Shown here piece by piece: positions 1 through 64,000 of a DNA stretch of 64,000 nucleotides. Source of the DNA: Ruditapes philippinarum (taxonomy: Eukaryota); the NCBI RefSeq assembly GCF_026571515.1, contig NW_026857065.1, positions 62,001 through 126,000 of the forward strand, written 5' to 3'. Position 1 is the stretch's first letter; each line of letters begins with the position of its first letter. The translations under genes and the position numbers were made by a program. A model generated the notes under the pieces. It was given only the letters and a program-made list of their open reading frames with translations, did no database searches and was not told the DNA's origin.

Positions 1-2108
1 CCGCCATATCGAAGAGGGTCCCATGTTAGATATTCGTCTTTCCAGCTGATTTCAAAGAAGGCGGATATAAGTGCTTCCCCCGTTGTGATGTCAAAGTATT
101 CCACTCTTTTGAGATACTTAGTAATATTTACCTGGAAACAAAATTAATACTGTTGTTGAATGAGTTTAACAATAATCTGAATTTATTTAAATGATACAAT
201 TCAGTTTAGATACAGATAGCCATCCAATTGAGTGAATCTTTTTTTACACAGTCTGGATAATTAACCTAAAAGGCTTAATGTTACTAACGACCAAAATCTG
301 AAAATAATTGTATAATTACACATTGGTGTTTCAGGTATAGTCAATGAACAAATGAGGTTGAAATATTGAAAATATGTTCAACAAGTGGAAGCCATGACAC
401 GTATCATAATCCGACTGTTTTTTGTTATCAATTATCACCGATCATGAAATTTTTAAACTTTGCTTTGAAAGAGAAAATGAGAGCGTGTAAGATCACAGCA
501 AAATCTTTAGACAACAAATAGATGAAGGCGTATGGGAAGACGCAGTCAAGACATTATCGGTAGTGAAAGGAGTATTGAAAGATGAAGTCAGTAGTTAAAT
601 GCCGTTAGTCATTTTCAGTTTCATTTACTTCATATAACATCTTATAAATAGAAATTCTTATTTCAACAGGTGTTTTTTTGTATATGCGCCTGGTATAACA
701 CTGATATTTCTTAGGAAATAGTGGTTATTTTGACAGTTGGCATATGCAGTAACTATTGAAACTGTCCGTTTACAAATTTTGTTACAAGTCAACATATATA
801 TTTTTTTTGAATTTACCATAAAATGTTTCTTGATATATCAAACATGTAGAATATTCAATGAAAAAAAAAAGATATTTGAGATATCTATATATATTTACAG
901 AATTCATGTTTATTTTTTTTTTTTTTTTTCAGTTAAGAATCTTAAAAAAATCATATTTTAAAGAATAATATTCAGATTATTATTTGTTTCATACAGATTC
1001 ATAAGATAAAGTTATCTCTGTGTAAAATTGTAATTGCCATATGTATTAAGCTGTCATATACATGTTTTATATTTGGCTATTTTGACAGTTTTGATAAACA
1101 AGTATACGGTTACCATGGAAATAGCCTGGGATTCAGGCGTTGATATTTTTTTATTTATTCATAACTTACGCGCTATTTCATACTCGATCGTCATATATAA
1201 CACAACATCTCTGGTTTTGATAGTATCAACGCATGGGGAAACCTGCTGGGTTTCCCATGTCATTTTCGACTAAAGATAATCCTATTAATAGACCGATTAG
1301 CACGTGACCAACAAATAACATGATTAAATCGAAATCGAGGCGAAGATGATAAATGTTGAAAATTTGACGCCATTTACCATTAAAAATTGAGTCCAGCACA
1401 ATTATCTGATGCTCACACACTTTATCTTCTTTAACTAATCACACCTGTTGATCAAATTCACTTATCATGAAATAAACTTTGTCAACGAGTGTTAGTTTTT
1501 AATCGGAAATGGTGTTTTGAAAGCGAGGCTCCGTAACTGTTCGTTGAGCTTCGGATCACTTCGTGGAAATTCCGTTTCTTTTTTTAGAAACTAGTTTGTT
1601 GTTGCATGAATTATCGTTCTTTAATAACACCCGTAATTTTCGGGGTGTATACTAGGTGGCGCTTCGATGGAAAATTGTATTTCCCCAGGCTGTCGATTTG
1701 CCGAACAGAAGCGCATAATAAATCGACAGACTGGAACCCAGGCTACCATGGAAACTGCCATTTTACAAAAATACAACACGTCGACATATGTTTGTCTTTC
1801 TATTTTGGAATTAACAATTGAATTTTACTTATCATATAAAAAATTTAGAAGATTCAATGAAAGGATAATTCTTTCCTAAAACTGTAGAAAATGTTTTAAT
1901 CAATGTAAAATAATGGTATTAAATTATAAAAAAGTAAATAATATCATACCTGTATTTTATTTGATTGGTTTTGTAATGGTCTTAGGATTTTGTTGTATTT
2001 TGACTCATTGAATAGATGTCCAACTAAATCATTCATTTCCTCGTACGTTTGTCCAAGCATAATCGCTAAATTACAAGTAATTAACATACAAACATATACC
2101 ACAAACAT
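1..2108 (-). CDS. Divergent nAChR-like Cys-loop channel subunit, subtype D copy 1 (3' part outside window); exon 1 2108..1950, exon 2 131..<1
   Basis: Manual translation: exon 1 MFVVYVCMLITCNLAIMLGQTYEEMNDLVGHLFNESKYNKILRPLQNQSNKIQ, donor CAG|gtatga; acceptor ttccag| then VNITKYLKRVEYFDITTGEALISAFFEISWKDEYLTWDPLRYGG. Near-identical to D2 (54500..51608). Integrity of the rest cannot be seen. Confidence 0.85.
1122..1745. mobile_element. Non-autonomous DNA transposon (624 bp), Academ/AcademH-like, in the D1 intron
   Basis: TIRs TAGCCTGGGATTCAG / CTGGAACCCAGGCTA; 9-bp TSD CCATGGAAA (1113-1121, 1746-1754); empty site in D2 intron (~54135 ttaccatggaagctgcc). TAG.. termini with a 9-bp TSD match what I recall for AcademH. 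Confidence 0.8.
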
Positions 2109-2881
2109 CCTGTTGTGTTATTTTATTTAAATATTTATATACAGTTTAAGTTAAAAACTTTCCGAAATTTTACACCATTCAAATTATTCCTTTCAGCGCT
2201 TTATATGATACACTTTTTTTCTCTCCCACCTGTTGAGATCAAAATGCTAAAATGTTGCTGATGGAAGTTTACAACAAAATTAAGAAAGAACTATCCTGTT
2301 GAATAGGAACATTAATTACTCAGCACAGTAATGCATGATCTGATATGGCAAGGGTTATTGATATTTGCGTGGTTGTAAAACAATAAAACCTATAATATAT
2401 TACTTCAGCAAAATGTTTATTGATTGAGTTCTTCATTTGACTGGGAAGGAATCCGACATAACTAAGAGTACAAGGTTATTACCAGAGTGGCGCAAACTAA
2501 TACTAATTCTATGAAAGTGTAAAAAAGAAACAAGACAACATAACAAAAAAAACAACAGAAAATAAACAAACAAATGAAGCGAAAGAAACAGACTTAAAAC
2601 AAAAGCTAGTCTCAAAGTTACCAAAAACTCTTATATGAATACGACATATATGTCAAGTAACATTTTTTCAGGAAGAATAAAAAAATCATTTTTTTATTTA
2701 GACATTATCATTTACTGCCACTTTTTTATAATTATTTAAACGATTTTTTCAAAGCACAGAAAACAAAAATGTTATTCATATTTCATAACTAGAATAAAAT
2801 CGGATTTGACATTTTCTCTAAAAGGTTGTCTTAAAACGTGGGTTTTGAACATTTTCAACGTATTTGGCTTGGATGAACATA

Positions 2882-3819
2882 TGTTACTCTTGGGCTTTTA
2901 CATAAAGCATTACTAAATAAAAACCAAGATGTTGGGTTCTCTTCTCAAGTTCTCATCTTTATTTACATCATCTGTCCCAAATAATTACAAATGATTGTTG
3001 ACACCTGAAACTGATGAAACTACTTGCAGCTACAACAAGTGACCTGAAAATACATTTCATCAACCAATTACTATATAACATTGTATAATGAAAAAATAAT
3101 CAATTACAAATACATATTACATGAGCAACATTTTAACAAGATCATCATAGTATGAGTAATACAATTAATTCCTCCAATGCTAGTGGCCAAAATACATTAA
3201 TACTTAACCTTTCATAAATGTCACAAATCCTAATACATATAAATCACATGTCAAACCTGTATTCAACATAAACATAGTACAAACATAACCACAACATGTA
3301 CACTTACCAGTATATGGTACCAATCACATTCTGCATTACACTCTTTCTCTCCAGTGTGTGCTGCTTAGTCTGTAAGTTAAAAATAAGTATTGTGCACAAA
3401 AGAAATATATGTGACAGTAGTAATAGTTAATTTACCAGATTATGCCATTTCAATTTCATGTACACAAAATATGCAATATTACATATACGTCTAAAATATC
3501 GCCGAAAACAAAGAAACGAATGTAATACTCATTTCAACAGAAGCTCATGTAATACAACAAATACTAAATATACATACCAAGATATATTTCCTTATAAAAT
3601 ATAAGATAAACTTTCAAAAGTTTACCAAAACACCAATCTCAACTGTTACACAGAAAAACGTAGGCCGCACTGAAAACCCCGCGAATCAGCACGTGATACA
3701 AAGAAATTACTATCAACCAATCAAAATAGTGTATGCCAACAATAAAGTTCAAAGTGCATGGCAATGACTAGAACTCTTACAAAATACATTGAAAACACAG
3801 TCAGGACGGTCTGGTCACA
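2882..3819 (-). mobile_element. Solo LTR (~938 bp), probably Gypsy-type
   Basis: Termini TGTTAC...GTCACA (TG..CA, imperfect inverted); 4-bp TSD CATA (2878-2881, 3820-3823); absent from paralogous region ~55440-55455; minus-strand AATAAA near 2960. Confidence 0.7.
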
Positions 3820-4786
3820 CATAAATATAACAATATTTCTTCTTTGAAATTATAATACACCAAACTCTAAACTACAAACACTTTAACAGTATAATAAGCA
3901 ACATCATTTCGCTTATCAATTTTAATCTGTTTTAAAGTCGACAAAAGTAAACATTTCATGTCACAAATTTATTTTTCAATATCTTTTTTCGATGCGCTTA
4001 AACAGTCTCATCGATACACATTTTAACATGCATCTGTAACATACAAACAATGTTGACTTTAAACATTTCTATAATATAACTTATGATCATGCAGGTCAAG
4101 CTATTGCCCTAGTGTTAAGATTTTAAGTTCCGAATATCATTTTAATGTCTATATAACATACCATTTATATACATTGTACAAAGATTTTTCCTTTAACAAA
4201 AGTGTCAATAACAAGATTCATTAAGAATTATTGTTGCATTGAAAACAATATATAACTTAAGAAATGCGGCGATTATCTTAGAATGAACGGTAGTCACAAG
4301 TGATTACCGATTTCAGTGGTGAATATTTCATATCAAAATATAAAAATTGAACACAATTGAGTATTGACAGGACCTGGTTTTTGAAGCTCACTCATCATAC
4401 TCTCGTCTTTATATTCATCCATTATTTACACATTCTATACAAAAGGATTTTATCGTTTGTATGGTAAAGTGCACGTTATCACTGTGTCTTACCTTACGCC
4501 TATGCCAGGTCGTATTTTCTTGAATCAAAATAATCCTAAAAAAATGTATAATAAACGTATTTAACACTATATGTAGTGACCTTGATGTTATCAACATATT
4601 ATTGTGGAATATTTGTCGGCTGTTTTTTATGCTTTTTAATCACATTCCATTTGGGAATGTCCTTTTGTAAACATTAATGTTAAGTTGTAATTTTGAGTTC
4701 ACAAGCAAATCTTAGTAGAACGTTTGCCAAGGTAACATTCATATTTTAATGACTACCTCCATAACTATATGATTTATCACTTGTAA

Positions 4787-5060
4787 GGGGCGTCCGTAGC
4801 CGAGTGTTTAAGGTCGTTGACTTCAAACCACTTGCCCCTCAACGATGTGGGATCGAATCCCGACAGGGACTTTGGATTCTTTCATGTGAGGAAGCTATCC
4901 AGCTAGCTTACGGAACGTCGGTGGTTCTACTCAGGTGCCCGTTCGTGCCTGAAATAATGCACGGAAGGGCACCTATGGTCTTCCTCCACCAGTAAAGCTG
5001 GAACGTCGCGATATGACCTATACTGTGTCGATGTGACGTAAAACCAAAAACAAAACAAAA
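4787..5060 (+). mobile_element. tRNA-derived V-domain SINE, full length
   Basis: A-box-like TAGCCGAGTG and B-box GGATCGAATCCC; V-type core CATGTGAGGAAGCTATCCAGCTAGCTTACGGAACGTCGGTGGTTCTACTCAGGTGCCCG; (CAAAA)n tail; 13-bp TSD TTATCACTTGTAA (4774-4786, 5061-5073). Confidence 0.9.
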
Positions 5061-7020
5061 TTATCACTTGTAAACCAGACGAAAATACGTTTGCTGTTAA
5101 CTCTCCCTCACACTCATTACAACCTTGCAGTTTGAAAAGCCGAATATTTTGTAGTTATGACATGATAATTTCATCTTGTAATAGATTCAAATAGCAATAA
5201 ATTTAGGGCAAATCATAAGTATGCAAATCAACAGTAATGACATTTATGTGTTTTTGTTCTGTCCTTGACCTATTCTTGCCTCTCGTTTTCGCTGTATATG
5301 TTCGGCATATTTTGTATACAGTTTTAACCTTATAACCGTAGCAAATATCACACCTACAATAATTAAGGCTGAGGTAATTGGCATTTTCAATTATTGTTTT
5401 GATTCTTCCTCCATTTCCTGTTGATATTCACCATGTAAATCCTTTACGTTGACAAAATATAGTTCCAGGTACTGTTTACAAGGTAAAACTATAAAGGCAA
5501 ATATTGTCGTATCTAATAAAGGCGGTATGAAATATCATGATTTAAATTTGAATTCTTTAACTGCAGAACAAAAAACAAAACATAATATTTCCCACAACAT
5601 TTTATTTCAAACAAATTTATAAAGCATATTAATAAGATTTAAAATGACGGAGATAGATTTTTTTCGATAAGTCGAAAATGATATTTCAAACAGAGTCCAT
5701 GTTTTATTTATTGAGGATTGTTTTTACAAAGCTTTCAAATTGTTTTAGGTTAATCAATAAAAACCCCGTAAATAAAAACATATATTTGAAATAGATTCAT
5801 TCTCATGCGAATGTGTTTCGTCCGTCGAGAGACTTGATTAAATAATATAATCAAGTCGCTCTAAAACCGATGCTAAATGATAATGGCTGTAGTACATTTA
5901 GCATTATAGTTCATTAGCAGATCTAATGAACCTGTATCTGCAATGTTTACTTATTACTTAATTTTCACTGTAATTGATGAATCTCCATATCTCAAAATTA
6001 GTATTATAAAATGTTCTTCATTTGTATTGAATCTATCAGATCGTTAGGTATTCAAGATAAAACGTTCGATAATTATTGCTTTGTTTTCAACTCATTCAAC
6101 CAAGCCTCTAAAATCAGAATTTAATGGTCCTGGTATTCCCTTTGTGAATGTACAAAAAGCAATCCTCAAGAGTACTTTATTCCAACAATTAACAACTGGC
6201 ATGGTATGAGTTATAAACTAATATCAATATAGATATAAATAGAATAAACGCATGTGCTTGAAAGAGAGATGCATGTACTTATTGAGCAAGCACAAATAAA
6301 AAAACAGCAACAACCGACTTGTTTAGAAAAAAATTAATTTTACGGTCAACAAGAGTATGTATTTTATTAAGAAATTTAACAAATAAGAATTGATAAGCTT
6401 TCAATTGAACAGACAATCAAAAAGAAAGGTAATTGTTACATCAGATACTTCACAATAATAACCACAAAGAGACATTCGTTTTATATAAATCAAAAAAATA
6501 ATCACGTAAACTGAACACATTATCCATTATATGTGCATACCTACCACACTTATGTTACTTGAATTATGGACAAGTAAACAGTCTTGAAGCAGATTAGCAT
6601 CTTATTTCGGGACGACGCATATTGTTTCTTTCTTCCTGTCAAAAGGCAGCTATACATTTATTCATTTAGATGTTAGATATGAAATATTTTACAGTTTAAT
6701 GAGTGTACCTAAAGTATCATATACTTTCAGTTCCTTTATACTTACATATTATATCAAGCATTAAAAGTAAAATATATTCGTACCAAACTGCAGGTTAAGA
6801 TTTCAACGGAGAAGTTATTTGCATACAATTTATTGTCATATAATCATTTTTTCTAAGAAAACAAGCCGATGATTTCTTATTAATCACATTAAATTTTGTA
6901 TAAATAAATATATAAATGCATAAGTATCTTTTCAATTAATGATTCAGAAGATAACCATCAGTCAAGGAAGGGTCATCATATTTCATGATCATCGTTATGA
7001 CACATTTTATGTTCAGGTCG

Positions 7021-7455
7021 AATAAGGGACAGAAAGGCGCAAAGACCAGTCCCAACCATGAATATACTAATCCGACATACAAGTAAATATTTGTATAACT
7101 TTCACATTTTTATCTTGATTCTGACCTTAACTTTCAAGCTGGATAGTTCATTCTTGCATCAAGGACAAAGCTTGTGTATCCAAAGTTATTCCTAGTTATT
7201 TCAAAATGCGGGAATGGCAACATTATTGTCCAGACACAAACATTTTGCATTTTATGAAATGCGGCCTAGATTTTTGAGCTACAGACTTGGATTTATGTGT
7301 TACATAATTATGAAAATATTTCAAAATATCTCCATAAATGTCATAGTTAATGACCGGACACACACGAGGTGTGGGCGGATGGAAAGACTCATGGACAGAA
7401 AGATGCTGCAAAAACTAAATGCTAATCGCACTTTATCTTTGCGAGGAACAATTTT
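7021..7455 (+). mobile_element. Degenerate pearl/CvA-like Helentron-associated (HINE) element
   Basis: tgacctt..., aagttatt...caaaat, ccggacac motifs followed by a GGAC/GGAA-like microsatellite remnant; absent upstream of A2/A3. Family call from recall. Confidence 0.4.
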
Positions 7456-7880
7456 AATCCTTTTATATACATATATTGCAGTTGTACTGCTCGTGTCCTT
7501 ACGTGTAAATCATTATCTTAAAATGTAAAAGTCCAAAAAAGTCAATGCATTCTTAAATCTCCAGGGACACTATCGTAGAGCATCTGCACTTTGGAAAGTA
7601 TTGTGCTTTATAGACCGTTCTATCAGCCAATTTTAACACCACAAATAACTTTATTCATGAACTCCTATGGACTCTAAAACTGAAAAAAAATATAACACAA
7701 GGGAAATTCAATGGCTTTCAAATAAAGCTACAGTTACAGTTTATATTCGCTCACGGTGATTTGAGTGGTGAAATCGGTACAATGGTTATTATTACAATCA
7801 ATAATTAATTCTGAGTTGTTCGTCATCAGTATGCAATATAGATGAAATTAGTTATAGACAAAGCTCCGCATTAACGTGTC

Positions 7881-7898
7881 ATTGGATTTGATATAAAA
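7881..7898 (+). promoter_or_regulatory. Candidate CCAAT(rev)/TATA core promoter of A-type genes
   Basis: ATTGG..TATAAAA ~100 bp upstream of the A1 ATG; similar words at the same position upstream of A2 (~40259-40278) and A3 (~59540-59558). The conservation may only reflect recent duplication. Confidence 0.25.
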
Positions 7899-7992
7899 GC
7901 GCTTATGAGTTGTGAAAATCAACTAGATTAAGGGTTGTTTTTTTTATTTCTAAGCAGTAGACTGACGATCCTAGATTTTTACTAATCACTGC

Positions 7993-10115
7993 ATGTTAAT
8001 CATGGATAAAATACCATTGTTAATGGTAATATTGAAAGCTCTTGAGTCATCGCTCGGACAAACATACACTGAAATGGACTCTTTACTAGGACATCTTTTC
8101 AATAAGACAAGATATAACAAATATCTGAGACCTGTAGAAAACCAAAGTCACGTTATTCAGGTAATTATATTGTATATTGTGTGCTACTATTTTTTCTCAT
8201 TACTTTTTTCTTTCCCTCTATGCAACATGAACTTACTTTTATTCAGTTATTAACACATAAAATCGAAACATTAAAAAATTAATAAAATATATACAATAAA
8301 CAGAATGATACTCGAAAAACAAAACAAAGTCATCTGGTTATCCGAAACTCGGCAAATGTGGTTTTTTCCAAGCTATCCCCCCCCCCCCAAAAAAAACATT
8401 TACCATGATAGCTTTACGGTACACAACCGATAACAATAGATAAGTCACCCTTCGAAGCTGTAACTGTAAAAATTTGTAATAAATTTACCCCCGGATTTGC
8501 TGGAAAAAAAACCCACAAAATATTCTTAATTCCTGAGTAAGTTTATTGTATATAGGTTTTTATTGTTCGTTACGTTTTGTCAAATTTCAAATAATTTTCC
8601 TGAGAGTAATTGCGATATATATACGAATTATCAAGTTTAAAAATGATCGATCGATTTTCATGAAACAAATGTCCAAATTCGTTACAATTTTTCTCTTGAT
8701 TTTACCCAGTCGGCCACTAATATTTCAAATACAAATACAACAGTACATTCATAATTCAATCGTTTAATTCTATAGACATACAAATACAAATATATGAGAA
8801 AAATCTATAAATCCGAGAGCAAAATTTAAATATATGTTTAAGAATGCAAATGCAGGGTTGTAAGTTAAGTTTGTATGTTTAACATTACTAATATCTTAGA
8901 TATGTGTATATTGTATGTATCGTCAGCTACTGAATTACAAATTCTCACAATTTATTTTTCCATGACCTTTTGTAGGTAAACTTTACACAGTATGTAAAAA
9001 CCATTGAACATCTTGACATCTCGTCAGGTGAGCTTCTAATAACTGGATATTTTGAAATAAAATGGACTGATGAAATGTTGACTTGGGACCCTGCTCTTTT
9101 TGGAGGTAGAGAAAAAATACAGTTGCCTAAAGACAAGTATTGGAAACCAGAGATTTCCTTAACAGACGGACCGGCAAATGAGGACACTTCGATTTATGGG
9201 AGCGGATTCTATCCCGCGTGGACCACTTACCAAGGGGTAGTAATGATCATTGCTGCAGGCAGTTACAAGACGAAATGTATTGTTGACACAACATTTTATC
9301 CTTATGATACGCACTCGTGTTATTTCCAGTTCATCGTGTCTAATCATGACTCTACGGAACTTATGATATCTTCTCCTTCACCCGATATTCATTTTAGTGA
9401 TTTCAAAGAAAATGGTGAATGGGAAGTTAAGAGTACAGATACAAATGTAATGCTGGTAAAAGAGAAAAACATAGACAATGTGGGTATACCAATGTATCAG
9501 TCATCGTTTTTGTTAAAAAGAAGGTCCAAATATGAAATGATAAATTCACTTACACCTATCACGTTTATGTTATTTCTGAATATTGCAACTTGTTTTGTTC
9601 GCCCTGAATCCGGTGAAAGGACAACATTTGCAATAACGCTATATTTAGCATTAGTTTTTGCAGCAACATCATTAACAGAGACAATACCTAGAAATTCATT
9701 AAAAGTGCCAATGATTTCGTATCAACTGCTTACGGTTAATCTCATCAACACGGTTGGCGTTTTATGGAGCATATTCATTGTTAATTGCGCGAGTAAATCT
9801 GCGGCTGATAGATATCTGCCAAATTTTCTTCTGAGGATGATTACAAAAAGGAGACAGAAAAGCAAAAATAATTGTAAAATAGTTCCTGTAGAAAATTCAG
9901 TAGTATCGATATTGCCTGTTGAGGGTACGGATATAAGTGATGGTGACATCACTACTCAAAGTGAAGAAGTATGTAATGGACCACAATCTGCTAACATAAC
10001 TGGACACGAGGTGGCGGAAGTTCTTGATACAATTTATTTCTGGATGATCATTATTTGTATTATTTTAACAAATGTCATTTACAGTGCATTTTCGTACCAA
10101 AGTTGGTTCAGTTAG
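7993..10115 (+). CDS. Divergent nAChR-like Cys-loop cation channel subunit, subtype A copy 1, intact (435 aa); exon 1 7993..8160, exon 2 8976..10115
   Basis: Signal peptide + GQTYTEMDSLLGHLFNKTRYNKYLRP; CAG|gtaatt donor and ttttgtag|GTAAAC acceptor in frame with ORF 9075..10115; WDP, WKPEI, Cys-loop CIVDTTFYPYDTHSC, ENGEW, LKRR, M1-M3 with PESGER, M4 near the C-terminus. Confidence 0.93.
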
Positions 10116-10120
10116 ATGCA

Positions 10121-10325
10121 TCAGGGGGTAGTGTTCTTTTCGTAAGAAATACGCTCTCTAAGCCAAGTGAGTCGACTAGTCATTTGTCTCTAATTGCTAA
10201 TTCATTGGAAGTCGGAATCTTGCGGAAAATTGGTCATTGATTGCTGATAATCCAGGAAAGCCGGTTAGGTTTGTCAACGGCCAAGATATGACCAAAATTA
10301 TGTTGAAATCGTCTTACAATAAAAT
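10121..10325 (+). mobile_element. Degenerate SINE remnant (Meta/Deu-type) directly after the stop codon of A-type genes
   Basis: Motifs ...cttgcggaaaa...aatccaggaaagccggttaggt...tgttgaaatc resemble the 3' half of bivalve MD-type SINEs as I recall them; repeated at ~42605-42810 and ~61891-62080. Confidence 0.4.
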
Positions 10326-12780
10326 AGAGACAAAAACTGTTCATGTCTATAGCAAAACATATATTACATAAATTATAGAAAAACAATCACACCTCGCAAC
10401 AACAAAAACAACACAAATGTATCTATATCATAATAAATATCCTACTAATAGATAATTCTTTGAAAAAATTCTCATATTGTGATATGAAAACAATTTTATA
10501 ATTCAACTTCATAAAATGCTAGCATTATTAATAATTTTACTCAAACCATTGATGATTGTTTACTGATTTTTTAGACATGAAAGTAATGAAATTTTGTTTT
10601 GACCTCAGTAGAGTTCCTTGATATTGTCTTCTCTTTTAAGCAGCTTCTAAATGGGACGATGTTCTTAATTTTGATAATGTTATTTTATTTTTTGCAATGA
10701 GTATATTCCTCTCCTCATATTCTCTTCGCATCAATATTAAATACATACCAAAATGTTTTCTTTGCTATTCAACCCAAATGATTAAACGACTTCGAAATTT
10801 GGGCTATATTAATAATAATTGTATCTTTAGAACTGATCATTTTCAGAAACCGTTTTGTGTGTTTGTTGTTTTAATATTCAGTGTTACATTTTGAATAAAT
10901 ATTGCAATAAACTTGTTATCGGTCATATCATATGTAACAATTTAGGGTCTTAAGAAAAACAAAAATAGCATCAGCTCTGAACATCAGTCAAAATATTTGC
11001 ATTTAACCAAATTCAGGTGGCGATACCACGTGACTTTAATGATTCAAAACAAGGCTTTTTTGTCCGTATCAGGTATATTTTTATCAATATCGTTGCTGAT
11101 TAAACCCAGCTGATTTGGAAGAGATAATTTGCAGAGTACCCGTATATCAAGCTTACGAAACCCCTTGAATTGTCTTTGAGAACATTTATGTACAGTTACT
11201 TTTTATAACTGTAACAGAAGGATAGGTAAACACTCGAAATAAAAGCAAGAGCAAGCGGATTCCAACAAGTTCTCTGTTCTTTCTCTCTGCAGGATTAAAT
11301 AATATTTAATATAAATTATTGATTTAATAATGCAAATAGACTCGGTTTGATACAGTCTGTTCATGAGGGATGACAGAAAAGCTAAACAGCCTTCACGCCC
11401 CTGACGCGTTGGTAATCGGTACTCCATTAACACTTTATGTCCTTGAATCAATGATACTGTACCCAAGGACCAGAAAAAATTACCAGCACTAAAGTAAAGT
11501 ACGGGGCAACATTTTACAACTCCTACAAGGCACTTAGCACCCGCTGCTTTTAAATTGCGCAATGAATTATATCAAAAAGATGGATGTATTAATACATCAT
11601 CGAGCTTTTTACATTTTGACAAGTGCTTTCATAACATTATTTGCTTTGCTGTCATTCAAACAATTAATTCCATTTTGTATGACAATCATTGTCATTAACT
11701 ATTTTATTATTTCAAAACTATTAAAGTTGTGTTTTAACCATTAGCCATTATATAGCAATTCTATGTATACACATCACTTATTAAATCCAAATATGTGTGA
11801 AGTTTTATAACGTCTAGCTCATTATTCACGAATTATAAACGATGAAAGAAAATCGTTGTATTCCATGAAATGCAATTATTTTAAATGCCTGTTCGGACAA
11901 TAAAAAATAATTTATATAATAGTATAACAGATATCTAGAAAAGTATTTTACAACATAACAACTTACTTTATATGCATAACATGCAATGAATGATTATTAA
12001 GTTTGTTTTTAAGTTCGTTATTTATTTATAAAATTTTATTAATTCCTGCCTTCAATGATAAATTGTTCTTTTAATTTTAACACTATTCTTTCATTTTTTA
12101 TCATAAAGAATAAGGTTAATAGTTTGGTTTTGCCTTACCACAAAAAAGAAAGAATAAAAAAGAGAAAAAAAGAAAACAAACAAATAACACTTCTATGTAA
12201 TTGGTTTTTCTATATTTTAACCACTGTTGTTTATCATAACTGACGAACTCCTCCGATTTACTGCCAAAAACAGAACAGATTTTTTCAATAGCAAGAATTT
12301 CTGGTTAAAATACCTAAACGGTTTTCTTATACAGTCTTGTTGATTATATATAACTACAATCATACAACTCGTTGACAATTACATATACAAGATTATTCTC
12401 TCTCCAAATACTTCTAACACATGATAAACAAGATCAACAAGGAAAGACGGCGTTTCATGAACGCAAAATAGGAAGAAAAAATCAAAAGTCTTATTATACA
12501 TACTACACATTCCTGTTCATAGACAAGTAAGTAAATTATACTTTTTGACCATGTTAATCAATTATTTTAATTAATAACTTTGGCTTCATACAATAAGGCT
12601 TTTCATATAAGATCTTTCAAGCAATCGTTATGATGTTTATAAAGATATTTTATGTTTCCCAGAAGTATTTTGTGTAGAAGTAAGCAACTGATAGTAGGAA
12701 ATGATACCAATCTGTAGTGACATCTATCGTGTTAATAAGACAGTTTCCTTAACGCCATGTAATATGTATTTATTTTACAG

Positions 12781-13373
12781 AAACCAAACCATGACCTTTG
12801 TCTTTCCCCTTTAATGTCAGTGAACATCCCAAAAAGAAGACAGCACGTACCCTGTTCTATGTCGGCATAGTCGCACGTGCTGTTGACGAAATTCATAGCA
12901 TTGTGTCCTTGCCTTTTATTTTTTGTATACGACAATATTTAACAAACCGGAACATGAAGTCGAATTAGAAATAACATGTTATTATACGCATTATCTTATC
13001 ATCAAAATAAGTTTTCAAGTTGATATAATACATAGTATTAGACAAATGCCTACCCTATTACGAATGATCGCAACATTTAGATGAAACAATAGATACATCC
13101 TAATTTTTACCAAATATAAGTTGATAAAAATTATTTTAGTAATAAATAAAAAATAATTTTCGTGTGTTTTAACATATATTTTTATTTCCCAAAAAATAAT
13201 GTGTGGCTCAATAAACATGAACAGACTCGATCAAATCGGGGTCTGCAATTTCATATTATATTGTTGTTTTCGGTGCTTCAAAGGGATCACCTCCTTTCCA
13301 GATTCTGACATGTTTGAGTCTAAAAGTGATCCAAAATATAACAAAAAATAAATTTTTAACACTAACACTTAAG
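12781..13373 (+). pseudogene. Possible decayed cadherin-repeat exons
   Basis: After a ttttacag acceptor: FNVSEHPKKKTARTLFYVGIVARAVDE; later GSINMNRLDQ..NFII / VVFGASKGSPPFQILTCLSLKVIQN ending at an aag|gtaaat donor. Resembles cadherin xEN..VG.V.A.D, LDRE and A.D.G.P motifs but is frameshifted. Confidence 0.3.
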
Positions 13374-16362
13374 GTAAATGAAACTTGTTTTCTTAATATG
13401 ATATATCGAAAGTCAGCATAGTAGTGTTACATCAGTTATTAAACAAACTATCGTCTGTGAAATTTATGAAAGATGGTATTCATCGGTCTATATCTTTCAT
13501 TCCAAGAACGGAATTTATTATAAAGTTTAAACGGCATTCTTTAACGTTCCAAATACAGAATCTACATGTTAAAATGAAGCCTGTAGTGTGACACAGTAAT
13601 CCAAATAACTGTATCATTCGTAAATAAAGAAAGGCAAATGAAGTGAAAAATTCAAGATTGATCATTTTAAAAGTACTTGAGTAAACCTTGATATGAGTTT
13701 ACGCCAATTTGTGTCAAGCGTTTTTTAGCTGTTTCCAGTTGTTTTTTTCTCTCAATACTTTATCCCTTTTTTTAGTAACATGCACACGCCCTGCATTGAT
13801 GCTAAACTTTATATATAGTTTTTCTCATATTAGGAGTCTAATGTAGTAGCATTTGTTTTCAAGCACTTTTTAAAAGTAATTTTCCAGCAACTTCTTTTTT
13901 TTTTTGTATGTGTACAGGCCTTCTACTAGAGCATGTAGAGATAGAATTATTGTCTCAAAGTTGTTATTTTTATGAATAAAGATAAACTTAAAAATTTTCT
14001 TTTTATCTCTTCACTAAGTTTTAAGTATGATATAAAGCAACACAAGTATTGTAATTATGTAATATTTTAAAAGACATTTTTTTTCTTCGACATTTACTAT
14101 TTCTTCCAAAATATCAGTTTAATGTATCAAAAAGTGTTGTTATTATATTCTGTTTTGAAGACACGCTATTTGAAATGTTGAAATATTTCTTGTTGTGTCC
14201 TGACATATCTTATACAGAACAAAACTATATTTAAAGAACATAACGTACAAGATACAAATATTTCCTATCAACACGCGTTATGAATGAATAAAAAAACTCA
14301 GTACATGTGTAATTATGTACAGAGCTATATTTGGTGGCAACCGAGCAGAGGGTAAGAAAGGTTTTCGTACCGATTTTTCAAAAACATATGTTCTTTTTTT
14401 GAAAAACGACCCAAAAACGAAAAGCGTTGCAACGCATTCAATGACATCCGACTGAGAATCGCACAAGAAATCGATTTTTTATTGAATTTTGAGTATATAA
14501 CTTTGTTACCCTTGGCAGATTTTTTTCATTTTAAAGTGCTTTTCTTAGTATTTGTAAGATTTTCACATTTTAAGTTTGGAGACCTTTGAACCTCAATGGA
14601 GTTTCTTAAGTACAAATTACTTAATAGCCAGTATCTTTTCTCTAAAATGTGTTATGTTTATGTTATTCTATGACGTCAAAGTTTAGAACAGATTTGATAC
14701 ATTTATTTAATTAAATATCAAAACATTGTCAGTGAACGTTCGTTAAAAAGATCGTTATCATAGTACAAAATACAAAAACAAAATGCAGACAAATAGTCAA
14801 ATACAACTATGTTATTCTTTTTTAGTACATCTGATATAGCACTAACTAAGTCTTAAAAAAGAGCAAAAAATCTGTCGAGTGGCTCAATGAAGAATACAAT
14901 TAATGTTTAATATGAAAAATGCGACAAATGATTAAAAATAGTGGAATTTATTATTTTTCAAGTCTCTAGCTTAAAGCAATTCTTTATTTTTTTTGAAATT
15001 CAATAGTACGGACAATATTTTTTATCATTTAAACACTGACTTTTCAAGAAATATAGACAAACATGTCAATTCAACATGATAAGTTCGAGTAAAAACAGTC
15101 TTTGAATTTTTTCCTTGCAAACAAGGGTTTTTTTTGAACAACATTTAAATTTCTTTTACCAACAATAGAGTACATTTTTAACAAATGCCTTTTAACCTTA
15201 GTGACAGACGATCGGCGTTCAATGAGACACTGACCATGTGACTAATCAGTTTGTAAATGGGAGTGCCACTTTGCCATATATTGTGCTAATAATTCAAAAG
15301 AAAACAACAAATAAACAATGCTTTATATGACGTACAAGCGTTCCTATGATCTTGCATAGTTATACATAGTAGAAAGAAACACAGTTGAATAGTTTTGATC
15401 TGTTAACAAGACCATTAATGAAATACATTTATATTTGAAACCTCTAACTTTTGAATGAACTCATTTTTAAATAAGGTAGCCGGCCATTCACACGGTCGTG
15501 TATGACATGCTGTCTGTAAGTTAATTTTATTAGATGGTGTATTTAATCCTTTTGTCTTTTAATAGCGCTGCTTCCCTTTTCTCTCTTTCTATCAACAATT
15601 AGGCGAAATAAACATCTTGTTTGTTTACACCTTTTGATACCTAGATATTTTACAATATTCAATACCATGTTTTACCACCTTTTTACAGCAGTGGTTAACG
15701 ACTGGCTTAATTAAAATTACGATAACTTTGAAACTTTAATAGAGATGTTCAGGCATATCTACTTCAACGAATCTTGCAAAGTGTTATTGTGCTTTGGTAC
15801 AATACACATTACATGTATAGAACAACCCCCTCATATACAACAGAAAAATACATTGTGAAAGCTTTGATATACAGACAAAGCTTTATATTCTCATAGACAA
15901 TTTCAAAGAAAAAACACTATGTAATATATGTGTATCATAAACTTTTGTTTACTTCAATTTAATTTCTTACTTGATAAAGAAAACAGTTAATATATGTTTT
16001 TACATACATAGTTCATTTGAAGTTATATAAAGATATAACATGAAATTTGACAGTGACCTTTAGAGGTGTTTTGGTTCCATGATACGAAATATTTGTTTAT
16101 GCTTTGCCTTCCTGCATTTTTGTGATTGTTTTTGTTTGTAATTGTTACAAAATGTTTCGTTGTGAAATTTTTTTTCACAATTCCCTTTCAAAACTTAGAA
16201 AGCATAATATGTACAAACAATTCTTCAACATAACTCAGCTTTCAGATTCAATTAACCATTCACTTTATAATCTTTTGACGTTTGCAATTCAGTTTCGACT
16301 GAGTCATCATATGATTACACAATTGAACAGACCTATCTTGTTCTTAGACTGCAATGCGAAGT

Positions 16363-16446
16363 ATTCCTCCACCAGTAAAGCTGACAAGCCGTTATAAAAC
16401 TTTAACAGCGTCAGTGCGACTTAAATTACAAACAAAACAAAAACAA
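16363..16446 (+). mobile_element. 3' fragment of a V-type SINE
   Basis: TTCCTCCACCAGTAAAGCTG identical to the SINE at ~4981-5000, followed by a (CAAAA)n tail. Confidence 0.6.
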
Positions 16447-16496
16447 TAAAAATTAACAGAAGAATAAGATAAATTTATTTTCAACAACATTAAGAA

Positions 16497-16728
16497 AAAA
16501 TAGAGTCCTAAACGAGAAAACAATGGGCGGAACTAAATAAAATGGAATAAAATACCACAAGCACAACAATAATGTCGTGCTGAACGATCTTTAAGGATCG
16601 GAAATATAACATCCCTGATTGAATGTACGGGGCGACTTTTTACAGCCTCCACACGGCACAAACAACGCTGATGTGGCGATAAAATAGAGTCCTAAACGAG
16701 AAAACAATGGGCAGAACTAAATAAAATG
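16497..16728 (+). repeat. ~48-bp direct repeat pair (AAAATAGAGTCCTAAACGAGAAAACAATGGGC(G/A)GAACTAAATAAAATG), period ~184 bp
   Basis: Two copies at ~16497 and ~16681 with one mismatch. Confidence 0.85.
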
Positions 16729-17324
16729 CACATTCAAATGATTTATATACCATGATCTTAAAACTTAACTTTAAAGAAAATCAGGCAAATTCTTATTTAT
16801 AATTGTATTTGTTTCTTTAGCATACTCAAATGATGTGATAACGATAATACGGATGGTTATTTGAAGTGAGATTCCGTGTATTGGGTGGAATGCCTCCTAG
16901 TTTCACAATTTAATCCTATCCGGATGGTCTCCAGTCCAAGGTGACAAAAAGAGAACCGACCTTATTTCAAGAAAGTCAAAATGTTGCCAGACAAGTTTAT
17001 AGCACTAAACACCTAAAATGTCAGAATAGAGAGGAAACTATATGAGAAGAAGAGACTCGTAATCTATTCAGCCAAATTACAATTGAACAATAAATTGATT
17101 TTTATTGTATTGAATTATTGAATCAATTTCTCTTATTTTTCCCTGCTAACATGACTTACATATTTAAGATTAAGTTATAAAGTTTACATTTAAAATCAAA
17201 GACATATGTTCCATAATTCTGCCGAAAACATGATATAACTTAGTATAAATTTAAATGTAAATGGCTTGCAAGATTTGTTTGTGCTTTAGGTCAATAAATA
17301 AAGTGGATCTATTGTTATGACCCT

Positions 17325-18012
17325 CCCGTCGGCATTGGTTAAACATTTTCGTTAAGGTATTTTCTCAGACACTTTAAAGCTATTGACTTCCAGCTTGGTA
17401 TAAATGTTTATTGTTGTAAAAGGGCGCCATTTCAAAAAGCAAATACTTTTCTTACTATTTTGTGCAAAGGTATGCCCATTTTTAAACTTAGATTATTAGC
17501 CCTAGTGAGTCTTTATATTAAGGTTTATTTTGTTTGAACATGATTTACATACTCTTTATCAAAACATGAAACCATTGCAGAGGAGCAAATAATCCTTAAA
17601 TAATTTTAGCAAGGTTATGCCATTTTTTTAACTCGTCTTTTTCTTCTTCTAAAATTTAAATTTTATAATGCTTTTCTCAGATATGCTACCTTTTTGGCTA
17701 AGAAATTCTTGGTTTACCTTTTTAATGATACATTTTTTAAAAAGTGTAAAGAAAATCAAGTGAAACTTGGAATGCCTGTTCACTATGAAAATTGATATCC
17801 ATTTTAAGTAATGCTGAAGTCTTTTTTTTTCATGATTCCTAATTATGTCCCTTTTACATAGAATATATCTGCCCGTCATTAGCATTCACTTCAAATTTGA
17901 AATAGTTTTCTGCTGATCATATTTTCGGAATTACGCCCCCCTTTTCTATGTTGCCTTTATTCATTATCCAACGCAAAAAAAGTTGAGCGCGCTGTCTACG
18001 GACAGGTTTTAT
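17325..18012 (+). mobile_element. Degenerate Helentron-associated (HINE) element with ~170-bp internal repeats
   Basis: Repeated aagg(t)tatgcc...tttttaaact motifs (~17467, ~17611); 3' end gttgagcgcgctgtctacggacag (subterminal IR + short hairpin), as I recall for bivalve HINEs. Confidence 0.45.
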
Positions 18013-19170
18013 CTTCTTACTCAATTACATCATTCATATAAAATATAATGTATGTTTGTCTCCTCACTAATCAGGTAGAAAAATCCGTAAATGTTACTAA
18101 AAATAGCGGTGTTGGAAAATCTTATCTCACATGGGCTTATCTCACACTCAACGTGCATCACTTCTAAAAACGTATTCATACAGCACACATACGCAATTCA
18201 CTCCTATTTAAAGATCCTGCAACACATTATTTTTAGGGTTTTATATACAAATTATGATGCTCAAATTAAGATTTATCGATATTGTAAAATTCAAAAAACA
18301 TTATTTATAAAGATACTACCGAATTTAATATTTCATGTAAATAAAGGGAGGTAATTAGAATTTAGTTTTCTATAAATTCTTAGTCAATTTTCCAATAATA
18401 ATTTAATGATTACCTTAAATATGTACAAATATTTGCAATACATATTTTACATATTCTTCCATGTTTGAAAATTGACAATTTTGCATAATTACATACATAT
18501 ATAATTCAATGAAGAGTGGTATGCAATCTCAATTACAAAACATACAGGATCTTCAAACAAAAAGGAAACGTTAAAATGTATTAAAAATATGTGAGCTTAT
18601 CAATTAAATTGTTCATTGAATCAAAAAAGATTGATATTAACTTTCACACTGCAATAAGTCCTACTCTACCTAGGTCCGCCCTTGTCAATAATGATCTGTT
18701 ACTTAAAATAGCACACTTTAAAATATCGCAAAATTCTTCTTAAAATCGGATATAATGACATTGCGTGAAGAACATCCATGATGTTTTCTGTTATGATAAC
18801 GATTATCTTGATGACAATCGCATTTTGATATATTTTAATTGAATATTCGGTCAAAATAACCGAAAAAGTAGAAAAATCTTTGCAAACGGTAAACGCTTTT
18901 TGGCAACCATTTAAGTAAGGACTGAATTCCTAATAAACACTTATATTATGACACTTGCCGACTTAAATATTGATGTGATAACCTTACGTTTTGATGAGGG
19001 ATCTCATATGAATTCATTTTCATTAAATTTTTCACACATAAACTTGGCCAGTAGAATCTTTTCCGGACGTACGTCAGGCGCTTAAGCCCCGCCCCGTTTT
19101 TCAAAACTACGGCGTAGCAAGTAGATGTAGTTTCAATGATATTTATTGTGTCCAGGCGAGTGAGAAAAAT

Positions 19171-19317
19171 AATCAATCATTGGGTTAGATAGAGAATAGG
19201 GAAATCCCAACCCTCGGGCAATCGGTTCCATCGGGAACTCGCCAAGACTCGTTTCCGAGGAACCGATCACCCTCGGGTTGGGATTTCCCTATCCTCTATC
19301 TAACCCAATGATAGATT
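19171..19317. repeat. ~147-bp near-perfect palindrome, Crypton-like non-autonomous element end
   Basis: Arms AATCAATCATTGGGTTAGATAGAGAATAGGGAAATCCCAACCC.. / ..GGGTTGGGATTTCCCTATCCTCTATCTAACCCAATGATAGATT; loop CTCGCCAAGACTCG; CCCTCGGG in direct orientation in both arms. The hairpin is seen directly; the family label is recall. Confidence 0.8.
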
Positions 19318-20234
19318 CTATTAATCTTCATTTAACAAAAAAGGAGAATAATTTGATTATTTGACATAAAACATCTGTTTCATAACTGCAATCGAAAATG
19401 ATAAATAAAAAAGTACACCTTGCCAAGTACACTACTATACATTAAAGAAAATGTTTGTTCCAGTGTATCTACATCTGTTATTGTAAAGACCACGGTATGC
19501 ATATTTTGTAAGATTCTCTTCCAGACTGATTGAAATTGATATACGATGACATATTCATAGATTGTATGATAACAAATATATTTTGGTTCATACTCTACAA
19601 ACAGAACATTGAAAGGTATAAGATTTTTACTTCATCAAAATTTCATAATGTCGGAATTGTTGTATGTTTAAGACAGTTATACGTTTGATACATCGGTACG
19701 TCTAATACAGTTTCCTAAGTATTTAAATATCTTCCTATAAATACAGAAACAAACATACATGAATACATTACATAATTAATATGTCATAATCATTAATGTC
19801 AGTGCAAATACCAAGTATCTGGAAAAAATTGATCCGACAAAAAGTGATCCCTCGGAAGCTTTAAAAATGCAAAGCCTTGTGAAAATAATATTTTTATTTT
19901 CTACTATTTTAACTTTGAAAAAACGTGACTTTATAATTCTGTTGAATAGTCCTTGATAGGTCACTAAAATATACATCATTAACATAAATATATCAATATA
20001 GTTATAAAAACAAACATACAGTAGAAGAATTAAGTTTAAATTAAATTCTAGAAACATGCTACAGTCTGTTTTAAAGTACCTGCGAAAATGAGTTTCCCAA
20101 AGGTAGGATGCAAACTTATATTAAATGAATCCCTTATGTTATACATGTATTATGCAATAACTATTAAATTTATACACAGAAATAGCAATAACAAATCGTA
20201 TAAACGTAGGATATCAATCTAAAATTATCATGAG

Positions 20235-21347
20235 CTACCAATTTCTGAAAAGAAGTATTCCAAATATAGCATTTAATACCATTAAACAAAGCATGACAAC
20301 CCAGAAATAAATTACATCAAGAGCCTCTGCCACTTCTTGTCCATTCATGTAAGAACATTCTTCTGCATTCTCTGCTTTGATATCTGTTTTATTATTATCT
20401 GCGTGTTCAAATGACGTCATTGATAATCTAGACTTTTCTCTTACAATTTTGAAATTTACATTTTTCTGTCTCCGTTTCATGACCATTTTCACAAGAAATC
20501 TTGGAAGACGATGTGGCATCCTTGATTTATTTGCAAAATGTACAATGAATATACTCCATAAAACTCCAACTGTATTGATACAATTTATCATTAGAACTTG
20601 GTACGAAAAGTAGGGCATTTTCAGAGAATTTTTAGGAATCGTTTCAGTTACTGTTGTTGCAGTTAAAACCAATGATAAGTATAATGTTATTGCAAATGAT
20701 AATCTTTCACCAGAGTCAGGTCGTATAAAACAAGTTGCCATATTTAGACAAGACATAAGCGTTAAAGGAGCAAATGCAGTAATGATTTCAAACGTTGGTC
20801 TCCTTTTCAAAGACAATGATGTTTGAAACATTGGAAATGTTACATCGTCTATGTGATTTTCTTTTACATGCAATATCTGTGCATTAAAGTTTTTAATTTC
20901 CCATTCACCATGTTCTTTTAAATCACTTAGATAAACAGCCGGTTTTGGAGAATTGAGTATCAGATCTGAAGAGTCGTGATTCGACACAACAAATCGAAAA
21001 ATACAAGTATGAATATCATACGGATATGATGTAGTGTCAATATTACATTTCGTCTTATAACTTCCTGCTGGAATTACCTTTACCAATCCTTTATACGTTG
21101 CCCATGCAGGTGCAAATCCGCTGCCGTAAATTGAAGAGTCTTCATTTGCTGGTCCATTTGTTAAATAAAACTCTGGTTTCCAGTACATTCCTTTGGGTAA
21201 AGGGATCTTTGATTTACCTCTGTACAAAGTCGGGTCCCAAAGAAGCATCTCATCTATCCATTTGATTTCAAAACAGCTTGTGATAAGCAGCTCTCCAGAT
21301 GCAATGTCAAATTTTTCAATGCTTTTTATAATATGAGTAAAATTTAC
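20235..21347 (-). CDS. Divergent nAChR-like subunit, subtype B: intact large exon (370 aa); matching signal-peptide exon not found
   Basis: Acceptor tttttccag|GTAAAT at the same position as paralogs; uninterrupted ORF with WKPEF, Cys-loop CNIDTTSYPYDIHTC, EHGEW, LKRR, PDSGER, M1-M4, stop at 20235. Confidence 0.85.
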   Translation of the reverse strand, partial: VNFTHIIKSIEKFDIASGELLITSCFEIKWIDEMLLWDPTLYRGKSKIPLPKGMYWKPEFYLTNGPANEDSSIYGSGFAPAWATYKGLVKVIPAGSYKTKCNIDTTSYPYDIHTCIFRFVVSNHDSSDLILNSPKPAVYLSDLKEHGEWEIKNFNAQILHVKENHIDDVTFPMFQTSLSLKRRPTFEIITAFAPLTLMSCLNMATCFIRPDSGERLSFAITLYLSLVLTATTVTETIPKNSLKMPYFSYQVLMINCINTVGVLWSIFIVHFANKSRMPHRLPRFLVKMVMKRRQKNVNFKIVREKSRLSMTSFEHADNNKTDIKAENAEECSYMNGQEVAEALDVIYFWVVMLCLMVLNAIFGILLFRNW

Positions 21348-21996
21348 CTGGAAAAACAACATATTTAATGTTGACATATAGGTCTCAATAAGTTTAGGAA
21401 ATAACAAAAAACATACATAATGAAAACCAAAGTTTAGCGTACCGTTTAAACTAATTTACCATAGTTAATTTTCATACTGCTTAGAATTTCTCGAACCCCA
21501 TTTAAGAATTGTATTGAAATAGAACACCAGATATTTCTCCATTAATTGTTATGTTGAATAGCAATACTAATATGTTGATATTTGTATTCGCATCGTCGGT
21601 ATTTGTTTTTGTTATTGATTTATATTATAGCACATACCTGGTAAACACTCTTAGGACACTTACAAATATTAAATCAAGCATTGGTAATTGGATTAGCAGT
21701 CCAGGAAGCGGGCTTGAAAGTGATTATTATAAGTTGCAAGAACTTGTTTCGCAATCTAGCTACAATAAATAGGTTGAAACTAAAATTAAAAATACATTTT
21801 GGTACATGCGATACTAGTTTTCAATCTTGATTTATTTAGAAAATGAGGGCTGTGTTTTCAAATACTTGTTATGTTCTCTTGTTTGAAATGATATTTTGTT
21901 TTTAATCAATTGCATTCTGCTCGCATTATTATTTTGTATCTTTCTTTTTTATACTTTTCAATGATTCAAGTATTTTAAATGTATCACATACGTAAA

Positions 21997-22353
21997 TATA
22001 TTTATCACACACCCGTGCCGATTTTGCGACTCTGTAAATATGGTATTGCACGGCCGTGCATATATTTTTACGTGACGTCATTAGCGTTAACAAACATAGT
22101 GTAAAGACGCGCTAAATGATAACGTTATACTATGGGCGCGTCAATGAAAAATGACTTTTATTTTACTTTAAACGGTCTTTATTTTGGGTATGTGATAAAT
22201 AGAATATTAAATTCGTGTAAGTTCATTACTGAATTTATTGCAATCGTTGAATAAAATAATATTATGCTCGCCAGAGGCTCGAATAATATAATTTTATTCA
22301 ACTCGTGCAATAAATTCAGTATTGAATTTACACTCATTCAATATCCTCTATTT
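21997..22353. mobile_element. Crypton-like non-autonomous element (inverted repeat + terminal ~155-bp hairpin)
   Basis: TATTTATCACACACCC (~21999) pairs with GGGTATGTGATAAATA (~22186); then hairpin ~22197-22353 with loop CTCGCCAGAGGCTCG and unpaired NTCG/CTCN bubbles, the same grammar as the 19171 hairpin. Confidence 0.6.
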
Positions 22354-22584
22354 AATATACGCCATTTATTTTATCCATTGCGATAGAAATATTACTATTC
22401 GCACTGAATATGTCAATATTGTATATTTGTAAAACAATTTATAAACATGTAAATTATATGCAATATATAAAAGAAGAGCAGTGGGACGATAACATTAGAG
22501 GTGTTTATTGAAAAATCGAATTGATAAATGTCCAGAAGACAATAAAATGTGCAACATCTTTCACGGTGCCTGATTGGCTTCAAC

Positions 22585-22586
<2 letters not shown>

Positions 22587-22635
<49 letters not shown>
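22587..22635 (+). repeat. (ATT)n microsatellite, ~16 units
   Basis: Perfect trinucleotide run. Confidence 0.97.
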
Positions 22636-22638
<3 letters not shown>

Positions 22639-25504
22639 TTTATATCACTATATGAAGTTTCAAATTACTAAGAACTACAGACTATTCTCATCTTAGTGTA
22701 ATTATTGAATTAGTCCTTCTAAATGTAATAGCAGTTGATCAGTAATTGCACTAAGGTGACGAAATGGTCAATTTGACTTAATAACTTACAACAAAGAAAA
22801 CGAACTTTGTTCAGCTAAATTAAATGTGGCCCGTACCTTGATTAAAAGATTTCCATTTTATCACGTTTATGCCAATATAGCATATTCCTAAACTTATCAG
22901 AAACCTTCTTGTTTCGTTCATTTTCTCCGATTTTTTAAGTCTTCAAAATATCGTTATCAATAAAGAAAGGAAAACTAATAGAAGAATTTCTGCAATCTAT
23001 TATGTTTTCATGTTTGGTTTTTGTAAAAATTTAAACTTGAATGAACCATGTCTTTACCAGTTTTGTGTTTTTGCTTTAAACATTTTTATTTTCTCTTTTT
23101 CATAATAATTTAGCAATAGGCAATGCAGATACAAATGCCACACATGCATTAAAAGGAAGAAATATAAAATACATAATTTGACATTTGTAGCACAAAAGAG
23201 CATGCATTTCAGAAATATCGTTGCTGCAAACCAGTTACATCATTCTTTTGTTGAAAAAATTTGTAAGTTTACAAGAGATGGTTTTTTGATCTGCCATGTT
23301 TTAAACTCTAAACTGCGAAATACAGAAACTTGTCCAACTTTAATCTAGTTAAACTTAAAAGCATTCACAAATGTTTTAAAAAGCGAGAAAAAAATTCCCG
23401 TGTTTGAAATAGTTAAAGAAAAAACACCGTGCGCGATAAATTTACCTAAACACTTTATTTAAGTTTGATTAAAATACACCATATAAACAATACAGTTGTG
23501 TATGATCTCTTTATTTCAGAATGCTAAAGTTAAATACAAACGATCCAATGCAACGAATTTTTGTATTGCGGACGCGGAATGTCGCATCATAATGACATAA
23601 CTAACACGAGTATAATGAAATACTAGTATTTCTGAAAGGTGTAGTGCATCGAGCTGAACACTCTTGCTGGTGGAAAAACATGTACATGTACATTTGTATT
23701 ATTACTACAGTTATGTAATTTATTATAATAAAGTGATTTTTAGCAGTTGCATCTTTCATTTGGAAGGATTAATCTTTGGTTCTTGGGTCTACCATGTTTA
23801 TACTCAAATGCTAAATTTTACAAAGTATTTTTTGTCATTTTCTTAAAGTCACCATGGATCATTTTTATAGATACATTTTGATTAATGTTTTTTTTAACTA
23901 TTTCGATATAAAAAAGATGAGATGTTTTGTGTAAGTCGGTGAAAGAAGTGTTTTCCGATTGTTTTACCGAAAGGTTAATTCATAAAGAACTCTTGTCAAC
24001 TCCATTTTTAATACATGTTGTAAATAACTGTTAACAAAATAAAAATGTTATACTATTAATCAATAAGAGGGTTGTGTAAAAAATATGTTGACTTTTGATA
24101 TAACTGCTACATTTGACGTCAAAGGACTTTTAAACTTAATTTCAATGTAAGCATGGTTGCGGTTCAATCAAAAATATATTCTAAAAATGACTGCATTTTA
24201 TATATACTTCTTACCAAATTTATGCAACTTTTGCACAACTCTCATATTAGTTCTCCGGTGCATTTGAATATTTTGATATATGTTTACCCGTAAATAACGT
24301 ATTTTCTGCCAATAAAATGTGTTGCTGACATAAATTTGTAATGTAATATGTGGGCCTGCCGGAATTGCAAAATATGCTTACAGGATCAAATTTTGCGTCT
24401 ACTTACGGTTATCTTTCAGGATGTCGAATGAAAATTTGCTAAAAAATTTTGTTTACACAAAAATCGAAAAGACGTACAGTCTTCAGATGCTTGAAATGTT
24501 TTCGAAAAATATGAGCGAAAAAGGGTGTTTGACAATAAGCTTCCCTCACAGCCTTCAATTATTATTCCGACATCGAAGAAGCTACACGAAGCACAACTGT
24601 TTTGATCATCTTGTATGATAAACTAGGCATATTGTGGGCAGGTTCATAGGAATTCGATTTTAGGAGATGTTAATGTTTAGGATTGTTTAATGCTTTGTTA
24701 AACATTGTTTAAGGTGTCACGACGTGCCGTCGTTATGTAAATCCGGTGTGCCTCTATTTGCTCCGGGTTGTATTTCATTTATATTTTATATGTTATAATA
24801 TATTAAATTGTTTTGCATTTTGAACCTGCAATGAGATTATTTTAATAATTTCATAGAAAAAGCCTTCATATTGTTCTATCACCCTCGTACACTTTTATAG
24901 AGCATTTTTTTATTGACCCCACATAAAATTTTGTCGGTAACAGTTGTTGTAAGTTTTGTATCAATATATATTATAAAGCAAACTCTTTTGTTTGAAGAAT
25001 TTGTTTTGCAAACACCTAAATGAAATTCTTAAATACTGTACATGTGCAAATAACAAAATCTTCAGTATTATAAACTACCATTCATATTGTATATGTTACT
25101 TTATAATGATAAAACTCTAAATCAGCCAAAGTGCTGTTGTATAGATACAACCTCTTGCAAATTGTTTTTATTGTAAATTAAGAGACAAATTTCATCAGTC
25201 CATTAAATACTTCTTTAGATGCTATAATTGAAAACTCAGGAAACAAAGCTATATTTATTGAACAAAACCATTTATAAATGATGATTTATTAAACGCATTG
25301 AATGTAGGCAGTATAAAAGAAATAATTTTAGAGAGGAAGAGGTTCACCAAGGGCAATTGAAATAAACAGTACAAAATACTGCAGATACAAAAAATGAGCT
25401 AAACAGTACCGGTAAATACACCGCAGCCTATTCCCTAAGCAGTTACCCGAGGAGCGATTTGTTGTGATGTTATGAACTTTGAACAGAGTAATCGCTGTTA
25501 TGGA

Positions 25505-25573
25505 ATACTTATCATGCCTCAGCATGGCGTCACATCTCGAGAAATTCTGTTGGCAAATAGGACACTGGCTCAT
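25505..25573 (-). other. Degenerate C2H2 zinc-finger fragment, probably a relic of a large DNA element (Polinton/Maverick-like)
   Basis: MSQCPICQQNFSRCDAMLRH (C-x2-C-x3-F-x8-H, second His missing), next to a (TAC)n(CAC)n run at ~25651-25676. Confidence 0.3.
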
Positions 25574-25731
25574 TGTAAAACAAAAAATGTACAATACTGT
25601 GTTTGACATATAAATTGAAACAATAATCCTTCTTACTATGAACACAAACACTACTACTACCACCACCACCACCACCGTAAGTTAACAAAGTTCTAGTATT
25701 TAGTTTAATTGCCCAATGTCTGTGTAATTTG

Positions 25732-25951
25732 AAAAACAACGCTAACAAACGGTATTTCATTACACAATTGGATACCTGGGTTTAATTGAACTTGACATAG
25801 ACCCCGAAATGGATGTTTACGACAATTTAACTAAAAACAACGCTTACGAACGGTATTTCATTACACAATTGGATACCTTGGTTTAATTGAGCTTGACATA
25901 CACTCCGAAATGCATGTTTTTGTCAATCTAGCTAAAAATAAAAACAACGCT
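25732..25951 (+). repeat. 101-bp tandem repeat, ~2.2 copies
   Basis: AAAAACAACGCT..CGGTATTTCATTACACAATTGGATACCT.GGTTTAATTGA.CTTGACATA repeated at 25732 and 25833. Confidence 0.9.
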
Positions 25952-26558
25952 TGAAGATATATTTAATTATTGACAATATACAAATGTTTCAGAGGAAAAT
26001 AAATATCATATCTGAAAAAACTTCACGAAACTAGAAACACTCTTTGCATCCATTTGAAAACTGAAAATGTTTATAAATCTTAAAGAACTAAGCAATTTTT
26101 AAGGTAATTAAATACCATACATATTGACAAAACACTTTTCGCATTACACCACCTTCGATACATAATGAATGAACATTGAGAAATGTATGTTTGCAACAAA
26201 ATATTACCCACTTTATCTTGCACATCTCGTAAAAGCTTTCATGAATAAATATCTAACCTACCTTTAACCAAATCAATATAAATCAACTAAACAGCATCGA
26301 TGAGATACGTTATACAAATGAAATATCACGCTATATATTGTTTGTACAGGATAGCCTTGCTTTATTTTGTATCATTCAATCAATGATACTGAAGAGGTTT
26401 TTGCATAAAGTAATATAATGTTTATAAAGGGTTTACAAATTAGGAGAAAACATTCGCTAAGAAATATTTTCACTATTTATAAAGTTTTGCTAATTCTATA
26501 AAAAAAAATAATCTGTAAGCAAAACAACAACATAAGGTATCATTTGGAAAATATACCA

Positions 26559-27924
26559 ATGGGGTCGATTATATTCATTATAATAATAGGAAATGCGGTT
26601 GGAGCAACGTTTGGACAAACATACAAGGAAATGGACTCTTTGTTAGGACATCTCTTTGATGAGAAAAGATATAACACAATGCTTAGACCTCTCCTTAACC
26701 AGACTGATGTTATAAAGGTAAGTGGATCAGTTTTCTTTTTTATACAAGTGAAAATTTGATATCCCGAGATGATTTTGGTTTACAATTTAAATTTGCTTGT
26801 CTGAATTGTTGTCTTTGTTACTGGATTGAAGACAAGAAACAAAATTTAGGTCGTTTTCAATGGTGAAATCTTTTATTGCTTTGTTTCAGGTAAATTTGAC
26901 ACAATTTATAAGTAGCATCGAATATTTTGACATCACAACAGGAGAATTGCTTGTCAACGGGTATTTTGAAATAGAATGGATAGATGAAATGCTTAAATGG
27001 GACCCAGATCTGTATGCAGGAAAGAAACGAATAATGTTACCTAGAGGAAAACACTGGAAACCGAATTTTTACCTCACAAATGGACCAGCAAATGAGGAAT
27101 CCTCAGTTTATGGGAGCGGATTTGCACCGGCATGGGCCACATATCAAGGATCGGTAAGGACTATTCCGGCTGGAAGTTATAAAACAAAATGTAATGTTAA
27201 CACTTCGTTTTACCCATACGATATGCACACGTGTTACTTTAAATTTATTATCTCCAACCATGATGATACAGAAATCATGCTTAACTCACCAAGTACGGAT
27301 ATTATCGTTAGTGATTTAAAAGAAAATGGAGAATTGGAAATAAAGGGTACCAATATAAACATTTTGCTACTGAAGGATAGCAACATAGAAAATGTGACAA
27401 TGCCAATGTTTCAGTCATCGTTTGCGATAAAAAGAAGAGCAACGTTTGAATTAGTAAATGTATTTATACCTTTTACACTTATGTCTTGTCTAAATATGGC
27501 AACATGTTTTGTATGTCCAAGCTCTGGAGAAAGATTAACATTTGCGATAACGCTGTATTTGTCATTAGTTGTAACTACAACAGCTGCAACTGAAAGAATT
27601 CCTGAAAACTCTTTAAAAATACCTTACCTGTCGTACCAGTTTCTTGTATTAAATTGTATCAACACTGTTGGAGTGCTATGGAGTATATACATCGTAAATT
27701 ACGCAGGCAAACCAGCAGTGCAATATCTCCCGAATTGTTTGTTACGAATAGTGATGAAGCGGAGAAAGACAAAAATATTAAATGAGGAGGAAGAAAATCA
27801 CCCTATTCCCGCACACGAAGTAGCCGAAGCTCTTGATAGAATTTATTTTTGGGCTATTGTTTCGTGCATTATTGTTGTTGATATTACATTTGTTGGATTT
27901 ACGTTCAAGAGCTGGTACATGTAG
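26559..27924 (+). CDS. Divergent nAChR-like subunit, subtype C, intact (397 aa); exon 1 26559..26717, exon 2 26890..27924
   Basis: MGSIIFIIIIGNAVGATFGQTYKEMDSLLGHLFDEKRYNTMLRPLLNQTDVIK, AAG|gtaagt donor, 172-bp intron, tttcag|GTAAAT acceptor; Cys-loop CNVNTSFYPYDMHTC, SSGER, M1-M4, very short M3-M4 loop. Confidence 0.93.
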
Positions 27925-28662
27925 GCTTTGAAAACTGTATTAAAGACTAATCAATCTTTTGTAGAATTTTCTTCAACAAAGATTAATTTGTATTTAATGT
28001 TAGTTGCAGAATATATTATATTTGACAAATGGACGATTGTGGATATTATAACAATGTTAAGTTCAATGTAATTAAACATACTTTTTAAATGTTTCTATTG
28101 TAAACAAAAACCGTTTTTATTATAATATAAATAACTGAATGCATCACAATTGCACACTCCTACAATTTCATTACAATTTTAATTGCCACATTTTTTTTTC
28201 GATTTTTTTTGCAGAACATAACGTACTTTTGTGTTTACATTAAATTGATTAGTTTTTACATCTACCCCCTTATAATGCATGCCTGTTTAATATCATTCAA
28301 AGAGTATGCTTCAGGTATATCTATATATCTTTCACTATGTAAATTGATTTACTTGAAATTTATGAAACATTTCACTTGAAACAATTACAATGTTGCTTCA
28401 TTTCTGTTCTTTGAAAGCTATCAATTTTAACAAAGCTGCTTTTATATCAATCATTGAATATAATTAGTCATCATGAAAAAAACTGAATGGCCATATTTAA
28501 ATATTTAAAGATCTTCGTAAAATGTGCCTCTTTTTCGTTGCTGTTGATGTTGTTGTTGTTGTGTCTGTTGTTGCCTTAAAGAATAAAAAAGTAGAGTAAT
28601 ATTGACTTTATTCTCGTTGATAAATTCACCATTGATATTAATAAAATGCGTTAATCTTTTAT

Positions 28663-28688
28663 TAGACGGCGCGTGCACGCGCCGTCTA
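28663..28688. repeat. Perfect 26-bp GC-rich palindrome TAGACGGCGCGTGCACGCGCCGTCTA, likely terminus of a Helitron/Helentron-like element (~28658-29525)
   Basis: Exact palindrome ending in CTAG-T; small hairpin GCGACTATGCAATCGC at ~29507 could be the other end. Confidence 0.6.
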
Positions 28689-31600
28689 GTAGATATACAT
28701 TTGTCCGTATAGCAATGGAAAACATTTTAGATTTGATTTTGTGCATGTTTTTGTTTTAACAAAATCACATTGTTTTCAAATTTTCTAATAAAAATAGCTT
28801 TTCTGATGCACAACACGTCACAGAGCTTTAAGGGATTAAAATAAACGTTTAACTGAAGTGAAAGTGTCATGTTTGAATATCATATTCTTTTTATAATTAT
28901 CTACTTTTATCTTCTTAATAAATAACGTGCCAATGAGCCAGTCTATAGTCGATCGTTCTTAAACTTAACCGTTGAGAGAGGTAACGACTAAAGCAGTATC
29001 ACTCACTTCATTTGCCTCTGTTGAAGTTCGTCTCCGCCTTAAATTGTCGCCAAACATTTAGTCTTCGTTGACGGCGGTGGGGGGAGGGAACCAGGACAAT
29101 AATGACCAATATAACTTGACGAATTACAAGTTACAAAGCCTAAACCACGCCCAGTATCAGAGAGGCGGTTCTCCCTGAACCCTTAACTCAACACAGACCC
29201 GTCTATAGTCTAATGACGGGAACAGAGCAAGAGGTATCACTAAAATACGCAACGGAGATTATTTTGGCGCTACGGACGCAGCGGAAATATTTTTTGCAAA
29301 ACAGGCAAAACGTGTGCGACATGTAATTCATTAAAATAATTAACATTTAAGTTATAAAACAGATTAACTGAGTGAAAAAAGTACGATTATTTTAAAATGT
29401 ATCACAAATATTTGCAATAGGTTACTTTGAAGGATTCTGTGATCGACGATTGTTCTCTTTGCCTAGATTTTTAATTACATTTTGTGGTCCCATACCTAGA
29501 TTCTAGGCGACTATGCAATCGCACCAATATTTAAATGGACATATTCTTGGCACATATTGTCTTGAATTTATTTTAAGTTTACCAATCATTTCAATTTCAC
29601 TTGTTATCCAATTTATTTTGCTTCGACCAGACGTTTCAATCTTTGTCGCTACAGACAAACATTTCAGAATTTCAGACACATACAAATAACATGGAGAAAA
29701 AATTAATTAGTGCTTCGGATATTCAACTGTTATAGAGAACGATTTTCAATTCTGATTTTGTACATTACTTGTGACTGTTCACATCAATTGGCGGCGTCTT
29801 TGATGTGCAGCATCAACATTTAACTTGTTATATTTATTGATGTCTTTCAACTGGCAGACTACGGCTGTAGCTGTCAATTACCTCCCTGCAATCCTATCTA
29901 ATTATTGTGTAGTTAACGCTGAAAAACACCAGATTGGAATAATTCTAAAAGTTTAAAATAGCTAGCTTAATTGATGTCGAAAAAAACAGAAACAAAAATG
30001 CAAACATCTATTGAATTTTATTTTGGTGTGTGTTATTTACAATTCTGTTTTCTTTTTTTTTTTTCGATTCAATTATATGATTCACTTTAATTCAGCAAAC
30101 TTTAAGTTATTATATACCATTGACCTTTCGCATTAATTTTTCTTGTGTTTTTTCGACTTAGATAATATGTCATATGGCATATTTAAAACAGATAAATTTT
30201 ACTCAAAACATGACGAAATTTAAAAGAAAAGCAAAGAAAAGTTAATACTAGATTAACAATAAAAAATTTCAGTACAAAATGTTTGACTGTGTCAGGTTTC
30301 GGTGTGCCGACTTAACTGTCCCTTTAAGTTTGTCTTTATTGTTATTTTATTGTTAATCTTTAGCGAAAATATTATTTTTATGTGTTTCTTTTTCTTTTTT
30401 TTACGGCGATTGTATCACATATTGGTCATATATCGGCTTTGCTGGACTAGTTTCTAAATTATCCGCAAATGGTCGACTTCTGTGACATCCATATGTTTGG
30501 TTTCAGACAATCTATTTGTAGCATCACAAAAGTATACAATTAATTAAACATTGAACTTCATTAATTACATTATCGTATATACTTTGAAAACTGTTTGATG
30601 ATAGACTGATTACTGATCTTGCTTGTAAAAACAACAAAATTAAATAATATGGCTTCAACCTGCCACTAAAATACCTATAAGTGTTGTGATTTGTCATTAC
30701 ATCTGTAAGTTTGAAGTCTTAGAATAATTAGAAGTTAATGTTATATGTAGTAAATTGACATTTATATCTGCAGTCAGACTGTTTAAAGCCCAAAAGGACA
30801 TATACAATGGATTATGCTCATATAATTAATGTTTATGAGGAACAAGTTTTGATTTACTCTTCATTTATCTTTTTGAATTTATTTCTTCCTGTTTGTTGAT
30901 ATTGTAAATTAATACATTCTGTACTTAATAAAAAAACTTTGTTGTAGAAATAAGACTGTAAAAGTTATAACGAATTTTTGCATAATAGAAATTGTGCAAG
31001 TATATTTTTAATAAGAGAACATTCTATAAATAAAGGCCATATTAATAACGTTAAGTGTTACATTTACTCACCTGAGGAAAGGTACCGAGGTTCGCATTTT
31101 TAATATCTTTTAGTTCCTGGTAATGGAATTCTGCAGATACACATGTGTACAAAATGAGAGTGTTCTTGTCGAAAGGACAAACCTAATACTTAATGATAGC
31201 TTTCATATTATTTCATATTTAATGTTGAATTACAATGTTTTTATGTTTTTAAAAAGACGTTATTGCTGTATGTTGCGACTTAATAATTTTGTAGCTGTTG
31301 TCTAACCACTACATTGAAAAATAACACCTTCAGAACGTAGTAACACGAATACACGCATGCATACAATTATCTCTAGTATAACATACATTCCCGTGTAGAA
31401 AAAAGTGAATGTAAATTTATATCACGAGTGGCACATGTTTTTTTTTTAATTTTAGATATATTCCTTTGCTGTTTCATATTATTTTACCTAGCGAGTTGTT
31501 CATAGTTTTACCGGTCACAGGGAGGTAATTGTTACAGGCAAAAATCAGTTCTGTTTATTGAATACATATATGTATGAATTGCCTCAATGAACAAACACCA

Positions 31601-33903
31601 TGGTAATAATATTGATTCATTTGGTTAATATTTAGTATCCAAAAAATAAATTGCCATGACAATTAGCATTATAATTTGTAAAGCATGAAATGATTTTTGT
31701 GTGTTAAACAAAATGGCACTTGTTAGAACTATTGCTTTCAATCTGATTAATGCATTTTCTTGTTTGAAAAGCACGTGAGTTAGTTAGTTTCTTTTACTAT
31801 CTTCATAAGTGATATTTATCACATTTATAACAGTGACATGCGTATCCCTTTTGTTACTTTATACTTTATTTCTTGTTCTTTACTTTTGATCTAACCATGT
31901 TCTTACATGGACTTGCATAGATTACAAATAATGTATTTTTCAGAGGTACGGGTGGGGGCACAGTATTTCATTTGTGAACAATAACCGCGTAATTGAAGAA
32001 CGGTGTGTCATTTTATTATAGAAATATTGTGTTTTCCCAAGGTTATATATTAGATTGAGCGGGCTTTGCAGTTTATTCTATAAAAAATGAGATGTTAAAA
32101 ATGTTACGAAAGACAATATTACCTGGGCAGTCTCTTGCATTAGTATTTCGCCCCATCAAGATCTTAAAAAGACACATCGTACAGGTATCATTTCATGGGT
32201 ATTAATTATATGTATCACTGAAGGTCACTTAACATTTCGTCACTTCAGTACAGTTATGGGTTTACTTCTTATAAAATTTAATAGATGTTAACCTGTTACT
32301 GCATAAAGGATACGATCATTGATTCCAACACTTTCAAGTCTCAAGTTACCTCTGATCCCTTTTCAAAATTCCATTTTATTTAGTTTCGCTAATTGTCTTC
32401 TCGTTTAGGACAGACGCATTCTTTTACTTAAGTGTCTACACGCCGTTTGTCATGGAATGGCACGAAAGTGTCAAATTGAAGGTTTCACTCTAACCGCCGT
32501 ATAAACACATCTGCGGATGTTCTTAATTCGAAATTTCACCATTACCACCATTTGAAATTGAATTCTAGTTAAGCCGGTGCTAGGGGACGTGAACGGTACC
32601 TTGCACTTTCCTATACGGCCCATGAAAGTTCAATCAAACCGAGCCTGCAACATTAACAGTTTTGTCGGGCTCACACTTTTCCAGATTTTAACCCATTACT
32701 TCATGAGCATTTTGTGAAAAATGGTTGTTTTCATTGAAAAGTCTCCCGTTACAAGTTCAAATTGCTATAAAACTATACAAAAACTGCTTCAATACTAATC
32801 AAACTTGGCACAAATGTTGACTGGACCATTGCCTTTGCAACAACATGCTCAGAATTAAATTTTCTGTTACCATGGCAACGAGGGGGCATCTCAAAATTGC
32901 CAAAAAATCACTATTTTGCGTTGATTTTTTCCATCAAAATTGATTTCAAAGTGCTGCAACTTCTCAATGGATTGAGATAGAGTCAAATGCTTTTCAGCGT
33001 TGGTTACACGTTACCTTATGATCGATCTTGGATCATTTTAGCCTCTAACAAGTCCAAAATTTATTGGCGATTAGGGGGACTGCCGCCCCCTTCCACCCCC
33101 CCCCCCCAAACAGAAGAGGGCACATCCCCCTTCTGGCAACCCCCTGATGTATCTTTTGGTTGATGGCCGCGCCAAAAAAGTTGTCACTTTTTTAACAACG
33201 TTTCTCAAACAAAAACAAGTGTTGGGGGCCTAAATAAGGCATTTTTTCACCATTTGAGACAACAAAATAAGGGGGGTGAAAAAGGCGTTAAAAGGCGTGT
33301 ATATCGCGTAATTGGTTAATGTTTTATATCATGGACACCATATGTGTGATTTTGTAAATTAACTTGCCTTTATGCACCTTTTTGTCTACACACTGTCAAG
33401 TGTTTCTTGGTAAAATGCCTCAAGATCAAATATTTTATAACACCTGTATTTGGAACCAAAGATCGAGTAGTATTATTTTAAGACAAATTGATAGCCTGTT
33501 TTCACTTGAAAGTAGTGCAGGAATTGCAAGAGTCTTTTCTAATTTTCTGCTTATCATAATTGAGTTGACAAGGGCTTGAAAATGATTAATAAGCTAGTTA
33601 TCTGTCACTCTCCTGCGCATCGGTCAAATGTTTCACTATCGCTCACTTTACCTGAAGTAACGGGGTGTGTTCCGTGAGCTACGAATCTTAGGAAATATAT
33701 GACATAGTGTCTTTTAAAGATATACTATGCTCATCTTTGGGTAAAATATTTAAAACATATTTTTTTTTGAAATCTATGAAACTGTTATTCAATATGACTA
33801 ATTTGAAAAAAGAACAATGAAATATCAATTGGAAACTGCTTTCCATATTACATGTCAAGTAATGTTGGTATTTTCTAAAAATAAAAATTTGAATGATGCT
33901 ATA

Positions 33904-34870
33904 CAGTAAACTTCACTTATAGCGAACACGGTTATAGCGAACTTCCGGTTATAAGGAACAATTTATTTTGGCCCGAATTTTGCCCTTCTTCATTTAAAAT
34001 AAAAATATACGGTTAAAGCGAACACGGTTATAAGGAATTATCGCTTATAAGGAACTCATTTCTTAGTCCCAATTTAGTTAAAAGTACAGAAAATTAAACT
34101 TTTATAACGAACTCCAAAATATCCGCTATCCGTAAATAGATCCCGCATTTTCAACTTTCGTGTTCATTTGCGGCTAAATGTACCGTTTATTGTTGAGTGT
34201 ACTTCAGTACATCTATGGAAATGAATTTGTATAGCAGTACGTAATAGTTTTCTATTAAGGATATTTTAGCATGGGTCTTGTCATCAAGATAAAACGGTTA
34301 TTCGTTAAATGTTTTATTCTTTTATTTCTTTTCTTAAATAGTTTTGCTCGAGTTAAATAATTATGATCATTTATAATCGGTTTTCAACATAATCAATCAT
34401 TGAAAACTACAAAGTACGCTTGATTGAAATGGAAAAAAATCTATATCTTTCATTAGTAAAAGTCACTCTTTAAATATAATACAACTAATACATAAAAAGA
34501 AGAAAATATCGAAAATTTTGTTTATCCCTACTCATGGAAGCATTGAGTTTAGAAACTAAATATGATACTTTATGAGAAATTGAGAAAGGGAGTAAAACTA
34601 AACTGAAATTAAAAAGGATTTCAAATTCCAAAAAATACGCTCTCGGGTATTGTGTCTCAAAAAGAAATGTAATAAATGACTATTTTTTCTTAATTAAATG
34701 CTCTTCAAAATGGCAGACGATGGTAAACAATCAGTTCGTTATATGTTAATCTGTTCGCTATAAAAACTCCTGATACAAGGAACTAGTTCGCTATATGCTT
34801 ATAAGGAACTCCGGATATAAGGAACATATTTTGAATGTCCCAATGAGTTCGTTATAAGCGGAGTTTACTG
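33904..34870 (+). mobile_element. pogo/Tigger-type (Tc1/mariner) internally deleted element, 967 bp
   Basis: TA|CAGTAAACTTCACTTATAGCGAAC ... GTTCGTTATAAGCGGAGTTTACTG|TA; repeated TTATAAGGAAC subterminal motifs; remnant LSLETKYDTL*EIEKGSKTK..IPKNTLSG (~34544-34650) resembling the CENP-B/psq HTH of Tigger transposases; absent upstream of E2. Confidence 0.85.
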
Positions 34871-36100
34871 TATATTCATATTGTGACATCTTATAGTGTG
34901 TAGAATTCCAAACATAACATATCTACATTGTGTGAAGTCAATACATGTATTTTATAGTTATAAAGAAACTGTGTAGCATTTATCAATGTTTTCAGATATC
35001 AAATTTAAGCATAGTATATTTTTAAAGCTCGTTTATGATACAAACGATCCCATTTCAAAATTCTTTTTATCTAGTTGAACCTATCAGTTTAAGAGCACAC
35101 GCTATTTTTATTTTGACCGCTTGTCGTAAAATGACATGATTGTGTTACATTGAAAGTTTCATGATAACCGCTTTATGAATTTACCTTCGAATGTTCTAAA
35201 CCCATTATTTAACCATTTCATGTTTAAGTGTAATGTTTTTGATAAGTGGGATGGACTGTTGTTTGTACACTACATGTACTTCTGACAATTAATAGACTCA
35301 ATCAAACTGAACTTTCAACATTTTTAGTTTTGACGGTTAGGGTTTCCGTTTCTTTTTCCTTTTTTATTCTGAGTAAATGACATGCCCATTTTTCATATTT
35401 GCATTTTGAACTTTTCAAAGTTCGATTACACTGCAAAATGTAGATTGTATTGTAAATCAATGCTCTTAAAGTATTTATGGTATATGTTATGAATAGTTCA
35501 CTTCAATCTTTTATTTAAAATCAAATTTTGTCATCCACTTGTCGGAACGTTTCCTGTGATTAAAGGTGTGAAATGGATTTTTAAAGACGTTGATTTTCCG
35601 GCAGTCAAGAAAGAAATGTTGTGGCCATTGAAAGATTATTTCAGCCTTTATGGTAATACATTGAACAACACAGTCATGTTCGTTTTGTGAGATTATAGTA
35701 AAACAAATACTTTGCTTTTGTTAAGAAAATTTTAATGGGTGGATTCAAGTGACATGCTTGAAGATGAAAACAAATAATGTGAAAATCATTTTTAGCTTGT
35801 ATTGCTTATAATAGTAGCTTTTTCGTCAATCACTTTTGTTTACTAATAGATTTATAAGAATACAATTCGATGCAATCAGTTTGCTTGAAAAAAAAAGAAA
35901 ATCGTCACTTGGTTTGCTTATTGTAACAAGTTAAAATCAATGACGTTTTGCAAATCATAAAAGCCTGCAAAAATGTCATAATAAATCATTTATAATGGAG
36001 ATTGAAGTAAAGTACATGTATTGTGTTAAAGATTATAGCGTTATTACGACTCAGTATTTATAACATTTTTATGTGATTTTTACATAAAAAATTGTTAGAA

Positions 36101-38079
36101 ATGAACACTAATTATATCATTCGCTGTCTGCACTTAAGTTTTGTGATTTGGATTGCACACGGACAATTGTACACAGAAATGAGCGATCTAGTAGACAAGT
36201 TATTTAATGAATCCAGATACAACAAATTTCTAAGGCCCTTGTACAACCAAAGTCAGCCAATTGAGGTAAATTTTGAAGTTGAGCATAATAAAACAAATAT
36301 TTGTTTGCAAATGAGGACCTTTTTTTAAATGGAATTATATGTAATTGTGAGTAAACACATTTATACTTGATTTGTGAAATCAATTTGTCAATGTGCAGTT
36401 AAAATAATAAACATTATCTAAAGAAGTGAAGTACGAACAATTTCAATTATATTCTTTTTAATTTAATTATTTTATGTAAATAGAAAGACAAAAAGAACCC
36501 GATTAGTATATGTAGTTGAAGTAGTAGAGGGTTAAAGCAGCACGCCTCAAGAATCATGCTAATTTTCATGAAAATTTTGAAAATGTAGTTATAAGTATTA
36601 TTAAGTGAAATTACCTAAAGGAAGCAATTTGCACATTGTCAATGGCACTTATAATCCACGTAAAATACTAAACAAAGCACAAAGTGTGCAAAAATAACCC
36701 TTTACTGCGTTAGTTACGCAGTAGAAATATAGTTATAAATACTGAAAAATTAGTCATTAATCATACATAACATGTAAATCATAACTTGAATCTTAAATAT
36801 TTTTACTGTTCCTAAATTCTCAGTATATTTTTCTCAAGTTTGATTTTATTGATTTATTTTCGCTCGTTTGGAGGCAAGTTTTAAGTAATACAAAATCTTA
36901 TATTTATTGCAGATCAATCTCTCCCAATTTCTCTTAGCTATTGAAACGTTTGACATAATTTCGGGAGAGCTGGATATTAATGAATTCTTTAAAATTACAT
37001 GGACGGATGAACTTCTTACATGGGACCCTTATGTACACCATGGTAAAGAAAAAATTCCATTGCCCAAGGGAAAATTTTGGAAACCAGAAATTTTGTTAAG
37101 AAGTGGTGCAGCCGCCGACAGTTCTGCAATCACATAATGCAAATTTTCACCGGCTTGGGTAAGCTACCAAGGCTCTGTTCTCATGACACCAGCTTGTACA
37201 TTCAGGGTTAGATACAATATTGATACAACGTTTTATCTATTTGACACACATGAGTGTAGTTTTTATTTCATTGTATCTAATCATGATTCCACTGAATTAG
37301 TTCTTAATTCTCCGATTAAACTCTTAGATACTAGAAATTTAGAAGAAAATGGCGAATGGGAAGTAGCAAATTTTGCCGAGAATATTGATGAAGGAAAAGA
37401 TGAAAATATTGAACAGTTGACGATCCCAATGTTACGTGCCTCTTTCACTTTGAAAAGAAGACCTTTGTCAGCACTCATTAACAGTATGGCACCTTCTCTA
37501 CTACTTTGTATCCTTTATATTCTGACATGTTGGGTTCGGTCTGATTCTGGCGAAAGATTGTCAGTTGTAGTGACTTTATATCTGGCTTTTGTTTTTTCAA
37601 CTACGTCACTCATGGACAAAATCCCAAACAATTCATTAAAGATGCCTGTGCTTTCTTTCTTCATTCTTACTGTCAATATTATAAATGCACTTTGTGTTAC
37701 ATGGAGCATATTTGTCGTACATTTAGCCAAAGCAGATATTATAAAGCGAAAACTACCAACTATTCTCACAAAAATGGTGATGAAAAATAAGCGTATTTCG
37801 ATGTCTAAAATTCGAAAGAAGGTTAAACCTGTTATTGAAATAGAGCAAGCAGCTAAAGTACAAGACATTACGGGCAAAGATTTGAACGACGAAAAAGAAG
37901 AAGACCGGGTTATAGATTATGATAATGTGGACGGAATAAGTGGACTGGAATTGTCATCCGTTCTTGACAGAATATTCTTTTGGATTTTAATATTTATCCT
38001 ATTATTTCTTTGCATCTTTTATTTCGTTTTTTTTAGTGAGCAAGAGCATGTAAGTGCTGTTTCAATGACAATTAACTAG
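36101..38079 (+). pseudogene. nAChR-like subtype E copy 1, pseudogene; exon 1 36101..36265, exon 2 36913..38079
   Basis: Exon 1 ..GQLYTEMSDLVDKLFNESRYNKFLRP.. with GAG|gtaaat donor; ttgcag acceptor; in-frame TAA at 37135-37137; first Cys-loop Cys changed to Tyr and YPF to YLF. Confidence 0.88.
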
Positions 38080-39254
38080 ATTAATCGACTAAAAAAATAA
38101 GACAATTAAAAATAGAAAAAAATTCTCATTTTCATTACAACAGTACATCATTACTACTTTTCTATCAATAAAAAACATTAAAAACACATAATACAATTTG
38201 AAAAATCTGGTACATACACAAACAGAAAAGAAATTTAACAAATCAACATAATTATCGCATTGAATATAATATGAAAATTTTAATGCATCGGAATTAATTT
38301 GACTAAAGCGAATTACAATGTAGAGATGTTCAAATAAAAAAACCCCATGTAATTTCATGATCAAATAACTTTTGCAATTTTTTATTTATCCATATTTCCC
38401 ATTTTTCAGGTTGTTTTTTAATGCGCAATGCCTAAACTATGCACATTACTTCTTTAAAACTGTTGGAAAGGAATGTCCCCTCATATAAAAAATGGACACA
38501 AACATGAACAGGTGAAATGAAATTGAAGATTCGGTTTGGTAGAGTATTTTCAATCGTGCCAAGCACTATAGCACTCAACCACCACTCAATCATGAATATT
38601 AAAACGTCAGGGCAAAAAGTCTCTTTATCTGTCTGCCAAGTTCAATAGTTTTTTTATCGGAATTATAGTCCAGGGGTCGCTTATTCGATCCTTGGGCAAA
38701 GCAAATTGTTACGTGACAATTGATCCCGGACTCTGTGTCTCACCAATGGTTATTTGTCTCTCACTACCATTTCAATAACTCAATATCTCAATGAATTAGT
38801 AATCGGTCATTAGAATTAGGAATAATTGGTAATTAAAATGTGTCAACATCGGTGTAAATGAGCCAGATAAACTAACAAACAATAAATTTATTATAATTCT
38901 TATTGTTCATACTAAATTAGTAAGAACTCTATCAACATGTTTACAGCAAAAAAATTATAAGATTATACAAGAGATACATGTTTCTATTGATTTCATTAAG
39001 ATTTCGAATACATATAGAACACTTTCCATTGTAGACCAATCCATCTTAAAATTGTGTAACCGAAAGGCAAATTGAAAACCTAAAGGCAAATTGCATTATT
39101 GTTCTTTAAATACACATTGATGCCACGAAACTAAATGTATGAATAAAAATAAGGTTTCTACCACTTATCAAACAGAATAATATAAATAAAAGTTTGAATT
39201 GTGCACACTTTTGCTAACATACACGATCAATTGCATGTACTTATTTTTATTTCT

Positions 39255-39520
39255 TTTTTGTTGGATCTTACATCGTATTAAAAACAATGCATGAGGCGAC
39301 TTTCCAGCTTTTCTGATGGAAGAAGACATCGAGTGCCTGTCCATGCATTATTTCAGCCAAGACCGGGAACATCAGAAGAATAAACGACGTTTCGTAAGCT
39401 AGTTGACTTACTTTCTTAATAATTACATGAAAGAATCCAAAGTCGCTGGCGGGATTCGAACCAACAGCGATAAGGGGCAAGTTATTTGAAGTCAACGACT
39501 TTAAACCACTCAGTCGCGGG
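39255..39520 (-). mobile_element. Degenerate V-type SINE
   Basis: Reverse-complement similarity to 4787-5060 (GGTTCGAATCCC B box, GGATTCTTTCATGT, CTTACGAAACGTCG); orthologous copy at ~50505-50768. Confidence 0.8.
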
Positions 39521-40369
39521 ACTGACTTTTACTTTAAAAATACATTCTCCAATATGTTGTAGACAATACTGGCATAGTAATTTAATTTTGACAAAAGATT
39601 GTAAAAATTCCAATTTGATTTTGCCCCTTTTGTAGCAAAAGCATTGTTCCAGTAGGTACACATCTCAATCTTATTTATGTTGAATAGCAACAACAACAAC
39701 ATCATCAATACATTAAAGCATTTTATTTACAATTCGAGATATCACACCCAAATATTTCAGATTTTAGATAAATATATAAATGCATAAAAGGGTTTAAAAT
39801 GCTTTTTTCCCACCGAACTTTATTAAGGCGATGTTCCTTTTATTTCCATATATTAAAATTGTTATGCCGGTGCCTTTATGTGTAAAATATTGTCTTAACA
39901 TGGGGAAGTCCAAAAAAAGACAACACATTCTTGTGTCACCCAGGGACACTTTCGTAGAGCATCTGCACGTTGGAAAGTATTGTGTTATATAGACCGTTCT
40001 ATCAGCCAATTTTAACAACACAAATAACTTTATTGATGAACTCCTATGGACTCTAAAACTGAAAAAAGTATAACACAAGGGAAATTCAATGGCTTACAAA
40101 TAAAGCTACAATTACAGTTTATATTCGCTCACGCTGATTTGAGTGGTGAAACAGGTACAATGGTTATTACTACAATCAATAATTAATTCTGGGTTGTTCG
40201 TCACCAGTATGCAATACAGATGAAATTAGTTCTAAAGTAAGATCTGCATAAACGTGTCATTGGATTTAATATATAAGCGCTTATAAGTTGTGAAAAACAA
40301 CTACATTAAGGGTATTTTTTATTTCAAAGCAATAGACTATGCAATCCTAGATATTAACTTATCACTAAC

Positions 40370-42599
40370 ATGGTAATTATGGATAAAATAACATTGTTAT
40401 TGATAATATTAAACGCTCTTGAGACATCGCTTGGACAAACATACACTGAAATGGACTTTTTGCTAGGACATCTTTTCAATGAGACAAGATATAACAAATA
40501 TCTGAGACCTTTAGAAAACCAAGGTCATGTCATTCAGGTAATTATATTATATATTGTGTGTTGTTTTTATTATTTTCTCATTGCTTTTTTATTTCCCACT
40601 ATGCAAAATGAACTTCTTTTCAATAAAGTCTTTGAAAGTGCTTTGTGGCGACTCTAGTAATTTGTCACTGTCTTTAAAGTCGTGGTCTTTGGCCGGGTTT
40701 TAATCATTTAAAAACAAAAAGTTACACGACTTTGTCTGTACGTTGAGATGTTAGACATTCTTGTGACAAGTCTATTTATAAGCGAAATTAAAGGTGTACG
40801 AATTATTATTTTTTTTTATGGTATAAACACATAAAATAAAAACATCATGAATAAATATAAACAAAATGATGACATGAAAAACATAACAAAAGTCACCTGT
40901 GGGTTTTTCCAAGCTAATCCCCGATACAACAGCTTCGATTTTCAAGGTAGGCTACCGGTCACTATAAATAAGTAAACCTTCGAAACTGTAGCTGTAAAAG
41001 TTTGTAATAATTTAACCCCCGGATTCGCTGGGGAAAATCCCAAACTATTTTTAATCGCGGAGTAAATTTATTTCGTAAAGGTTTCTTATTGTTCGATAGG
41101 TTTTGTCCGATTTAAAATAATTTTCTTGGGAGCAAATGCGATGTTTATGCGAAAATCAATTTTAAAAATGTCCGATCGATTTTTAATGAAAGAAATTTCA
41201 AAATTCATTACAATTTTTCTCTTGGTTTTACCCAGTCGGCCAAATACAAATATACAGTACATTCATAATTCTAATCACTCAATTCTATTGAAAAACAAAT
41301 AGAAATTTATACGAAAAATCTATAAATCCGAGAGCAAAATTTAAATATATGTTTAACAATGCAAATGCAGGGTTGTAAGTTAAGTTTGTATGATATCTTA
41401 AATACCGTCAGCTATTGAATAACAAATTCTCACAAATTATTTTTCTTTGACCTTTTGTAGGTAAACTTAACACAGTATGTGAAAAGCATTGAAAGTCTTG
41501 ACATCTCGTCAGGTGAGCTTCTAATAACTGGATATTTCGAAATAAAATGGACAGATGAAATGTTGACATGGGACCGTGCTCTTTATGGAGGTAGAGAAAA
41601 AATGCAGTTGCCCAAAGATAAATATTGGAAACCAGAGATTTCCTTAACAGACGGACCGGCAAATGAGGACACTTCAATTTATGGGAGCGGATTCTATCCC
41701 GCGTGGGCCACTTACAAAGGGTTAGTAATGATCATTGCAGCTGGCAGTTACAAGACGAAATGTATTGTTGATACACAATTTTATCCTTTTGATATGCACT
41801 CGTGTTACTTCCAGTTCATCGTATCAAATCATGACTCTACAGAACTTGTGATATCTTCCCCTTCACCCGATATTCATTTAAGTGATTTCAAAGAAAATGG
41901 TGAATGGGAAGTTAAGAGTACAGATACAAATGTAATGCTGGTAAAAGAGAAAAACATAGACAGTGTGGGTATACCAATGTATAAGTCATCGTTTTTGTTA
42001 AAAAGAAGGTCCAAATTTGAAATGATAAATTCACTTACACCTATCATGTTTATGTTATTTCTGAATATTGCAACTTGTTTCGTTCGCCCTGAATCCGGTG
42101 AAAGGACAACATTTGCAATAACGCTATATTTAGCATTAGTTTTTGCAGCAACAGCATTAACTGAGACAATACCTAGAAATTCATTAAAAATACCAGTGAT
42201 TTCGTATCAACTGCTTACAGTTAATCTCATCAACACGGTTGGCGTTTTATGGAGCATATTCATTGTTAATTGCGCGAGTAAATCTGCGGCTGATAGATAT
42301 CTGCCAAACTTTCTTCTCAGAATGATTATGAAAAGGAGAAAGAAAAGTAAAAATAATGTTAAAATGATAACTGTAGAAGAATCAGTTGTATCGATATTGC
42401 CTGTTGAGGGTACGGATATTCGTAATAGTGACACCACTTCTCAAAAGGAAGAAGTATGTAATGAACCACGTCTGCTAACATAACTGGACACGAGGTGGCG
42501 GAAGTTCTCGATACAATTTATTTCTGGACGATCATTATTTGTATTATTTTAGCAAATGTCATTTACAGTGCATTTTCGTACCAAAGTTGGTTCAGTTAG
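40370..42599 (+). pseudogene. nAChR-like subtype A copy 2; exon 1 40370..40537, exon 2 41461..42599; 1-bp deletion at ~42470 removes M4 (pseudogene or assembly error)
   Basis: Highly similar to A1; CCACAATCTGCT (A1) vs CCACGTCTGCT shifts the frame to a stop at 42483; M4 and the natural TAG (42597-42599) persist in another frame. Confidence 0.8.
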
Positions 42600-44388
42600 A
42601 TGCATCAGGGAGAAGTGTTCTTTACAAGTAAGAAACACGCTCTCTAAGTCAAATTAGTCGACTGGTCGTTTGTCTCTCATCGCTAATTCAGAAATTATTT
42701 GTTATTGGAAGTCAGTAGCTTGTGGAAAATTGGTTATTTATTGCTGATAATCCAGGAAAACCGGTTAGGTGTATCGACCACCGACAAAATTTGCTGAATT
42801 TGGCGTAAACAGGGAAACAAACTGTAAATTTTGTGACTTTTTTTATCGCACGGCTTACATGCCAAAAGACAGACATTTCAATTTCATTTCTTTTTGTTTT
42901 CAACTGACAAGTTCATGTCTATAGAAATAAACATTGATTACATAAATTATACAAATCAATCAAACAATAAATAACAAAAAACAGCACAAATGTATCTATA
43001 TAATCAGAAATGTCCTAAAATCCAACTGATGAATTATGAAAAATCTTCATATTATGATATGAAAACAATTTTATAAATTCAATTTTATAAAATGCAAACC
43101 ATTGATGATTGTTACTGATTTTTCTGACATAAAGTTAATGAAATTGTGTTTTGCCAAAACGATTAAATGATATCATTTGAGATATTTCATTTAATTCGGT
43201 AATCTTTTTGGCAAATGAGAAACAATGCGTTTCATTAAACAGTCAATTATCACAGAAACGCTCAAAATTTTAGGGAATCCACAGAAATCTTTCGATATCA
43301 ATATAAATGATTTTTTCGTACAATTTGATGTCCGTCTGAACAAATTTCTTTTGCGCCAACCTTTAGATCATTCGCTTGGTTCTTTTTTTCCAGAATAATT
43401 ATACCCTAGAAATAAAAAGAGTTCCAACGCTCTTAATCAAATCAAGCTAAGAATCACATACATTGTGCTTGCAATTTAATTCTTATTACATGTATATATC
43501 ATTTGCATATCTTCTTCGTTTGAAATTGAGCTACATAAGAATACAAAATTTATGATTTTTATGCTTTGGACCTCAGTAGAGTTCCTTGATATTTTAAACA
43601 GTTTATAAATAGGACGATGTTCTTTATTTTGATAATGTTACTTGTCCTTTTTGCAATGACTATTCCTCTCCTCACATTCCCTTCGCATAAATATTAAATA
43701 CATACCAACATGTTTTCTCTGCTATAAAACCCCAAATTTTAAACGACTTCGATGTTTGGGCTATATTAATAATAATTGTATCTTTTGAACTGATCATATT
43801 CAGAGGCCGTTTTGTGTGTTTGTTGTTTTAAGATTCAGTGTTACAGTTTGAATAAACATTGCAATAATCTTTTTATCGGTTCATATTATATGTTACAATT
43901 TAGGGTCTTATGAAAAACAAAAATAGCATCAGCTCTGAACATCAGTCAAAATATTTGCATTTAACCAAATTCAGGTGGCGATACCACATGACATTAATGA
44001 TTCAAAACAAGCATATTTTTGTCTGAATAAGGTATGTTTTTATCAATATCGTTGCTGATTTGGAAGAGATAATGTGCAGAAAACCCGTACTTGTGAAAGG
44101 TAACCACGGTATGTCAAGCTTATGAAACCCCTTAATTGTCTTTGAGAACATTTATGTACAGTTCCTTTTTATAACTTGAAAGAAGGATAGGTAAACAATC
44201 GAAATAAAAGCAAGGGGATTCCAACAAGTTGTCTGTTCTTTCTCTTCGCAGGATTCAATAATATTAAATATAAATTATTGATTTAATAATGCGAATAGAC
44301 TCGGTTTGATAGTGTCTGTTCATGACGAATGACAGAAAAGCTAAACAGCCTTCACGACCCTGACGCGTTGGTAAGCGGTACTCCATCA

Positions 44389-44915
44389 ACACTTTATGAT
44401 ACCGTATCGAAAGACCAGAACAATTTACCAGCATTTAAGTAAAGTACGGGGCAACAATTTATAATTCCTACAAGAAACTAACTTTTAAATTGCGCAATGG
44501 AATATTTAAAAGGAGGGATGCATTAATACATCATCGAGCTTTTTACAGTTTGACAAGTGCTTTTATAACAGAATTTGCTTTGCTGTCATTCAAACAATTA
44601 ATTCCATTTTGTATGACAATCAATGTCATTAACTAGTTTACTCAATATACACTTTATGTCCTTGAATCAATGTACCGTACCGAAGGACGAGAAAATTTAC
44701 CAGCACTAAAATAAAATATATTTTACAACTCCTACAAGGCACTTAGCGCCCGCTGCTTTTAAATTGCGCTATGAAATATTCAAAAAGAGGGATGTATTAA
44801 TACATCATCAAGCTTTTCACATTTTGACAAGTGTTTACATAACAGTATTTGCTTTGCTGTCATTCCAACAATTAATTCCATTTTGTATGACAATCATTGT
44901 CATTAACTATTTTAC
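44389..44915 (+). repeat. ~260-bp tandem duplication specific to the A2 unit
   Basis: ACACTTTATG...CATTAACTA block occurs twice (~44389, ~44649) but once downstream of A1 (~11430-11700). Confidence 0.75.
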
Positions 44916-47537
44916 TATTTTACTATTAGCCATTATAAAGCAATTCTATGTATGCACATCACTTATTAAATCCATAAATGTGTGAAGTTTTATAACGTCT
45001 AATTCATTATTCACAAATTATAAACGATGAAAGAAAATCGTTGTTTTCCAATTGCAATTATTTTAAATGCCTGTTCGGACAATAAAAAAAACTTATATAG
45101 TATAACAGATATCTAGAAAAGTATTCAACAACATAACAACTGACTTTATATGCAAAACCTGCAATGAATGATTATTTATAAGAATCATTTATAATTCCTG
45201 CTTTCAGTATCGTATATACTTTGACAATTGTTTAATAATAGACTGAATACTGCTCTTGCTTGTAAAAACAACAAAATCAGATAATATGGCTTCAACCTGC
45301 CACTAAAATTCCTATAAATCTTGAGATGTGTAATTACATCTGTAAACTTGAAGTCTTAGAATAATTAGAAGGTAATCTTTTGTAGTAAATTGACATTTAT
45401 ATCCGCAGTCTGACTATTTAAAGCCCAAAAGGACATAGGTAATTCATTATTCTCGTGTAATAAATGTTTATGAGGGACCAGTTTTGCTTAAGTGTACATT
45501 CATCTTGTGAAGTATAATTTTTCCTGCTTGTTGGCATTGCAAATTCACCCATTCTGTACTTAACAGATAAATCTTTGTTATAGAAATAAGACTATTCAAA
45601 CATTTAAGATTTGTTTTTCATAATAAATATTGTGCAAAGCATATTTAGAGAACATTGAATAAATATCAATAAAGGACCATATTAATAAAGTAAAGTGTAA
45701 CATTTACTCACCTGAGGAAACGTACCGAAGTTAGCCTTTTGAATAGCTTTTAATTTGTGGTAATGAAATTTTGCAAATACATATGTATACAAAATTGACA
45801 AGGTTCTTGTTATAATACTTTATGATATCTTTCATTTTATTTCATTTTAATGTTGAATTACAAAGTTAAAAAATGTTATTTCTGTATGTCGCTACTGAAT
45901 TATTTTATCAGTTGTCTAATTACCACTACATTGAACAAATGCTTTCAATATGAAAAGTACGAGGATAGTTAGTTTCTTTTATTATCTTCATAAGTGATAT
46001 TGATCACAATAATTATAGTTACACGCATATCCTTTCCGTTACTTTATACTTAATTTCTTGTTATATACTTTTGATCTAACCATGCTCTTACATGGACTGG
46101 AATGGAATACTCCTCTTATACATACATGTTTGTGACAAAACTATTGTTTTTATAGGAGTACATGTGGGGGCACAGTATTCTATTTGTAAAATGTAACCAC
46201 GACATTGAACAACACGGTGTCATTTTACGATAACAAAATGTTGCATTTTCACAAGGTTACTCACTAGATTGAGCGGGCTCTTTAGTGTATCCTGTAAAAA
46301 TTAGATGTTAGAAAAATGTTATGAAAGAAAATATTATCTTGGCAGTCTCTTGCATGAGTTTGTCGCCCCATCAAGATCATAAAAAGACATTTCATACTGG
46401 TATCACTTCATGGATATTTATTAATGTATCACTGCATGTCACTTAACCCATCGTTACACTTTGTGACAAACTATAGTGTGTAGAGTTCCAAACACAATAT
46501 ATCTTCTTTGTGTGAGGTCAAAATATATTTATTTTGTAGTTATAAAGAGACTGTGTAGCAATTATTTTATAGATATCAAATTTGAGCATAATTTTATCTT
46601 CAAAGCTCAAATTGTATCAAACAAAAGATCCCATTAATTGAACCTATTAGTTTTTTTTTTGTTTAGAGTACGCGCTATTTTTCACTTTGATCCTTTTTGT
46701 TAAATGACATGATTGTGTGACATTGAAAGTTTCATGATAACCGTTATATGAACTTACCTTAGAATGTTCCAAACGCATTCTTCAACCATTTCATGTTTAA
46801 GTGTAATGTAATGCTTTTGATAATGAGTGTGGACTGTAGTTTGCACTGACTATTTGTTCTTCTGACAATCAAAGTGAACTTTAAACATATTTTATTATGA
46901 CGGTCGGGATTTCCGTTCCTTTTTCCTTTTATGATTAAACGACATGTCCTTATATTTTTATATTTGCATTTTGAATTTTTCAAAGTTCCATTCTCCTGCA
47001 AAATGTATATTGTATTGTAAATCAATGCTATTGAAGTATTTAAGATACATTTTATGAATATGTCTTTCAATTAGAACACTTTAACCTTTTATCTAAAATC
47101 AAAATTTTGGCATCCCCTTGTCGGAACCTTTCCTGTGATTTAAGAAGTAATCAATTTTGAAAGAATTTGGTTTTCCAGCAGTCAAAAAATAAATGAAATA
47201 AATAAATGTTGTGGCCATTGAAAGATTATTTCAGCCTATATGTTCATACACAGAACAACAGAGTAATTAACTTTGTTTGTGATTAATGTAAAACAAATAT
47301 ATTTGCTTTTATTATAAAATGGGTGACGTGCTTGAAAATGGAAACAAATTATGTGAAAATCATTATTTAGCTTGTATTGTTCATTATAATAATTGTTTCG
47401 TCTATAATAAAAGCTTGGATAAATATCAAAATAAACACATTTATAATGGAGATTGAAGTGTGTTTTAGATAATAGTGTTGTAACGAATCAGAATTTATAA
47501 AAAAATTATGTGATTTATACATTAAAATTTGTTAGAA

Positions 47538-49141
47538 ATGAACATTAATTATATCATTCGCTGGCTACACTTAATTTTTGTGAATCGGAGTGCACATGGA
47601 TAATTGTACACAGAAATGAGCGATCTTGTAGACCACTTATTTAATGAATCCAGATACAACAAATTTCTACGGACTTTGTACAACCAAAGTCAGCTAATTA
47701 AGGTAAATTTTGAAGTTGAGCATAATAAAACAATTATTTATCTGTAAATGAAGACCTGTTTATAAATTATATGTATTTGTGAGTAAACACACATATACTG
47801 GGTTTGTGAAATCAACTTGACGATGAGCAGTTAAAATAATATACACTATTTAAAGAAGTGAAGTAAGAAAAACTTCAATTATAGTTTTTTATTTTAATTA
47901 GTTTTTGTAAATAGAAAGACAAAAAGAATCCGACTTGTATAGTAGAGGGTAAAGTAATACAAAATGTTATATTTATTGAAGATCAATCTTACCCAATTTC
48001 TGTTAGAAATTGAAACGTTTGACATAATTTCGGGAGGGCTGGATATATATGAATTCTTCAAAATTACATGGACAGGTGAACTTCTTACATGGGACCCTTT
48101 TGTACACCATGGCAAGGAATGAATTCCATTGCCAAAGGGAAAATTGTGGAAACCAGGAATTTTGTTAAGAAGTGGTGCAGCCGCCGACAGTTCTGCAATC
48201 ACATAATGCAAATTTTCACCGGCATGGGTAAGTCACCAAGGCTCTGTTTTAATGACACCAGTTTTTACCTTCAGGGTTAGATGCAATATTGATACAACGT
48301 TTTATCCTTTTGACAGACATGAGTGTAGTATTTACTTCATTGTATCTAATCATGATTCCACTGAATTAGTTCTTAATTCTCCGACAAATTTCTAGATACT
48401 AGAAATCTAGAAGAAAATGGCCAATGGGATGTAGAAAATTTTGCCGAGAGTATTGATGAAGGAAAAGATGAAAAGATTGAGCAGATGGCAATCCCAATGT
48501 TACGTGCCTTTTTCACTTTGAAAAGAAGACTTCTGTCTGCACTTATTAACAGTATAGCACCGTCTCTACTACTTTGTATCCTTAATATTCTGACATGTTG
48601 GGTACACCCTGATTCTGGAGAAAGATTGTCACTTGTAGTGACTTTATATCTGGCTTTTGTTTTCACAACTACGTCATTCATGGATAAAGTTCCTAACAAT
48701 TCATTATAGATGCCTGTGCTTTCGTTTTTCATTCTTACTATCAATGTTATTAATGCAGTCTGTGTTACATGGAGCATATTTGTCGTACATTTAGCCAAAG
48801 CAGATATTATAAGGCGAAAATTTCCAACAATTCTCACATATTTGGTGATGAAAAATAAGGGTATCTCGATGTCTAAGATAAGAAACAAGGTTAAACCTGT
48901 TATTGAAATGGAACAAACAAATCAAGTACAATCCGATACGGGCAACGATTTGAACGAAATAAAAGAGGACCGTGTTGTAAATTATGATCGAAGACGAAAT
49001 AAGTGGACTCGAATTATCATCCGTTCTTGGCAGAAAATTCTTTTGGATTTTAATATTTATCCTATTATTTCTTTGCATCTTTTATTTCATATTTTTACTG
49101 AGCAAGAGCATGTAAATACTGTTAGAAGAAAAATAATCTAG
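47538..49141 (+). pseudogene. nAChR-like subtype E copy 2, heavily disabled pseudogene; exon 1 47538..47702, exon 2 47982..49141
   Basis: CAA to TAA in exon 1, TGA at ~48120, TAA at 48204-48206 shared with E1, frameshift near 48385, TAG at 48707-48709, further frameshift near 48990; intron shortened to 279 bp (647 bp in E1). Confidence 0.92.
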
Positions 49142-49239
49142 ATTAATCGACTAAAAATGTAAGACAGTTAAAATAGAATGAACACTCCCATTGTTATAAA
49201 AAAAGTACATTATTACTACGTATTCATCAATAACAACAT

Positions 49240-49452
49240 GGCCGAGTGGTTAACACGTCGGACTAGTGATCTAAAGATTGCTGACCAAGTGGGTTCAAAC
49301 CCTGTCAGGGGCAAGTCGTTGTTTCCTTGAGCAAGAAACTTTACATTCATTGCTTAGTAATGGTTGGTTACAGGAACGGATTCGAGAGTGCTTCAATAAG
49401 CTCATGGTAAAGCTTCCAACACGGTCGAACTAAAAATAAATTTGTATAAACT
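49240..49452 (+). mobile_element. tRNA-derived CORE-type SINE
   Basis: GGCCGAGTGG A box, GGTTCAAACCC B box, core GTTTCCTTGAGCAAGAAACTTTAC..CATTGCTTAGTA; 11-bp TSD AATAACAACAT (49229-49239, 49453-49463); empty site downstream of E1 (~38167). Confidence 0.88.
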
Positions 49453-50504
49453 AATAACAACATTAAAAACACATAATAAAATTTGAAATCTGGTACATAC
49501 ACAGACAGAATGAAATTTATCAAATCAGCATAATTATCGCTTTGAATGTAATATGAAAATTGTAATGCATCGGAATTAATATGACCAAACAGAAATACAA
49601 TATAAAACAAACATGTATTTTCATGATCAAATAACTTTACAATTAGTTTATTTGTCTTCATTTCCAATTTCTAAGCTTTTTTAATGCGCAATGCTTGAAC
49701 TATGCACATAACTTCTGTAAGAGTGTTGGAAAGGAATTACCCATAATAAGCAACGGACACAAACATAAAAGGATGAACTGAAATTAAAGAATCGGTATGA
49801 TAGAGTTTTTTCAATCGTCCCAAGCACTATAGCACTCAACCACAACTCAATCATAAATATTAAAACGTCAGGGCAAGAAGTCTTTTTATCTGTCTGCACA
49901 GTTCAATAGTTTTTGTTATTGGAATTATAGTCCAGGGGTCGCTTATTCGATCCTTGGGCAAAGCAAATTTTTCCGTGACAATTGATCCCGGTTTTTGTGT
50001 CTCATCAATTGTCATTTCTCTCTCACTACCATTTCAATAACTCAACATCTCAATGAATTAGTATTCGGTCATTAGAATAAGGAATAATTGGTAATGAAAA
50101 TGTGTCAACATCGGTGTAAATGAGTCAGATAAATTAATAAACAATAAATTCATTATATTTTTTCTACTAAATCAGTCAGAACTCTATCAACAGGTTTAAA
50201 GCAAAAATTTAAAAGATTATACAAGAGATATATGTTTCTAATGATTTTATTAAGATTTTAAATTCATAAAGAACATTTTCCATTGTAGACCAATCCATTT
50301 TAAAACTGTGTAATAAAAAGGCAAATTGAAAACCTAAAGACAAATTGTATAATTGTTCTTTCAATACACATAGATGCCACGAAACTAAATGTATGAATAA
50401 AAATAAGGTTTATTCCATTTATCAAACAGAATGATATTAATAAAAGTTTGAATTGTGTACATTTTTGCTTACATACATGATCAATTACATGTACTTATTT
50501 TTTT

Positions 50505-50768
50505 ATTTCTTTTTTGTCGGATCTAACGGCTTATTAAAACAATACAGATGTCATTTGGCGACTTTCCAAGTATTCTGACCTCGAGTGCCGCCTGTCCATG
50601 CATTATTAAAGCCAAGACCGGGAACATCAAGAAAATGAACGACGTTCCTTAAGGTAGTTTGATTCCTTTCTCACATGACAAAATCCAAAGTCACTTGCGG
50701 GATTCGAACCAACAGCGATAAGGGGCAAGTTATTTGAAGTTAACAACTTAAACCACTCGGTTTCAGGA
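50505..50768 (-). mobile_element. Degenerate V-type SINE (duplicate of 39255-39520)
   Basis: Same position and orientation in the duplicated E unit; B box GGTTCGAATCCC on the minus strand. Confidence 0.75.
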
Positions 50769-51607
50769 CTTTTTACTTTAAAAAATACATTCTCCAATAT
50801 GTTGTAGACAATACTGGCATAACAATTAAATTTTAAAGAAGGTTTGTAAAAAATCCAATATTTTTACTGCCGCTTTTATAAAAGCATTGTTTCAGTAGGT
50901 TCACATCTCAATTTTATAAATGTAAAATAGCAACAACAGCATCAATACATAAAGCATCCTATTTACAATAAACAAGGGTTATTCGAGATATCACACGCAC
51001 ATATTTCAAATTAATGGAATTGCTCATTGATAGAGCTTCCATGAATGCATAACAAAATGAGTGCTTAATCTTTTTACATATATGTCAGATAATAACTCTT
51101 TGTACTTTGAATTTATATGAAATGTCATTCGAATAAACTCAAATCCAAATATTTCTGCTAAAAAAGTTGTGTATGGAAAAAAAACATGCTACACATGTAT
51201 GGAGATAAGAAAACATGTACAAGTGTATTAAAGCTGTGGTTGAACATGACGTAATAGACAAATAATATGTAATCATCGTCTGAGTTGGTTAAAAATAAAG
51301 AAATAAGTTTTCGTCCAATTTGAATTTTTTTCTCTTTTTTCTATTGAAATGCAAAGCTGAAAGTTCTCTTTAAAGTTTAATCAAACCAATAATACATTGG
51401 CGCAAACAAAATTTAATAAGAAAATATTACATCTCTCATGAATTTTACTGCAGATTTTAAAGTAATTTTTTTATTTAATTTAATTTTTAGCGATGTTGTT
51501 TTTATTTCTAATTTGTAGTTATCCTTCTGATGTTATGTTTTTAATGTTGCTTGACTTGCCCCCTTGTCCTGATATAAACACAATCTCGAAGACTCGTAGA
51601 GGTGTAC

Positions 51608-54500
51608 CTATGATTGAGCCCAGATGCCGATTATAACGGAAGCAATAGTAACATTGAGAGATGTTATTGAAAACGCAAGTAACCAAAAGAATAAATTATC
51701 AGCAACATTAGCAACTTCACGTCCGGTGATATCATGTTGAAACTTATTTTCAAGTCCGCTGATATCATGTTGAAACTTTTTTTTAGAAATGTTTGGATTT
51801 TTTTTCAATACCATCCTTGACACTTTGTACCTCTCCGTTTTCATTAGATTCCATTGTCTGCGCCGTTTCATTTCCAGACTCAATTTTATTAAACATACAT
51901 GTTTTATTTTGCCTCCTTTTCACAATCATGTTTAAAATTAGACTTGGGACTTTTCTTTGATCAATTGCTTGTATACTTGCCAAGTTAACAATAAATATAC
52001 TCCACGCCACCCCGATTGTATTGATTAGATTTATAATAAGTACTTCATATGACATACATGGCATACGCAATGAATTATTTGGTATCTTCTCAATTGCTGC
52101 AGTTGCAGAAAATACTAATGATAAATATAATGTTATTGCAAATGACAGTCTTTCCCCCGAATCTGGTCTAACGTAACATGTCGCCATATTAAGAAATGTC
52201 ATAAGCGTTAAAGGCATATATATGTTAATGGTTATGAACGCGGGTCTTCTTTTCAAAGTCAATGATATACGAAGCATTGGAACAGAAACCTTTCAAATTC
52301 TTTTTTCTTGAATTAGAGAATTCGCTGTATTTAAACTTTTAATCACCCATTCGTCATTGTCCTCAAGTTCATCAATGTTACTTGATGGCGAATTAATTAT
52401 CAATTCATTTGCGCCATAATTAGACACTATGATATTAATATTACAATGATGAATATCAAATGGATAAAGCGTTGTATCAACGTCGCATCTTGTGTCGTAC
52501 GTACCTCCCAAAACCATTATAACATCTCCATTGTACTCAACCCAAGCAGGAAATACGCCATTACTGTTAAATGAAAACGCATCGTTGCGGCGTCCATTCA
52601 TCAATTCAAATTCCGGTTTCCAGAATTTACCTTTGGGTAATTGAATACTCTCTTTTCCGCCATATCGAGAGGGGTCCCATGTTAGATATTCATCTTTCCA
52701 GCTGATTTCAAAGAAGGCGGATATAAGCGCCTCCCCTGTTGTGATGTCAAAATATTCAACACTTTTTAAATACTTGGTACAATTAACCTGGAAATAGAAT
52801 TGAAACTGTTGTTGAATGATTTCATCAAAATCTAAATTTCTTTCATTAATACCATTACCATTAAAGGGATACTCAGGCAAAATAATGGCAAAAATATAAA
52901 AATGATTTTCTGTACTCAAATCACCCTAAAATGACATTTATTAAAGTCCCAAAATGAATTTCTGTATAAATTCTATATATTTTGGGTTTGAAGTTTAAAT
53001 ATATCTATATATGTTGAACGAAATGAATAAGTAATTTTGAAATATTGAATATATGTCCAACAAGGGGTAGCCATGTCAACGTTTCATACCACGGCAGTTT
53101 CTAGTTATCAATAATCACAGTTAAGACAGCATTTAGGCACCGAACATGAAAGGTTTAAACTTTACTTTGAAAGAGAAAATGTGAACGGCTGAGATCACAG
53201 CAAAAACTATAGACAACAAATAGACGAAGGCGTATGGGAGGACGCGGTCAAGACATGATCGGTAGATAAATGAGTATGGAAGGATGAAGTCAGTAGTAAA
53301 ATGCCGTTTGTCATTTTCAGTTTGATTTACTTCATTTAACATCTAAAGAAATAGGAGTTCATATTTCAAAAGGTGATTTTTTTGTATATGCATCTGGTAT
53401 AACACTGATATTTCTTAGGAAATTGTGGTTATTTTGACAGTTGGCATAACCATTGAAACTGTCCGTTTACAAATATTGTTAAAAGTCAACATATATTTTT
53501 CTTTAAATTTACCATAAATGTTACTTGATATATCAAAAATGTAGAATATTCAATGAAAAAAATGTTTCGATATTTTTTAATTATTTACAGAATTCATGTT
53601 TTTTGTTCTCATTTTTCGTTCCGTTAAAAAGCGTGAAAAACACATTTTCAAAAGAAATATAAAAAGATTATCGTTTGTTCATACAGAATTATTGTGTTTT
53701 ATTTGTATAAAATTGTGCTTGTTGTGCTATCTAACAGCGTGGCTACTTTTGTGATATTTACTGTTACACTGGAAACTGCCATTTTAGAAAAAAAATCCAA
53801 CTCGTCAACATATAGTTTTATTTTTATTTTTGAATTCATCATTAATTTAATTATAAAATGTTTTTTAAAATTGTATGAAAGTATTTTTTCGATATTTATA
53901 AATATTTTCAGAATTCATGTTTATTTTTGTCACTTTTGTTCAGTTAAGAATCTTGAAAAAACTCATATTTGAAAGAAATATATTCAGATTATTATTTGTT
54001 GCATACAGAATCATAAGATAAAGTTATCTTTGTGTAAAATTGTGCTTGCCGTATGTATTAAGCTGTCATATACATGTTTTATTTTCTAAATTACAGTTTC
54101 GCTATTTTGAGAGTTTTGATATACAAGTATACGGTTACCATGGAAGCTGCCATTTTACAAAAATTCAACATGTCGACATATGTTCGTCTTTTATTTTGGA
54201 ATTCACAATTGAATTTTACTAATCATATAAAAAATTTAGAAAATTCTATGAAAGGATTATTCTTTCCTAAAACTGTAGAAAATGTTTTAATCAATGTAAA
54301 ATAATGCTAATAAATAATTAAAAAGTACAATAATATCATACCTGTATTTTATTTGACTGGTTTTGTAATGGTCGCAAGATTTTGTTGTATTTTGTTTCAT
54401 TGAATAGATGTCCAACTAAATCATTCATTTCCTCGTACGTTTGTCCAAGCATAATCGCTAAATTACAAGTAATTAACATACAAACATATACCATTAACAT
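51608..54500 (-). pseudogene. nAChR-like subtype D copy 2; exon 1 54500..54342, exon 2 52787..51608; in-frame TGA at 52295-52293 and a frameshift at ~51805-51777
   Basis: Exon 1 MLMVYVCMLITCNLAIMLGQTYEEMNDLVGHLFNETKYNKILRPLQNQSNKIQ; Cys-loop CDVDTTLYPFDIHHC; ORFs 52293..52919 and 51783..52277 are in the same frame (..QEKRI*KVSVPMLR..); M4 lies in ORF 51608..51883 after A-homopolymer runs. Confidence 0.82.
53425..54290 (+). repeat. Imperfect ~330-bp tandem repeat (3 units) in the D intron
   Basis: Units with g(c/t)ta(t/c)tttt..gaa(a/g)ctg(t/c)c(g/a)ttt motifs at ~53425, ~53738, ~54100; the D1 intron holds two such units (~721, ~1075). Confidence 0.6.
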
Positions 54501-54981
54501 CCTGTTGTGATGTTTTATTTAAATATTTATATACAGTTTAAGTTAAAAACTTGCCGAAATTTTACACCATTACAATTATTTCTTTTCAGCGCTTTATATG
54601 ATACACTTTTTTCTCTCCCACCTGTTGAGATCAAAATGCTTAAATGTTGCTGATGGAAGTTTACAACAAAATAAAGAAAGAACTGTTCTGTTGAATAGGA
54701 ACATTAATTACTCAGCATAGTAATGCATGATCTGATATGGCAAGGGTTATTGATATTTGCGTGGTTGTAAAACAATAAGACCTATAATATACTACTTCAG
54801 CAAAATGTTTATTGATTGAGTTCTTTATTGACCAGGAAGGAATCAGTAACAACTTAGAAGGCAGGTTTATTACCAGAGTAATGGCACAAACCAGTACTAA
54901 TTCTGTAAACATACAAAAACATTGCGATATATATGCGAAACAGCAATTTTCAGGAAGAGTAAAATACTGAATTTCTGTTTA

Positions 54982-55247
54982 CGAGGTATAGTCTAAAATT
55001 TCTGGCGCCAGTATTTTGAGACTTTCATGAAAGAGTATTATTCACTTTAAGAAAAGTCAAATTATTTCTGAAATGCTCCGTACACGGGTTGCCGGCGTGT
55101 TTCATGTGATAAATAATATCCAAATATTTTCTAAATTGATTTTTTTCATACATGTTGCTACTCAAATTACTTAAAAATACCTTCATGGAAAATTTCATGA
55201 CAATCTTTTTAAACAGACCAGTCCGGGAACTTTTTGACTATACCTCG
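54982..55247. mobile_element. mariner-type MITE (266 bp)
   Basis: TA|CGAGGTATAGTC ... GACTATACCTCG|TA; empty site in the paralogous region at ~2699. Confidence 0.88.
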
Positions 55248-57145
55248 TAGTAATCATTTTTTATTGCCATTTTCACAAAAATTATTTTACGACTTTTCGA
55301 AGCACAGAAACAAAAATGTTATCTACAATTCGTAACTAGAAAAATATCAGATTCGACATTTTCTCTAAAAGAAAGTCTTCAAACGGAAATATATTGTTCC
55401 ATAAGTGGTTTTTGAACATTTTTACTTTTTTTGGCATGATGATCATGAAATATAAAAAAATCCCCTTTTTTACAGAGTATAATAAACCAAACTCTAAACT
55501 GCAAACACTAACAGCATATTAGGCAAAATTATATCAATAGAACTTTTTCTATTTTTCTATCTGTTTCCTATTTTAAGTCGAAAATAGTAAACATTTCATT
55601 GCACAAATTTATTATTTAATAGCAGTTTCCGTTGCACATAGATTCCCTCGGCAACTTTTTTAGCGATACGCATTTAATCTGCAACTGTTACATGCAAACA
55701 ATGTTGACATTAAACATGTCTTTAATATAACTTTAGGTCATCCACGTCAAGTTATTCCCTTAGTGCTTAAACTTAACTTTTATTTTAGTGTATGTGTATA
55801 TGACATACAATTTATAAACATTGTACAAAGACTTTTCCTTTAAACAATAGTGTCAAAAATAAGTTTCATTAAGAATTTTTATTGCATTGAAAATTCTACA
55901 TTACTTAAGCAATGCAGCAGGTTATCATAGAATGAATGACAGCCACCCATGATTACTGATGTCTGTGGTGGCAAATGCTGAAACTGACCTTTTCATAGTC
56001 AAAAATAAAATTGAACACAATGATGGCAATTTGCCAACTCAATTATATTTTATACGTTTTCACTGGCAATTAAACACTTTACACTTAATTTTTATAGTAA
56101 CTGGTTGCCATACAGGCAAGCAAGTATTGGCAGGACCTGGTTTTCGAGGCTCACTCATTTTTTATATATACCCATATTAAACACAATCTATACATAATGA
56201 TTTAATCGTTTGCATGATTAAGTTTTTTAAGCGCCCGTATTCACTGTCCCTGACCTAACGCCTATGCGGTGTAACTTTCAAAGAGAGTATAATAAGCGTA
56301 TTTAATAGGACATGTTGTCACCTGAATGTTATCAACATACAATTTTGGCACATTTTTATCGGCTGATTATTTTATGCTTTTCAAGATTTTTTGTTCATTG
56401 TAATTTTGCGTTCACACGCAAATCATAATACAACGTTTGCCAACGTAACATTAATATTGCGATAACCACATCTACATTTGTTCATAATTATAACCTTGTG
56501 TGTTGCAAAGTCGAAAATTGTGTAGTTATGACATGTTAATTTCATCTGGCAATAGATTCAACTAACATTAAGTTAATGGCAAATCAAAACTTTGTAAAAC
56601 AACACTAAGAACTTTAATGATGTTCTCTCTTTCTGTGTCCTATTCTTGCCTCATCTTTCCAAGTGCGTGCCCCATCTTTACGCTGTATTTGTTCGGCATA
56701 TTCTGTATACTATTATCCTTTTCGGCCTATAATAATCTAGGTTGAGTTTATCTAAAAAATTTGGGAACTGTGCTGTTTTCAGTGATTGTTTTTATTCTTC
56801 CTCCATCTTCAGTTTATGTTCAGCATGTAAATCCACCAAGGTGACAAATTATAGTTTATGGTACTGTTTATTAAGTACGAATAAAATATAATGGAAAATA
56901 TTGTCAAACCGCTGAGTAAATTCCGGGGGTGTGATATATCATGATTGAAATGTTAAAGTCTTTAACTGCAAAGCTACTAATACTGAATAAATGAATAAAC
57001 AACGAAAGCACACTATTCAACACATTATTCTATTTGGATAAGATTTATAAAACAGGTTAACACTATTTAAAATGACGGAGAAAGATTTTCTTTTCGAACA
57101 GTCCAAAATGATATTTAAAACAGAGTTCGTATTTGTATTATATTG

Positions 57146-57905
57146 TATTAGCGAGCTCGACGAGCTGGCCCAGAGGGCCTGCTCGCAAAGCGAGCGTTGC
57201 GGTAACGCTAGTACCTGTTAAGTGATGGTTTTGAAGTACCGAATTGGACACATCGCAACCTTTCGAATTTAAAGATAACGGTAAACACTGAAGAATTCTG
57301 ACTGAAAATGGGTGTGTAGACTGGTCACCCGCGCACGTCTATGAGAACCATAATTGGACAGTGAATCAGAATAACGGAAGCTGTGTATAAAATATCGAAT
57401 GATAAAATGAAAATTGAAAGCGCCATTTTGTTTGAAAAATCTGATAAAGAAAAACAATTTTTTTGTCGAATTTTGTTGTGAAAACTATCTAGAATGAAAG
57501 AAAATGGTCTAACTAAGAATATCCTTTATTCAGTCGTTAACGCTGTACAGACATTTAAAGTTTTGTTTATGTGACGTCACAATGTAGCGTCAAACAGCAC
57601 GTGCAAAACAAACAAATCAAGTACGCTATTTTAATGTCGCAAACGTTTTAAGTTTTACATTTATTTCACTTTTAATAATCTTTATTTCGCTTGAATAATT
57701 ATAGAGTGAAATAAAATAAACGAAGTTTTATCAACGTTTTCAAAACTCGTTAATCATTTAACGACATGGGCGGAGCAATATTAAACACAGTACGTGAAAC
57801 GTCACACGCACTCGTCACTGCATTTGAAATAAAAGTGAGCGATTATTTCATACTATTTCACGTTAAAAGTACATCGAGCTCGCTTTGAGGCTTTGCCTTT
57901 TCATA
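57146..57905 (+). mobile_element. Helentron-associated (HINE-like) non-autonomous element
   Basis: Subterminal IRs AGCGAGCTCGA (~57150) / TCGAGCTCGCT (~57875), 5' hairpins, 3' stem-loop AGGCTTTGCCT; absent from paralogous region ~5705-5725. Confidence 0.7.
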
Positions 57906-59650
57906 TAATATATATTTAAAAGCTTTCAAATTGTTTAAGGTTCATCAATATAAAAAAAACATATATTTCAACTAATTCTCCTTCTAATGTGCTTCGTCCT
58001 TCGAGAGACTTTATATCAATAATAAAATCAAGTCGCTCTAAAACCGATGCTAAGTGATTATGGCTGTAGTACATTTAGTAATACATTAAGCACTATTGTT
58101 CATTAACAGATCTAATGAAACTATATCAGAAATGTTTACTTATTACTTAATTTTCACTGTAACTGATGAATCTCCGTATCTCAGAATTGATGTTATAAAA
58201 TGTTCTTTATTTGTATTTGATTTATCATATTGTTAGGTATTCAAGATTAAACATTCGATAATTATGGCTTTGCTTCTTGCTAATTCAATCAAACCTCTTA
58301 AATCAGAATTTAATGGTTCTGGTATTTCCTTTGTGAATATACAAAAAGCAATTCTCAAGAGTACTTTATTCTAGCAATTAACAACTGGCATGGAATGAGT
58401 TATAAATTGATATAAATATAGAACTATATAGAATAAACGCATGTGCTTGTAAAACAGATCAATGTACTTATTGACCAAGCGCAATTAAAAACTGCAACAA
58501 CCAACCTGTGTAAAATATATTTGATTTTACTTTAAACAAGATTATTGTATGTAATTAAGAAATTTAACAATTAAGAATTTATAAGCTATCAATTGAACAG
58601 AAAATAAAAACGGAATGTAATTGTTACATCAGATACTTCACAAAATTAACCACATAGAGATATTTGCCCTATACTCATCAGAAATGTAATCACGTAAACT
58701 AAAGATACTACCTACCTACCACTCTCATGTTAGTTTAATTAAAGACAAGTCAATATATTCTTGAAGCAGGTCAACACATTATTTCAGAAAATTTAAATTG
58801 TTTTTCATAAAAAAGAAGCTATTTATTTATCCATTTCATGGTGACGAATTATTTTATAGTTAAAATGTGGAAACAACTCCTCATTCAAAAACAACATATA
58901 CGATATATGGTTGGTTTTTTTTTTAAATTACTTTTTACTCGTATTTGTTAGCACTGAAAGAAAAAGCATGTCCGTACCAAACGACATATTAGATTACAGA
59001 CAATATTTACTTACATTTGATTGTACTTAAAGAAATTTCTTTGAGAAAAGAAGCCGGGGATCTCTTTTTAGATAAATATAAAAATGGGTTTAAAAAAACT
59101 AATTTTCCCACAGAACTTTATTTAGACGATGAACAATTTTATTCCTTTTATTTATATTTTAAAATTGTTATGCCGGTGCCTTTATGTGTAAAACATTGTC
59201 TTAACATGTTAAAAAAAGAGACAACACAGTCTTGTGTCACTCAGGAATAATTTCGTAGAACATATGCACTTCGGAAATTATCGCGTTATATAGACAGTTC
59301 TATCAGCCAATTTTAACAACATAAATGACTTTCTTTACTTCTATGGAATATAAAACAAGGCAATATCAGTAGCTTGCAAATAAAGCTACAACTACCATTT
59401 TATATTGACTCATAATTATTTGAGTGGTGAAACAGGTACAACGGATATTACTACAATCAATAGTTAACTCTGGGTTGTTCGTCACCAGTATGTAATACAG
59501 ATGAAATTAGTTCTAGAGAATGGTCTGCATAAACATGTCATTGGATGTAATTTATAAGCGGTTATGAGTTGTGAAAATCAACTTAATTAAGGGTTGTTTT
59601 TTATTTCTAAGCAGTAGACGGAGCAATCCTAGAGTTTGACTTATCACTGC

Positions 59651-61885
59651 ATGTTAACTATGGATAAAATAACATTGTTAATGGTAATATTAAAAGCTCT
59701 TGAGACATCGCTTGGACAAACATACACTGAAATGGACTCTTTACTAGGACATCTTTTCAATGAGACAAGATATAACAAATATCTGAGACCTTTAGAAAAC
59801 CAAAGTCACGTAATTCAGGTAATTATATTGTATATTGTGTGCTACTATTTTTTTCTCATTACTTTTTTATTTCCCTCTATGCAACATGAACTTATTTTTA
59901 ATAATGTCTTCGAAAGTGCGACGCTAGTAATTTGTCTAGGTCTTAATCGTCATAGTCTTTGACCTGTTCTTAATTATTTATAAAAATTCAGTTGACGGCT
60001 TTGTCTATACTTGTAACAAATCTATAAAAAAGCTTAATTTAAGGTGTACAAATTATTTCCATTAAGTTGTAAACACATAAAATCGAAACATTAAAACATC
60101 ATTATAAAATATATACAATTATCAGAATGATACTCGAAAAACAAAACAAAGTCATCTGGTTATCTGAAACTCTGCAAATATGGGTTTTTCCAGGCTATTC
60201 CCCCGAAAAAATCATTTACCATGATAGCTTTACGGTACACTACCGATCACAATAGATAAGCTGTAACTGTAAAAAAATTTGTAATAATTTTACCCCCGGC
60301 TTTGCTGGAAAAAATATATTCTTAAGTCCTGAGTAAGTTTATTGTATATAGGTATTTTATTGTTTGTTACATTTTTCCAATTTTAAATAATTTTCCGTCC
60401 GAGTGTAATTGCGATATATATGCAAAAACAAATGTCCAAATTCGTTAATTCGTTACAATTTTTCTCTTGATTTTACCCAGTCGGCCACTAATAGTTCAAG
60501 TACAAATACAACAGTACATTCATAATTCCAATCGTTTAATTCTATAGACATACAAATACAAATATATGAGAAAAATCTATAAATCCGAGAGCAAAATTTA
60601 AATATATGTTTAAGAATGCAAATGCAGGGTTGTAAGTTAAGTTTGTATGTTTAACATTACTAATATCTTAGATATGTGTATATTGTATGTATCGTCAGCT
60701 ACTGAATTACAAATTCTCACAATTTTTTTTCCATGACCTTTTGTAGGTAAACTTTACACAGTATGTAAAAAGCATTGAAAATCTTGACATCTCGTCAGGT
60801 GAGCTTCTAATAACTGGATATTTCGAAATAAAATGGACTGATGAAATGTTGACTTGGGACCCTGCTCTTTTTGGAGGTAGAGAAAAAATACAGTTGCCCA
60901 AAGATAAGTATTGGAAACCAGAGATTTCCTTAACAGACGGACCGGCAAATGAGGACACTTCAATTTATGGGAGCGGATTCTATCCCGCATGGGCCACTTA
61001 CCAAGGGATAGTAATGATCATTGCAGCAGGCAGTTACAAGACGAAATGTATTGTTGACACAACATTTTATCCTTATGATATGCACTCGTGTTATTTTCAG
61101 TTCATCGTGTCAAATCATGACTCTACAGAACTTGTGATATCTTCTCCTTCACCCGATATTCATTTTAGTGATTTCAAAGAAAATGGTGAATGGGAAGTTA
61201 AGAGTACAGATACAAATGTAATGCTGGTAAAAGAGAAAAACATAGACAATGTGGCTATACCAATGTATCAGTCATCGTTTTTGTTACAAAGAAGGTCTAC
61301 ATTTGAATTGATAAATTCACTTACACCTATCATATTTATGTTATTTCTAAATATTGCAACTTGTTTTGTTCGCCCTGAATCCGGTGAAAGGACAACGTTT
61401 GCAATAACGCTATATTTAGCATTAGTTTTTGCAGCAACATCATTAACAGAGACAATACCTAGAAATTCATTAAAAATGCCGATGATTTCGTATCAACTGC
61501 TTACGGTTAATATCATCAACACGGTTGGCGTTTTATGGAGCATATTCATTGTTAATTGTGCGAGTAAATCTGCGGCTGCTAGATATCTGCCAACTTTCTA
61601 CTAAGAATGATTATGAAACGGAGAAAGAAAAGTAAAAATAATTCTACAATGATTCCTGTAGAAGAATCAGCTGTTTCGATATTGCCTGTTGAGGGTACGG
61701 ATATTAGTGATGGTGACACCACTCCTCAAAAGGAAGGAGTATGTAATGAACTACAATCTGCTAACATAACTGGGCAAGATGTGGCTGAAGTTCTTGATAC
61801 AATTTACCTTTGGATGATCATTATTTGTATTATTTTAGCAAATGTCATATACAGTGCATTTTTGTACAAAAGTTGGTTCAGTTAG
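59651..61885 (+). pseudogene. nAChR-like subtype A copy 3; exon 1 59651..59818, exon 2 60747..61885; 1-bp deletion at ~61592 after M3 (pseudogene or assembly error)
   Basis: Highly similar to A1; CCAAACTTT (A2) vs CCAACTTT here gives a stop at 61604; the remainder including M4 is ORF 61607..61885. Confidence 0.8.
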
Positions 61886-63194
61886 ATGCATCAGGGAGTA
61901 GTGTTCTTATCGTAAGAAACACGCTCTCTTAGCCAAGTGAGTCGACTGGTCGTTTATCTCTCATCGCTTTTTCATTGGAAGTCGGTAACTTGCGGAAAAT
62001 TGGTCATTGGATGCTGATAATCCAGGAGAGCCGGTTAGGGGTATATGTCAAAAATTATGTTGAAATCGGCTTTAATAAAACATTGTAAAACAGAGTCAAA
62101 AACTGTTCATGTCTATAGTAAAACATATATTACATAAATTATAGAAAAACAATCAAACACGCAACAACAAAAACAACACAAATGTATCTATATAATAACA
62201 AATATCCTACTGATAGATTATTCTATTTTAAACAATTTTATAAATTCAATTTCATAAAATGCTAGCATCATTAATAATTTTACTCAAACCATTGATTATT
62301 GTTTACTGATTTTCCAGACATATAGTTAATAAAACTTTGTTTTGCCAACACGATTAAATGATATCATTTGAGATGTTTCGTTTAAATCGAAAATATTTGT
62401 GGCAAATTTGACACAAAGCGTTTATATTTAACAGTCAATTATCACAGAAACGCTTGGAATTTTAAAGGGAATCCACAGAAGTCTTTCGATATCACGAAAC
62501 AGGATTTTTTTCGTACCATTTGATGTACGTCTGAACAAATTACTTTTGCGCAAACTTAAAGATCACTAGCTTGGTTCTTTTATTCCAGAATAATTATACC
62601 CAAAAGATGAAAAGCGTTTCGACGCTGTTGCTCAAATCAGGCTAAGAATGGCGTAAAAATATGCTTTCAATCTAATTATATATAATTTGCATATCATCTT
62701 CTTTTGTAATTGAGCTACGTAAGAATTATGTTTTTGGACCTCAGTATAGTTCCTTGATATTGTCTTCTTTTTAAAAAGCTTATAAATGGGACGATGGTCT
62801 TTATTTTGATAATGTTATTTGATTTTTTGTAATGAGTATTCCTATCCTCATATTCCCTTCGCATCAATATTGAATACATACAAAAATGTTTTCTTTGCTA
62901 TAAAACCCCAATGATTAAACGACTTCGATGTTTGGGCTATATTAATAATAATTGTCTTTTGAAACGATAATTTTCAGATGCCGTTTTTGTGTTGTTTTTT
63001 TTAATATTCAATGCTATATTTTGAATAAATATTGCAATGAAACTTTTATCGGTTCATAACAATTGAGGGTCTTACGAAAAAAAATAGCATCAGCTCTGAA
63101 AATCAGTCACAATATTTCCATTTAACCAAATTCAGGTGGTGATACCACCTGACATTAATGATTCTAAACAAGCACGTTTTGTCCGAATGAGGTA

Positions 63195-64000
63195 CAGTAA
63201 AGACTGTCTTAGCGACCCCCTGTATATAGCGACGTTCTGTCTTTAGTGACCATAGTTAGGTGCGCCGAACAGTATTTACTATATAAATGGTCTTTATGTA
63301 GCGACTCCCTGTCTAGTCCGTACAACGACCATGATTTATTCACCCGTTACGGTATTTGAGCCGTGAACAGCAACTTTTGCAAGGGGAGCAAGGCTTGGAC
63401 TAGGTGACGACTTTGGCGAAGAAGTTGCCTTCGGATCAGCGACTTTGCCAAAGAGATTTTGAAGGCGCCCGATTTCTATGATTTTTCGTCATACTTATTT
63501 ACGCCGCTAGGTCTGTTAATAATTTGTTTACCTCTCAATTACAACCAATTACAGTTAATCCGCTAATTAAGAACGCGTGTCAACATCAACAAAGTTTAAT
63601 ACACGCCGCAAGGCAAGAGTTCATAGTCATTACGTATTCATGCGATTGACGAATCAGAACGCGCGTTGTATCAACGGCAGTTTGCATTGACCAATCGGCG
63701 ACACGCTAATACACTGTGGCTGTTTGTTGACAATTACACAAAATGGCGACAGATTCAATCAATTTTCGCCGATAGAATGATTAAAGACACCTGCATATAC
63801 ATGATTACTGCGGTGTTTTGGCGAGTAAAGATAAACAATGCCAAACGTCTTAAAGGTGTGGTTATGTTTGAAACCTCGATTGTTGATTTTTTTCGGAGCA
63901 CTTATCTGTAGAAAATATGTGAAGATTTGTATCTTATGTTTTATTAATACATTGAACTCCGAAAAGTAACAGGCTGATTATACAAAATTAAATGTCTCTA
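63195..64000 (+). mobile_element. pogo/Tigger-like DNA element, left end only (continues beyond the window)
   Basis: TA|CAGTAAAGACTGTCTTAGCGACC with repeated TAGCGAC motifs; interrupts homology with A1 (~11074) and A2 (~44033) downstream sequence exactly at a TA. Confidence 0.75.

What the first reader, a model, noticed from the sequence alone, without database searches (positions are those of the whole stretch)
1..61885. Tandem array of nine intron-poor Cys-loop receptors with no acetylcholine-binding site: candidate bivalve chemosensory receptor family
Seen: five subtypes keep the channel scaffold but lack every principal-face ACh determinant when aligned by eye to alpha7. Loop A Tyr becomes T/T/T/M/R (WKPEISLT); loop B Trp becomes Ser in all (FIVSNHD vs FGSWSY); loop C has no Tyr-x-Cys-Cys and its second Tyr becomes I/F/M/V; loop D Trp becomes Y/C/F. 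Established: bivalves have large expansions of intron-poor nAChR-like genes, mostly of unknown ligand, and cephalopod chemotactile receptors are tandem, intron-poor nAChR derivatives that lost the ACh site and sense environmental compounds. Inference: clustering, rapid turnover and a remodelled pocket fit an independent sensory (or immune/environment-sensing) receptor repertoire.
Basis: partly seen in the sequence, partly recalled or inferred. Interest (0 to 1): 0.85.

Follow-up and report, generated by a model that had tools for sequence, protein, structure and literature searches.

The report
Clam orphan nicotinic-like receptor gene cluster
This stretch of Manila clam DNA holds nine copies, only three of them intact, of a nicotinic-receptor-like ion-channel gene that has lost its acetylcholine-binding residues; it is one more example of a gene expansion already described in bivalves, and its proposed sensory role is untested.

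Summary
The window (Ruditapes philippinarum, contig C5552:62001-126000) carries nine two-exon Cys-loop receptor genes of five subtypes. All lack the loop A Tyr, the loop B Trp, the loop C Tyr-x-Cys-Cys and second Tyr, and the loop D Trp. They keep the Cys-loop, four TM helices and a cation-type pore.

Three corrections:
- Only c0, c1 and c3 are intact. c2 lost exon 1 in a ~505-bp deletion. c4, c5, c6, c7 and c8 carry nonsense or frameshift mutations.
- The array is not a simple tandem. It is about two of at least three segmental copies of a ~40-48 kb five-gene cassette, D(+) E(-) A(+) B(-) C(+), with 16 copies on the contig and a related block on C402.
- The family is one clade among at least 121 such loci in this genome. 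This is the bivalve nAChR expansion of Jiao et al. 2019. The first readers flagged at least seven similar arrays elsewhere in this genome.

dN/dS is 0.13-0.54 in the pocket loops of all but the c3-h3 pair (0.79), so selection looks purifying, not CR-like diversifying. A new motif is conserved: loop B Ser-Asn-His and a loop E Trp.

No expression data could be obtained, so the chemosensory reading stays a hypothesis, and one already raised in print. It is a new member of a known kind, of modest interest.

The parts
1..2108 (-). c0, subtype E. Exon 1 at 2108..1950, intron, exon 2 starts at 131 and runs off the window start. Intact in the full contig (= P0013, 436 aa).
7993..10115 (+). c1, subtype A, intact. 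Exon 1 at 7993-8160 (56 aa), exon 2 at 8976-10115 (379 aa), GT..AG.
   Evidence: AF2 model
20235..21347 (-). c2, subtype B. Exon 2 ORF is intact (370 aa). Exon 1 was removed by a ~505-bp deletion at 21523/21524, so the copy has no signal peptide and is probably a pseudogene.
26559..27924 (+). c3, subtype C, intact (= P0004, 397 aa, NCBI 'beta-3-like'). Exon 1 at 26559-26717, exon 2 at 26890-27924. The intracellular loop is about 40 residues shorter than in paralogue h3, and the conserved GEW is GEL.
36101..38079 (+). c4, subtype D, pseudogene. Exon 1 at 36101-36265, exon 2 at 36913-38079. In-frame TAA at 37135. First Cys-loop Cys is replaced by Tyr.
40370..42599 (+). c5, subtype A. Exon 1 at 40370-40537, exon 2 from 41461. 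A 1-bp deletion at ~42470 gives a stop at 42481, and TM4 is out of frame.
47538..49141 (+). c6, subtype D, pseudogene. Stop in exon 1 (47601). TGA at 48120. TAA at 48204, at the same codon as the c4 stop. Several frameshifts.
51608..54500 (-). c7, subtype E, pseudogene. Exon 1 at 54500..54342, exon 2 from 52787. TGA at 52295. A +1 insertion in an A-run. A 33-bp in-frame duplication (51716-51783).
59651..61885 (+). c8, subtype A. Exon 1 at 59651-59818, exon 2 from 60747. A 1-bp deletion at ~61592 gives a stop at 61602. It is annotated truncated as P0008 (341 aa).
28961..64000 (.). Third copy of the ~40-48 kb five-gene cassette. It holds an extra inserted A-type segment carrying c5. Its intergenic DNA is collinear with units 1 and 2 of the contig at 75-97% identity.

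Best explanation
The window is about two of at least three segmental copies of a ~40-48 kb cassette of five old paralogues, D(+) E(-) A(+) B(-) C(+). The genes are two-exon, nicotinic-receptor-derived orphan Cys-loop subunits in the Manila clam. They form one clade of the large bivalve expansion of nAChR-like genes, which is already described.

Shown:
- The proteins have the pLGIC fold, an intact Cys-loop and a cation-type TM2 (-1' Glu, 9' Leu, 20' Glu/Asp).
- They lack the ACh aromatic box on both the principal and the complementary face.
- In its place they have a family-conserved pocket motif: loop B Ser-Asn-His, loop E Trp and a hydrophobic residue before a conserved Pro-Met in loop C.
- The cluster evolves by birth and death: 3 of 9 copies are intact in the window and 6-7 of 16 on the contig.
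- The intact copies have been under purifying selection.

Inferred:
- The intact subunits assemble into pentameric cation channels.
- These channels are not gated by ACh at a classical orthosteric site. They respond to another, still unknown ligand or condition.
- Whether that ligand is environmental (sensory), endogenous or stress- or immune-related cannot be decided from sequence.
For: - Nine loci with the Pfam LBD and TM domains.
- Exact two-exon models with GT..AG.
- Species and annotated proteins, with P0004, P0008 and P0013 mapping at 97.8-100%.
- Residue mapping against alpha4/alpha6 and against the alpha7-like P0170 and P0085.
- The TM2 motif.
- AF2 pLDDT 85.7; top Foldseek hits are nAChR subunits from human alpha3beta4 and alpha4beta2 and from muscle-type receptors, TM-score about 0.7-0.8.
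- 16 copies in a repeated D-E-A-B-C order, with collinear intergenic DNA at 75-97%.
- Disruptions mapped base by base.
- dN/dS is 0.16-0.49 overall (0.68 for c3-h3) and 0.13-0.42 in the ECD outside c3-h3. It is 0.13-0.54 in the pocket loops, with 0.79 for c3-h3.
- At least 121 related loci in the genome.
- The family is a 21-row clade with 99% support, inside a 49-row clade that lacks the loop B Trp.
- Literature: PMC6896357, PMC13174522, PMC11592408.
Against: - There is no expression, electrophysiology or ligand data for any copy. The tools for reads and transcript contigs were unavailable.
- Two thirds of the window's copies are broken. c3 shows relaxed constraint (dN/dS 0.68 against its paralogue h3, a shortened intracellular loop, GEW changed to GEL), so even some intact copies may be decaying.
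- Cation selectivity and pentamer formation are inferred from motifs only.
- Single-base frameshifts in c5, c7 and c8 were not verified against reads. The one in c7 lies in a homopolymer and could be an assembly error.
Confidence: 0.6

Rival explanations
1. The family is an independently evolved ionotropic chemoreceptor repertoire, analogous to the cephalopod chemotactile receptors. It would be expressed in siphon, mantle edge, palps, gill or foot epithelia and gated by environmental compounds.
For: - ACh site lost, tandem intron-poor genes, high turnover and a lineage-restricted clade.
- The pocket loops A, C and F are the least conserved parts of the ECD: identity 0.33-0.37 against 0.52 for the rest.
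- CRs set the precedent (PMC11526382), and the MolluscaGenes preprint raises the same possibility (PMC13174522).
Against: - No expression data.
- Pocket-loop dN/dS is 0.13-0.54 in twelve of thirteen pairs (0.79 for c3-h3), with no pair above 1.
- The loop B Ser-Asn-His and loop E Trp are conserved across subtypes and in Mercenaria. That fits one shared ligand type better than a broad odorant repertoire.
- Only five subtypes exist, and most copies are dead.
- The family is not closer to CRT1 than to human alpha subunits.
Confidence: 0.2
2. The genes encode accessory (structural or modulatory) subunits. Like vertebrate beta3/alpha5, they occupy non-binding positions in heteropentamers built around canonical ACh-binding alpha subunits.
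For: - Both binding faces are degenerate for ACh, while the channel, Cys-loop and gating elements are conserved.
- NCBI names several of them 'beta-3-like'.
- Purifying selection is strongest in TM1-3.
Against: - The pocket loops are still constrained, and a new motif is conserved in them. A face that binds nothing would not need this.
- 'beta-3-like' is an automatic best-hit name.
- No co-expression or co-assembly data.
Confidence: 0.2
3. The genes encode stress- or immune-responsive epithelial or haemocyte channels. This is what has been proposed for expanded oyster nAChR genes, which are highest in gill and are regulated by temperature, salinity, air exposure and infection.
For: Jiao et al. 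2019 report these expression patterns for expanded bivalve nAChR genes (PMC6896357).
Against: This is evidence by analogy from other species and other clades. Nothing was tested for this family.
Confidence: 0.15
4. The cluster is essentially non-functional. It would be a recently amplified block of decaying retro-like gene copies whose intact ORFs merely reflect their youth.
For: - 6 of 9 window copies and all four D copies on the contig are broken.
- The c3-h3 dN/dS is 0.68.
- Jiao et al. note that more intron-poor than intron-rich nAChRs have no or low expression.
Against: - Between-subtype dN/dS is 0.14-0.20 in the ECD with dS above 1. That implies long purifying selection before the recent block duplications.
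- Related intact genes exist in Mercenaria and Mya.
- Within-subtype pairs A, B and E have dN/dS of 0.26-0.49.
Confidence: 0.12

Closest known systems
Expanded intron-poor nAChR-like genes of bivalves (Jiao et al. 2019, BMC Genomics, PMC6896357)
   Same: Bivalve host. Intron-poor genes in tandem arrays of up to 12. High sequence diversity. The principal ACh-binding residues are often not conserved. Many low-expression or pseudogene copies. At least 121 loci in this genome.
   Different: That study did not include Ruditapes or describe this clade. New here are the multi-gene cassette organisation (five subtypes duplicated as a block), the conserved loop B Ser-Asn-His and loop E Trp motif, and the copy-by-copy pseudogene map.
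Cephalopod chemotactile receptors (CRT1, PDB 8EIS/9E6B; van Giesen 2020, Allard 2023, Kang 2023, as reviewed in PMC11526382)
   Same: Derived from nAChRs. Lack ACh-binding residues. Cation-channel scaffold. Intron-poor and clustered. Lineage-specific expansion.
   Different: CRT1 is a weaker match than the human alpha subunits: 80-83 against 107-115 bits. One intron is retained. No region-level sign of diversifying selection in the pocket. No sensory-tissue expression or ligand is known.
Canonical neuronal nAChR alpha/beta subunits (human alpha4, alpha6, alpha3, beta2; best PDB sequence and fold matches)
   Same: Fold, Cys-loop, TM topology, and -1' Glu / 9' Leu / 20' Glu pore rings. E-values of 1e-27 to 1e-32 and TM-score about 0.7-0.8.
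   Different: All five aromatic-box positions are replaced. There is no vicinal Cys pair. The intracellular loop is very short. The genes have two exons.
Orphan lophotrochozoan Cys-loop receptors such as the Alvinella Alpo receptor (PMC10338036). PDB 8BX5 is a hit but was not confirmed to be this receptor.
   Same: Lophotrochozoan nAChR-like receptors with no known neurotransmitter agonist.
   Different: A different phylum and clade. The match is only 83 bits. It was not examined further.

Membership tests
Cys-loop / pentameric ligand-gated ion channel superfamily | Neur_chan_LBD beta-sandwich plus a four-helix Neur_chan_memb domain | tested here: met
   Pfam E-values of 1e-18 to 6e-25 (LBD) and 1e-6 to 1e-10 (TM). 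The AF2 model has 9 strands and TM1-4, pLDDT 85.7. Foldseek TM-score is about 0.7-0.8 to nAChR chains.
Cys-loop / pentameric ligand-gated ion channel superfamily | Cys-loop disulphide pair, C-x13-C | tested here: met
   Both Cys are invariant in alignment A1 (C101, C115) and in all subtypes. The exception is pseudogene c4, where the first Cys is Tyr.
Acetylcholine-gated nicotinic receptor (agonist-binding subunit) | Aromatic box: loop A Tyr, loop B Trp, loop C two Tyr, loop D Trp | tested here: not met
   The positions read T/R/M, Ser, non-aromatic/I-F-M-V, and Y/C/F, against alpha4, alpha6 and the alpha7-like P0170 and P0085.
Acetylcholine-gated nicotinic receptor (agonist-binding subunit) | Vicinal Cys-Cys at the tip of loop C (alpha subunits) | tested here: not met
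   Loop C has no Cys in any copy.
Cation-selective pLGIC | TM2 -1' Glu without the anion-type Pro-Ala-Arg; 9' Leu; outer-ring acidic residue | tested here: met
   S-G-E-R ... L(9') ... E/D(20') in all subtypes. This is a sequence inference only; selectivity was not measured.
Bivalve intron-poor nAChR-like expansion (Jiao et al. 2019) | Bivalve genome, at most a few introns, tandem arrays, many paralogues | tested here: met
   Ruditapes philippinarum. One intron. 16 copies on the contig. At least 121 loci in the genome.
Cephalopod chemotactile receptors (CR) | Common descent with the CR clade | tested here: inconclusive
   CRT1 scores lower than the human alpha subunits, which argues against close kinship. 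No phylogeny with CR sequences could be built, because no CR sequence was available by reference.
Cephalopod chemotactile receptors (CR) | Diversifying selection concentrated in the ligand pocket | tested here: not met
   Region-level NG86 dN/dS in the six pocket loops is 0.13-0.54 in twelve of thirteen pairs and 0.79 for c3-h3, never above 1. Site models were not run.
Cephalopod chemotactile receptors (CR) | Expression in peripheral sensory cells, and gating by poorly soluble environmental molecules | not testable with these tools

The most novel reading that the evidence does not exclude
Venerid clams have an independently evolved family of ACh-insensitive ionotropic receptors. The old binding site has been rebuilt around a conserved loop B Ser-Asn-His and a loop E Trp. 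The family is organised as a five-subtype cassette whose members co-assemble, and it is used to sense an external or non-cholinergic cue in siphon, gill or mantle epithelia. That would be a second, convergent case of the nAChR-to-sensory-receptor transition known from cephalopods.
Probability: 0.15. Interest if true: 0.7.

Novelty: new member of a known kind. Interest (0 to 1): 0.3.

Why it matters
If one of the intact subunits (c1, c3, c0, or the copies outside the window) proved to be gated by a non-cholinergic cue, it would give the large bivalve nAChR expansion its first ligand. It would also test whether the shift from neurotransmitter receptor to sensory receptor seen in cephalopods happened again in bivalves.

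As it stands, the window mainly documents how such clusters grow, by block duplication of a multi-gene cassette, and how they decay, with two thirds of the copies broken. It also corrects public gene models. P0002 ('pbo-5-like') is a chimera of pseudogene c4 and c5. P0008 is a truncated frameshifted copy.

Tried and rejected
The Logan, ENA and JGI homologues on 1.4-3 kb contigs begin at or inside exon 2, without exon 1, so they are no evidence of spliced transcripts.
- Exon 1 of c2. Neither tblastn at E=10 nor a pattern scan found it. DNA comparison showed it was deleted.
- Phylogeny with octopus CRs. This was not possible, because PDB sequences cannot be retrieved by reference and I did not type them. 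Only bit-score comparison was used.
- Site-wise positive selection. No codon-site software (PAML, HyPhy) was available, so only regional NG86 estimates were made.
I redid it from coordinates only.
- Joined exon 1 + exon 2 models were not sent to any search tool. Searches used exon 2 by reference, or the public proteins P0004 and P0013.
- Other ORFs in the window gave no Pfam hit apart from a sub-threshold C2H2 finger. There are no tRNAs.
- The 'pbo-5-like' (proton-gated) name was rejected as evidence, because it belongs to a chimeric model.
Full report
IDENTITY OF THE WINDOW. The window is G000:C5552:62001-126000, on a 137,618-bp contig of a 1.41-Gb genome. The proteins it encodes are public Ruditapes philippinarum (Manila clam) models. 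P0004 ('neuronal acetylcholine receptor subunit beta-3-like', 397 aa) is gene c3. P0008 is the truncated c8. P0013 is c0. P0002 ('proton-gated ion channel subunit pbo-5-like', 599 aa) is an annotation chimera: it joins the ORF downstream of the stop in pseudogene c4 (37183-37962) to exon 2 of c5 (41461-42480). GC content is about 31% throughout and there are no N runs.

THE OBSERVATION. tblastn with one copy finds nine loci, and the ORFs carry Pfam Neur_chan_LBD and Neur_chan_memb. Every copy has the same two-exon structure. Exon 1 is 53-56 codons and encodes the signal peptide and the alpha1 helix. A phase-0 GT..AG intron of 172-1818 bp follows. A single exon 2 then runs from strand beta1 to the C-terminus after TM4.

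Five subtypes can be told apart: A (c1, c5, c8), B (c2), C (c3), D (c4, c6) and E (c0, c7). Between subtypes the proteins are 40-60% identical; within a subtype the coding DNA is 90-95% identical.

The first was HMMER alignments to human alpha4 and alpha6. These still carry W (loop D), W-x-Y (loop B) and Y-x-C-C-x-x-x-Y-P (loop C); P0085 also has the loop A Tyr, which amphioxus P0170 lacks. All the calls hold:
- Loop A Tyr is T/T/T/R/M.
- Loop B Trp is Ser in every copy, in the motif V-S-N-H.
- Loop C has no cysteines, and its second Tyr is I/F/M/I/V.
- Loop D Trp is Y/C/Y/F/F. There is a one-residue alignment ambiguity that would place it on a family-conserved Phe.

The scaffold is retained. 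The Cys-loop is C-x13-C. The TM2 pore motif is cation-type, S-G-E-R ... 9' Leu ... 20' Glu/Asp. The AlphaFold2 model of c1 exon 2 is confident (pLDDT 85.7), with a beta-sandwich, TM1-3, a disordered ~30-residue intracellular loop and TM4. Its best Foldseek matches are nAChR subunits from human alpha3beta4 and alpha4beta2 and from muscle-type receptors, with TM-score about 0.7-0.8.

Only c0 (which runs off the window), c1 and c3 are complete.
- c2 has an intact 370-codon exon 2, but its exon 1 is gone. Compared with its paralogues u4_B and h2_B, about 505 bp including exon 1 are cleanly deleted at window 21523/21524.
- c4 has an in-frame TAA at 37135 and has lost the first Cys-loop cysteine.
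- c6 has the same TAA at the same codon (48204), further stops at 47601 and 48120, and several frameshifts. A D-type pseudogene was therefore itself duplicated.
- c5 has a 1-bp deletion at ~42470 that puts TM4 out of frame.
- c8 has a 1-bp deletion at ~61592.
- c7 has a TGA at 52295, a +1 insertion in an A-run and a 33-bp duplication.
The single-base frameshifts were not verified against reads.

THE ARRAY IS A HIGHER-ORDER REPEAT. I fetched the rest of the contig and 70 kb of a second contig, C402. C5552 carries 16 family copies in a recurring order and orientation, D(+) E(-) A(+) B(-) C(+). Unit 1 lies upstream of the window. Unit 2 ends with c0-c3. Unit 3 holds c4, an extra inserted A copy (c5), c6, c7, c8 and a broken B copy beyond the window end.

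Self-comparison shows that the intergenic DNA is also collinear between units at 75-97% identity. The cluster therefore grew by segmental duplication of a ~40-48 kb five-gene cassette, not by gene-by-gene tandem duplication. C402 carries A(+) B(-) C(+) in the same arrangement, plus three more distant copies. It may be a paralogous block or a divergent haplotype (dS 0.04-0.08). All four D copies on C5552 are dead, but an intact D-type protein (P0015) is annotated elsewhere in the species.

EVOLUTIONARY CONTEXT. Exon 2 of c3 matches at least 121 places in this genome at E<=1e-10. Most are single open frames of 380-490 codons, often several per contig. An exhaustive HMMER search shows identity falling quickly, from 57% to 45% to 37% and then below 35%. 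Named close relatives come from Ruditapes and Mercenaria (both Veneridae), and a more distant one from Mya.

In a FastTree phylogeny rooted on amphioxus alpha7-like sequences, the family is a 21-row clade (99% support). It sits inside a 49-row clade (99%) in which the loop B Trp is already lost and a loop E Trp is common. Most other neighbouring clades keep the loop B Trp but lack the loop A Tyr and the Cys-Cys pair. The tree uses FastTree local support only, and many long branches meet, so only these two well-supported nodes are used.

SELECTION. Pairwise NG86 estimates on intact copies give dN/dS of 0.26-0.49 within subtypes A, B and E, 0.68 for c3 against h3, and 0.16-0.28 between subtypes. 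The extracellular domain (0.13-0.42, excluding c3-h3) is not evolving much faster than TM1-3 (0.0-0.31, excluding c3-h3).

The six binding-site loops taken together are less conserved than the rest of the ECD. Mean pairwise identity is 0.417 against 0.523, and only 1.2% of random column sets are as low. Loops A, C and F are the most variable, and loops B and D the most conserved. Even so, loop dN/dS stays at 0.13-0.54, with 0.79 for c3-h3.

The pocket is therefore remodelled and then held. The Ser-Asn-His of loop B and the Trp of loop E are nearly invariant from subtype A to Mercenaria; the loop E Trp aligns with the alpha4 loop E residue I take, from memory of the alpha7 numbering, to be Leu109. 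This differs from octopus CRs, where positively selected sites concentrate in the pocket (PMC11526382). Site-model tests could not be run.

MECHANISM. Shown: the fold, the Cys-loop, the cation-type pore motifs, the absence of the ACh box on both faces, a conserved replacement motif, purifying selection, and birth-and-death turnover. Inferred: the intact subunits form pentameric cation channels that ACh cannot gate at a classical site, and that respond to some other ligand or condition.

Sequence cannot tell what that is. A sensory receptor, an accessory subunit of canonical nAChRs and a stress- or immune-regulated epithelial channel all remain open. [quoted passage not shown] In Manila clam, 'acetylcholine receptor' genes as a class are reported as high in foot and siphon, without gene-level detail (PMC11592408).

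COMPARISON WITH WHAT IS KNOWN. The general phenomenon is published. Jiao et al. 2019 report 99-217 nAChR genes in bivalves, mostly intronless or intron-poor, 55-65% of them in tandem arrays of up to 12. Only 13 of 33 oyster alpha-type genes keep the principal binding residues, and more intron-poor than intron-rich genes show no or low expression. The clam genome paper lists Neur_chan_LBD among the families expanded in Ruditapes, and neuronal acetylcholine receptors among the expansions it shares with Mercenaria. The MolluscaGenes preprint describes novel clades with substituted binding residues and a 'CR-like' clade that reaches bivalves. It suggests explicitly that divergent nAChR clades may contribute to chemosensation.

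The family is not close kin of the CRs on the available measure. CRT1 scores 80-83 bits against 107-115 for human alpha4/alpha6. The first readers have flagged at least seven similar arrays elsewhere in this genome, and the same window has a separate note on the loop E Trp and the Cys-free loop C.

VERDICT. Three things are new at this locus: the cassette architecture, the conserved replacement motif, and the copy-by-copy pseudogene map with corrections to two public gene models. It is a new member of a known kind; interest 0.3.

PROCEDURE NOTES. Spliced (joined) models were not sent to search tools. Searches used exon 2 by reference, or the public proteins. No step needed referral.

Noticed in passing
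window 37183-37962 + 41461-42480: The public protein P0002 (599 aa, 'proton-gated ion channel subunit pbo-5-like') is a chimeric gene model. It joins the tail of pseudogene c4 to exon 2 of c5. The 'pbo-5-like' name therefore carries no functional information.
   Followed up: yes
contig C5552:1-62000 and 126001-137618 (loci L013-L021); C402:1-70000 (L022-L028): The array extends beyond both window ends. There are seven more copies on the same contig, and a related A(+) B(-) C(+) block plus three more distant copies on contig C402. C402 may be a divergent haplotype or a paralogous block (dS 0.04-0.08 to the C5552 copies).
   Followed up: partly
window 37135 and 48204: c4 and c6 have the same Glu-to-TAA nonsense codon at the same position. 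The upstream D copies u1 and u6 have Glu there. A gene that was already dead was therefore copied by the block duplication. c6 has since collected many more lesions than c4.
   Followed up: yes
window 1950-7993 and 21347-26559: The E/A and B/C genes are arranged head to head across ~5-6 kb of intergenic DNA in every cassette copy. This could mean shared bidirectional regulation or co-expression of subunit pairs. Not tested.
   Followed up: no
all copies, Cys-loop and loop B (e.g. c1 exon 2, window 8976-10115): Two histidines are conserved across the family. One replaces the canonical Gln in the Cys-loop (Y-P-[YF]-D-x-H-x-C). The other is at loop B +2 (S-N-H). The Cys-loop His is also the majority residue in the wider 51-sequence alignment A1. 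A role in proton or metal sensitivity is only a guess.
   Followed up: no
window 22587-22635; 25732-25938: A perfect (TAT)16 microsatellite, and a 101-bp unit repeated twice (88% match), lie in the B/C intergenic region. The first is about 1 kb from the deletion that removed exon 1 of c2.
   Followed up: no
window 25331-25675 (-): A 115-codon ORF with a sub-threshold C2H2 zinc-finger match (E 0.006, 17.7 bits against a cut-off of 27). It is probably chance or a relic.
   Followed up: partly
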